Assembly: GCF_028641065.1 (NCBI RefSeq)
Contig: NC_073415.1
Coordinates: forward strand, 8,866,001-8,930,000
DNA from: Leucoraja erinacea
Taxonomy: Eukaryota
DNA: 64,000 nucleotides
Direction: 5' to 3'
Numbering within the stretch: position 1 is the stretch's first letter; each line of letters starts with the position of its first letter. The notes under the pieces were generated by a model. That model was not told where the DNA came from, ran no database searches, and saw only the letters and a program-made list of their open reading frames with translations. Of the stretch, positions 1-64,000 are shown piece after piece. The position numbers were made by a program, and so were the translations under genes.

Positions 1-1159
1 TTTCTGGATTGCTAGTGCCAGTATTATTACTTCTAAACTTCTGTACATCTTAGTGCAGAAACTTTGATAAATGAGTCTTCACAACATCGGATTGATCTTT
101 TTTAACAATCCGGTGAAGTGGTCCTTGCAATATGGATTGAAATGTCTTCCTAGATAGTTACCGGAGATTGTTGAGGCTGGGGCTATCGCAATGTTTAAGA
201 AACATTTAAACATGTACATGAATAGGACAGGTTTAGAAAGATATGGACCAAACGCAGTAAGGTGGGACTAGTATAGATGGGACATGTTGGTCGGTGTGGG
301 CAAGTTGGGCCGAAGGGCCTGTGCCCACACTGTATCACTCTAATAATCTAAACCAACATTCCCAGTGCAGTACTGAAGGAGTTCTGCATCATACACCTGT
401 GCCCTGTACTAATTTAGACACAAAATGCTGGAGTAACTCAGCAGGACAGGCAGTATCTCTGGAGAGAAGGAATGGGTGACGTTTCGGGTCGAGACTCTTC
501 TTCAGATTGAAAGTCACGGGCAAGGGAAATGGGATATAGACGATAATGCAGAGAGATATAGATCAATGAATGAAAGATATGCAAAAAACTTATTTAATGC
601 AAAAATCTTTCCACCCTCGTTCTGTTTAACGTATATAATTTATAGTTACAGAGTGATACTGTGGAAACAGGCCCTTCGGCCCAACTTGCCCACACAGGCC
701 AACATGCCCATCTACACTAGACCCACCTGCCTGCACTTGGTCCATATCCCTTCAAACTTGTCCTATCCATGTACCTACCTGTTACTTAAATGTTGGGATA
801 GTCCCAGCCTCCACTACCTCCTCTGGCAGCTTGTTCCATACACCCTTCACCCTTTGTGTGAAAAAGTTACCCTTCAGATTCCTATTAAATCTTTTCTCCC
901 TCACCTTGAAACTACGTCCTCTGGTGCTCGATTCCCCTACAAGAGATGCATCTGTCATCTACAGATCTATTCCGCTCATGATTTTGTACGAATATAATTT
1001 AGGATCTAATTATAAATTTAGGATTATAAATTGCTGCCTTGCAACTCCTTGTAATTCAGGATCTAAAATTGTACTTACCTGTATTAACCATATACACACA
1101 CACACACACAAACACACAGACACACACACACACCAGGCTTCAGGTTGTATGACTGGACA

Positions 1160-1380
1160 CAGGAGCCTGACGTTGCTGCCGCCCCTTTTGTTACACATCA
1201 GCTTTTGCAACATCAACCTGTCACTCAATACGGGGGCGGGATCACCGCGAGCCCCGCCCTCCGCCCTCTGATTGGCTGAGCCCGCGGGAATACGCGTCAT
1301 ACCTCGACTTGATTGGTCGGCTGGCCTGTCCGTCAGCGGCGGCAGGAGCAGAGCGGGCCTGCGCTCCAGGCCAGGTAAGT
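1160..1380. promoter_or_regulatory. CpG-rich, probably bidirectional promoter with the TMEM205 non-coding first exon (donor after 1374)
   Basis: GC boxes (GGGGCGGG near 1234, CCCCGCCC near 1252), inverted CCAAT boxes ATTGG at 1271 and 1312, CRE half-site TGACG near 1168. Plus-strand donor CCAG|GTAAGT at 1374/1375; minus-strand donor ACAG|GTAAGTAC at 1079/1078. Confidence 0.75.
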
Positions 1381-3449
1381 GATAGCAGCTGCTAGAGCGG
1401 CTGAACGGCCGCCTGGGCCGCCAGCACTGCGTGGCTCCATTGGCTGAGCCCCCGTCTTCAATTTAATCCTCTCAAATCCACCTCCCATCCTCAGTTTATC
1501 CTCTTGCTTCACTAAGTAGACAAGTAAAGTCTACTTTAAAGGGGAAGCACTCCTTTGACAGGGCCAACACCCGTAAAAGGCTCTTCGGCCCGTCAGCTCC
1601 ATGCTAGCCCCCACCCCCTCCAATGGTGGGGTGGGGGAACAATCCCATCATTTCTATTTCCAGAAATAGACTCAACAAAGGGTGTAGGGGGTTACAGGAT
1701 AATGGGGGTCAGGAGGAGGGAGAGATAGATTAGCCGCGATTGAATGGCGGAGTAGACTTGATGGGCCGAATGGCCTAATTCAGGTCGTATCACATGAGCA
1801 TCTCTGGAGAAAAAAGTAATGGATGACTTTTCAGGTCGAGACTTCTTCAGACAGAGTCAGGGCAGAGGGAGACTAGAGATATGGAAGGGTAAGGTGTGAA
1901 AACGACAGATCAAAGCCCTTTGTGTACTGCCGAGGTGACGTCTGCTGTATGATTTTACCAGATTGTGTGCGATGACAAAGGATTTCACTGTACCTGTGAC
2001 AATAATGTATCATTGAATGTGTTGGAAGGAACTGCAGATGCTGCTTTACACTGAAGATAGACACAAAATGCTGGAGTAACTCAGCGGGACGGGCAGCATC
2101 TCTGGAGAGAAGGAATGGGTGACGTTTCAGGTCGAGACCCTTCTTCAGTGTTATTGAATTTATTGAATATTCAACAAAACAACTAGTTATAGGCAAATAG
2201 ATTGTAATAAGACAGACTGAAGGGTCACGACCCGAGACATCACCTATTCCTTTTCTCCAGAGATGCTGCCTGACCCGCTGTTAATCCAGCTTTTTGTGCC
2301 TATCTTCAGAGGAAACAGTGACCAGTGTGCTGGAGTTTATAATCTGGCCAAGATTTATTGAAGGTATTACTGGGCCTTTTTTAGTGTTGTCTACAGTAGT
2401 TTCTAGAATTGTAATCTGAACCCCAAATCACCGGTGTTACTAACGTGTGTGTCAACTCCATTGTCAATAATCAATAGTTCAAGTGAGCAGAGTCTACAGC
2501 TGCCTTTGATCAGTTATTGTTGTCACACTCATGGCATTTCTCACAAGAATTATTGCTTGACATTATATTGACGATATCTGGAGATGGGACTGTTTAACGA
2601 GCCAATGTCTCAAGCGAAGAAATTGAGAATTTTTGTTTAAGATGCTCAGAGCGTTGTTATCTGTGACTCTCAGCCGTATTTGCAATGGAGATTACAGCTT
2701 GTTTGCCTTCAGTTTGAATGTAGTCAGCTGGACGGGGACTGCGTTGGGAAGAGTACACCGGGGGCGTGAGGAGAGGATTCCATTCGGCACGGACAGGCAG
2801 ATTCTCCAGCAGGTAAATTGTGTGGCACCACAGTTAGAAGCTACAGGAAAACCAGCGGAGCAAGGTTGCAGCATTTGGTGAGGCCTGGACACAGGTAGGA
2901 TTGAGTAGGCTTTGGAGAGGGTGCTGACGAGGTTTACCGGAATGCTGCCTGGATTATAGGGTATTTAGCTACAAAGTTGGACAAGTGATGGAGATTATTT
3001 TCTCTGGAATGCAAAGGTTGATCCAACTATATAAAATTATGAGAGGGCAAAGATAGGGTAGACAGTCAGAATCTTTTACCCAAGGTGGAAATGTCATAGA
3101 CTAGATGGCATGGCTTCAAGGAGAAAGGGGCAATGTTTAAATAAAATTAGCAGGACAAGTATTTTGTGCAGAGAGTGGTGAGTACCTGGAACGCGCTGCC
3201 TGGGGTGATGGTGGAGGAGGGTACAGCACAGATATATCACAGAAACATCACAGAAACAGGTCCATCGGCCCACCAAGTCCACGCTGACCAGCAAGCGGCC
3301 ATTAATACACTAACTCTGTCATAACCCTTCATCCTCTGCACAATCCAATCCACTGGGCCCTGCATTGGGAGGGTGCAATGCCGGAGATGGGAAATTCACT
3401 GTTGCATTCATTTTCATTGCAATAAAACAGGGTCTAACCAGCCTGCAGA

Positions 3450-3549
3450 ATGCCAACAGAAGGAGATCCTACTAGCCTGGTCAAAGCCACCCACCTGATC
3501 ATACTGTCCACAACATGGGGCATGCAGATATGGATGTCCTTTGTCTCAG
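3450..3549 (+). CDS. TMEM205: TMEM205 coding exon 1
   Basis: ATG at 3450; donor TCAG|GTAAGG; probable acceptor cag at 3430. Confidence 0.93.
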
Positions 3550-6003
3550 GTAAGGTTAGGGAAAGAATCAGAACTGCTGAGTGTATTAGGGCCACAATTT
3601 TCAAACATTGTGTTTTTAACATTTTCATTATTTTTTTCATTCACTTTAGTTCAGTTTAGTTTATTGTCACATGTACCAAGGTAAAGTGAAAAGCTTTTTG
3701 TTGTGTGCTAACCAGTCAGCGGAAAGACAATGCATGCTTACAATCGAGCCATTTACAGTGTACAGATACAGGATATAGCAATAACGTTGAGACACCAGAA
3801 CCTTTAAATTTTAGATCCATAGTATTTATTACTGACAATTATATAGCTGCAAGATTTGTTTTCTAAATAAATTTACACTATTGAATTAAAGATAAAGGAA
3901 TATCCCAAACATTCAACGTTTATAAGAAGGGCAGCACAGTGGCGGAGCGGTAGAGACCTGCCTTACAGCGCCAGAGACCTGTGTTCCATCCTGACTACAG
4001 GTGCTGTCTGCACGGAGTCTGTACGTTCTCCCCGTGACCTGCGTGGGTTTTCTCCAGGTGCTCCGGTTTCCTCCCACACTCCAAAGATGTGTAGGTTTGT
4101 AGGTTAATTGGCTTCTGTAATTGGTCCGTACCGACCAGTGATCCCCATACATTAGCACTATCCTACACACACTAGGAACAATTTATAATTTTAGCGAGCC
4201 AATTAGCAGACAAACCTGTCTGTCTATTGGAGCTTAGCAGGAAACCGGAGTACCTGGAGAAAACCCACACAGGTTAACTAAGTAAGTAAGTAAGTTTATT
4301 GGCCAAGTATTCACATACAAGGAATTTGCCTTGGTGCTCCGCCCACAAGTAACAACATGACATACAGTGACAGTTACAAATCACTCGAAAAACACTAAAC
4401 ATTAATAATGATAAAACATTAATGATAAAACACCATTGATCAAGCATGTGAACCAACACAATACCAGATCGAAGGGAGGATACAGATTTTTGGCTGTGTG
4501 GGGAGCTGTTTTGACTGTTACGGGGAGAACATACAAACTCCATACAGAGAGCACTCGTAGTCAGGATCGAACCTGGGCCCTTGGTGCTGTGAGGCAGCAT
4601 CTCTACCGCTCAACTCAATATCAATTCTGAATTAATCTGCCTTATCTGTAATAAACAATTAGAGTTTCAGGATATTGAAGGAGTGTATGTTGTCTCCGCA
4701 GGTTTTGTTCTGATTAACACCATCAGCAGGCACACATTCGGCCTGGTGCAGAGCAGCCTGTTTCCCTACTATCTCTACACAGTTCTGGGAGGATCCTTCA
4801 TTAATCTGTCTCTTTATGCCCTCTATCACCCGCAGCAGTTACTCAACAAGGCCGAAACTGTACAGGTAACTCGGATAGAACTCGGGTAACTTAGATAGAG
4901 AGCAATACCCAGGCTCGGTGCATTCACCTTTATCAATTCCTCTCATGATTTTATACATGATTTTAGAGGGGGCAGCATGGTGGCGCAGCGGTAGAGTTAC
5001 TGTCTTACAGTGCCAGAGACCCGGGTTCAATCCTGACTGTGGGTGCTGTCTCCCCGTGACCAGCGTGGGTTTTCTCCAGGATATTAGGTTTCCTTCCACA
5101 CTCCAAAAGACTTCCAGGTTTGTAGATTAATTGGCTTGGAAAAATTGTAAATTGTCCCTAGTGGTGTGTGTAAGATAGTATTAATGTGCGGAAATCACTG
5201 GTCGGTAGACTCAGTGGGTCGAAGGGCCTGTTTCTGCACTGTTTTACTAAACTAAACCAAACACCTCTAAAAGATCACCTCTCAGCCTCCTGCCCTCCAA
5301 GGAATAAAGCCCTAGCCAGCCCAACCTGTCCCTTTAGTTCAACCCCTCGCATCCTGGCAAAAATGGGGTAACATCGAACCAGTGTGAATGGGGCGAAGGA
5401 ACTACAGATGCTGGTTTAAACCGGAGATAAACGCAACAAGATGAAGTAACTCAGCGGGACAGGCAGCATCACTGGAGAGAAGGGATGGGTGACATTTCGG
5501 GTCGAGAAGAAGGTTCTCTTCTCCATTCCTTCTCTCCAGAGATGCTGCCTGTCCCGCTGAGTTACTCCAGCTTTTTGTGTCTATCTTTAGTGTGAATGAG
5601 TGAGTGATTGATGTCGGCAGGGACTTGATGGGCCAAAGGGGTTTCTTGCCGTGCTGTGAATCCAAACTGAACGCTAAAAAATAAAACTGTTTTCTGGCAG
5701 ATCGCATCACTGTTTGTGTGCGTGATCTTCTCTGGTCTCAACGCCCAATGGTTCGGGCAGACCACAGCTGAGGTTATGGTCAAGAAGCATAAGATCGAGC
5801 GGGAGCACGGCCTCGGAGACGAGGTGGGGTTTGGCACCAACATCGAGGGCTACAAGAAGCTGCTTAAGAGCGACGCCAAGTACAGGAGGCTCAGCTCAAG
5901 ATTTAAGAAGTACCACGCCATCAGCATGGTGTGCAACCTCATCTGTGTGTTCTGCAATGGGGTGAATCTCCTCTACACTGCAGGCAACCTGAAGACTATC
6001 TAA
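3450..6003 (+). CDS. TMEM205: Transmembrane protein 205, spliced CDS join(3450..3549,4702..4865,5701..6003), 188 aa
   Basis: Three exons with GT-AG sites and consistent phases (100+164+303 nt). They give MPTEGDPTSLVKATHLIILSTTWGMQIWMSFVSGFVLINTISRHTFGLVQSSLFPYY...IEREHGLGDEVG...FKKYHAISMVCNL, matching recalled TMEM205 motifs (WGMQ.W..F.SGF, RHTFGLVQS.LFP.Y, GLG.EV). Confidence 0.95.
4702..4865 (+). CDS. TMEM205: TMEM205 coding exon 2
   Basis: Acceptor tgtctccgcag, donor CAG|GTAACT; encodes FVLINTISRHTFGLVQSSLFPYY...ETVQ. Confidence 0.93.
4968..5257 (+). mobile_element. tRNA-derived V-SINE (HE1-like)
   Basis: A box TGGCGCAGCGG at 4981, B box GGTTCAATCC at 5024, central GTGGGTTTTCTCC domain, CR1-like tail GAAGGGCCTGTTTC...CTAAACTAAAC. 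Confidence 0.85.
5701..6003 (+). CDS. TMEM205: TMEM205 coding exon 3 (last)
   Basis: Acceptor tttctggcag; encodes IASLFVCVIFSGLNAQWFG...NLKTI then TAA; candidate ATTAAA polyA signal at 6292-6297. Confidence 0.93.
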   Translation: MASLFVCVIFSGLNAQWFGQTTAEVMVKKHKIEREHGLGDEVGFGTNIEGYKKLLKSDAKYRRLSSRFKKYHAISMVCNLICVFCNGVNLLYTAGNLKTI

Positions 6004-6671
6004 ACACCTTCTTCCTTGCCAGTTTCTCCCTGGGGATTGAAGGTCTCTCTGGGGATCACAATCTCTACTTATCTCAACTTTGATCCCAATCTTCTAAAAC
6101 TTACCAAACACCAGCCATCGGGAGGGAAGAGCTGCAGTTCTGAAAGGTTTGTTTGTGTGAGGCAACACCCAACACACAGTGCAAATCAAAGAGGTGCCAG
6201 TCCACTTATCTGTTGTAAACGCCCTGTCTGGATGCATAGCTAACTCTTGTTCCTTCTGTGAGTCTACAGCACTAAAGCCTCTTGATATTGTATTAAATTG
6301 TCAGCCTGCTTTTGTGACATGAACCGGTATTGTAATTTTCTTGAGGAGATACAGGAAACTGCAGAAAAGGACACAAAGTGCTGGAGTAACTCAGTGGTTC
6401 AGGCTGCATGTCTGGAGAACATGGATAGGTGACTTCACTTCATACTGTTTCTACAAGAAACTACATGCAGATGCTGGTTTACAAAGAAAAGGCACAAAGT
6501 GTTGGAGTAACTTGGGTCCCGACATGAAACGTCACCTATCCACACTCACCAGAGGTGCTGCCTGACCCACAAAGTTACTCCAGCACTACTGCAGGCACTG
6601 CTGCCTGGAAGAAATCCTAGGATCCCATAAACAGCTTGACCATATATAGCTGGCTGGTACAGAAGCACTTG

Positions 6672-6990
6672 GGTCAGCACAGTGACACAGCTGGTAGAGC
6701 TGCTGCCTCAGAGTGCCAGAGTCCCGGGTTCAATCCTGACCTCGGGTGCTGTCTGAGTGAAGTTTGCACCTTCTACCTGGGACAGTGTGGGTTTTCTCCG
6801 GGTGCTCCAGGTTCCTACCACATCCCAAAGATGTGTGGGTTAATAGGTTCATTGGACTCTGGAAATTGCCCCTAGTGTGTAGGGAGTGGATGTGAAAATC
6901 ATTGAACTAGTGTGAACGGGTGATCGATAGTCGGCGTGGGCTGGGTGGGGTGAAGGACCTGTTTCCATGTTGTATCTCTAAAGTAAACTA
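6672..6990 (+). mobile_element. V-SINE (HE1-like)
   Basis: Same head, B box, central domain and tail as 4968-5257. Confidence 0.8.
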
Positions 6991-7967
6991 CAGAACAGGG
7001 GAAGTGTGTGCTGAAGAATTCTTTTGAGGTTTCTGTCAATGAACACAATTGGAGCAAAGTATAGAAGCCTTGTATCTTGAGTATGAATCTGAGACACATA
7101 CTGTCAAAGATCTTGGAGCGGAGTAAACGGTACCATCCCTGGGTCTGGGACTACGCAATGCTAACTCACAGCTGCAGAAGCCACACAGTACTTGCTGAAG
7201 CTAAACAAGTTTCTATCGCCAGGGAGTGTCAGCCATCTTGTTACAAGTACAAGCAAAGTTAATTTGCAGCCACAGTTTGGATGGTGTAGTTTAATTTAGT
7301 TTCTTTAGTTTAGTTTAGAGATTTCACAGATTCACCACCCTCTGACTAAATAAAGGTCTGGATACGGTGGATGTGAAGAGGATGTTTCCACTGGTGGAAG
7401 AGTCTAGGACGGTGCAAGGTACAAAGGGTTGACCGATGAGGTTGGAGCAGCCATGCCATCTTTAGTTTAGTTTAGAGATACAGCGCGGAAACAGGCCCTT
7501 CGGCCCACCGAGCCCCAGCCGACCAGCCATCCCCGCACATGAACATTATCCTACACACACACATTAGGACATGTGGGCAAGTTGGACCGAGAATGGCAGA
7601 AGAATGGATTTGAGGGGGAAAAATAGATCAGCCATGATCGAATGGTGAATCAGACCTGATGGGCCGAATGGCCTAATACCTCTCCTATGTCTGCCGGTCT
7701 AAAAGCATTTACATCTTCCAGTTGTTTATATACATAATCACCTCATTGACAAGCCTTTGTTTTCATGCTACCCAGTCAAAGAAATTACTATTCCTGTCGT
7801 TAGCACATCTTCCCCACACAACAATAGGCCATTATGGACTCCACCCTTCCTGAGGTCATCTATTGCTGGCCCTGGTTTGTTCCAAAGATCTTATAGCGAA
7901 TAAGATCTTTGGTTTGTTCTGGCCAAAGATCTGCTATAGGATCTTTGGTTCTGACCTTCTCTATCTT

Positions 7968-8421
7968 GCTCATCTATTGTATCCGCTGCTCTAGGTGTCA
8001 GCTGCTCTACATCGGTGAGACCAAGCGTAGGCTTGGCGATCGCTTCACCCAACACCTCCGCTTGGTCCGCATTAACCAACCTGACCTCCCGGTGGCTCAG
8101 CACTTCAACTCCCCCTCCCATGCCGAATCCGACCTTTCTGTCCTGGGCTTCCTCCATGGCCAGAGCAGAGCAGCACCTCATATTTCGCTTGGGCAGTTTA
8201 CACCCCAGTGGTATGAACATTGACTTCTCTAATTTCAGGTAGTCCCTGCTTTCTCCCTCCTTCTCAGTTCTCCCTCAACCCACTGTATCCGCCTCTTCCT
8301 TTCTTCTTCCTGCCCCCCCACCCTCATATGTCTGAAGAAGGGTCTCGACCCGAAACGTTGCCTATTTCCTTTGCTCCATAGATGCTGCCTGACCCGCTGA
8401 GTTTCTCCAGCATTTTTGTCT
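7968..8421 (+). mobile_element. Penelope-like element 3' fragment (GIY-YIG endonuclease remnant plus pseudo-LTR)
   Basis: [29 protein letters not shown]...VAQHF has the PLE GIY-YIG/CCHH pattern; flanked by the direct repeat ACCTTCTCTATCTT (7954-7967 and 8422-8435). Confidence 0.85.
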
Positions 8422-8766
8422 ACCTTCTCTATCTTTCGGTCTGAAGTAGGGCTCTGACATGAAACCACACAAAATGCTGGAGTAACTCAGCGGGACAATC
8501 TCTGCGTGAAGAAGGGTCTCGACCCGAAACGTCACCCATTCCATCTCTCCAGAGATGCTGCCTGTCCCGCTGAGTTACTCCAGCATTTGGTGTCTACCAG
8601 CATTTGGTGTCTACCGCGGTGTAAACCAGCTTCTGCAGTTCCTTCCTACAAATTCTGATTCAGATTCAGATTCAGATTCAATTTTAATTGTCATTGTCAG
8701 TGTACAGTGACAATGTACAGTGTACCGTGATCTCACGGTCCAGGCAGCCCAAGGGGAGAGAGTAAA

Positions 8767-9160
8767 TTGGAGAAGCAAGGGGAGGGCAAAGGAAAAGGGG
8801 GGGAGAGAGGGAGTGGTAGAGGGGAGAGAGGAAGGGGGGAGGAGGGGGGAGAGGGGAGGGGGGAGGGGGGGGAGGGGAGGGGGATAAAGGGGGGTGGGAG
8901 GAGGGGGGAAAAGGGGGGAGGGGGGAGGGGGGGAGGGAGGGGGGGAGGAGAGGGGGAGGGGGGAGGGGGGAGAGAGAGGGGAAGGGGGGGAGAGAGGGGG
9001 GGGGGGGGGGAAGGGGGGGGAGAGGGGAAGGGGGAGATAGGGGGAGGGAAGGGGGGAGAGAGAGGGGGGAGATAGGGGGAGGGGGGGGGGGGGGGGGAGG
9101 GGGGAGAGAGGGGGAAGGGGGGGGAGAGGGGGGGGATTGGGGGAGGGGATGGGAGGTATA
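8767..9160 (+). repeat. Polypurine G-rich low-complexity tract
   Basis: About 390 nt of almost only G and A, with many runs of 3 or more G. Confidence 0.9.
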
Positions 9161-9169
9161 TGCCCGCCT

Positions 9170-9412
9170 ATCCCGGGGACCACACTCACACAGCTCTGCT
9201 ATAGGATCTTTGCTCACGGCAGCGCCGACTGTGAGGATTGAGCCGGTCAGGTCACAGGTGTTGCAATCGGAAGCGGGGGTGTAATCGAGGGAGCAAGACC
9301 CAGACAAGCGGCGACAGGGAGCCGGCGCTGGGGAACACAAACTCTGCTGGGACCGCCATCCCCGGGAGGGGTGAAGAGAGAGCAGCGAGGATTTTTGTGG
9401 ATTAAGGTGAGT
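9170..9412 (+). promoter_or_regulatory. Probable CRB3 promoter and non-coding first exon
   Basis: CpG-rich unique sequence ending at a strong donor AAG|GTGAGT (9406/9407); E-box CAGGTG at 9255-9260; a G-rich tract lies immediately upstream. Confidence 0.55.
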
Positions 9413-9836
9413 TTGTGCAGAGTCCGTGTCCACTCTGGGCGGCGGCACAAAGGACATTGCCCGGGGGAGGGAGCTCTGGAACCCGCTTTGAAGCTCCAAG
9501 CCTGGGGATTATTTAACGTGGAGGAAGGAACTGTAGACGCTGGGTTTAACCAAAGATAGACACAAAACGCTGGAGTAACACAGCGGGACAGGCAGCGTCT
9601 CTGGAGAGAAGGAATGGGTGACGTTTCGGGTCGAGACCCTTCTTCAGACTTTTTTTTAAGGCGCAGATAGAAAGATTCTTGATTGGTGCAGGTGTGTCAG
9701 AGATTATGGGGAGAAGGCAGGAGAATGGGGGTTGGAGGGAGAGATAGGATCAGGCATGATTGCATGGTGGAGTATTGATGGGCCGAATGGCCTAATTCTG
9801 CTCCTATTACTGGCAATATGCTTTCTCTTTTAATAC

Positions 9837-9995
9837 ATATTTAGAAGGAAATGCTACGGATAAAAATCGGTGGAGCCATATATATATATATAGATATATA
9901 TATATATATATATATAGAGCAAATAAATGTGTATTAATATATATAAATGTAATAAATAGAAATAGACTAATATATGTTATATAGACCATGATCTT

Positions 9996-10031
<36 letters not shown>

Positions 10032-10106
10032 CTATATTTATAACATATTTATAACATATATGTTGGTCTCCACCGACTTTTTTTCCTAGCATTTCCTTCT
10101 AAAATA
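9837..10106. repeat. Foldback/MITE-like element with an AT-rich microsatellite core
   Basis: TTAGAAGGAAATGCTACGGATAAAAATCGGTGGAGCCA (9841-9878) is an imperfect inverted repeat of TGGTCTCCACCGACTTTTTTTCCTAGCATTTCCTTCTAA (10064-10102). Confidence 0.7.
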
Positions 10107-13100
10107 AGGACGCGTTGCTTGTTACACAATCATTCCCGTGACCTGGTGAATTATTAATGATTCCTACATTCCTGGTCCCTGAAGGCTGTGTGTGGGAGGG
10201 CTGTGTGTACTTGTCGGTGTAGATGCGGTTTCTCTGGGCGACTCTGTGTGTGTGTGTGTGTGTGTGGTGGAGTGGCTCTGCGCGTCTACAGGTGAGGATG
10301 TTTCAGTGGCTCCTCCACGTTGCCGACCTAGATTAAAACAGGTAGCGACCCTGTAGTTAGTGTGTGTGGCTCAGTCCAATCCCAACGCTGCCGTAGTTCA
10401 ATATTGCTGCTTGTTTTAGAGTCATGGAGCGATACAGTGTTTACCCGACCCAACTTGCCCACACCGGCCAACATGTCCCAGCTACACTAGTCCCACCTGT
10501 TCGCGTTTGGTCCATATCCCTCCAAAACTGTCCTATCCATGTACCTGTCTAACTGTTTCTTAAACGTTGGGAAAGTCCCTGCTTCAACTACCTCCTCTGG
10601 TAGCTTGTTCCATACACCCACCACCCTTTGTGTGAAAAAGTCACCCCTCCGATTCCTATTAAATATTTCCCCTTCACCTTAAACCTATGCCCTCTGGTCC
10701 TCGATTCCCCTACTCTGGGCAAGAGACTGTGCATCTACCTCATCTATTCCTTTCATCATTTTATACAAAGGATGGATCGGGTAAACGTACAGAGTCTCTT
10801 GCCCAGAGTTGGCGAATCGAGAACCAGAGGGCATAGGTTTAAGGTGAGGGGGAGTGGAGGATTTAATAGGAACCAAAGATGTACAGGTTTGTAGGTTAAT
10901 TGGCTTGGTATAAATGTAAATTGTTCCTAGTGTGCTGGGGGGAATGCTGGTCGGCATGGACTCTATGGGGCTGAAGGGCTTAGTTCCATGCTGTATCTCG
11001 AGATTAAACTAAGGGGATAACTTTTTCAACACGCAGGAAGATTATTTTTCATTCAGATGGTGTTTGGGGGGGTGGAGGTGGAAACTCTTAGTGTCGAGGC
11101 CAGGTGTTGGAAGTTGAAAGATGGCAAATGGGAATAGTGTGGATGGGTGTGATGGGCCAAAGGGCCTGTTGTGCTGTATGTCTCTGATCAGGCTGGTTAG
11201 CACGCAACAAAAGCTTTTTGCTGTACTTCGGTACAAGTGGCAATAAACTAAATTAAAACTAAGATAGACACAAAATACTGGAGTAACTCAGCGGGACGGG
11301 CAGCATTCCTTCTCTCCAGAGATGCTGCCTGACGCGCTGAGTTACTCCAGCATTTTGTGTCTATCTTCAGTGTAAACCAGCACCTGCAGTTCCTTCCTAT
11401 ACAACTTAATCTTGAACCTGCGTTAAGGTTAAATAATTAACATTATTTTAAAAACTAAGGCAGTGAAGGTGAACTTTGAGGAACACTCTCTCTGCTCCAC
11501 TGGGGGTGGAGGGAAAGGAGGGAGGAGAGGGAATTTTGCTTTGTTTTATATCTGGGCAAACTGCAGCCTGCAGGACTTGTCACTGGGAAGGAATGAAGGA
11601 AGAATTACCGAGAGGAAACTGGGTTTAATGAAATGTCAATAGATGAACTAGGGCAGATATTTAAGCAGCTATTTCACAATGCTCAGTCAGCATTTAGAAA
11701 ATGGAACTTGATAAGAAAGATGAATCAGCCATGGTTAACAAAAGGAGGTCAAGAGAAATATGAGCATCGGAGGACTGGGAGATTTTCAGGGACCAGCAAG
11801 CTAATAAGGAGGAGAAGACTGAGATAAAACTAACAAGTAATATCAAAAGAGACGGCAAAGATTTCAGTGGAGATATATAATAAGGAAGTGGTTAGTTAAT
11901 ATAAGTGTGGCAATCAGGAGTATAAAACATAAACAATAGGTGCAGGAGAAGGATATTTGGCCCTTTGAGCCAGCACCGCCATTCAATATGATCATGGCTG
12001 ATCATCCAGAATCAGTACCCTGTTCCTGCTTTCTCCCCATACCCCTTGATTCTGTAACCCTAAGAGCTAAATCTAACTCTCTCATTTTGGGAGTAGGGAA
12101 TAGATAACTGGAAACAAGGCAATGGCACATAATTTAAATCTGTACTTTGTTTCAGTCTTTGTGGTGGAGGGCACTGTATGGATCTGAAATATAATATTTT
12201 AACTACTTTTAAATAGCTTGGAAGAACATTAACAATTACTATCATGCAAGATGAGGTATTGGGGAAAAGTAATATGATTAAATATGCAGCTGAAAAAAGT
12301 TAGATATGTATAGTTTTTTAATTTAAGCGTTTGTGGGGTGATATTATTGAAACGTACAAGGCCCAGAGGGGTCATGTTAGGATAGATGTCCAGTTGTCTT
12401 TCTGAATTACATGGGGCAGTTATATAAAACTGAAGTGGGCAGATACGTCTGATCTGGGAGTCTCTACCTGGGGGTTGTGTAGGCTGCATCGCCAGAGGCA
12501 TTTAGAGAGGAGGTGGGACAATGTTTTTTTGAAAGATAGAGGAATTAAGGGCTTTGGGGAAACTGTGTTATCGCAACGTTTAAGGAACATCCAGGCAGGT
12601 GAATGGATAGGATGGGTTGAGATGGATATGGGCCAAATGCAGGTAGGTGGGACTAGTGTAGATGGGACATGTTGGTTGGTGTGGGCAAGTTGGGCCGAAG
12701 GGCCTGTTTCCACGCTGTATCACTCTATGACTCTCCGCACAGAAGAGAAGATGAGGTCTGGGGCTGATCAGCCAAAGACTTGAGGAACGACTACTAGCCC
12801 CATGTCCTTGTGCTCCTCTATGTTCTTCCTTGTGTATCTGTTGAGTCACCAAACCAAGAGAGAGACCACCACTGGCTTCAATCCAGTCCGCACTCCAATC
12901 CCCATGCCTCTATACTGGTGACGGCCAAAGGGGATTAATCAAAGTAGTATCTCTCGTGGGCCCTTTACCCTGAAGGGCTGAGGCTAATGATGATGCTATA
13001 ATAATTTGGTGTTCTGGAATATTGCATGCAAAATGATTTTGGTTTTTGTTTTTTCTGGTCAGGAGGAAACCCAGCTGTGGTGATGAATATGTTGTGACCT

Positions 13101-13307
13101 GCATCAGCTACCCTGAGGCAGCAGCAACAGTGATAATTAGTGGGATTCCTTCCTCCTCGACAAGGTACGCCCACAGCTCAGATTCCACCACTTTAGATCC
13201 CAGTGCCTGACCTGGCCCCTGCCTCTGGAGTTGCTGCGATCTGTGTTCACACAGTGTCTGAGACACACAATCTAAGCCGAGTGTCGCTGGACTGGTCCAC
13301 ATCAAAG

Positions 13308-13377
13308 ATGGGTGGATTACATCATCTACTGCTCATCACTGCACTTGGAGCCGCAGCTTCTGGCAGAAGCTTTGCAG
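13308..13377 (+). CDS. CRB3: CRB3 coding exon 1 (signal peptide)
   Basis: aagATGG Kozak context; donor GCAG|GTCAGT. Confidence 0.8.
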
Positions 13378-16300
13378 GTCAGTGTTGGTGCGTTTCTTAT
13401 CTGTGGTTGGAGTGGTGTGGAGATGGGGGATAGTGAGCGGAGTTTAGTTTAGAGATACAGCACAGAAACAGGACCGTTGGCCAACTGAGTCAATAGACAA
13501 TAGGTGCAGGAGTAGGCCATTTGGCCCTTGGAGCCAGCACCGCCATTCAATGTGATCATGGCTAATCATCCCCAATCAGTACCCCGTTCCTCCCCGACCA
13601 GCGATCCCCGCACACTAACACTACCCTGCACACACCAGGGACAATTTACATTTATACCAAACCAATTAACCTACAAACCTGTACGTCTTTGGAGTGTGGG
13701 AGGAAACCGATGACCTCGGAGAAAATCTAAACAGGTTGCAGGGAGAATGTACAAACTCCGTACAGACAGCACCCCTAGTCGGGATGGAACCCAGGTCTCT
13801 GGCGCTGTGAGGCAGCAACTCTACTGCTGCACCACCACACCGCCCACATGTCTTTATTCTGCAGGGATTTATCGTGGCTCCCTGCTTTCCCCCAAACACC
13901 ATCACGACTGGTTAGAACACAACAAAAGCTCTTCACTGTACCTCGGTACACGTGACAATAAACTAAACTCACAAAAAAACTGTCCCGCTTGCGATTTGCT
14001 TGTCTATTTCTGCGATCTTGCTCTTCAACTGTCTGCAACAGTGACTTGCCAATAAAACAAAATGTTTCTTGGCTGTAAAGAGCCTTAAAAAAAAAAAAAG
14101 AGTGAAAGGAGCAATGGAAATTTAATGAGTGGAAGCAAGGAACTGCAGATGCTGGTTTCTAAACTTTAGAAAAAGACCCAAAGTGCTGGAGTAACTCAAC
14201 GGGTCAGACAGCATCTTGGAAATTTAAGCATCTTTTAGTTACAATTAACAAAGGCAGGAAAAGTCACCATTGTTACTGATGCTCATGCACGCTGGTGTGT
14301 GGAAAAGTTTGGCAGGGCAGTCACGCTGTACTGGGTTTCGCTGTTTGCTGAAGCTCGATGGACTAAGTCTACAGATGAGGGTGACTAATGTGGAACTGAT
14401 CTAGTGAGTCAGCAACTTTGGGACAGGAGGGAGCAAAGTCTGAGTGGAGGGGGGGGGGGGGAATATATTGCCACATTTTATAAGATGCACTCAAATCACA
14501 AACAGACCAGGTCGTTAATCCAGCTTCAAGGAATCCATGTAAACTGTTTAACGTGGCCCATGGAGTGATATCGTCACCTGCAACTTTGAACTGGAATGGG
14601 TTCAGTCTGAGCTGCGCAGCTGGAGCCTGCTTGTATTCAGTCGGTTAAAGCAACAATTCTTTAATCTGAAGAACAGAATCTAAATGACATGGGTTAGCAC
14701 CAGCTACACCGACATTACTGAANNNNNNNNNNNNNNNNNNNNNNNNNNNNNNNNNNNNNNNNNNNNNNNNNNNNNNNNNNNNNNNNNNNNNNNNNNNNNN
14801 NNNNNNNNNNNNNNNNNNNNNNNNNNNNNNNNNNNNNNNNNNNNNNNNNNNNNNNNNNNNNNNNNNNNNNNNNNNNNNNNNNNNNNNNNNNNNNNNNNNN
14901 NNNNNNNNNNNNNNAACACTCTATAGACGATAGACAATAGGTGCAGGAGTAGGCCATTCGGCCCTTCGAGCCAGCACCGCTATTCAATGTGATCATGGCT
15001 GATCATCCCCAATCAGTACCCCGTTCCTACCTACTCCCCATATCCCTGACTCCGCTATTTTTAAGAGCCCTATCTAGCTCTCTCTTGAAAGCATCCAGAG
15101 AACCTGCCTCCACCGCCCTCTGAAGCAGAGAAGTGAAGTGGCTCACAAACACCAATAGACGTACATGTTTCTAGGCTAATTGGCTTTGGTAAAGATTGTA
15201 AATTGTAAACCCTCGTGTGTGTAGGATAGTATCAGGGTACAGGGATCGCTGGTCGGCGTGGACTAGGTGGGCCGAAGGGCCTGCTTCAGCACTATATGTC
15301 CAAACTAAACCAAACTTAACCTAGCCTGGAGATGCATTGCTCTATGAAGGTGTTGCTGAAACACATGGGTCTGATATGTGTGATGCTCCTACATGCATTT
15401 ATTTACTGACTGTGATCTTAATGAGGAGAATACAATAAATTTGATTTTGAAACAGGATTACATGATTCTGGAATGTTCTTCAAGGTGTTCCAGTTGCCAT
15501 AGTAATGTGTTTTGGCTCTGGGCCATGCTGCACACAGAACACAAGGCCAGCGAGCTTGTTTGCTTGTCATCTGCTGCCTTGGATAGGCTTTGTTTGCCAG
15601 CCTAATGCACTGACTGCAGGTCCAGGGCCTCGTCAGTACGTGACTCCTGCCCATCACTACAGGTGCTTGCCATCCATTCTGGTCTTGTAACATATAGGAA
15701 TGCACACATAGGGTGGTGGGTGTATGGAACAAGCAGCCAGGGGAGGTAGTTGAGGATGGGACTATCCCAACATTTAAGAAACAGTTAGACAGGTACATGG
15801 ATAGGACTGGTTTGGAGGGATATGGGCCAAATGCAGGCAGGTGGGATTAGTGTAGCTGGGACATTGTTGGCCAGTGTGGGCAAGTTGGGTCGAAGGGCCT
15901 GTTTCCGCACTGTATCACTCGATGCCAAGAGGCCTGTGCTGTCCTTTATAGAATAAACCTGAAAGCTTTCTCCTCCTCCAACTTAGCCTTTTTATTGAGG
16001 TTGATGGTCTTTGGCCACTAAGGAAGTTAGGAGGTACACACAAATGCTGGAGAAACTCAGCAGGTGCAGCAGCATCTATGGAGCGAAGGAAATAGGTGAC
16101 GTTTCGGGCCGAAACCCTTCTTCCTTCACTCCATAGATGCTGCACCCGCTGAGTTTCTCTAGCATTTTTGTGTACCTTCGATCTTCCAGCATCTGCAGTT
16201 CCTTCTTGGAAAACAAGGAAGTTGGGAGACCTGGAAGTGCAGCAGTTAGTGCTGCTGTCTCACAATGCCAGAGGCCCTGATTCGCTCATGACTCTGGGTG

Positions 16301-17377
16301 CTCTTTGTGTGGAGTTTGCATGCTCTCCCTGTGACTGCAAAGATTTCAGTTATTAGTTATCCATTTGATGTATATTTTGAAACAATCTTTTAACTTTTCC
16401 TCACAGAGAATAACACGACGATTCCATCTCCCACATTGGCGACACAATACAAAACGCCAGTAAGTCTTTCTCTTTGGTGTTCAATGTGTTTGTGCAGCAG
16501 GGTTTAATGTTGGGAAAGAACTGCAGTTGCTAGATTAAATCAAAGATAGACACAAAAAGCTGGAGTAACTCAGCAGGGCAGGCAGCATCTCTGGCGAGAA
16601 GGAATGACTGATCAGTCGAGACCCTTCTTCAGACTGATCAGTCTGTCTGCCCCGCTGAGTTACCCAAGCATTTTACATCTATCTCGGATTTAATGTTTGC
16701 CATTGCCTCCACCAGAGCAGAGGGTGAAGCTTGGGTCTTCAATGGCGTTTTGGATCAATGTGCCTACAGATGAAGAACGGCCATAACCTCCCACCCTGCT
16801 GTGGCCTCTGACTAATCTCTAGTGATAACATTGGGAATTGGTTGCTGTATTATCAGAGCAGAGTGTTGTGATTGATTGAGGGTGAGGATGGGGGGGGGGG
16901 GCACGTTCCCCCTGTGGCCTGCGTGGGCTTTCTGCGGCATGACAATGGGAGGTGATTGCTGGAATTCTGGAGGAGGAAATCTGGGAAGGTGTAAATAATT
17001 AGTGCCAACATTTGTTGGGGTATGGGGATAAGGGAATGGTATCAAAACGCACACTGTGTGGAGGTGGGGGTGGTATGTATGGGGTAACTGAGGTGGGGTG
17101 GGGTGTGAGGGGTAGCTGTGAGTTGGGATGGTGTGTGAGGAGTAACTGCGTTGCTGACCTGTGCCTCTATGGGCTTTAACAGGTTGCAGCCATCGTGGTT
17201 CCTTGTGTGGTCGGGGGCCTGCTGCTCATCGCCATCATCCTCGCGCTGGGCATCATGAAGCTGAAGGGAAAACGGAGGGAGGAGGGCACGTACAACCCAA
17301 GCCAACTGGAGCAGAACGGAGCACGGGCAGTGCCCCAGCACGGCCTGAAGTTGCCTCCCGAGGAGCGGCTCATCTAG
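13308..17377 (+). CDS. CRB3: Crumbs homolog 3, spliced CDS join(13308..13377,16407..16459,17183..17377), 105 aa
   Basis: Signal peptide MGGLHHLLLITALGAAASGRSFA; short ectodomain with N-glycosylation sequons (ENNTT); TM helix VAAIVVPCVVGGLLLIAIILALGIM; FERM-binding GTYNPS; C-terminal PDZ-binding LPPEERLI. Phases 1 and 0 are consistent. Confidence 0.92.
13590..13838 (-). mobile_element. V-SINE (HE1-like)
   Basis: Reverse-complement copy of the same SINE family. Confidence 0.78.
14723..14914. other. Assembly gap (192 N) inside a CRB3 intron
   Basis: Run of N. Confidence 1.
16407..16459 (+). CDS. CRB3: CRB3 coding exon 2 (ectodomain)
   Basis: Acceptor ttttcctcacag, donor CCA|GTAAGT; encodes (E)NNTTIPSPTLATQYKTP. 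Confidence 0.8.
17183..17377 (+). CDS. CRB3: CRB3 coding exon 3 (TM and cytoplasmic tail)
   Basis: Acceptor tttaacag; contains GTYNPS and ends ERLI then TAG. Confidence 0.95.
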   Translation, partial: VAAIVVPCVVGGLLLIAIILALGIMKLKGKRREEGTYNPSQLEQNGARAVPQHGLKLPPEERLI

Positions 17378-20333
17378 CCAGGCGCCCAGAGACCGCTTGG
17401 CCCACGGAACTGATGCTGGAAACAGTCGGAGCTAAAAAAGTCCAACACTGTCACTTGTTTTCTGTAGGGAATTGTCATTGATTGAGTGTGAGAGAGAGAG
17501 AGGGACTTTGTGATTTCTGCCCTTGTCATGAAGGGCGAGAAGTGAAGGATATCCAGCTGATTATCTGATGGTATTCCCCCTTGACCGTGATATCTTTCCG
17601 ATAGCTGGGGACTACTGGAATGATGGGGTTTCACTGCCCAGCTAGTCTGGGGGGGAATGTCAGTGGCCCAACCACATGAACTGCTGGCTGGCCTAGGATA
17701 ACACCCATGGTGGGACGATAAGGACTCGAGGCATTTCTCTGAGATCTTTAGATGGGACAACTATGCTGAACTGGGGCTGTGTTGCAGACATTCTCTCTTG
17801 AAATTAGAAGCAGACAATAAGCTAACCTCGTAGACCAAGTACCAGCAACGCATCAATCCCACGATCAAAGCGGCAGCGCGGTGAATTGAGAGTCGGCACG
17901 CGCAGCCACTGGTAACAATTGTTAATCCCACTAATACCTGCGTCATCCATGGCCTTGCCTCCCTATTACAGGCAATCTCTCGCTACTCAAGTGGTGTCAA
18001 TGAGCCAACATTGCCTGGTGGAAAGCCATGCATTTCAGCCGTGATCTTTGCATCACCAGGAACCTTCATTGACTCAATGACTTTGTAATTTAAAATAATG
18101 TTAGTTTGTATATTTCTTTTCTAAAGGAATCTGTACTGGACACTAAGACAAAGTGCTGGAGTAACTCAACGGGTCAGACAACGGGCTGAAGTAGGGTCCT
18201 TACCTGAAAGATTCAGAGATGCTGCCTGATCTGCTGAGTTACTCCAGCACTTTGTATCTATTTAAGATACAACAGCATCTGCAATTCCATATAACAACAA
18301 TTACAGCACGGAAACAGACAATCTCGGCCCTACAAGTCCGTGCCGAACATCTTCCTTGTGTCTTCACTGTAATGGAAACTGCTGGTTTATGCCTACTGTG
18401 TATTAATAGTTCAGCAATATTGCAGTATAATTTAGGATGCACAGATTCTGGTGCGGGGTTACCTTATTCCCTGTTGTGCCACTAACGGGCCCTCTTTAGC
18501 CAAAGTGGGTCCTCTAAGGTAGAGATATTAGTCACTGGAAGATGTCAATGGGCGGATGAAAAAGCAATATGAACACTACAGAATGCAGAGATGTATGCGA
18601 GTTCCACATACGTGGGAACGGGTAAGTGTTAATACCTCAATGGGAAATTTTGAATCACTTATTTTTCTGTTGCTGATTTTAATGTAACATTCTTGCACTA
18701 GATAATTATTTATATTTTTAAAGACCTACCGTACATTCAGCAAAGAGACCAGACCCCCTATTCCCTAGATTATAGCTGTTTTCAACGGCAATGTGTAGAT
18801 TTAAATCTCTTCAATGCTCGGAAGTTAATTGCTGTTATGTGAACACTGGACTAGTATGTATCTGGGGCCAAAGACCTCTGATATTAAGTAAACTGCACCT
18901 GTTTATGCCACAATCAAACTGAGATTAAGACGTTCGTACTCTGATATTTTGGTGGCTTATTTTTAAAGTCAGAAATTGTACACGCACTCCATGCTGTTTT
19001 ATTAATACATTTTGTATGCACTTTGTCTAAAAGAAAATCATTTACTATTTTTTATGACTTTATTTTTCTCGATGATTGATTGTTCAAGTGGATAATAGAA
19101 TTTGATATTGTAAACTTGTCATGTGTTCATTCACTTCTTCACCAGGGCTTGTATTTAGGAGAAACTTACTGGTAGCAACTTGATCAGAGCATTCAATGTT
19201 TCATTACATGTAATACCATCAACTCAAGTGCTGACCATTAAGGGGCCAGAATCTAGGTTCAGTTATAATAACTGCCCAATAATATTGCTTCAGCTGAACA
19301 ACCAATGTCGGTTAGTTTAGTGGATCATGAATCAAAAGGTGAGAGTACTGTGCAGAAATTGCTGTGGTTTTCAAAGCTCCACTCTTGTTATAGTCTGGAG
19401 TATGTGTGGTAGAACATAGTTATAACTGGTGCTTGAACTGGAGGCTGGGAAACTACATAAAGCTGGTTCAATATCTACAAGCCCATCCCCTAATCAATTC
19501 TAGATACATCTGAATCAAAAAGAGTTGTAGATGAGGAAGGGCCTCAACCCGAAACGTCACCCATCCCTTCACTTCACAGATGCTGCCTGTCCCTCTGAGT
19601 TACTCCAGCTTTTTGTATCTATCTTGTAGATCGTGGAAATCTGAAATAAAATCCATTGCTGGGTGTAGGCAGCAGGTTTGGTGCCATCAGGAGGGAGAGA
19701 AGATGTTAATGATTCAGGTAAAGGATCTTTCATAAGGAATTGGGGTAGAATTATGCCATTCGGCCCCATCAAGTCTACTCTACCATTCTATCATGGCTGA
19801 TCTATCTCTCCCTCCTAACCCCATTCTCCTGCCTTCTCCCCATAACCCCTGACACCAGAGGTTCTTTCATCAGAACTGGATAAGTTCTCTCTGTCATTTT
19901 GTGTTTTGATTTAAAAAAAAGAAAGAAATATAGACAAGATTGGGGGGGATTTTAACCCTGTGAGCAGGAGCATTAATGGTCCAGCTTACATTCATTTGTT
20001 CGATGTTCGATGTACCTATTCATATCTGTTCCCTCTCCCCCGACTCTCCACCTGAAGAAGGGTCCCGACCTGAAACATCAGCTATTCCTTTTCTCCAGAG
20101 ATGCTGCCTGACCTGCTGAGTTACTCCAGCTTTTTGTGTCTATTGTTGGTGCAAACTAGCATCTGCAGTTCCTTCCTACACAGTCTTTATATTATGTGTG
20201 ATAATGAATTTGCACTCCTTTGTACCGTGGTAATGTATTTAGCTTCCACGTTATAAGTTCACAACTCGTGTTGCAAACCAGTAATAGTCAAACCTTGTTC
20301 GTTAAGAGTGGGGCTGTCTGAATTGCTTCATTA

Positions 20334-20631
20334 AAGCCCGTCCCACTTTCCCGAGTTGACACAAATTCTCCCCTTGATTCAAACTCAGAGAATTACGGTA
20401 ATAGCCAGCCGTAGGTATTCAGGGCTAGTCGTGGACATTTTTCAACATGCTGAAAAAACGTCCCGACTTACCTGATGCCCCGAGTACCTAGGGCTGGCAT
20501 TACGAGCTTCTACAAAATATCTATGGCCTCCTACGGACTCGCTAAGGACTCCTACAGACATTCTCCGAGTTTGAAGCAAGGGGAAAACTCGGGAGAATTT
20601 GTGAGTAACTCAGGAAAGTGGGACAGGGACC
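20334..20631. mobile_element. PIF/Harbinger-type MITE, same family as 35075-35468
   Basis: GTCCCACTTTC ... GAAAGTGGGAC termini; shares the internal CCCCTTGATTCAAACTCAGA. Confidence 0.7.
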
Positions 20632-22446
20632 CAACCCTGTACTTTCATTCTGTTAGATTAAATTGGGGAATCATCATAGGATTGTGGTGGTCTTTGGATA
20701 GAGGAATTGCCGAGAGGATTTGGATAATTACTGGATACTGAAGAGTTCTGTACTATTGTAGTTGGATACATTAGTACCAGTCATGGTTCAGTTTGGTTTA
20801 TTGTCACATGTACCGAGGTACAGTGAAAAGCTTCTGTTGCGTGCTAACCAGTCAGCGGAAAGACAATACTTGATTACAATCAATCCATTTACAGTGTACA
20901 GATAAGATCATAGTTAAAGTAAGAAATGTTGCTGTAGGAATACAGATTTAAGAGTGTGGAGCGATTGTAATGTAACTGTAGATCTACTGTGGCCAGAGGG
21001 CAAATAGTCGCTTGTGTTGGGCAGCCATCTTGGAAGTTGTGGTGTGTAACTATTTCAAACACGAGTTGGGGAAGTGGGGTTGCAAGAAGATATGCAGGCA
21101 ATAGGTCAATAATTATCCCTCACCTACTACTTATTTTAAAGGCCATAGGAGATTTCTCTTGCTGTGTTTCCAACAGTGACCATGGTTGAGGTTTGAAATC
21201 TCCTCAACATGTTAATGCATCATTTCCTCTTTGGTGCAACATTTCCTGTCTGAACGTAACCAGCTAGTTTGCTGCACATTATCCTCACCAGGCCACAGGT
21301 CAGTATTGCAAAATCTGATTATATTTCAAGCTCCACACAAGACATGTCGCTAAATAGAGATTGAAAGAATCCCATTTGGTTCTTTCCCAACTGCCCAATA
21401 AATCTTTCCACTATTTGAAAGCTTTTATTGAATGTCCTTTCTGAGGTTTCATTTCAGAATGCACTCTGTTGCTAAAAATCTCTATCAAAAACCTTTGTGA
21501 TTTTGAACGTGTTAACTCTCCTCTAAAAGGGATCAATTCCAGTTTCCTGTGCCTCTCTCTGGTTAAGTATTCCATTAATTATCGGACTGCAAATTCCTTG
21601 AGTGTGGAGTCTAGTATTGGACACAACCTTCCAGCTGGGTCTCACCAGATATTGGCAACACTTTGGCAGCTTTGCTTTCACACTCAGTTTAAAAAGCCAT
21701 GTCCCCTTATGTATTTTGTAAAGAGTTTTCTTAACACCCTACCATCTTGAAAGGATGCACATCAGAACATGGCTAAAGTTTAATCTTTTAATTTATATTC
21801 TTATTGTATTCTCATTATTAACCTATCTATGCAGTTAAAAATATTTGTTCAATGGCAGCCCTGTGTTTGTGAGGCAGCAGTTTGACAACTGTGGGCTTGT
21901 CTGCTACATGCGGTGCTGGCTCGAAGGGCCGAATGGCCACCTGCACCTATTTTCTATGCCGCCTTCCCAATTCAGCAAATTCCAAATTACACTGGCCTAA
22001 CATCGGAAAGGTCAACTCTCCCCATCCTCCCTCCCTCTGTTTCTATCCCCCTCCCCCTCCCCAGCCACAAACCTCTACCCCCTTCAAAGCCAGGGCTGAA
22101 TACAAAAAGTGTGAGTGAGGAAAAGATAAACGACAAATGAAAAAGCCTCACCTTTCTGCTCATTTTCTCAACATGTTTAGGAAGACATATCAAGGTGATG
22201 AGTGTTGCCTGGACACAAGCATGAGGTCCCATCTTATATGGATGCCATGTCAAGGCTATGAAACAGTCTGGAATGGGTGACGTTTCGGGTCGAGACCAGT
22301 CTGAAGAAGGGTCTCGACCCGAAACGCCACCCATTCCTTCTCTCCAGAAATGCTGCCTGTCCCGCTGAGTTACTCCAGCGTTTTGCGTCTATACTCTGTC
22401 ACTGACCCATCAATGCTGGGGAATAAAATCTAAATTTAATCAGCTC

Positions 22447-23547
22447 CTAGGCTTCAAATCTCTTTTTCAGCTCCGAGACCTTCCTGGCTGCTGTAAGATC
22501 TGGATCAGTCTCGGGTGCTGCCACAGTTTCTGGTATTTGTTCTTCCTGATCCACAGACAATGTTTCTTCTGCTGGTGGCCCATCGCTAGGCGGCTGGGTG
22601 GTGGAGGTGTTGCAGGTGGATTCACCCAGTTCTTCTTTCCACTCCTTTTTCACACATCTAAAGGCGACGGACGTTGAGCGAACCTTTCCCCTGGCAATTT
22701 CGGCCTTTTTCTCGCCAGCACGGGCTTGGAAATAGGACAGGGCTGATTGCACACTTTGGGCTGCCTCTTCCTTGCTGGTTGCTGGGACAGTGGGAACGCA
22801 CGAGGGGTCCATCTCGCTGCCAGCCTCCACTGCCATCCCAGCACCATGATTACAGGAGCTTTCCTCCTTCACATCGAGGTTGGCTTCACCCCCCCTGCCT
22901 TCAAGCACCTGCGACGTTAACCGCGCTCTCTGCCGCGTGGTTGATGTTTTAGGAGCTGTTGGTGGAGGTGAACGCTCAGTTAGGCTGGCACTTTCTTCTG
23001 CACATGTTGCCGGACCTTCGTCTTGTTCCACCTCCTGTTCTTGGTGGTCCTCTGCTGAGGGTTTCAGCTCGTCGATCTCTGTAGCTGAACCCTGGGAACC
23101 CAAGTCCTCAATCAGCATTTCATTTCTTGTCTCGGTTGTGTCTGGCTGAGGGGCTCCGTTTTCAGTCGGTGTTCCCGTTGGCTGAGTTAGTAAGGACCCT
23201 TTATCCCAGTGAATCCCTGTACACTTCTCATTACCTTTGGCAGATGGTGAAACGGACAAGGAGTCGTCCTGTGATCCATGCTCCTCTGAACTGCTGGTGC
23301 TCGGAGTATGGGGATTCACAGGCTGCAACTCTGGAGGCGCTATGTTTTCTTCGTGACTTGAGGCACTCCCAGAATCTCCAAGGTCTGCCTGGCTGGTCGA
23401 CACAGAGGACATGTCTGATGTTTCTTCCAAGGAGGCCGACAGGGACTTCATACACTCTGTGGATCCATCAAAACTCCACACCTGGGGTCTCACTGGCTCC
23501 GACTCTCTCCTGTTGATGTTCTCCTCGCTGGGGTTGGTACCCCTGAC
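22447..23547 (-). CDS. DENND1C: DENND1C last exon (disordered acidic/Ser-rich tail)
   Basis: Acceptor tgtctgcag; 366 codons ending [12 protein letters not shown] then TAG. Confidence 0.92.
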   Translation of the reverse strand, partial: VRGTNPSEENINRRESEPVRPQVWSFDGSTECMKSLSASLEETSDMSSVSTSQADLGDSGSASSHEENIAPPELQPVNPHTPSTSSSEEHGSQDDSLSVSPSAKGNEKCTGIHWDKGSLLTQPTGTPTENGAPQPDTTETRNEMLIEDLGSQGSATEIDELKPSAEDHQEQEVEQDEGPATCAEESASLTERSPPPTAPKTSTTRQRARLTSQVLEGRGGEANLDVKEESSCNHGAGMAVEAGSEMDPSCVPTVPATSKEEAAQSVQSALSYFQARAGEKKAEIARGKVRSTSVAFRCVKKEWKEELGESTCNTSTTQPPSDGPPAEETLSVDQEEQIPETVAAPETDPDLTAARKVSELKKRFEA

Positions 23548-26500
23548 CTGCAGACACAAAGGCAACATGTGTAGGAAGGAACTGCAAGTGCTGGTTTAAA
23601 CCGAAGGTAGACGCAAAATGCTGAAGTGACTCAGCGGGACAGGCAGCATCTCTGGAGAGAAGGAATGGGTGAAGGATCTCAACCCGAAACGTCACCCATT
23701 CCTTCTCTCCAGAAATGCTGCTTGTCCTGCTGAGTTACTCCAGGTTTTTTGTGTCTACGTCTCAAAGGCAACATATTTGTAAGCTTTATTTCCTCAAGGT
23801 GAGTTTACTTAGTTTAGAAATACGCGGGCATGTGGGTATAGTACAGTCTGAAGAAGGGTTTCGACCTGAAACGTTGCCTATTTCCTTCGCTCCATAGATG
23901 CTGCTGCACCCGCTGAGTTTGACCAGCATTTTTTTGTACCTGTAGCTGAGACATGTTGGGTAGTGTGGGCAAGTTGGGCTGAAGGGCCCGTTTCCACGCT
24001 GTACCACTCTATGACAGCTTCTAATTGAGATTAAACAAGGCCTCACTCACCCTGCGGATGTCCTCCATGGAGTCCATGTTGAAGAAGTCGAGGCTGCGGG
24101 TCCCGTACAGAAGGCCCTTGTCATGAGCTGTCTGAGTGCTGAGGGTATCAAAGATCTCCCCGAGCAGGTCCATATCCTCTATCTGCAGGAGCTCATCACT
24201 GACCGTATCCAGGGAGCTGTCCTGCCCATCTTCATCACAGGTGGACCTGCACAAGTCAAGCAAATGATCAGCATCAATAGTAGGATTGTAAGTTTCAGGA
24301 TGAAGTGTATCACCTCCAGAGGACGTTGGGCAGAGAAGTTACAAACATGGTGTGCAGGGAGGAACTGCAGATGCTGGTTTATATCAAAGATAGACACAAA
24401 ATGCTGGAGTAACTCGGCGGGACAGGCAGCATCTCTGGAGAGAAGGAATGGATGACGTTTCGGGTCAAGACCCTTCTTCAGACTCCTGATAAAGGGTCTT
24501 GACCCGAAACGTCACCTATACCTTTTCCCAAGTACAAAAATGGTAACTAAATCCCCTTAACAGTGGGCCCCATATTCATGTCAATGGAATGGGGAACTAC
24601 AGTCCAAAGGCCATAGGGGTGGGGAAACTGGATGTGCCTCCCACTTGATGTGACAATGATAGGAGAGGAGTCTGCTTCTGTCCCGGGCAATAGGTCAGGA
24701 TGCAAGGGTAACAAAGATGTATGTACTTTTAATCGTTCCAGGTGCGACAGAGGTTTACCTGCATCTCTTCCAACCTCATCTATTGCGTCCGCTGCTCTAG
24801 ATGTCAGCAGATCTATATTGGTGAGACCAAGCGGAGGTTGGGCGATCGTTTCGCCGAACACCTCCGCTCGGTCCGCAATAACCAAGCTGACCTCCCGGTG
24901 GCTCAGCACTTCAACTCCCCCTCCCACTCCGTCTCCGACCTCTCTGTCCTGGGTCTCCTCCATGGCCACAGCCACAGCGAGCAGCACCTCATATTCCGTT
25001 TGGGGAGTCTGCACCCCAGGGGCATGAACATCGAATTCTCCCAATTTTGTTAGTCCTTGCTGTCTCCTCCCCTTCCTCAGTCCCCCTGCTGTCTCCTCCC
25101 ATCCCCCAGCCTTCGGGCTCCTCCTCCTTTTCCCTTTCTTGTCCCCACCCACCCCCGCCCCCCGATCAGTCTGAAGAAGGGTTTCGGCCCGAAACGTTGC
25201 CTATTTCCTTCGCTCCATAGATGCTGCTGCACCCGCTGAGTTTCTCCAGCTTTTTTGTGTGTAACCTTCGATTCTCCAGCATCTGCAGTTCCCTCTTAAA
25301 CAAAGATGTATGTACTTTGGGAAGAGGTGGGTCATCCGGAGGGGAATGGAGGGGAAGATGTTACCTGTCTGTCTCAGTGGCGAGAGATCCATCGATGTTC
25401 GTGTAGTGGCGATTTGGCCGTCGAGGACGAGACTGGAGGAGAAATGGTGAAAATATAAAACGGGGCGGGAAGGGGCTGGAACATACATGTATCTATCTGA
25501 TAGAATAATCCACCTTTACCAATGGCACCTTGTAGCTGGGGAACCACTCACTTAATATATATTTATGGTTTAGTTTAGAGATACAGTGGGGGAACAGCCG
25601 ACCAGCAATCCCACACACACACACAGGATCCTACACACACTTGGGACAATTTACTATTATACCAAGCCAATTAATCTACAAACCTGTATGGATTTGGAGC
25701 ATGGGAGGAAACTGGAGAAAACCCACGCAGTACAAACTCCGCATAGACACAGCGCCCATAGACAGCATTGAACCCAGGTCTCTGGCGCAGTAAGGCCACG
25801 GTGCCACTCTCCATATACAAAACCTCCATAAAGTTAAATTAAATTCCGAGTTCCAGGTACCCAAGGCATTACATGGCCTTTATCTGGGAGCCATATTCTC
25901 AGGTCAATATCTTGTGAACCAGGAATGTTTAAGAAGGAACTGCAGATGCTGGAAAAATCGAAGGTAGACAAAAATGCTGGAGAAACTCAGCGGGTGAGGC
26001 AGCATCTATGGAGCGAAGGAATAGGTGACGGTTCGGGTCGAGACCCGAAACGTCACCTATTCCTTCGCTCCATAGATGCTGCCTCACCCGCTGAGTTTCT
26101 CCAGCATTTTTGTCTACCTTGTGAACCAGGAAAGTTTCCAGCCTGGAAAAATATTCAAGTCCCAGGTTGTCAGGTTGGTGACAAGTTCTTCTCCCACATC
26201 AATCTCAATTTTGGAGGTAATTTGTCATTTTCAGGGGTACAGCTTGCATGGCTCTTTTATCCAATGCCAGATGCCCAGGAATTAAGATAGAGATATGCCA
26301 TTTATTGTCACTACACATGTACAGTGAAACTGAAAGCTGCTCGTACTCAGTGCATACATACAATTTAGCACAAAAAACAAGAAACAGAAAAAACAAAAAA
26401 CAGAAGGGAGATGGGGGGGGGAATAGGTGCACAAATTCTGCGAATACAACTCTTCTGGTTGCCTTGTAGCGAGGGAGATCATGAAGGAGAAATAGCTGAG

Positions 26501-29500
26501 AACACACACCCTTGACTGGCAGCCAAGCATCTTTCCTCAGAAACAGAGCTGAGGACCCGTGTAGGAAGGAAGTGCAGGTTTACATCAAAGACAGAAACAG
26601 AAATGCTGGAGTATAATCAGCATCTCTGGAGAGAAGGAATAGGTGACGTTTTGGGTTGAGACCCTTCCTCGGGCTGAGAGTCGGGGGAGAGGGAATCTAG
26701 AGATACGAAAAGCTACAAACAATAAATGAATGAAAGGCATGAAAAGAACAAATCTAAGGCAGCACTGATGATCAGGGAAAGGTGGAGCCCACAATGGTCC
26801 ATTATTGGTTGTAGATAAGATGATAACGAGTGGATACAAACAGTAAAACTTATGTGATGCTTTCTCCAGTCAAATCACTTACTACCAATGACTATATTGC
26901 CAATATTAAGTTGTTTGGTGAGGCACTAAAGCAGCATTGAGCAGTATTGGAAAGCAAGATCAGGAAAATACAGACACAGAAAGCCTGATGATTGTTCTTG
27001 CTGTGTGTCCAAATGCCCCCATAATAGAGCCTCCTTACTTGACCAAAGTGCTGGGTGATGGGTAGGCGGTTCTGTAAGCTCTCTGTCTGGATGTGCCGCT
27101 GATGGACGGGTTGATACCGGAGCGAACCGCCGCGCTGTAACTCTCGTTCATCACCCAGGTCCTGGAAATCAAACAGCAATCAGCACCGTGGCACCTGGCT
27201 GCAAGACGGCCACAAGACGATCGATGACTCTAAGGTGAATGGCCAAGCTAGGCTCCTCCACATTCACACACTGCTTGTTTCCACAGAGTGCAGGAAGGAA
27301 CTGCAGATGCTGGTTTACACCGTAGATAGACATACAATGTTGGTGTATGTTGTACTCCAGTGAGACAGGCAGCACCTCTGGATAGAAGGAATCGGTGACC
27401 CTTCACCCGAAACGTCACCCATTCCTTCTCTCCAGAGATGCTGCCTGTCCTGCTGAGTTACTCCAGCATTTTGTGTCTATCTTGTTTGCACAGTAATGGG
27501 TCTGGCAGGCATAGACTAAAACACAGCCACAGCCGATATCATTAGGCTTGTATGCATTAAAGGCGGTTGTGTTTCAAGTTACTAACGCAGATACACAAAG
27601 TTTACAAAGGACAGGAAGTAGCCAGGGTGCGATAAAGGCACTGGTGAGAGTGTTTCAGCACAAGCTGAGATGGGCAGGTAGGCAACCTTCCTGACTGAAC
27701 AGATAACAGGTTGGAAGTTAGTGCCTTGTTTGGCTTCAGTGACTTGCGAGCAGAGCACCAAGGCGAATTCCTTGTATGTGTACATATTTGGCCAATAAAC
27801 TTATTTGTTCATTCATTCGGTTGTAAACAACGAGGGAGGGGAGAGAACATAGCATTTGTAGCAAAGAGTGATGGCAATGGGTTCAATCTTTCAAACAGTT
27901 AATGGCAGCTCATCTAGAATTGGACATTGAACAATGCAGAGGTGATGGAGGAGATGGGAGAGCTGGGTGACATCTGAATACTTGGGAAGCTGAACGCCTG
28001 TCTTCAAGTGATATTGAAGGACAACATATTGTTGAGGAAAGGGAGCGTCTAGTTGAGAGATACAGTGTGCAAACAGGCCATTCGTCCCCACCTAGTCTGT
28101 GCTGACCAGTGATCCCGTTACACTAGCACACACTACACATTAGGGTCAATTTATACTAAGGCCATGGACTGGACTCTGGGAAAGTTGTAAGAAAACCCTG
28201 GAGTCATGTTTACAACTTGTTAAAGCTCGGATGGGGATTTACGAAAAAGTTATAAGATTACTTGCATAAGAGGGGAAAAAAAGGTTCACCAGTACCTTGT
28301 GCTTCAGACGATTTTTCATTCCCTTCAGGCCCAATTTAGCATGACCTTTAGCCTGGAAATAATAATGACAGCATTAATAGTTCTGTATCTCAAAAACCAT
28401 TGACTCATCCTCTCTCGGCCCCTGATTCCATCGCCATTGATCCATGGTCCTCATCTCCTCATCTGCAATCTTCTAATTCACCCTCTCCTCCCTCACTCTT
28501 CTTTCATCTCCAATCCTGATCCCAAATCTTATCTTTATTGCTCTGTTGGCAAAACAGCACTCATGTCTTCCAACCAACAAGAGATTCCATTTACATATGA
28601 TCATAAATTTGTTTGTAAGTTAGTCATTGAATTCTCCCTTTTGCTCTTTACAAAAAATAAGTGCACAATCCTTCTCACTGATTTTTTTTTTCTCTGCACA
28701 ATATTTCCCCCCACAACCCTATATCCCTTGAAACCATTATCCCTAAGAGCTCTATCTAACTCTCTCTTGAAAACATTCAGTGCATTGGCCTCCACTGCCT
28801 TCTGTGGCAGAGAATTCCACAGATTCGCAACTCTTTGGCTGAAAATGTTTTTCCTCATCTCAGTCCTAAATGGCCTACCTCTTTTTCTTAAACTGTGACC
28901 CCTGGTTCTGGACTCCCCCAACATCAGGAAAAAAATTCCTGCATCTAGCTTGTCCAACCCTTAAGAATTTTACATGTTTCTATAAGTTCCCTCTCATCCT
29001 TTTAAATTCCGGCGAATATGGAATTTAGAAAGAATGTTCAGGTCGAGACCCTTCAGACCCTTTTATTCCTACCATTCAGGTCTCATAAATTCATGTTCCT
29101 AAGTTATAGGATCAGAATAATGCCATTCGGCCCATCAAGTCTACTCTGCCATTCAATCAAGGCTGATCTATCTTTCCCTCTCAATCCCATTCTCCTGCCT
29201 TCTCCCCATAGTCACCCATTCCTTCTATCCAGAAATGCTGCCTGTCCCGCTGATTTACTCCAGCATTTGGTTTCCAAACTAAATGCTTGCAGGATTCATG
29301 ACTGTACTTCCTTTAGTGCAAGGTCCTGAACACTTCAAAAATGCATTGCTGGCTGAACATCCGAGATTGTGAATTGCAAGTTCTTTGATGTAAGTAATGA
29401 TGAGTTGTTTCAGGCTGAGAGATTGCACTATTTTTCAGATCGCCACAATTGTAAACACTCCTGGCCATTAGCCCATTTAAACAGCTCTTTGATGTCAGTT

Positions 29501-32500
29501 GTCAAGGGTCATGGTGACCCCATAGTGTGAAGGCTCCAGTAGTTCCTCAGTACTTACAAAGTTATACATGTTCTTCATAGCTGGATTGGCTTTAGTTTTC
29601 ACGGTGTGGATCAGGGCCCCGCCACCTCTCTGCACATAAACAGAGTGAGTCAGGTCTCACTTCATTATTAAGCTCCCACATTCCTCCAAACTTATTAACT
29701 TTCTCCATTCTCCAGGTTTCAGCTTCACAAGTTTCAGGTATTTCACTCTCTCCACTGGAGTAAACCCCTGCGATTAATTATGCTCAAGGCTCTCATCACC
29801 ATCCATTTGGCCAAAACTGCCCTCAGCTCTTGTAAATAGGTGGTATCTCTGTACCAATGCATACGTCTTCCACATCAGGTGTTTCCACATCACCTCTTTC
29901 CTTCCAATACCCTGTCCCTCCATTATTTCTCCTCTTGAGCTCCATACACCACCTCGCCCTCATCTCCTCCTTTCCCTTCATTCACATTTTCCCTCCATCC
30001 TCCCTACACTTTTGTTCCTACCATTCACATCTCATAAATACCCAAGTAGAATGAGGCCATTTGGCCCATTAATTCCATGCCACAATTCCATCATGGCTGA
30101 TCTATCCCTCCCTCCTCACCCCATTCTCCTGCCTTCTCCCCATAACCCCCTGACACCCGTACTAATCAAGAAACTATCTCTTGCTCTTGCCCTCATTCTC
30201 TTCCCCTTTACTCCATACATCTCTATTTCTCCTCTGTGAGTGTCCCAACTCTCAGTTTTTAATCAACAGGTTTCCATTTACCTTTACGTTTTGCTTCCAT
30301 AGCTGATACATCTTGGAGGAGCCTGGGGAATGAGCAGGGACACAAAGTTAATGCTCACCAATGTGAAGGGAAGGGCCAGCGGAGGGAAGCAGCTCGTTAC
30401 CTGTGTTGGTTCGTGTGAGAACTCACTCACGATGCTCAGCCCTCACCTGAAGAATAACCGCCCAGATTAACCTCCTCCTCGAATACATCTGTCAACAGTT
30501 TGCCCTCGTTAAGCTTTTCCAACCGATTATCTATAAACTGAATGAAAATGAAAGAAGAAAGAAAATTGAATGTGAGCAGAGCTGCGGAGAAAAGAGCAAA
30601 AGAAGAATTAATGGCAGATTGAATGGATTGAAATGGTTAAGGCCATTTCCTTTGATTACATGGATCTGGGAGGAAGAGAGGGAGGTCAGTGGAAGGTGTT
30701 AAAATATAAAATTGGCTTTGAGAGTGAAGGAAAGCTTCTTTGCTTGTTGGGTTGCTGGATGTTTTTCTACACCAACCAACATGCCCCATCTAGGATAGAC
30801 ATAAAATGCTGAAATAACTCAGCGGGACAGGCAATATCTCTGGAGAAAAGGAATGTGTGACATTTCGGGTTGAGACCCTTCTTCAGACTCATTTCTTGTT
30901 CCATCCAGGCCCACATCCCTCTAAATCTTTAGGCAGAGACCATTAAATCTTGAAACACAGGCCAAATACTCATAAGGATTTGGTACGTGGATAGGACAGG
31001 TTTGGAGGGATATGGGCCAAATGCAGGCAGGTGGGACTAGTGCAGTGGGGACATGTTGGCCGGTGTGGGCAAGTTGGGCTGAAGGGCCTGTTTCCACACT
31101 GTATCACTCTATGACTATAAAGGAAGGATGAAGAATAAAGGAAGACAACACAGTAGGATTATTTAGGGATTGTTCTAGAATGTGTGGAAATGTGTGATCT
31201 CTTGAAACAATGAACGATGGAGGAGTTGAATATTGTCAGCATCACTGAGGGAGTGTTTAGTTTAGAGATACAGTGCAGAAACAGGCCCACTGAGTCCACG
31301 CCGACCAGCGATCCCCGCATATTAACACCATCCTGCACGCACTAGTGACAATTTTTACATTTACCTACGAACCTGCACGTCTTTGGAGTGTGGGAGGAAA
31401 CAGAAGATCTCGGTGAAAACTCACGCAGGTCATGGGGAGAACGTACAAACTACATACAGACAGCACCTGTCGTCGGGTTGGAACCCGGGTCTCCGGCGCT
31501 GCAAGCATTGCAAAACAGCGAATCTACCACCGAGTGTTGAACGGAGAGTGGCACCAATGAGCCTGAACAAGATTCCGATCCGGATAGACCTCTGGTCTCT
31601 GCCTCTCAGCAAGTCTCACCTGTTTGAACAGCTGAAGGTGCACAGCGTGCTGCAGGAAGTTCTTCATCGAGCTGGCTTTGTGACTCACAAATGTCTCCTC
31701 ACAAAACGTAACTGGTTCCCCCTGAGCAGACAGAAAGAAAACATGCACCAGCAGCTTCACCTTCACTCCTATCTTCCTTTAAGGCTGCCTTAGATAGTGT
31801 CAGTCAGAGGCCACAGTACGGAGGGTGGCCATTCAGCCCATTGAGTCCCTACCAGCTCTTTTGAAAGAGGTCCACAATTAGCCCCACTTCTCCGAACATT
31901 CCCGTTAGGTTGCAAACTTTCACATTTTTAACTATTTGCGCATTTCCCTTTGGAAACTTCTGTTCATTTTCATAACTTTTCTGTATCACAACATCATCAA
32001 CATTGTGAGATACTTTTCTCAGCCTTAGGATGTCACAGGGGGTCAACAAACTATGACTTAATAAAAAACATCACGTTGAATTGTAGGAAAAGTGATGATC
32101 CAACACATAGTGGCTTCTCAAGGTATCTATATTCAATATACAGTATCAGGGAGTGATACAGTATGGGTTGCCTCCTATTCCAGACCATGTAGGGAGATGC
32201 TTCTCTCAGTCTAGAACAAGGCTGCCCAACCTGGGTTAAATTTACCCGCAGGAGGTAAATTTCACCTACCCAGAGAGTAAATGTGTCAATTCTGGATTTG
32301 TACATATGATTTCTCATTGACTGACTGTGTTTGGATCTGGTATACCGGTATCTGTTCATCATTAGTTGTTCATAAATAAGCCAAATAACATTGTTATGTG
32401 CTATTAAAGTTGCCCGGGGTAAGCGGGACGAACAAGGTTGGAAACCCCTGGTCTCTAACAAGATGCTGCAGGAGGCCATTTCAATTCCCCCACTTCATAT

Positions 32501-32659
32501 TCTTCTTTCTATTTTCAGTCATGCTTTGTAGATTCATAGTAAATCTGATCCGTTTGCATAACATGCAAAACAATGATTTTCACTGAATCTCGGCACACGT
32601 GACAATTGTAAACCAAAACTTCCTAACCTTCTATTCTTGAGCCTCATTGTCTCTCAGGT

Positions 32660-32696
<37 letters not shown>

Positions 32697-35600
32697 GGGT
32701 ATGGGGCGAAGGCAGGAGAATAGGGTTGAGAGTCAAAGATAGATCAGCCATGATTGAATGGCGGACTAGACCTGATCCTGGACACTCACAGGATTGAACT
32801 CGAGGGCATCCTGGTAGCTTCCAAAGATTGCAGCTTGCGTCCTCAGAAAAGCATGGGACACCACATCTCCAGTCACTGCTGACTGCTTCTTCAACTTCAT
32901 CTTCAGAACAGACATCTGCGGTGAAACAAACAAGATGTCACACAGTTGGTGAAAAGAGAGAGACATCACTGATGAATTGCAGTCGGAGCTTTGAAAAAAT
33001 TCACACCCCGATCAATTCAGAAATAATTTTGCCCTCAGGTGGCCATGTGCTGTATCACCTCCATATTAAGTCCTGTTCCTGCAACCTGTAACTTGCCCCA
33101 CCAACACCATGTATCTGAAGAAGGATCTTCATGTCTGAAGAAGGGTCTCGACCAGAAACGTCACCCATTCCTTCTCTCCAGAGATGCTGCCTGTCCCGCT
33201 GAATTACTCCAGCATTTTGTGTCTATCTTCGATTTAAACCAGCATCTGCTGTTCCTTCCAACAACATGTATCTATCGCTCCCCATTTCATCACCACACCA
33301 TCTCCCACCCCTACACAGTGATCTGTGCAATGATGGAATGAATTGTAGCAATCTTTTTACTTGCATAGGTGTTCAGTGATCAAGTCCAAAATACTCCCTA
33401 TTAAATAAAGCCTGTTCCCCAGCCAGCGGTGCATTCAGCCATTGGGAAGGGCAAGGTAGGGAGTTTAAACCAGTGCACATAATAACCCAGTCAAGGAGCA
33501 CCACATGCTGCTGACTATCTGGCTGCTTATTTGCACTCTTGGTAGCAAGAGAGAGAAGACAGAACAGTATTTTCCAATTATTGAACTTTGACTATAGATC
33601 CTAGTCAGCTATACCAATAACCATAGTTCCTATATCTCTGAAAAATGTTGGCATTAACTGCTGCTCTGTCTTCCACTTGTTACCTAGAGTGCAAAGAAGC
33701 AGCCAGATCGCCTGCGGTATGTGTTGCCCCTTGGCTGGGCTTTATGTGCCCAGGATAATGTGGAGTAGAGAACTTGGTGACATCTGGGATTATTACTGAT
33801 GACAGGCACACAGTGCTGGAGTAACCTAGCGAGTCTCGACCCAAAACTTCACCCATCCCTTTTCTCCATAGAAGCTGCCTGAGTTACTCCAGCACTTTGT
33901 GTCTATCTTCGGTATAAACCAGCATCTGCGGTTCCTTTCTACACATCATTACTGATGAATTTTGTTCCATGCAAAATAATGTAAGACCTTCTGTTGAAGG
34001 GGTCAGAGTATTGTAATGGAGAGGAAAGTGAAAGACATGTCACTAGTTAGCAAGAGAGTTATCTCTATATTTAATACATGGTGTCAGAGAGTAAGATGGA
34101 TAAAATCACCATTCTCGGTTGGGTGGGAAATGCTTCTCAGAGTCACGGTCAAGATACAGAAAGGAGATAATGTTCTCAGCGAAGAACCATTGGGTGTGGA
34201 TTTACTGCAGTCTGTGTTGTGAACTCCAAAGATGTAGAGGTTTGTAGGCTAATTGGCTTGGTATAACTATAAAATTGATGTAAAGTTGGTCCCTAATGCG
34301 TGCCAATGTGCGGGGATCGCTGGTCGGTGTGGACTCGATGGGCCGAAGGGCCTGTTTCCGCGCTGTACCTCTAAAATTAAACAAAACTCACCACGTCAGT
34401 CGGCAAATTTTCCAGGTCATTGAAGGGTGACTCCAAGGTATTTGTGTCAACGTTTAATATGACCACATCCTCCAGGGCTTTGTTCCTCACCCTCTGCAAG
34501 AGAAAGGCACATCCTGGGGGACACAAACTTTCAACAACTATCTTCTCCTATTGGCTTTGGGAAACCCAGGTACCTCTCTGAGAATGTAGGCTCAAAAGTG
34601 CTGGAGTAACTCAGCGGGACAGGCAGCTTCTCTGGAGAGAAGGAATGGGTGACGTTTCGGGTCGAGACCCTTCATCAGACTGAATGAACCCATTTGAGCA
34701 GACTAGTGCTAATCAACATCCTAAACATGACAGACCTCATTGTAATGCCTCGTATATTTCAATTTTCTTTATGACATAGTAAAATACGGTTTAGCCGGTC
34801 ATGTTTCTGCTTGCTCTTAGAGCTGTCCCACTACTCCCATTCCACTCTTCCCTTATTTACCTGCAGCCTCTCTTAAATGCCCATTAACATTCCCTTGATT
34901 GCTCCAGCACCCACTCACGCTAGGATTAATTTAAGGAGCCAATTAACCTGATGACCAGCGCTCCTTTGGGATGTGGGAGGAAACCTGAATAGTTAGGGGG
35001 AGAACGTGCAAATTCCCCATACTCTGCGTCATGAGTCAGAAGTGAATCAGGATACCAGAGCTGTGGCAGCCTTAACGGCCTGTCCCACTTTCACCATTCA
35101 TGAATTCTCCCGAGTTTTCCCCTTGATTCAAACTCAGAATGTTTGTAACGAGTCCGTAGATATATCGTAGCGGCTCGTTATGCCAGCCATAGGTACTCGT
35201 GGCATCATGTAAGTCGGGACTTTTTTTCCAGCCTGATAAAAAATGTCCAAGAGTAAAAAAATGGTCAGGATGAAAGAAATTGTAACTCTTTACTCGTAAG
35301 GAGGGCATCGAAATAGTGGTGGGAATTTGTAGACATACTCGCAGGAGTTCGTGAACTTTGTCGTGGAAGGTCGCAGTAGTTTGTAGATTACCACAATCTT
35401 GTTTTTTTTTCAGGTCCTTTAAACTCGGCAGAGGTATTGAATTAAGTTGTGAAAGTGGGACAGGCCCTTTACTCTCGACGTGTGGGAATTCTCACCCCTA
35501 TTCAGATCAATGAGGTTCTCGTCTGGAAAGCTGATTGCACGTAATAACTACTGACCATGACTTTGAGAGCGGTTGAGTGTAAAATCCCCAAACAGGAGTT

Positions 35601-38062
35601 ACTAAATTCTGTTTCAGAATGTGAAGTCGCCTTGGAAAAGAATAATGTTTGCAGACACAAATGTAGTTAGACAATGATAAAGTTTACACTTACCTCCATT
35701 AGACTGGAATGAATCCCTATTAGGTACGGCATTGGAGCGCTGCGGAAGACAAAAAGATAAACTTTTAACAGATTTACTTCTTTTAGTTTAGCTTAGAGAT
35801 ACAGCAGGGAAACAGGCCCTTCGTCCAACCGAGTCTGTGCCGACCAGCGATCCCCGCACACTAATACTATCCTACACACACTAGGGACAATTTTACAACT
35901 TACCAAAGCCAATTGGCTTACAAATCTGTACGTCTTGGCATGTGGGCGGAAACCAGAGCACCTGGAGAAAACCCACGCAGGTCACGGGGAGAATGTCCAA
36001 ACTCCATACAGACAGCACCCGTGGTCAGGATCAAACCCGGGTCTCTGGCGCTGTAAACCAGCAACTCAACCACTGTGCCACCATGCTGCTCCATTCTGTT
36101 CTATTTCTACAAGAACTTACATCTAATAACACGTTGGTGATTTAGACTCATTGTCGAATGGAATTTTACTGGTTCAGAATTAATGGGCTAGTATCAAGCT
36201 ATGGACTCGGATTCAGTTTATAGTTTTGCCTCCTCTGCTGATTAGCAGTGGGTAGAGAATTACATTGTGAGCTAATTGTCATTCTGAAAAGCCTCCACGA
36301 TAGCCAGCTTAATCTAAAACGTTGTGGGCGTGCACCCAATTCTACCTAGGAATACGAGAGGCTTGTGCACTAATGTCACTTGCTGTTTGCTGTCTCTACC
36401 ATTACAACCAACTATGAAAGACATAAAGGGAATCTTACCAGCAGTAGTCGAGGAGGTGTGGAGGGAGCACAGGGATGTATATGTGTTGCCAGTACATGGG
36501 ATAAAGCATTGCAGACGAACCGTGCACACAAGCCGTTAACTGTGGATGAGGAAGAAAATAACATGTTCAACAAATCGGGCTCAGTAGTCAGGGAAGGAAG
36601 AACAATGAAGGAGCTGGCGTGGGGGTGAGGGGGAGAACAAACGACAATGGAGCAACCGCTGTGGGGGTGGGGGAGAACAAAGGAGGAACTGTAAGTCCCC
36701 ATCCCACTTTCACGACCTAATTCGCGACCTCTGACGACCTTAAACAACCTATTAAAACAAAACACGGTCGCGGTAACCTACGACTACGTCTACAGCCTAT
36801 GACTGCGACCCTAGGTGGCCGCTATTTGCATATTGTGTTACATATTTCACTGTGCCTTGTCACATGTGACAATAAAGCATTCCATTCCATCGTGCTGCTT
36901 TTTCAACCACGATATTGGTACAAACAAAAAGCTGGAGTAACTCAGCGGGGCAGGCAGCATCTCTGGAGAAAAGGGATAGGTTTTGGGTCGAGACCCTCTT
37001 CAGTGTCTTATAACAAGCTGTTTGCCTATAACTCATTGTATTTCATAGATTATCTAATGATTCGATGAATACCTTTTCATACCTCTAGTTTCCGGACTAT
37101 CTTTAATCAGACTTCACTGGACTTCATCTTGCACTGAACGTTATTCCCTTTCTCCTGTATCTTTACATTGTGGATGGTCTGAATGTAATCATGTATTGCA
37201 TTTTCGCCGACAGGTTAACATGCAAGCAAAGCTTTTCTCTGTACCTCGGTCCACGTGACAAACTACACTACACTGGGCTACACTACACTGGGCTTGCTTC
37301 CCACCCCACTGCGCCCGGCACATACCGTACTCAGTTTACTGCTAGTGATGATAATGCGTCTCTCATGCAGCATGCTGGCGAAGAGATGCAGCATGCTGTT
37401 CACATCAACAGCAACCACGTATTCTGTCAGGTTTCTCTGTAACACACAGAAAGTTTACACACAGTGCAAACATATACAAAATGTTAATAATACAATGTCG
37501 ACCATGCGTGGAATCATTTCTCAGTGTTGGAATGAACCTTTTCCCCCCCACATTATCCACCCCTTTTCTCACTACAATTTCAACTGACAAAATCCTCCAC
37601 CCTCAGTGCTACATCGTTGAATCCCAATATTTAGTTTAGTTTAGAGATACAGCGAGGAAACAGGCCCTTTGGCCCATTGAGTTCATGCTGCCCAGCGATC
37701 TGCACACCTTAACACTATCCTACACACACTAGAGATAATTTACATTTATACCAAGCTAATTAGCATACAATCCTGTATGTCTCCTGAGAGAACAGAAGCA
37801 CCCGGTGAAACCCCCACAGGGAGAGGGGGAGCAAAGTGATAGAGATGACAGCGAATCAGTAATTGGTTACAAGTTTCTTCAGTGGGTTAGGGGGAGAAAG
37901 AAAGAAAGACCCAAATCAGTAAATCAACCGTCTCCTGACAGGTGTTTGCTAAACTTGGACTAACTAAAATGGCCAGCCTGCCCACAAGGTGTTAGCATGG
38001 ATCCATGGATCAACCACCCAGTCTCAAAGCAGCTCTCCTGCCCTCCTCCCCCCAGCTCCCCC

Positions 38063-38093
<31 letters not shown>

Positions 38094-41000
38094 AGTAATA
38101 ACTCACACTCTCCGGTATTGTCGGCAAGCTGTTGACATCGGGGGCAATAAAATAAGAAAGCTGGGGGAAAGAGGAGATAAAACATCATTATATAGATTGC
38201 AGATTGCAGAGTCAGTTCTTACGCCAGTGATTACACTGAAAATGAATCAACACTAGAAGGCTCATCCTCCAACCATGACAAGGTTGACATCAAGGTAATG
38301 AACAGAGATGGAAAGCAACAAGATTGAAATGATCAAAGTTTTGTTATTGTAATATAAATGTCGGTGCATTCCTTTCATTCTTCTATCCTTTCCCCTTCTT
38401 ACCCAACCCCTCTCATTTCCTCTCTCTTGGCTTATAATTCTCTTCCTCTATTACCTCTGTTTTGTTTATTTCCTCGTGGGGGGTGTTATATCATGCAAGG
38501 TTGATCACTTCATTGCAGTGTGGGTGCATTGGTCTGCTCAAAGGGACCTCTGCATCTATCAATTTACAGCAGTAATATCAAGTAGTAATAGCAAGGACTG
38601 CAGATGCTGGTTTATGCCAAAGATTGGCTCAAAGTTCTGGAGGAATAACTCAGCGGGTCAGGCAGCATCTCTGGAGAGATGGAATGGGTGACGTTTCCGG
38701 TCGAGCTCAGTCTGAAGGAGGGTCTCGACCTGAAACGTCACCCATTCCTTCTCTCCAGAGATGCTGCCTGTTCCGCTGAGTTACTCCAGCATTTTGTGTC
38801 TATCTTCAGTGCAAAGCAGCATCTGTAGTTCCTTCCAACACCTCTCCAGGTGATTTCTACAGTCACCAAGAATCCACGTTTAGGATTATAAAGGCCTAAT
38901 TGCAGCTTAAACATCCTGCACACTACTTGTACTAGGTGCTAACACTTGCTGATAAAGGTTGGGTAACAATCTATTCACATTGCAGTTAAAGAATAGGTTA
39001 GTCTGCAGCCAGCAGTGGCACAGGTTGCTAGTTAATTTAGTCAGCATGCAAATGTGGGGTTAGACACATTTAGTTATTGGGTTAATCTGGTCAGTGCCAG
39101 TACGGTGGTGTTGGTCATCGGGTTTTGCCCGACTCACCAGTGGCATACCACTACTGATATCCCTCGTCACATCTTTCAGATATCGTTCCGTCGTAACTCC
39201 CAGCTGTTGGGCCTTGTGAGACAGTATCGTGGGATTATTGTTCATTCTGAAATATCACATTACAACCTTACATTTTAACATTTTTGTACTTTGAAATATT
39301 TTTCCTTTCTTGTTCCCAGCAATGACTCAGTAGGTGGCACTGTTTGAATCAGTTGTCCATTCAAGCAAACTCCAGAGACTTCAGCATATAATCCCGTAGG
39401 AGTATGTAAGAAGGAACTGCAGATGCTGGTTTAAACTGAAGATAGACACAAAAAGCTGGAGTAACTCAGTGGGACAGGCAGCATCTCTGAAGAGAAAGAA
39501 TGGGTGACGTTTCGGGTCTGAAGAAGGGTCACACATTCCTTCTCTCCAGAGATGTTGCCTGCCCCGCTGAGTTACTCCAGCTTTTGGTGTCGATCCTGCA
39601 TGAGTGTGTTGTGCTGATTCAGGTGTGATGATCGGACAAGTGCTCACTCAGGCAGATGCACAAGATCCCATGGCCACAATGTTCATGGGATGTAGACATC
39701 TGTTTAGGGCAGCGCGGTGGGGCAGCGGTAGGTTTGCTGCCTTACAGCACCAGAGACCCGGATACGATCCTGACTACGGGTCCTATCTGTACGTTCTCCC
39801 CCTGACCTGCGTGGGGTTTTTCCAAATGTCGACGAGCTTGGCGAACTTGCGTGTATTTGGCACATATCGCACTAAACCTTTAACTATCCATGTACCTGTC
39901 CAAATGTCTTTCAGCCTATTTCAGGTGTGCTTACCACCGGGATTTATCATGTATGTTGGGCAAGTTAATCTTGTAAATTCAATGATCCGTTTACTTCTTG
40001 GGAATTGTCTGGGAGCATAAACTGGGCATGTATGTGTTATTAGACACAAAACATTTTGGATACTCGGAGGCCGTGAGAGGGATGAATCAGCCAAAGGGAT
40101 CAATGCAGCTTTATTCATTTTAACTTACAAATTCAAGATTGAGTGGAGAGCCTGACTGGGGTGGTGGCTGAGTGTACAGAACCCTCAGGAGCTCTTTCAT
40201 CTCGACGTCCTGCAGCAACAAAAAGGCACATCATAATTCAAGCCAAGTGGGGTTATGCAGTCTATACAAGGAGCAAGCCCCTAAACACGGCATGGCAACA
40301 CAGCAGTAGAGTTGCTGCCCTACAGTGCCAGAGACCCAGCTTCCATCCTGATGACGGGTGCTGGCTATACAGAGTTTATACATCTCGCAGTGATCAAGTG
40401 GGTTTTCCCTGCTGAAACCTCATATATTCTATGTATTTGAAATACCAACCCACTCAAACAATGCAAACTGATGCCTGAAAGCTCTTAAACCCGTCTTGTA
40501 CTCTATTACTTGATGTTCCAAATGCAAAGCAGGCTAAAAGACATCTCAAATTCCTTTGCACACAAGCATAGAAATGAAGTGAAGGAGTAAGGTTCTGGTC
40601 AGCTCCACTGTTTAATACTATTATTGTTCTGATTTTAAGCTCAACTCTGCAGTAATTCATCTCACCACCAGAGGGCCTGTGGCTAGGATAAAGGTAAGGA
40701 AGTAGGGGAGTGGAATCTGAATGAAATCCCTCTGCAATGTATGGAATGGGATGAAGGACATTCTCGAGGATGGTTTAAGTCATGTTGGAATGGATCCTGG
40801 AGTCAGAGGAATTCTGGCAGAGGAGGATCAGCTCAGACTTTACTTTAGACTTTAGAGACACAGCTCAGAAACAGGCCCTTCGGCCCACTGAGTCTGCGTT
40901 GACCAACGATCCCTGTACACCAACAGCATCCTACGCAATAGGGACAATTTTACCAAAGCCAATTAACCTACAAACCCACACATCTTTGGTGTATGGGAGG

Positions 41001-44000
41001 AAACAAGAACACGTGGTCACGGGCACGAGAACAAACAAACTCCGTACAGACAGCACCCGAGGTCGGGATCAAACCAAATGAACTAAATAGTTTCAGTGCA
41101 AACATAGGTTTAAGTTTAGGTTTCAAGTTTGCCTCTTGGTATGCACGAGTTTAGAAGGTTGAGTGGGGACCTCATTGGAACTTACAGAATAATGAAAGAC
41201 AAAGATAGAATGGATGTGGAAAGGTTGTTTCTACTGGTGGTAGAGTCTAGGACCAGAGGTTTATAGGCTCAGAATTAAAGGGCGCTCTTTTAGAAAGGAG
41301 GTGAGGAGGAACTTCTTTAGTCAGAGAGTGGTTAATCTGTGTAACTCTGCCACAGAGGGCTGTGGAGGGCGTTAGTGGATAGTTTTAAGATAGCGATAGA
41401 CAAATTCGTGATTAGAACGGGTGTCAAGGGTTATGGGGAGAAGGCAGGAAAATGGGAGGCTGAGATCAGCCATGATTGAATGGAGGAGTAGACTCAATGG
41501 GCCGAATGGCCTAATTCTACTCCTATAACTTGTGATCTTGCATCAGTGGACGGTACACAGCTAATGGTCATGCTGTTGTGGGGGCTTTCCTCCTGAGATA
41601 TAAAAATCGTCATGGACTAGACAGTTCCAGCTGACATAGGCCTGGTCAGGGAAGGAGTTTACATGTGGGCAAGATGTAACCAGAATAGCTTCTCTTTAGA
41701 GTTAGGCAACCACCATCTCAGGATATTATAGTATCTTCTTCAAGCCTGTTGACCTTTCTGTACACAGTTACTAGCCGTACAGTATCACAATGTGTTCTCC
41801 AATCGGGTTGCAAAAGCTCATTTTCTCTTCTTTCTTACCAACAAAAGTAACTGGATAAGAGATTTTCTCCCTCCTGCTCCACATTTACCACACTATGCAT
41901 TGCAGTGATTTCCTGCTTATTAGATGCAGGTTCTTCCAATTGACTCAACATGTGTAGGATCTTGTACAGGAAAGAACTGCAGATGCTGGTTTAAATCAAA
42001 GATAGACACAAAATGCTGGAGTAACTCAGCGGGACAAGCAGCATCTCTGGAGAGAAGGAATGGGTTGAGGCCCTGCAACAAGTGTAGTTCTTGCCCAGGG
42101 AGTGTGAGCTGGGACAATGTCAAGGAACATACACTCCTTATGTGACCGGTGCTGTACCCAAGTATGTTTGACGGGATAGTAAAGAGATACCTGAACTCTG
42201 TTACTCCTGCTGTTCTTGTCGAGGAGAGTGTTACAATGTGCATTGTAGAGGGAGTTTACTCTGCGTCTAACTTGCATTGTTCCTGCCTGGAGTATTTGAT
42301 GACGCACTTTATTGGCCCTTGGTAAGTAATGAGATCTGTAAAATCAATCTAATTTTACAAACTTTTTGTAAAAATCTATCTATATCAGGCTGCAGATGCA
42401 TGTTATAGGATGACATTTACTCATGTTTGGAAACATAATTAATGTAGTATGGTAATATTTACCTGCCCCTTTGCCAAGTAGTCAGCTATATTGTTTAGGA
42501 GTTTGTAGAAAACTTCAAACCAGGGCAGGAAACTAGAAGACAAATAAAAACAATGGAAAGAAAATGCTGATATATAAAGAAATGAACATGTAGACACAAA
42601 ATGCTGGAGTAACTCAGCGGGACAGGCAGCATCTCTGGAGAGTTTTTTGGGGCAGGATCATTGGTATTGTGGAGTCTCACCAACAGGTGGAGGTGTGAAC
42701 AGCAGTTATTGGAGAAGAAGACAATTAAATATATGTTTTTCTATTTTCTAGAAATGTTTTTGGGGGAACCACAGGGGCGGCTGATACCTCATCAGTGTCA
42801 GTGACCCAGGTTCGATCCTGACCTCGGGTGTTATCGGTGTGGAGTTTGCATGTTTTCACTGTGATCCCGTGGGTTTTCTCCCACGTTGCAGAGATGTGTG
42901 GGTTTGTAGGTTGATTGACCTCTGTAAATTGCCCCGTGTGTGAAGGGAAGATAAATGTAAAATGCTGGAGTAACTCAGCGGGACAGACAGCAACTCTGGA
43001 GACTAGGAATGGGTGACATTTTGGGTCGAGACCCTCCTTCAGACTGCTCAACCCGAAAAATCACCAATTCCTTCTCTCCAGAGATGCTGCCTGTCCCGCT
43101 GAGTTACTAATGTGTAGGAAATAGATGGGGAAAGTGCGATAATGTAGAACAAGTGTGAAAGGATAATTGATAGTTGCCGTGGGCTGAAGGGCCCATTTCC
43201 ATGTTGTATCTCTGAATTAAACGAGGTTGGTTTGAAGATATAATTGAAGTTCTGGGTGCATCTTCCCATCCTACCTGAGGATGCAGATGCAGGTCTTCGA
43301 TCCGCTGGTCAAGCGGCAAAAACCAAACCGCTGATAGCCGTCTATATCTGTCAGCACGAACGTGAACTGCTGGACGGTGGAACTTTCCCACTCCCTGCCA
43401 AACAGAAGCAGAATTTGTAGTTCAGTCAACTTGGTAAACCAGAGCAACTGTAATTCAATAAGCGATTCAGCAGAGGGTTTCGTGAAGATTAATAAAACAT
43501 GTTTCAAATGTTGATATTAAACATTCTTAATTTGCCCAAGTTGGATGCAGAATGAAACAAGTCGCACAAACTGCCTGACCACCCACTTGACACCAGTATT
43601 TACTTCCACACTCACTTCACCAGTGCCTGCCTTCTAGCTAAGTCATTATAAGTTTGCTTGCAGCAGAGTTAGAAAGACACTACGTCAATCATGAGTATGT
43701 CAAATCTTTGCTACCTCCAGGCATTGATTGGGACCCAGCCTTCATCTGAGGTCCCCCTAGTCACCAACAGGCATTCACTCCGAAAGCCATGGATAGATTC
43801 TTACCTTTCCATGTCAAACGGGAAGCAAAACTTCGGCAGGCTCTGTAAAGATTCCTGTGAAATGAGAAATAGGCATTTAGATGTTAAAGTTATTGCTAAG
43901 GAAGAAACTGCAGATGCTGGTCTAAACTGATAGACACAAACTCAGTGGGACGGGCAGCATCTCTGGAGAGAAGGAATGGGTGACGTTTCAGGTCGAGACC

Positions 44001-45897
44001 CTTCTTCAGACTCGATCTACAATAATAGGTGGGATATCTTATTAAGGGCCACTGTTGACACTAGAGGGCAAAGCAGACTAGTGCATCATTGAGACGTAGT
44101 TAGAAAAGATTTGTGCTTGATTCCAATTCTTCCTATGGATTTTGCAGGAGTTTGTTGCCTGTGCAGGGTTAGCTATGCCATTGGAAACTGAGATTCATCC
44201 CTTTAATTTGCAATTTGTTGGTTGTGCAAAGTAATGGGGAGGGTGGTTTCTAATCGTAGTCAGCAGGTATAAACTCAGCATTGGATAGTTGCAGTTGGGA
44301 GAAATTGTCATTGTTCTAGTGTAAACCTGACAAAGAGATTCATTCACAAACTAATAATTAAAAATAGGATTTGCATTCAGATTGTATTTAGCGGCTCCAA
44401 ATTCTGGCGACTGCACATTTGTGGTTGTGGGAGGTGATAGTAAAGAACCATTGAAACATTGACCATTATTGTGATCCAAATAATCATTCGACAAACAAGT
44501 GTAAATGCACACACTTAAATATAACTCCCATTATTTAATCAGTTCAAAGTAAAAACGATGAATGTGCCACTCGGTTAATTTCACTGGGGAAAAAAATGAA
44601 TTTTGAGAGATAACCTGAGTCTTTAAGATTAGGTAGCAGTTTTTTGGACAGAATTCATGTAGAGATATTTCTGTGGGAAATTCCAAAATGTTTGGCTATA
44701 AATATAAATTCAGGCACCTGTGGGCAGTGCGCCAAGGGAAATTCCTTGTATGTGCATACTTGGCCAATAAACTTATTCATTCATTCATTCAAAATCCATC
44801 GGTAGGTCGTGAAAAATGTATTTACCATTAGGAAGTAGATTAGGAGGAATCTCTTGAGACAGAGGGTGGCGAATCTATGGAATTCAGTCACAAAAGGCTG
44901 TGGAGGCCAAGTCAATGGATATTTTTAAGGCAGAGATTGACAGATTTTGATTAGTGTGGGTGTCGGGGGTTATGGGGAGAAGGTAGGAGAATGGGGTTGA
45001 GGGGGAAAGATAGATCAGCTATGATTGAATGGTGGGGTAGACATCATGTGCCTAAAGGCCAAATTCTGCTCCTATAACTTATGAACCCAGTGAGTGGTAA
45101 GAATGTGGAATGTGCTTCAAAAAAAGGAGTTGAGGTAAATAGTTGAAATTGGATTGCAGCTTCTGACAGGAATATAGTACTAGTTGACAGATAATGGGAG
45201 GCAGGTTAAATGGAGCATGTGCAGATGGATAGATCACTTGCATTTGTATGATTTGGTAAATTGGGAAGCAGAATCCTTCAATACCCACTCATGCCTGGAC
45301 ATGGCCAGATCTCAATCACTAACCAATGCACAACCATCATTGAGGATCAATGAACCACAGAGCCAGATAGAAGATGCAGCTTACCTGGTCATTGTAATCC
45401 TCAGGATATTGTTTCAGCACTGCAGGATCTGCAAGGGATGACAGAACCATTAAAACAGCCCCCAGTCTCCACAGTCAACATGTACACTATGCCTGTTGTC
45501 CCTCTCTGATCTACCGGTTCATGTACTGACTTTCTGAGAGCACCTTTGGATCTTTTGTTGCAAGGCATGCTAGAGGATAATGCAGCAGCTGAGATGAAAG
45601 TTGGTCACCTTGACCAAATGCAGAAACTGTGCTCATGTCAACAGTTTGTGGTTGAAACCATTCCTTGTAAATGTTTGTTGGGATATAAAATTAACAACTC
45701 TTCCAAGCCTGAGAACATAAATATATTGATAACCAGTTTATCCTGGCAGATATCAGTCGGGTTTCAATGTCTGTATAACACGTTATAGTTTCGTGGTCTG
45801 GATAACTCATTATCATCTAGCCCACAACCAACAATGGACCATTGTGAACATCTTTCCTTAATCATGGTTACATTTTTGCATATCTTCCATTAATTTG

Positions 45898-45933
<36 letters not shown>

Positions 45934-48900
45934 TACTGTCTATATCTCTTATTTCCCTTTCCCCTGACTCTCAGTTTGAAGGAAACATCACCCATTCCTT
46001 TTCTCCAGAGATGCTGCCTGACCCGCTGAGTTATTCCAGCATTTTGTGTCTATTTTCAGTCAGTCTTGTTGTGCTCAGGATCAGTAGGCACTTCAAGAGT
46101 TCAGTCTTTCCTTTGAATATCACAGAGGATACTATCAAGGTGTCCTATTTTAGGCCAACATAAACATTAAGCAGTTCCTGTGCTGTACTGTACTATGCTT
46201 TATTTCTCTTGAGCACCATAAGCTGATGCTAGCCACAAAATGTTGGAGTAAGTCAAAGGGACAGGCAGCATCTCTGGATAGAAGGAATGGGTGACGTTTT
46301 GGGTCAAGACCCTTCTTCAGATGGATGGTTTCGTTATAAGAAGTTACTACTTCTAGTAGCAATGTATCTCCGTTCTTTTAGGAGGGGGGGGGGGGGGGGG
46401 GGGGGGGGAACTCCACACATGGTTATAGATGTTAGTCATAAATCCCTGCATGACACCAGCAGAGGCTTGGGCCTGCTTCCGAGCAGACCGGATATGGTTT
46501 TAACGCAACATGAGGTTGATCATTAACTGGAACGGGATTCAGTTTATTTTTCTCATATAAAATGTCTGCTCCACACATCGCATTGCAATCCACTGCCTGA
46601 AAATCCATGGAACCTGCTCCAGTGATCATGTCACCATGCTGGGAGCCGGCCTCTGTTATCTGCAGGGCCTTGTCCTGCCCATATGTTCTACTGAGAAACT
46701 CAACAGGAAACCTGTGGCTTCAGCACGACTTTAAAAAAAACAAAACTTCAGATTTGCAGAAATGAGTCGGTCTTTGTGGCCCACTCCAAATCTTGAAGTC
46801 ACGCTCCCTTGCCTTTTTGTCTTAAATTCTCTCTTCCCTCAATCTCTGCCCATCACCCCAGAGTTGGAATACGGGCACCACAGAGTGGGAGTTCTTCATT
46901 ATCGTGAGAGGGTTGCCAGAAATTTGACCAGAATATGCATTGGTGCCAAATAGGTCCTGTTCACGCACCCACGCGTTCCAGCACAGTGTTCAGCAATGCT
47001 CGCACCTCCTTAGTAAGTAAGTAACTTTATTGGCCAAGTATTCACATACAAGGAATTTGCCTTGGTGCTCTGCCCACAAGTAACAACATGACATACAGTG
47101 ACAGTTACGAATGACTCAGAAAACACTAAACATTAATAATAATAAAACATTAATGATAAAACATTTAGGGTGAACTGTAATGCTGTCAGGGAGCTATAAC
47201 TGAGGGTTTTGCCATCACTTTTATCAAAAGGACATCATGTTCAGTTTTTTTTTTTATAAACTCACACATTTTTAGACAACCAGATTTAAAAGAAACCCGA
47301 GACAGCGGAAACCCATTTCCTGTGGCACTTGGTTAACGGCAGCAGCAGTATATTTGGTCTATTCTACTTATCTACAGGACCCATGTTTTTAAAATGTGTT
47401 GTGTTTTGAGCCCGTCTAGTGATGTTACAGTCTGATCGTCTGATCCTAACTGATCTCAGATGAAATAGATTCAAGGCTTGGTTAGTATCTGGATGGAAGA
47501 CTGCACTGAAATAGTAGATATCTATCACCAATTCCACTGTGCCCGAGTATTACGCCTATACATTGTAGTATCTAAGCTGCCCAAAATTGTTGTCGTCACC
47601 TTGGGATTGTCATTGTTCAATCCAGCTTCAGACAGTTTAATTATGATGAAATCGTAAATTGAGTTGGCAATGTGCTGTAGGAAGGAACTGCAGATGCTGG
47701 CATCTCTGGATAACAGAAATTGGTGATGTTTCAGGACTTTAAACGTCACCCATTCCTTCTCTCCAGAGATGCAGCCTGTCCCGCTGAGTTACTCCAGCAT
47801 TTTGTGCCCATCTTTGGTAATGTGGTGTTCTGAATATTGAAGACTGCAGGCCCCTGAGCCGAGTTGTATTCCAAATTTCACTTTCTCTCGGATCCCATGG
47901 AGTTTTACTTTACTGATGATTTGCCAAATAGAACTTTGCAAAAGCCATACCATACCTACAAATAAATTGTGCAAGTTTACCCTTGATTTTGATGGCAGCA
48001 TAGTTGATTTGAATTCTAACTTTCTCCTCTTTGAGTGCACCCTTAGCCCTGTTCCTCTGGCATTAATTTACTTCCAAATGATTTATAGAGTCATAGAGCA
48101 AGATGCCCCCCTCTATGCTGGATTTCTGAATCTTCTCCCTACTTTATTCTTACTAACAAAGTGCATGACCGCACACATTGCTGTGCCGTGTTACATTTGC
48201 CCTTCTTTAGCCACTTTCCAGACCTGTCTAAGTCCCTCTGCAGGCTTCCTCCACACTACCTGCCCCATCACCTGCCCTTGGAGTGCATGCATTCAGTGGC
48301 GGACTGGCCAGGGTGTCAGCTTGCCCGATGGCAAGTGGGCCCCTGGTGAAGTGATAGCAAGTGGGCCCCTGTTAAATGATATCATTGTAGTTGTGTGTGG
48401 GGCCCCCTTTGTCTTCTGGCAACCAATATTTTTAGACCCAGTCCGCCACTCGGTGCATTCACTCCAGAATTATATCAAAGGGGTTAAATTATACTTTGTA
48501 TTCCCTCGGGTTTAGAAAACTGAAGGATGGTTCAATTCTGAAGTTTCAAAATGAGAAAAAGGGTTCAGTAGAGTCAACACAGAAACTATATCCTCTAATG
48601 AGATGTATAAAAATAGGAACTATATCTTAATTATGAAACTACTGAATCACCCATCATAGTTCTCCTGTCAGGACCAGTTTCATCTTGCACGGCTAATGGC
48701 AGGTATCATATATACACATGGAAGATAGTGAAAAATCTGTAACACTCTCTCATAGGCAATTGGAGCTTTCAAAACAATGAACAATAGACCTACAAGAAGG
48801 AACTACAGATGCTGGTTTACACTGAAGATGGACACAAAAAGCTGGAGTAAGTCAGCGGGACATGCAGAATCTCTGGAGTGACGTTTCGGGTCGAGACCTT

Positions 48901-51900
48901 TCTTCAGACTAAATAGACACTATAGATCTATGTCCGTTACATACATTGTTTCACTGGATCAAAGGCAAGAAAATAGTTGATGCAATGACCCACTGGATCC
49001 CAGTCTGATTGTAGTTCTGAGAGGCCACATCCTGCTCTAATTTATGAAAAAGTTCAGAGACGGAGAAACTTTGTGAAGATGGACCCTGTAAGATCAAGTG
49101 GTTGCTATCTAGCTCATGAATATATTCAAGAATCAACTTGAGAACAACTTTTTTATTCTTCCTTCAGGTAAATATTTTCTACACTTACCAACATCTGTTG
49201 ATTTAGGACACAAGGCTTCGATAAACCATTCAAATGTCCTATCAGGGTTCTCTCTGAAAATAAAGAAAAGGAAATAGAACATTAATAATTCGTAGTTTCA
49301 TTGGAAAGGGTTTATTCCCTTTCCTGAAGTATTAACTAAAACTGGGCAGAAACTCCCAACTCCACAATAACATAGTTTCTTGACTATTTTTCATGTACCT
49401 AGGAGATACTTTAACATATAGACACACATGTTCATATAGGCTTTAGTTTAGTTTATTGCCACGTGTACTGAGGTAGAGTGAAAAGGTTTTGTTGCGTGCT
49501 AACCAGTCAGCGGAAAGACAATACATGATTACAATCGAGCCATTCATAGTGTACAGATACATGATGAGGGAATAACGTTTAGTGCCAAGTAAGGCCAGCA
49601 AAGTCCGATCAAGGATAGTCAGAGGGTCACCAATGAGGTTGATAGTATTTCAGGAATTCTCTCTAGTTGATAGTAATCAGTTTGCATACTGCACCATAGT
49701 GCAAATTAAAAAATCAAGTAAGTCTTGGCTTTCCAACAAATCCCTTCTGCTTTCTTTCAACCCAGCTCCTCCCACTCTGTCCACTCTTGTGCCTCTGCTG
49801 CTGGAAGCATGGTCAATAGTCAATAGTCAGATTTATTTGTCACATACACAATGAAATGCAGTGAAATGAACTTGCCAGCAACGGTACAATAAAAAAGAAT
49901 GCACAATAAAACATTTAAAACAAAACATCCACCACAGCATTCATCACTGTGGTGGAAGCCACGAAGTTTAGTCAGTCCTCCTCCATTTTTCCCCGTGGTC
50001 AGGACCATTGAATGCTCTTTAAGGAGTATTTCCACCCTCTTAGAAACAACCCTCATAGTCCCCTCCTTTAAAACTCCAGTCACCGAACCACTACATCAAC
50101 TTTCTGTTTATCCTTTAGATTGGTGAATCTGTTTCACAACTCTCTCTTTTTATCAGTGATTTATGATGGGTTCCACACTCCATGTTGACCATACCATAGA
50201 AAACCTGAACCTCTTCCCATGCTGCTTCTCAATGAAGGTGGACTAACTATAATGGCATAAAGCTCACATTGTCATTGATTAGGGCGATGGCAGGTAATGG
50301 TGGATTTTAATATTGGCCTGCGTCTGGCTGGAGTAAGAGATAGCAATAATAGACACAAAGTGCTGGAGTAACTCAGCGGGACTGACAGCATCTCTGGAGA
50401 GAAGGAATGGATGATGTTTCAGGTCGGGATCCTCTCCTTCTCTCCAGAGATGCTGCCTGTCCCACTGAACTACTCCACCATTTTGTGTCTATCTTCGGTT
50501 TAAACCAGCATCTGCAGTTCCTTCCTACACATAAGAGATGGCAAAGGTACACATCCTGAAACTGAATTGGTGATTGGGCTGAAACTGAGTTGGTAGTTCC
50601 AGAAATGCTGTAGTTATTGATACATATCTAGTGTGGTGGTTTTAGCTTGACTAGTTTAATTTAGTTTAGTTTAGTGATGCAGCGCGGAAAAAGGCCCTTC
50701 GGCCCGACACTATCCTGCATACACTAGGCACAACTTCACCATTCTACTCCATTAAAGGTGTCAGATCTTTACTTTGCTCCATTGACATCTAGTCTTTTTC
50801 TCAAACCACATCCCGTGTATCCTTGCTTTTAAAAATGGCTTTTGGATCTTAAAAAGGCCTCTTCTTTATCACCCACGTATGCAAACCACTCACCCTTTCG
50901 TAAGGGGCCTTAGCTAAAGTTTGCATATGTTTGTTTAAAAGATACAATTTGAGGTTTGAACACAATTAATTGAAATTGCATGCTTTTGAAAATGTATTAA
51001 AAAGCAGAGGTAGGAAATGGGAACTGAACAGGTACACATGTCAAGAAAAGGAATAAAGCTTTACATGGAACCACAGAAAGAGAAGTGAAAGGAAATGCAC
51101 AGATGCAAAAGGGCACACCTGGAAACTTAGGTAGGGGATTGAACAAAAGTACAGGAGCAAATAAAAAAGAATTGATCGTATGTGGAAATAGGAACTGCAG
51201 ATGCTGGTAAAAGATTGGATCAAGAAAGAAACAAAGACAAAGATGGTTTCAGTACACTGACCATCTGTACCACAGTTCATTCAGATCGAGTGGTACAGCA
51301 CGGAAACAGACCATTCAGCCCAACTTGCCCACATCTACCCTCTTTTGGTCCATATCCCTCCAAACTTGTCCTATCCATGTAGCTGTCTGTTTCATAAACG
51401 TTGGGATAGACCCAGCCTCAACTACCTCTTCTGGCAGCTTGTTCCATACCCCCATCACCCTTTGTATGAAAAAGTTACCCCTCAGATTCCTATTAAATCT
51501 TTTTCCCTTCACCTTCAACCTATGTCCTCTGGTCCTTGATTCACCTAGTCTGGGCAAGAGACATAGTCTGGTCCTTGATTCACCTAGTCTGGGCGAGAGA
51601 CTGTGCATCTATTCCTCTCATGATCCTCTGATTTTGTCACCATAGCTGCTGAGTAGATTTAGCATGAGAATTCAAATTGGAATCCGAACCAGGACTTGTC
51701 TAATTGATACAGAAACATCTCATGGAACTTCAACTGGAAGAAAAACTTATTAACTCTGTAAAAGACACAATTCAAGAAACAAAGCTTAATAAACAGAGAG
51801 GGTAGATCACTTGTAGAAATCTCTTCAATGGAATGTCTTTATTAAAAGCTGTGATGATTAGCACAACATTGTGCTGGTTGCCAGCAATTTGGAAAAAAAC

Positions 51901-52985
51901 CCTATTTGAACATCGGTAGTCAAATGCATTCGGGAGTAGCCAAATTTGGGCTCTACGTAAGATAGTGCCTAAGGAAAGAAATGCAGAAAAAGAAAAAAGA
52001 CCTCCAGCTTATACCTGCAAAAGATTCTATTGATTAACTAGTGAAATTCATTTATCAGAAAGTGTTATAGAATAAATATTTGTTAAACAAAAGGAAAGAT
52101 TTCCCTCCTTTCTGCTCCCTCTGCCTGAAAATATCTAATTCTAAACATTTTGCAGATTAGGTTAAATACAGTCCTGTAAAAGTAATTGATTTGGAAATTA
52201 ATATGCAGTTAAATCAGAAAATGCTGCAGACACTCAGCTGATCAGGCAGCATCTGTGGAAAGAGAATCCGTAACAGATCAGGCTAAAGACCCTTTGACTG
52301 AATTCAGAAAGAGAGAAAACAAGTTAGTTTTCAGCAATAGCATGCAATAAGGTATCATATTCAGAAATCAGGCCATCAGCAATGACTAATAACCTGTTCG
52401 CTGAAGGTTGTTTCACATCCGCCCTCTGTGGTGTTTTAAAGGTTTCATTTGTGCAGATCAAGCTGCTGTCAATTTATTCAGAGACTCGCATCATTTGAAC
52501 TTTGTATAAACACTTTGGGTGAAACAAAATGCATACAACAGAACAAACTTGAAAATCATCGGAATCTATCAGGTGACAAATCTGCAGGGAAGGTAGAAAT
52601 CTTACATCAACTTCCGTTCTTTAGCAACCATTTTGTCATCTCACGGTACCCTGCACTGTCTTGAAGTCAGTCCTTGCTCACCCACCACAATAGTTGGCAA
52701 AGATTGAGCAACGGCAGAGAAAATAAGTTTAAAACTACCCAAAGGAAATCATTGTTCAAATTTGCTTGTTTAATACCAAGGTGGCAGTTGTTTCAAACAT
52801 TCGGCAAGGCTGCGGTCTCAGCTCCTTCCCCTCAGACCCAGAGCTTTCTTCAAACAACTCTCTGTCACCGAGCAACAGCTGAGCGCGGCAATCACAGAGA
52901 AGGGAAGAAATCGGACAAAAATATAAATGTGTCGCAACTTAGTCTTGAAAGCGTTTTGAGTTTCTTACTTGATCCTGGATCCCAT
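22447..52985 (-). CDS. DENND1C: DENN domain-containing protein 1C (connecdenn 3, Rab35 GEF), 23 coding exons, about 970 aa
   Basis: Begins [16 protein letters not shown]. Has the DENN core [56 protein letters not shown] and LQLFKQFID.RL, then [11 protein letters not shown] and SLDFF. Ends [12 protein letters not shown], resembling the recalled DENND1C-specific C-terminus, and lies next to CRB3. All 22 introns are GT-AG with consistent phases (2913 nt including stop). Confidence 0.92.
23569..23762. mobile_element. Penelope-derived foldback short element (representative of dozens of copies)
   Basis: Two inverted arms of about 65 bp made of the pLTR sequence (AGACACAAAATGCTGGAGTAACTCAGCGGGACAGGCAGCATCTCTGGAGAGAAGGAATGGGTGA); TSD CAAAGGCAACAT at 23557-23568 and 23763-23774. 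Confidence 0.85.
24051..24246 (-). CDS. DENND1C: DENND1C exon 22
   Basis: Encodes STCDEDG...[12 protein letters not shown]...[17 protein letters not shown]; donor gtgagt. Confidence 0.92.
24730..25298 (+). mobile_element. Penelope-like element 3' fragment (GIY-YIG plus pseudo-LTR) with a 20-bp TSD
   Basis: [36 protein letters not shown]...HPRGMN; perfect direct repeat AACAAAGATGTATGTACTTT at 24710-24729 and 25299-25318. Confidence 0.9.
25365..25432 (-). CDS. DENND1C: DENND1C exon 21
   Basis: Encodes [22 protein letters not shown]; phase 0-2 links exons 20 and 22. Confidence 0.82.
25926..26117. mobile_element. Penelope-derived foldback short element
   Basis: Near-perfect inverted arms; 15-bp direct repeat CTTGTGAACCAGGAA at 25911-25925 and 26118-26132. 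Confidence 0.85.
27039..27161 (-). CDS. DENND1C: DENND1C exon 20
   Basis: Encodes [16 protein letters not shown]...[13 protein letters not shown]. Confidence 0.9.
28296..28352 (-). CDS. DENND1C: DENND1C exon 19
   Basis: Encodes [19 protein letters not shown]. Confidence 0.92.
28710..29020 (-). mobile_element. CR1-type LINE ORF2 C-terminal fragment
   Basis: [44 protein letters not shown]...FKRELD is the typical CR1 ORF2 end. Confidence 0.85.
29558..29629 (-). CDS. DENND1C: DENND1C exon 18
   Basis: Encodes [24 protein letters not shown]. Confidence 0.93.
30282..30322 (-). CDS. DENND1C: DENND1C exon 17
   Basis: Encodes [14 protein letters not shown]. Confidence 0.88.
30447..30537 (-). CDS. 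DENND1C: DENND1C exon 16
   Basis: Encodes [30 protein letters not shown]. Confidence 0.92.
31256..31535 (-). mobile_element. V-SINE (HE1-like)
   Basis: Reverse-complement, near full-length copy. Confidence 0.8.
31620..31721 (-). CDS. DENND1C: DENND1C exon 15
   Basis: Encodes [34 protein letters not shown]. Confidence 0.94.
32217..32450. mobile_element. hAT (Charlie-like) MITE
   Basis: Imperfect TIRs CAAGGCTGCCCAACCT / AGGTTGGAAACCCCTG; 8-bp flanks GTCTAGAA / GTCTCTAA. Confidence 0.65.
32790..32915 (-). CDS. DENND1C: DENND1C exon 14
   Basis: Encodes [42 protein letters not shown]. Confidence 0.94.
34392..34493 (-). CDS. DENND1C: DENND1C exon 13
   Basis: Encodes [34 protein letters not shown]. 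Confidence 0.94.
34651..34678 (-). ncRNA. Minimal hammerhead-ribozyme-like motif in a Penelope-derived repeat
   Basis: Minus strand reads CUGAUGA A GGGU CUCG ACCC GAA ACGU C: conserved core boxes, stem II, palindromic ACGU in place of stem III and a GUC triplet. Stem I is only about 2 bp, so activity is unproven. Confidence 0.55.
35075..35468. mobile_element. PIF/Harbinger-type MITE
   Basis: TIRs A(C/G)GGCCTGTCCCACTTTC; TTA on both sides (35072-35074 and 35469-35471). Confidence 0.8.
35694..35739 (-). CDS. DENND1C: DENND1C exon 12
   Basis: Encodes [16 protein letters not shown]. Confidence 0.94.
35782..36090 (-). mobile_element. V-SINE (HE1-like), full length
   Basis: Reverse-complement copy running from the tail (TTTAG)n to the tRNA-like head. 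Confidence 0.85.
36439..36539 (-). CDS. DENND1C: DENND1C exon 11
   Basis: Encodes [33 protein letters not shown]. Confidence 0.95.
37326..37436 (-). CDS. DENND1C: DENND1C exon 10
   Basis: Encodes [37 protein letters not shown]. Confidence 0.94.
38107..38160 (-). CDS. DENND1C: DENND1C exon 9
   Basis: Encodes [18 protein letters not shown]. Confidence 0.92.
39138..39212 (-). CDS. DENND1C: DENND1C exon 8 (frame-preserving; acceptor at 39212 or 39203)
   Basis: Encodes (AQQ)[22 protein letters not shown]; donor CTG|GTGAGT; phase 0-0; position matches the variable linker insert recalled in DENND1B/1C. Confidence 0.6.
40129..40209 (-). CDS. DENND1C: DENND1C exon 7
   Basis: Encodes [27 protein letters not shown]; tgctgcag acceptor, gtaagt donor. 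Confidence 0.88.
41145..41540 (+). mobile_element. CR1-type LINE 3' end
   Basis: GAGTCTAGGACCAGAGG...AACTTCTTTAGTCAGAGAGTGGTTAATCTGTG...GGGCCGAATGGCCTAATTCT. Confidence 0.8.
42463..42532 (-). CDS. DENND1C: DENND1C exon 6
   Basis: Encodes [24 protein letters not shown]. Confidence 0.93.
43275..43394 (-). CDS. DENND1C: DENND1C exon 5
   Basis: Encodes [39 protein letters not shown]. Confidence 0.95.
43805..43854 (-). CDS. DENND1C: DENND1C exon 4
   Basis: Encodes [16 protein letters not shown]; donor gtaaga. Confidence 0.92.
45385..45428 (-). CDS. DENND1C: DENND1C exon 3
   Basis: Encodes [15 protein letters not shown]; donor gtaagc. Confidence 0.9.
48294..48451. mobile_element. hAT-type MITE
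   Basis: TIRs CAGTGGCGGACTGG / CCAGTCCGCCACTC; 8-bp flanks CATGCATT / GGTGCATT. Confidence 0.7.
49189..49253 (-). CDS. DENND1C: DENND1C exon 2
   Basis: Encodes [21 protein letters not shown]; ttttcag acceptor, gtaagt donor. Confidence 0.9.
51285..51630 (-). mobile_element. CR1-type LINE 3' end (similar copies at about 645-990, 10420-10870 and 15705-15920)
   Basis: [45 protein letters not shown]; contains an internal tandem duplication of about 39 bp. Confidence 0.85.
52969..52985 (-). CDS. DENND1C: DENND1C coding exon 1 (MGSRIK)
   Basis: accATGGGATCCAGGATCAA|gtaaga. Confidence 0.9.
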
Positions 52986-53139
52986 GGTTGTCTACATGGC
53001 CGGTGATCACAGCTGCAAAGAATCCTGGTCTGGATTTGGATGGATCATGGATTTTGGGAAGGGGACAGGGATGGTGCTGGTGCTGCAAGTTGTTAGATGA
53101 GATAAGTTTTTCTGTCAGTACCTTGCGCCGTGATCCTTC

Positions 53140-53215
53140 CGTTAGACTGTATAGGAAGTATGATGTATGACGTGCTACTCTGAGAGGAGTGACTCTATAT
53201 ATAGTGACACCACGG
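53140..53215 (-). promoter_or_regulatory. Candidate DENND1C core promoter
   Basis: TATATATA at about 53196-53203, TGACGT near 53168 and ETS-like AGGAAGT near 53153, about 170-220 nt upstream of the start codon on the minus strand. Confidence 0.4.
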
Positions 53216-54164
53216 ACGTCTGAGGCCAGAAATTCATCCGTGTGGTGCTGTGTTTATGAGTGCAAACTTAACATTAATCTTTGGAATGTATTAATTGCAG
53301 AATCAATCACTTGGCTTGATTCTGCCATTCATTTAGTTTGCCCTGGCACTTCCATGTATGGCATCTATGAGCTCCCATTATTGGGCTCACAGATCAACAG
53401 TGCCCCCTCCTTGACTCTCAGTCTGATGAAGGCTCGACCTGAAACGTCACCCATTCCTTCTCTCCAGAGATGCTGGCTGACCCACTGAGTTACTCCAGCA
53501 TTTTGTGTCTATCTTCGGTGAAAACTAGCATCTGCAGTTCCTTCTTACATGGCCCACATTATATCTTAAGACACCTAGGATGCAGAGGATTCCATTTGCC
53601 ATACAGTCTAGGGGTATGAAGCAATTTCCTTCATCAATTGCTCATTGACCTAAATGTCCCTATTTAGAATAATTTGTTTGTAGTTTTAAAGGGCCAGGCC
53701 AACTTGTACCCACTGCTGCCCAAAGATCTTTGATGCTGCCTTAGCAGCAAAGCAATCATTTACTTTTTGAGAATGGTGCATTATCCAAATTGCAAGGAGC
53801 ATTTCCATGTGATTGATTAGTAAGATGATGTAAAACAATCAAACAAAGAAAAATGGTACTTTAATGTTGTATGTACTGTGGTACAGTGAAATTCAAAAGG
53901 TAAACACAAAATGCTGGAGTAACTCAGCGGGGCAGGCAGCATCTCTGGAGAGAAGGAATGGTTGACATTTCGGGTCAAGACAGGGTCTGAAGAAGGGTCT
54001 CGACTCGAATCGTCACCGACTCGTATGGAGTTTGTATGTTTTCCCTGTGACCTGCATGGGTTTTCTCCAGGATCTTCGGTTTCCTCCCACACATTACGTA
54101 GGTTAATTGGCTTAGTATAAATGTAAAATTGTCCATAGTGTGTGTAGGATCGTGTTAGTTTGCA

Positions 54165-54199
<35 letters not shown>

Positions 54200-55876
54200 G
54201 CAGACTCAGTTGGCCAAAGGGCCTGTTTCCGCGCTGTATCTCTAAAACTAAAAAAATGAAACTAAAGAACAGCGCGTGGCAGAGGATCACAGAAATAGCT
54301 GTGATGGAGGATCGTGTGGCAGCAAGCTAGCTCAGTAATTCAGTGAGTGAGTGAGTTTGCTCGGTGCTCCCAGCTCTGCCTGGCTCAACTTATCCCCCAG
54401 TTATTGTGACTCAGTAGTGGTGTGGGGAGCAAAATCACATGGAAACGCACTATCCCCACTTGGAAAAGATGCCTGCAGCAACACAGCGACTGGCAAATCC
54501 ATCTCGCCAGTCCGCCAAATGCTTGTTTGTATGTGTATGGTGTCCATAAGTCAGGCATTTGTAACCCAGGGAGGATCTGTAAGTGCGTGGTTAAATTTGG
54601 GGTAGCTGATGGGAATGTGGAGAGAATAGAATCAATGTAGGATTAGTGTAAATGGGTGGGCCAAAGGTCCTGATTCTGTACTGCATCTTTCTATGATGAA
54701 TACACCCTGCAAACTACAACACCCTGGCTACATTGCTACTGCCATTGGAAAAAAGGTACAGGAGCCTGAGAACCATAACGTCCAGGTTCAAGACAGCTTG
54801 TTCTTAAGTGGTTAGGGTTGACCATCCTGCACAACCCTAACAACACTCTACCTCAGCACCAACAATGCATACAAGATACCCTCTATACTTTGGCATGCAC
54901 TATCATGGTCTGGTTTACCGAGTATAACTGATAATTTATTGTATACTTATTTGTTGTGTAACTTTACATGAACTTAACATTCATGTAAAGTTGCAATATG
55001 AAAGAATTTAATGTGCATTGATAATTAAACATTCTTGTCTCCATTTTTTGCAAAGCTATAAACTTGAGATTACATGTTATTTAGCTCACAGTGCCACACT
55101 GCCACCTGGTGCCCAACTCTCTAAGTTACAAAATAAATTTGCATTCATATCATTGAATTAATGTTTCTTTTTCCACTCATGCTGCCTGAGTGATCCCAAC
55201 ATTTTCAATTTTTCTTTCAGATTTCCTGCATTTGCTGTGTTTTAATTTAATTTTACAATTCTATAATACTCTTTATGACCATTGGTCACCCTGAAATACA
55301 TTATAAACATTGAACAACATTGGAAATTATACATCTCTTAACTACGGGACTGTTATAGCAACTGTTACTGTTGCTTACTGTGTTCCTTGATCATAGTTGT
55401 TTTTTTGCATATTTCATTCATTTGTTCTATATCACCATCTAGTTTCATTGTCAACCTGTTGAAATTCACTGTCTGTATCCACATGTTATCACCTACCACA
55501 CAACCAACAATGGACCATTGTGGGCTCCACCTGCCCTTGACCATCGTAGCTTTTGCATATCTTTCATTCATTTGTTCTATTTACCGTCCATATCTGAAGA
55601 GTCTGGACCAGAAACGTGACCCACTCCTTCTCTCCAGAGATGCTGCCTGCCCCACTGAGTAACTCCAGAATTTTGTGTCTACCTTTGATTTAAACCAGCA
55701 TCTGCAGTTCTTTCCTACACATCTCTCGTTTCCCTCTCCCAGTCTGAAGAAGGATCTCGACCTGGAATGTCACCCATTCCTTCTCTACACAGAAAACTGC
55801 CTGACCCGCTGAGTTGCTCCAGCATTTAAGAAGTCAAGAAGAGTCGGGAGTTTTATTGTCACTTGTCCCAGATAGG

Positions 55877-57306
55877 ACAAGTCAAGTCAAGTCAAGTCAA
55901 GTTTATTTGTCACATACACATACGCGATGTGCAGTGAAATGAAAGTGGCAATGCTCGCGGACTTTTGTGCAAAAGACAAACAACAAAACAACCAAACAAA
56001 TTATAAACACAATCATAACACACATATTCTTTTACATAATAAATAATAGAAGGAAAAACGTTCTGTAGTTTACAGTCCGAATTGCCTCTGGGAAGAAACT
56101 CCTTCTCAACCTCTTCGTTCTCACTGCATGGCAACGGAGGCGTTTGCCTGACCGTATCGGCTGGAACAGACCGTTGCAGGGGTGGAAGAGGTCTCTCATG
56201 ATTTTGTTTGCTCTGGAGTTGCACCTCCTGTTGTATAGTTCCTGCAGGGGGGTGAGTGAAGTTCCCATAGTGAGTTCGGCCGAACGCACTACTCTCTGCA
56301 TGGCCTTCTTGTCCTTGGCAGAGCAATTCCCGAACCAGATGGTAATGTTCCCGGACAAGATGCTTTCCACCGCCGCTGCGTAGAAGCACTGTAGAATCCT
56401 CGGAGACACTCTGAATTTCCTCAATTGCCTGAGGTGGTAAAGACGCTGCCTTGCCTTACTCACCAGTGCTGAGGCGTGTGATGACCATGTCATATCCTCA
56501 GAGATGTGGACTCCCAGATATTTAAAACAGTTCACCCTATCCACAGGATCCCCATTTATACTCAATGGAGTGTACGTCCTCGGATGATGTGCCCTCCTAA
56601 AGTCCATGATCAGCTCCTTCGTTTTTTTGATGTTCAAGAGGAGGCTGTTCTCCTGGCACCAGAGTGCTAGATCAGCCACCTCCTCCCGGTAGGCCTTCTC
56701 ATCATTGTCTGAGATCAGGCCCACCACCACAGTGTCATCAGCAAACTTAATTATTGAATTGGAGCTGAACCTAGCCACACAGTCATGTGTGTACAGGGAG
56801 TACAATAGGGGGCTGAGGACGCAACCCTGGGGCGATCCTGTGCTCAGGGTGAGGGACTTCGATGTATTCCCTCCCATCTTGACTACCTGGGGCCTGGCGG
56901 TGAGAAAGTCCAGGACCCAGGCACACAGGGAGGTGTTGAGCCCCAATTCCAGTAGCTTCCCGGCCAGTCTGGTGGGGACTATCGTGTTGAAGGCTGAACT
57001 GTAGTCTATGAACAGCATCCTCACGTAGCCCCCCTTCTGGCTGTCCAGATGGGAGAGAGCGGTGTGCAAGACCTGGGAGACCGCATCGTCCGTGGACCTG
57101 TTCGGACGGTATGCAAACTGTAACGGGTCCATGTTCCGAGGGAGGAAGGCGCAGATGTGATTCTTCACCAGCCTCTCAAAGCATTTCATGACTACCGAGG
57201 TAAGGGCCACCGGACGGTAGTCATTCAGGCAGGCTGGGGAGGAATTTTTTGGTACCGGTACAATGATGAATTTTTTGAAGCAGGCAGGGACCACGGACTT
57301 GTCCAG
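55877..57306 (-). mobile_element. 5'-truncated Rex1/Babar non-LTR retrotransposon with an uninterrupted RT frame
   Basis: ORF 56032-57366 contains [53 protein letters not shown] and KFADD, typical of Rex1-clade RT; ends in a short tandem tail (GTCAA)n at about 55877-55902. Confidence 0.9.
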
Positions 57307-57745
57307 GAAATTCTTGCTTGCTGCAGCATAACAGAATATTATAGGCAAAAATACAGAACGGATCACATAAATAAGCAGATACAGTGCAATAGACTGTTAC
57401 AGTTCTATTTGTAGGTGAGTTTAATAGCCTGATGGCTGTGGGGAAGAAGTGATTCCTGAACCTGGATGTAACAGATTTCAGGCTTCTGTACCTTCTACCC
57501 GATGGTAGCGGAGAGATGAGTACATGGCCATGGCCAGGATGGTGTGGGTCCTTGATGATGTTGGCTGCCTTTTTGATGCAGCGACTGCGATAAATCCCCT
57601 CGATGGTGGGGAGGTCAGAGCTGATGATGGACTGGGCAGTGGTCACAACTTTCTGCATCCTTGTCCACTTCTGGACGCTCAAGTTGCCGAACCAAGCTAC
57701 GATGCAGCCACTCAGCATGCTCTCCACAGTGTCTATCTGCACCTT
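57307..57745 (-). mobile_element. Older Rex1/Babar 3' fragment
   Basis: ESMLSGCIVAWFGN...IKDPHHPGH...LPSGRRYRSL...RFRNHFFPTAIRLLN is homologous to the C-terminus of the adjacent RT. Confidence 0.8.
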
Positions 57746-57959
57746 TGGTTGAGTTTGTACCAGTATCTTTGGTTTGTACCAATATCTTTGGTTTGTACAG
57801 TTGTGAAGTTGTTGTTGTAATTTTTAGGTGTCTGTCTTATTTGCCCACTGAATTGGAGCCCCGTTGTCCTCCCCCCTACCATCGAGATAAAAAACAGTGA
57901 ATTAATATATGCGATCGGAAAAAAAGGATTTTAATTTTTTTTAAAGAGTTTGCTTGTGA

Positions 57960-58403
57960 TGCGGCAGCTTACTGGGCAGGCCGGCGGGGTCTTTGGATGA
58001 CCGTTGGCGGCGGCGGTTGTGGCCGTTGGGCGCGCGCTGTTTGAATGGTTTGCGCGGGAGGCGCGCGGGAGCTGGGGGCGGGAAACCCGGCGGAGAGGAG
58101 CCGCGCTGGGAGAGGGAGAGAGGGGGTAGAGAGGGGGTAGAGAGGGACAGAGGAGAGGAGTCGCAGCGGCAAGTGAAGGGACGGGGGGGACAGCGCAGAG
58201 AGAGAGAGAGAGACATTGTAGAGGAGGAGGAACGGCGGTCAGACAGGGACAGGGACAGCGAAGAGAGGAACTTGGAGCAGGAGTTGGGCCAAACGGCAGC
58301 GGAGAGGAGCCGCCTCTCTGGGACAGGAGGGGGGCAGACTCAAGGACAGCGGGGAGAGGGGGCACTAACTCGCCAGCTAGCTGCTGCTCGGTGGCAGGTC
58401 AGT
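57960..58403 (+). promoter_or_regulatory. SPC24 CpG-island promoter with CDE/CHR and E2F elements, plus a probable non-coding first exon
   Basis: GCGCGC-N4-TTTGAA at 58030-58045; TTTGCGCG at 58049-58056; GGCGGGAAA at 58077-58085; candidate donor GCAG|GTCAGT after 58397. Confidence 0.7.
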
Positions 58404-58999
58404 GCAACGCCAACCTCGGCCATCTTACCCCGTCTCCCAACGATACCCTCATCCCAGCCGTCCGGGTGGAGAGGGTTTGCAGCCCAATGTGAATGTTCTC
58501 AGTGTGGGGGGGGGGGGGGAGACGTCCGTCCCTTCCCCATCATCCCTGGGGGAGAGTGGGGACATTTCTGTCACTCCCATTGCAGCTCCTGGGTGTTGGG
58601 TATGAGGAGGGGGAGATGTTAGTGCCCCCTCACCCCAAAGAGTGGGAGAGATGTCTGTTCATCCCCGGGAGTGAGGGAGAAATGTCAGTTCCAACCCTGG
58701 GGGTGGGGGAAGATGTAGTTCCCCATTCCAAATGGTGGGGAAGATGTCTACCTCCCTTTCATCCCTTGGAGCGAGGGTGGTGGTGTTAGTCTTTCCTCTT
58801 GCACCCACTGGATGTTGGGTGGGGGTTGCCTCCCATTGTAACCCTGCGAATGGTTGCTGTCAGTACCCTCCCTTCACAATCTTGGGAAATACATCAGTCC
58901 CTTCTCCCATGCTTGACACCCTCCCATTTAAAAGTTAATTGAATGGAAATGTGGTCACCATGGTATTTCACAAAAGGTCAAGTTGGGTTTATTATTATA

Positions 59000-59420
59000 T
59001 GTTCTAGAAACTGATAGTTGTAGCAACCTTCTGATGTGGGACTTCAGGATTATGCATATCCTGCCCAATGGTGGTATTGTGAAGGGGCATGGCCTGGATG
59101 GTTGGGTTCTTAGTGACACACACTACCTTCTGGAGGCAGCGCCTCGTATAGATAGTTTTGGTAAAGGGCTGTGCCTGTGACGGACTGGGCTGAGTAAACC
59201 ACTCTGCAGCCTCTTGCGTTCCCATGGCATTGGAAATGTCATGACACAACCTGTCGAGCGCATCTACAGAAATTTGTTTGGTGACATGCGGAATGTCTTT
59301 AAACTGTTAAGAAAGTAGAGGTGCTGGCGTACCTTCTTTCGTGATCCTAGGCCAAGGATAGGCTTTCTGAGGTGTAACTTCCAAGAATTTGAAACTGCTA
59401 ACTCTCTCCACCAATGACCC
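59000..59420 (-). mobile_element. Degenerate Rex1-like 3' fragment in the SPC24 first intron
   Basis: Nucleotide similarity to 57420-57740 and 56400-56560 (IYTRRCL..., gtagaggtgctgg). Confidence 0.55.
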
Positions 59421-59528
59421 ACTAATAAGAATGGGAGCAATGGACTATTGAGGTGCCATTGCTCTCAATTTGTCAATGAATGTCAACAAATTAAACTGTC
59501 TTCTGTCTTCAGGTTGTGTAATGCAAAG

Positions 59529-59691
59529 ATGGAGGCACAAATGCAAGAGATTAAGGCATTAGCAGATGAGATGATGATTATCCTCTCTGGTTGTCAAGGG
59601 GAGGTACTTCTGCAGAATGCCATGAATTATAAGGCAAAAATGGTGAATGTCTATATGGAAGTAGAACAATGTGTGAAGCAGCAGTTAAGAG
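59529..59691 (+). CDS. SPC24: SPC24 coding exon 1
   Basis: Acceptor tcttcag at 59512; aagATGG start; donor AG|GTAAGC. Confidence 0.88.
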
Positions 59692-62600
59692 GTAAGCCAA
59701 GCAAATTTGGAATTTTAAATGAATTATCTAAAATCGCCCATTAATATGCTTAATCGTAAAATTTTGATAATAATTGCAATCTGACTTTTGAAGGTTTGAT
59801 TTTGCAGCAGACTTGCTGACTTTGAAGTCATCGTTACTTAATTCCGTTATTGTTTGGAAGGGCAAATTGAGTGTGCGTTGTTTAAAACTGTTGTGAGAAA
59901 TTAGATTTGTGTATGTATGTGAATTGCTCATTTTTTATTTGCAATCTTACTCTTTCATCAATTTTTATAATGACTATAGAATTCAAATTCCAAGCACTTC
60001 ACTGTTTTTGGAATGGAAGGGACATTTTTCATGCTTACAAAACAATGTACAGTTTCTGAAATATATGTGGTTTGTCCAAGAAGTTTAATATTATAATAAT
60101 ATTTTGGTATTTTCAGAGATTCAGCAATCACAGGAGCATGTGGCACAGGAAGTTATAAATGTGGGAGAAGAAAGAGAGATAAGTTTTCTGGAATTACAGA
60201 AGATTAAAGAAAAGTGGAAAGAGACTCAACAACAGAATTCTAAGAATGAAATGGAACTTGAATATCCTTTATTACTATGTTGTGCTTAAGATAGAAAGAC
60301 TTCAGTCATTTCCTTAGCTGAAACAGTAATGCTCTGGCATGCAAATTCCTGTGTTTTTCCAGCTCTTAATTGCAGATTGACTTCCGGTCCAGTTTCAATC
60401 GTAAAACAACAAATCTGAAACATTCAGTAAATTGAACACCATTTTTGGAGAGGGAAATTATTATTTCTAGTTTTGGTTCAAAACGAATGTATAACGGTAG
60501 ATGTTGGCTGAGCACTGGCCCCATCCTCTGCTTTTGGTTTGCATTTCCTGCATTTAGTGGAATTTGCTTTGTTTAGAGTTTCTTGGTGTGACCTTTGAAG
60601 AATAGCCAAGTTATCCTGCTGAATGAGGGTGCTAGATGTGGATGCATTCAGATGCATTAACAAGGATAACAATAATAATGGAGAACTTTAATCCACCCCA
60701 ACTTTAAACCAAATGAGCAATAACAGTGTGGAGGATGAATTCATGAAGCATAACATGGACATTTTGTAGTTGAGTATGTTGAACCAACTCAAGAATTTTG
60801 GATCAAAAAATGTGACTAAAGGTTGATTGAAGTGATGGATAAGATTCTTGTGGTTTGTGTTTATGTTCATTATTGGAATTTGGGCATCAGTGGCAAGGCC
60901 TGTATTTATTGCCACCCATAATGTGAAGATTTATGCAAAAATTGATAGTGATTTAGTCCAATCTGATACTCGAGCCTCAAATCCGAATAAAACTAAATTA
61001 CAAAAGCATGGTGTGATTTGGCTATACCTATAATAGATGGGGAAGCCACATTAAAATGAAAACAAACAATGGCTAACAATTTAGAATTAATACATAATTT
61101 TTGATTAACACATTTTTAAGCAAAGAATACCAACATTATTAATGGATCAAAGGAAAAGGTTTATGTTGCAAAATGAGCCATTTTACAATTACAATAACCA
61201 ACAAATCAATTAATTTCCTTAATATATAAAGATCACATTGTTACAGAAAGAACTGGAGGAGCTTGAGAAGTCTGAAAAAGAAATGTCTAAATTGGAAGAA
61301 GAGGTAGATGAAAATACTACAGTCGTTATTCCATCAACTAAGTAAGTTAAAATACTTTAAATTACAGTAAAGCCACTTCTACCTTCACTGTCTTTAGTAT
61401 TATATTTGGATATGGATTGACTAATGGATTAAGTGATGTGTGGAGGGAGATCAACCAGCTTCTTTGCACAGCGAGGATAAATTATTCAGTCTTCATGACA
61501 GCCTGAGTGCAGTTTGAAGGATTGGGAACTGTCATAATGGTAAGTTGTGGTTATAGATTGCAGTAGAATTGTGCAATACTTAAAATGAGCACCTGATCTC
61601 CAGATGCACTAGCAACCTGCTTACAAAGCATTGAGCATTCTGAAATAATCAAGCAAGATAGTTAAGATTACTTTAAAAATTCCAAACAAATAAGAAATTT
61701 CAAAGTAAACTTGTTCTCTGATCAGCACACTGATGAAATGCCTTGCCAGATTTTTGACTGTAAGATATGGTATAGCACACAGTATGTAAGAGATATGTTG
61801 CTGTCTCAACTTGAAGTCTTGCTGCTGTTGGCAACATGTGTTTTTTTTTTGTAGAGTACTTATATTTAAATATGGTTTGCATAGGTACTTGGCCCACATC
61901 TTCCACAAGGTTACTAAGATCATTTGGGACTATGACTGCGACCCATCACTTGTAAGAGGCGGTATCCTTTCATATGCGACTACAAAGATGAATTCTGCTG
62001 ATGAATTGAAGGTTATGCTTGGGGCCGTAATCTTCAAAATAAAATTGAGCAGAGATGGCACAGATTTTCAAAAATTTCCAGAGAAAAAGGTTTGGTGTTT
62101 CAAGGGGAACAAATGAATTGGAGTACAAGATGGTATTATGGTTCTTGGTATCAAACAATTCAATTAATCCTTCCACCTGCTTTGTCTTTTTTTAATCCCA
62201 TTAGAACACGTCCATTAATTGCAGATTTAACATGTTTAAAGCAATAGACGGGAGATTGGTTCATCCTTAATTATGCTTAATTTCCAGTATTTCTTTAAGT
62301 TATAAGGTGATAAGTAATAGGAGTAGAATCAGGCTATACAGCCCATCAAGTCTATTCCGCCATTCAATCATGGCTTGTCTATTTTTCCCTCTTAACCCCA
62401 TTCTCCTGCCTTCTCCCAATAACTGCTGATACCCGTATATCCATTTGTCCCACACACCACCTCACCCCATCTTTCCTATTCATTATATTTGAAATCCCAA
62501 AAATGCCTTTCATGTACTACTCAAAATGCGATCCCAAAGATTTATTTATGATCAGCCACTCAATTTTTAATTATAGTTTCTAATAACTTGCCTGCCATAA

Positions 62601-63444
62601 AATAGATCAGTCGGTTTACATTTTTTCCTTCACTTCCATAGATATGGGTATTTAATTTGAATTCATTATAAAAGGCAGTGTGAAAAAATAAATGGTGGAG
62701 ACCTGGACAGATTGGGCAGACTGGCTACTTTCCAAGCTGCAAACTATTTTGGTACTAATTGGGTTGATCAGTTGAAATACAATTGGATCATTTTGAAAGA
62801 CCACATGCTCTATTGACCTGGATGAACATGTTGAAATTCATGAACTACCCTGTCAGAGAACGGAAACATCCTTGCAATAATGGTTGTAATCTAAGGTAAA
62901 TTGATGGAAAATTAACATATCATAAAGGTTGGAAGAGATGAGAAGAAATAAATTTCAGGCAAGCCACAATTATCAGAGAAACAGTTTATGACAATTAATA
63001 ACAGCTAATATTTAAAGTAATTTTATTAATGCATAGCACAGAAAACTGATTAACGATTATTATTTTTTTAATTGCTTAAAAGTTGTGTTTTAATAAGGTC
63101 TGTTTTGGGCTTTTAAATTTCATTTCTCTTCTGACATTCTGTTTAAATTTGAGAATATTATTAAGTATTATGTTTCATACTGCCATTTTCTTACGTTGCG
63201 TGCACAAGTATAACAACTGATCAATGCGCCTTTTATAAAAAATTATTTTATTTTTGGTCAATTATTCAAGTGTTAGAAAGTAGGGTGTCTTTTCGAATTG
63301 ATGAGAATGCAGTGATTTCCTTAACTATACTTTCCAGTTCACTTTGGAGTGGGTTTGGCACAACCCATTAACATTGATTCTACCAAGCACTCTGACAGTT
63401 TCATCTGCGATTACCTGTGGAGTCTGGTGAGCACGGATTGGTAA
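59529..63444 (+). CDS. SPC24: Kinetochore protein SPC24 (NDC80 complex), join(59529..59691,60117..60261,61237..61341,61885..61961,63338..63444), 198 aa
   Basis: Coiled-coil N-terminus, then [74 protein letters not shown], matching the recalled SPC24 C-terminal domain. The frame closes when the two U12 introns are used. Confidence 0.95.
60117..60261 (+). CDS. SPC24: SPC24 coding exon 2
   Basis: Acceptor ttttcag; ends at the U12 donor ATATCCTTT. Confidence 0.9.
61237..61341 (+). CDS. SPC24: SPC24 coding exon 3
   Basis: Follows an AC acceptor; encodes [13 protein letters not shown]...TTVVIPST; donor gtaagt. Confidence 0.9.
61885..61961 (+). CDS. SPC24: SPC24 coding exon 4
   Basis: Encodes [25 protein letters not shown]; ends at the U12 donor GTATCCTTT. 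Confidence 0.93.
63338..63444 (+). CDS. SPC24: SPC24 last coding exon
   Basis: U12 branch site TTTCCTTAAC at 63316-63325; ends [11 protein letters not shown] then TAA; AATAAA at 63710-63715. Confidence 0.94.
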
Positions 63445-63771
63445 ATTATTTTCTGGGCCTGGAACTATAAGTGAATTACATATTTTGGGTATCCACGTTT
63501 TGAATGAAATCTTTCCAGTCATATGGCTTCGATCTTGGAAAATATAGCTTTCATGAGTGAAAAGTTGACTCAACAGATTCTTTGGATGTGGTATTTTTGT
63601 AAGGTCATATTTAAAAGATGACTTTTGTACAACAAAGTAAGTTGGACAATGTGTTTTTCCTAATGGAGTGGTGGTGATTGGAAAATCTTCTCAACTACAA
63701 CCATGAAGGAATAAATCTGTTTACTACCACTCTGTCAAAATACTAGAATGTTGTAAAATGCTATTAATCAC

Positions 63772-63802
<31 letters not shown>

Positions 63803-64000
63803 TTAAATGTAAACTTTTACAGAAATGATTGATCTATTTGCTTTGGCACATGTAAATTAAAAAAAAAAATTGCTGCCATGGGCATGAGAACCGTAGAGTT
63901 GTTATTAGATGAAAATTGCCCATATTTGCTACGTAACGTGATCTGTATTGGAACACACAGTGCTGGAGTAACTCAGTAGGTCAGACAGCATCTCTGGAGG

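Follow-up and report, generated by a model that had tools for sequence, protein, structure and literature searches.

The question raised by this locus is how a short repeat came to be laid down, time after time, as a head-to-head pair folding into a hairpin, and which element it belongs to. The window analysed was the whole of a 64-kb stretch of Leucoraja erinacea (contig NC_073415.1, 8,866,001-8,930,000), and all family counts were taken from it. Fragments collected with an HMM trained on copies inside the window numbered 71, equivalent to 10% of its length. Neighbouring fragments no more than 70 nt apart were head-to-head in 20 cases, tail-to-tail in one and in the same direction in four, and the excess of head-to-head over tail-to-tail (20 versus 1) has p about 1e-5. 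One pair, at 2019-2316, has a 64-nt spacer between its arms and a target-site duplication (TSD) score of 6; it was included in the 20 head-to-head loci and omitted from the 19 junction fits. A hairpin insert measures just 145-195 bp in all, its arms are not separated by an ORF, and the one at 25926-26120 has a predicted folding energy of -158 kcal/mol, compared to -53 for base shuffles. There are two subfamilies, A and B, and A makes up most hairpins. Long inserts with distant inverted ends were not found, as none of the 11 head-to-head pairs within 4 kb had a TSD score above 7.

The repeated unit is a pLTR, and the element it comes from is a Penelope-like element (PLE) with an endonuclease (EN+). 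In two window copies the GIY-YIG C-terminus is joined directly to the pLTR repeat (Table 1), and these scored 24.2 bits (above the cut-off of 22.6) and 20.9 bits (below it) with Pfam PF01541. The closest proteins combine RT and GIY-YIG, the named ones being from skate, sharks and rays, with a best identity of 73%. The Penelope origin originally predicted for the hairpins is supported by both the direct linkage and the relatives. In relatives P0002 and P0021 the RT is followed by GIY-YIG; the window copies hold the endonuclease end only, of which 105 aa align with the relatives at 50-76%. Residues C21, C24, H43 and H59 are invariant in all eight aligned endonuclease rows and, by our own assignment, would form the CCHH motif named for the EN+ PLE endonuclease in PMC8557442. 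A C-x4-C-x2-C pattern in the linker that joins RT to the endonuclease is present in six of seven relatives and decayed in P0004, the window copies being truncated downstream of the linker; the parent PLE is probably of the Neptune type. The window contains no full-length element and no 5' pLTR-ORF junction, and the element's coding sequence in it is tied to subfamily B, with none tied to A. A search for a host gene gave nothing with Pfam and a best Atlas score of 0.86, which is a lead only.

Both outer ends of the element are used singly in plain insertions, the tailed end with a 20-bp TSD and the tail-less end with a 14-bp TSD; in the corresponding null, 5 of 756 reached a score of at least 13. 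The 20-bp TSD of the copy at 24710..25318 is confirmed by an empty site in organisms C and D (two of four runs). The long coding copies have these two ends as well, so that a separate non-autonomous RNA, though conceivable, is not required.

The hairpins are genuine, each being a single insertion that derives from a very common Penelope-type element of a cartilaginous fish. A TSD score of at least 9 was obtained at 10 of the 20 head-to-head loci, compared to 3 of 380 swapped-flank controls. All six direct repeats named in the original prediction were recovered where it had placed them (11-15 bp, 0-1 mismatch, copy starts 156-207 bp apart). The more general claim, that every whole palindrome is bounded by a single direct repeat, is borne out at those 10 loci; the other 10 have no significant TSD. 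Similarly, seven further palindromes were all present, with a significant direct repeat around two (5395 and 47675) and not around those at 11260, 18145, 38585, 39404 and 42940. Insertion as one unit was upheld, since a single TSD encloses the pair and no TSD 7-mer was found within the insert at nine of 10 loci; nor was there a TSD at the hairpin centre, as there would be if each arm had its own. The TSDs of head-to-head loci are 10-17 bp long, frequently share 1-5 nt with the element ends when read by eye, and are only mildly AT-rich (GC 0.39 versus 0.45). Solo stubs had a TSD score of at least 7 in 6 of 28 cases, compared to 12 of 300 controls, ie most have no detectable TSD. No empty orthologous site for a hairpin was seen among the matches listed (32 of more than 700,000 rows, four runs of relatives). 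The relatives' contigs enter the arms by approximately 15-45 nt at hairpins 22270, 23557, 24351 and 27274 (three to four of four runs per side tested), and also enter that at 25911 (one of four runs), so these hairpins look older than the species splits.

Table 1. Coding copies and hairpins of the pLTR family in the window, with their duplications and tails.
Feature	Position	Strand	Subfamily	TSD	Tail	Remarks
Parent copy, 5'-truncated	24710..25318	+	B	20 bp, exact	tailed	GIY-YIG C-terminus 24733-25047, pyrimidine tract, pLTR, tail
Hammerhead core of the above	25171-25198	+
Parent copy, 5'-truncated	7953..8436	+	B	14 bp, exact	tail-less end	GIY-YIG fragment and pLTR
Hairpin	5381..5598	.		10 bp, exact	left arm
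Hairpin	6455..6585	.		none significant
Hairpin	8467..8650	.		none significant		internal duplication of 17 bp
Hairpin	11253..11402	.		none significant		sole hairpin with both arms ending downstream of the cut site
Hairpin	16020..16228	.	B, both arms	14 bp, 16020-16033 / 16215-16228	right arm; left tail-less
Hairpin	16500..16697	.		12 bp, 1 mismatch		absent from original prediction; centre a perfect 16-bp palindrome, zero loop; both arms extend to consensus position 13
Hairpin	18148..18288	.		none significant		decayed
Hairpin	22270..22399	.		none significant		very short left arm
Hairpin	23557..23774	.	A	12 bp, exact	left arm
Hairpin	24340..24544	.		12 bp, 1 mismatch		absent from original prediction; right arm stops early (consensus about 64); only hairpin with an intact hammerhead core
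Hairpin	25911..26132	.	B, both arms	15 bp, exact		most perfect: 79-nt arms, 99% complementary; turn inside hammerhead helix II, 5-nt microhomology
Hairpin	27274..27493	.	A	13 bp, 1 mismatch	left arm
Hairpin	33792..33958	.		11 bp, exact	right arm	short left arm
Hairpin	38589..38841	.		none found	both arms (exception)
Hairpin	39405..39595	.		17 bp, 4 mismatches, possible, decayed, non-significant
Hairpin	42947..43108	.		none significant	neither arm	right arm stops early
Hairpin	47664..47828	.		15 bp, 2 mismatches		internal deletion in tail arm
Hairpin	50334..50544	.		13 bp, 1 mismatch	right arm
Hairpin	53897..54022	.		none significant		short right arm

The two outer ends of a hairpin are not equivalent. 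Of the 15 hairpins whose two arms both extend into the end region, 14 carry a 36-nt tail on a single arm (p=0.0005 compared to one half), which indicates that the two ends are coupled; in the remaining four hairpins one arm ends early, and the tail is present in 13 of 28 solo copies. All 19 fitted junctions were different, with 0-5 nt of microhomology. Junctions therefore vary between copies and the hairpin forms afresh at each site, both as originally proposed, and no hairpin master was seen. The junctions at 5395, 27287, 39404 and 16511 were ambiguous or had internal deletions by fitting and reading by eye. Hairpin centres may be deleted after insertion. The predicted turn at or near the hammerhead-like motif applies to the deeper-reaching arm, which is either one depending on the hairpin, and not to the other, whose end varies in position and may lie as far as 40 nt downstream of the motif. 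Both of the B-type hairpins are B on both arms, with 5 and 7 shared changes. Arms of subfamily A differ by 13.7% within and 15.0% between hairpins (p=0.19), ie about equally, and therefore give no sign of selection for pairing; shared private changes and arm homogenisation in that subfamily were likewise non-significant (p=0.14 and p=0.19). At hairpins 16031 and 50341 a purine box (about 20-28) is recurrently joined to the sequence complementary to it (about 51-57), and similar coordinates rank among the top rows in public contigs. Some recurrent joints there, consensus about 49-52 with 15-17, lie within 3-6 nt of the cut site.

There are 12 intact hammerhead cores in the window, with conserved core boxes, and only one is inside a hairpin. 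Helix II is 4-5 bp, and helix I is 2 bp in nine, 3 bp in one and 0-1 bp in two. The suggestion that the ribozyme sets the hairpin ends was not supported: only 2 of 38 arm limits come as close as 3 nt to the cut predicted at consensus 45/46 (p=0.88), 18 of 19 hairpins span it, and helix I is short. Instead, 11 of the 38 limits cluster a little upstream of the motif, at consensus 11-19 (p=0.004 with a uniform null over 11-85, which was our choice, and with the wall at 11-19 partly inherent in the hairpin definition). The limits of 10 of 28 solo copies, those that lack homology further upstream, lie in the same interval. In public runs X1, X7 and X23 the top 5' loose ends were at 25168/25169 (consensus 15/16), with dissimilar flanks, and none was at 25199 among the 24 rows listed. 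Rfam matched no hammerhead family; the 20 sub-threshold hits at E<=1, mostly microRNA-like hairpins, were rejected as chance. Two RNA runs, from pooled, fragmented libraries ill-suited to show ends, gave no read-end pile-up on the long copy and no RNA 5' end of the element. There was no A>G or T>C excess over DNA runs on that copy, a weak measure of editing with pooled libraries and a non-hairpin reference, and no RNA matches over 21500-28200 among the records listed.

Inversions inside a single TSD are familiar from L1 twin priming, in which the element RNA is primed by both target ends; the two L1 pieces have no sequence in common and hence form no hairpin. In the skate, unlike L1, the two arms are copies of one stretch, begun at two fixed sites. 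We propose, with a probability of about 0.6, that the hairpin, a stub-sized PLE insertion, was made by twin priming, with RT starting at two sites of an uncut RNA and microhomology joining the products. The endonuclease would nick both target strands with a stagger of 10-17 nt, and each nicked strand would prime reverse transcription on the uncut element RNA, two priming events as we infer from the behaviour of an anole element in vitro. The two predicted start sites, 36 nt apart, would bound the tail, with one used per strand, and cDNA synthesis would proceed towards the likely 5' end of the RNA. If the preferred stop at consensus 13-16 is taken as that end, an ordinary transcript primed within its upstream pLTR would offer only about 100-135 nt of template. 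The two short cDNAs would then be joined head to head by microhomology, and the resulting hairpins may be dead ends. Counting against twin priming, overlapping cDNAs require strand displacement or two RNAs, a significant TSD is lacking at 10 of the 20 loci, one hairpin has two tails, and some of the recurrent public joints are within 3-6 nt of the cut site.

From the finished DNA alone, twin priming and fold-back are not fully distinguishable, as both give the same junction microhomology and the same outer ends. By self-priming, a single cDNA or antisense RNA would fold back at the hammerhead region and be copied, with the endonuclease resolving the product to leave a one-sided tail; PMC3846280 proposes self-priming on an antisense template, and PMC8557442 endonuclease resolution. 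The 0-5 nt of microhomology, the turn of hairpin 25925 exactly on helix II, and the purine box joints at 16031 and 50341, with their counterparts in public contigs, would all suit it. We nevertheless consider it unlikely, because the tail-less end is used alone with a TSD and so behaves like a priming site, and because neither the loop-free hairpin at 16511 nor the deeper reach of either arm is predicted by simple tail-first fold-back. Two-site, two-strand priming has also been demonstrated in vitro for a related element (PMC11167929). A more ambitious version of twin priming is that, with their own transcription start and both priming sites, solo stubs or hairpins could be transcribed and re-mobilised in trans as a self-renewing, SINE-like pLTR family, the coupled ends reflecting a cycle of twin priming by a PLE dimer with uncut RNA copied onto the two target strands. 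It is decidedly speculative; if true, it would provide a genome-scale natural read-out of inverted-repeat building by Penelope elements.

The original prediction favoured a non-autonomous PLE/ribozyme system, in which a short RNA made for the purpose and free of coding sequence would be trimmed by its hammerhead and mobilised in trans, and which would fill pre-mRNAs with long dsRNA stems. Stubs do far outnumber coding copies (read depth of pLTR core over GIY-YIG is roughly 5- to 35-fold by run and bin, which is not copy number), 12 copies have conserved core boxes, no coding part in the window is tied to subfamily A, and tandem non-autonomous PLE derivatives exist (bioRxiv 10.64898/2026.07.22.740005). 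This explanation is nonetheless improbable given the scarcity of arm limits at the cut, the read-through in 18 of 19 hairpins, the absence of a loose end at 25199 among the rows listed, a helix I of at most 2 bp in 11 of 12 cores, and a pLTR unit without a tandem array; minimal hammerheads were also inactive as monomers in vitro (PMC4209133). That the hairpin itself is a master element, transcribed and re-inserted whole, would account for the recurrence of some joint coordinates in public contigs, but it is very improbable when no junction is shared among 19 in the window and the recurrent joints shift by 1-3 nt, differ in inserted letters and sit on an internal complementary pair. The density of 71 fragments in 64 kb, and subfamily A arms no more alike within than between hairpins, could make one think of two independent adjacent insertions. 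With one TSD around the pair at 10 of 20 loci and none central, 20 head-to-head against one tail-to-tail pair, the tail asymmetry and the matching of B with B in 2/2, there is hardly any room for that. A MITE moved by a DNA transposase, a family likewise short, very abundant and forming stable hairpins, has next to no standing: its ends should not be unequal, and the coding copies with direct linkage to the GIY-YIG ORF, the TSDs of variable length (10-17 bp), the 19 different centres and the 5'-truncated solo copies all contradict it.

The original prediction's suggestion of an undescribed system was not supported, for the same architecture appears in PMC3846280, PMC8557442 and PMC11167929. 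EN+ PLE insertions with an inverted pLTR, a one-sided tail of 30-40 bp and a TSD are described there for Adineta Pen2a (PMC3846280) and in overview (PMC8557442). Like Pen2a, the skate insertions have an inverted, 5'-truncated head-to-head copy, a tail (here 36 nt) at one end, a single TSD and a palindromic inverted junction. Unlike those of Adineta, they span just 145-195 bp and have arms not separated by an ORF, belong to a family occupying 10% of the window, and have TSDs of 10-17 rather than 8-10 bp. The PAc protein (Poseidon of Anolis carolinensis) is reported in PMC11167929 to nick and extend both strands in vitro, starting at two sites bounding the tail, with no requirement for ribozyme cleavage. 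The skate element shares the two sites and the pLTR hammerhead; two-strand extension and an uncut RNA template are shown for PAc and proposed here. This in vitro analogue is of the Poseidon clade, not Neptune, whereas relatives of the skate element carry the Neptune-type cysteine linker, and the skate TSDs are only mildly AT-rich, unlike those of PAc.

In their core boxes, the extra base preceding helix II, the G-C closing pair and the palindromic 4-mer in place of helix III, the skate motifs resemble the minimal type I hammerheads of PMC4209133, where motif pairs on opposite strands had been reported earlier from Schistosoma. The skate helix I is about 2 bp, compared to 4-5 bp in Schistosoma and 2 bp in D. 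virilis; the skate differs from the motifs of that paper in its helix II of 4-5 bp and in having one of 12 intact cores in a hairpin. Non-LTR retrozymes, reported in one chondrichthyan by bioRxiv 10.64898/2026.07.22.740005, are also short, non-coding, PLE-derived and hammerhead-bearing. They form head-to-tail arrays with complete ribozymes, whereas the skate units are head-to-head with a junction that usually breaks the motif. Assignment to that class was rejected, as no head-to-tail array of the pLTR unit was among the 27 TRF rows and same-direction neighbours numbered four against 20 head-to-head.

No paper on the family in cartilaginous fishes or on PLE twin priming was found, in a search that most subscription journals and supplements lay outside. 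The inverted-pLTR architecture is already known and the skate family adds to it, with no host function shown. How PLEs build tandem and inverted ends is given as an open question in PMC8557442. The stubs are the smallest possible PLE products and are very abundant in the skate, each recording two starts and two stops. Counted across the genome, they could tell twin priming from self-priming and place the RNA start without bench work. The hairpin at 23557..23774 sits in the pyrimidine tract preceding a probable minus-strand exon.

The repeat was modelled with an HMM built on 24 window copies, and a search with this model found 71 fragments of one repeat of ~135 nt, which occupy 10% of the window. 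In consensus numbering the first hammerhead box lies at 18-24, helix II at 26-37 and the second box at 38-45, with a predicted cut at 45/46; the tail-less end falls at about 112, and the 36-nt end segment (the tail) covers 113-148. In two long copies the end of a GIY-YIG endonuclease sits immediately upstream of the repeat (Pfam, 24.2 and 20.9 bits; cut-off 22.6). A search for longer proteins gave 22 matches among 93 candidates, the best at 73% identity and the named ones from skate, sharks and rays; these relatives have RT followed by GIY-YIG, with C, C, H and H residues invariant. Exact target-site duplications (TSDs) of 14 bp and 20 bp surround the long copies, and the empty site of the downstream copy was found in contigs of two other organisms, where 24709 is joined to 25299; the public sequencing run X1 has the element and run X3 was indecisive. 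The GIY-YIG linkage and the RT + GIY-YIG relatives, which uphold the Penelope origin originally proposed, together with the TSDs and the empty site identify the repeat, with near certainty, as a pLTR belonging to an endonuclease-bearing Penelope-like element (PLE) of a cartilaginous fish. The linker cysteine motif, a mark of Neptune and Nematis in the available text of PMC8557442, is present in six of seven protein relatives, and the parent element is probably of Neptune type. There are two pLTR subfamilies, A (most copies) and B, and coding sequence was linked to B only. A third variant, with other upstream sequence common over 47 nt, a direct tandem of A, and A copies with up to ~250 nt of common non-coding upstream sequence were also seen; no coding part was found for these extended copies.

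Among repeat fragments in the window lying no more than 70 nt apart, 20 neighbouring pairs are head-to-head, one is tail-to-tail and four run in the same direction. The six direct repeats of the original prediction were recovered in place, at 11-15 bp with 0-1 mismatch. It had also placed one TSD around every palindrome. In a search anchored at the outer ends, with swapped flanks as controls, a score of at least 9 was reached at 10 of the 20 head-to-head loci compared to 3 of 380 controls, but no significant TSD was found at five of the seven extra loci it named. The TSD 7-mers are absent inside the insert at nine of the ten TSD loci, the single match lying within the element's own tail, and by eye the TSDs commonly share 1-5 nt with either element end. 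The hairpins are genuine, and half or more of them are single insertions.

The arms are unequal. Where both reach the end region, the tail is on exactly one arm in 14 of 15 hairpins (p=0.0005) and on both in the other; in four further hairpins one arm ends early. The tail is present in 13 of 28 solo (unpaired) copies, and each outer end, tail and tail-less, occurs alone in a TSD-flanked long copy. Both B-type hairpins have B on both arms; divergence between A arms is 13.7% within a hairpin and 15.0% between hairpins, a difference that is not significant. The hairpins match a pattern described in the available text of PMC3846280, PMC8557442 and PMC8969392, namely an inverted 5'-truncated pLTR, a one-sided tail of 30-40 bp and one TSD around the unit. 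Despite 99% complementarity between the arms at 25911-26132, a contig from a relative, organism D (~5% flank divergence), extends 25 nt into the arm; this perhaps reflects arm-to-arm conversion, at a single locus and not significant.

All 19 fitted junctions are distinct, as originally noted; at four of them, which had internal deletions or were ambiguous, the fit was corrected by eye ahead of the count of arm limits (the inner, 5' ends of the arms). Compared to a uniform distribution over 11-85, only 2 of 38 limits fall around the predicted cut at 43-49 (p=0.88) and 11 of 38 fall at 11-19 (p=0.004), and an arm passes through the cut site in 18 of 19 hairpins. Ten of 28 solo copies start at 13-19 without upstream homology. 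When public runs were compared with the downstream long copy, the leading 5' loose ends in X1, X7 and X23 lay at 25168/25169 (positions 15/16) and had dissimilar flanks, and the 24 ends listed include no case at the predicted cut site; among the top joints listed, some recurrent ones involve positions 49-52, 3-6 nt from the cut, which counts against ends lying away from it. The window holds 12 intact hammerhead cores, one inside a hairpin, and nine of the 12 have a helix I of 2 bp. Minimal hammerheads like these are inactive as monomers in the available text of PMC4209133, and uncut RNA was used in vitro with the anole element in that of PMC11167929. Given the ends off the cut site, the read-through hairpins, the short helix I, the inactive monomers and the uncut anole RNA, the template RNA is mostly uncut; the idea that the ribozyme fixes the hairpin ends was not sustained.

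Positions 13-19 fit the initiator consensus. Because of this, and because the D. virilis transcript starts within the upstream pLTR (PMC2377424, available part), the preferred arm stop at 13-16 is likely to be the RNA 5' end. No separate RNA would then be needed to account for the excess of stubs, short pLTR-only insertions: after priming in the upstream pLTR just 100-135 nt would be left to copy, and priming in the downstream pLTR would give long coding copies.

We put the probability that twin priming makes the hairpins at roughly 0.6. The anole element nicks and extends both target strands in vitro, and RT begins at two internal sites bounding the tail (PMC11167929, as far as its available text goes). 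Here, staggered nicks would lie 10-17 nt apart, one target strand would prime at position 148 and the other at 112, both cDNAs would extend towards 13-16 or end sooner, and their ends would join via 0-5 nt of microhomology. The deeper-reaching arm can be either one, and a single hairpin lacks a loop; these features point to two primers rather than tail-first fold-back. Self-priming, put forward in the available part of PMC3846280, is held to be less probable than twin priming. Over the coding part at 24733-25160, single-cell RNA run X21 (mates unlabelled) was ~2- to 27-fold one-stranded by bin, and bulk run X23 was balanced; the bias in X21 bears on the antisense-template idea in that same part of PMC3846280.

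A literature search of main texts found no account of this PLE family in cartilaginous fishes, nor of twin priming in PLEs. The hairpin architecture, the hammerhead and the two RT start sites are already published, so the suspicion of an undescribed system is not borne out. The hairpins are valuable chiefly as plentiful natural products on which an open question of mechanism can be studied.

Coordinates of long copies, pLTR variants and neighbouring features in the window
Feature	Coordinates	Strand	Remark
Long copies	7953-8436, 24710-25318	+	subfamily B, GIY-YIG end
Third pLTR variant	2180-2316	+	
Third pLTR variant	36916-37050	-	
Upstream-extended A copies	55330-55827, 45800-46060, 26556-26860, 410-600		
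Direct tandem of A	55594 and 55736		
Probable large exon	22447-23568	-	exon start at 23547; frame open over 366 aa
LINE-type reverse transcriptase open frame	56032-57396	-	454 aa; family by eye
Stretch missing in organism D	26279-26441		163 bp; contig comparison
Inverted pairs of other repeat families	4037-4274, 10668-10853, 20349-20604, 33486-33739		separate from this PLE
Assembly gap	14723-14914		192 bases

The hairpins fold strongly in silico, like any palindrome, and five appear common to related species. Public RNA reads compared with the downstream long copy gave no excess of A>G or T>C changes over DNA runs, a comparison with little power for editing, and the dsRNA role originally proposed was not supported. 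The 163-bp stretch is another lineage-specific insertion. The hairpin at 23557 lies in a pyrimidine tract, 10-20 nt upstream of the AG of the probable exon, and the duplicated target and a pyrimidine-rich tail lie between it and the acceptor. As a lead from its sequence, the putative exon resembles tankyrase-binding / KIAA1210-like low-complexity proteins (Atlas score 0.86).
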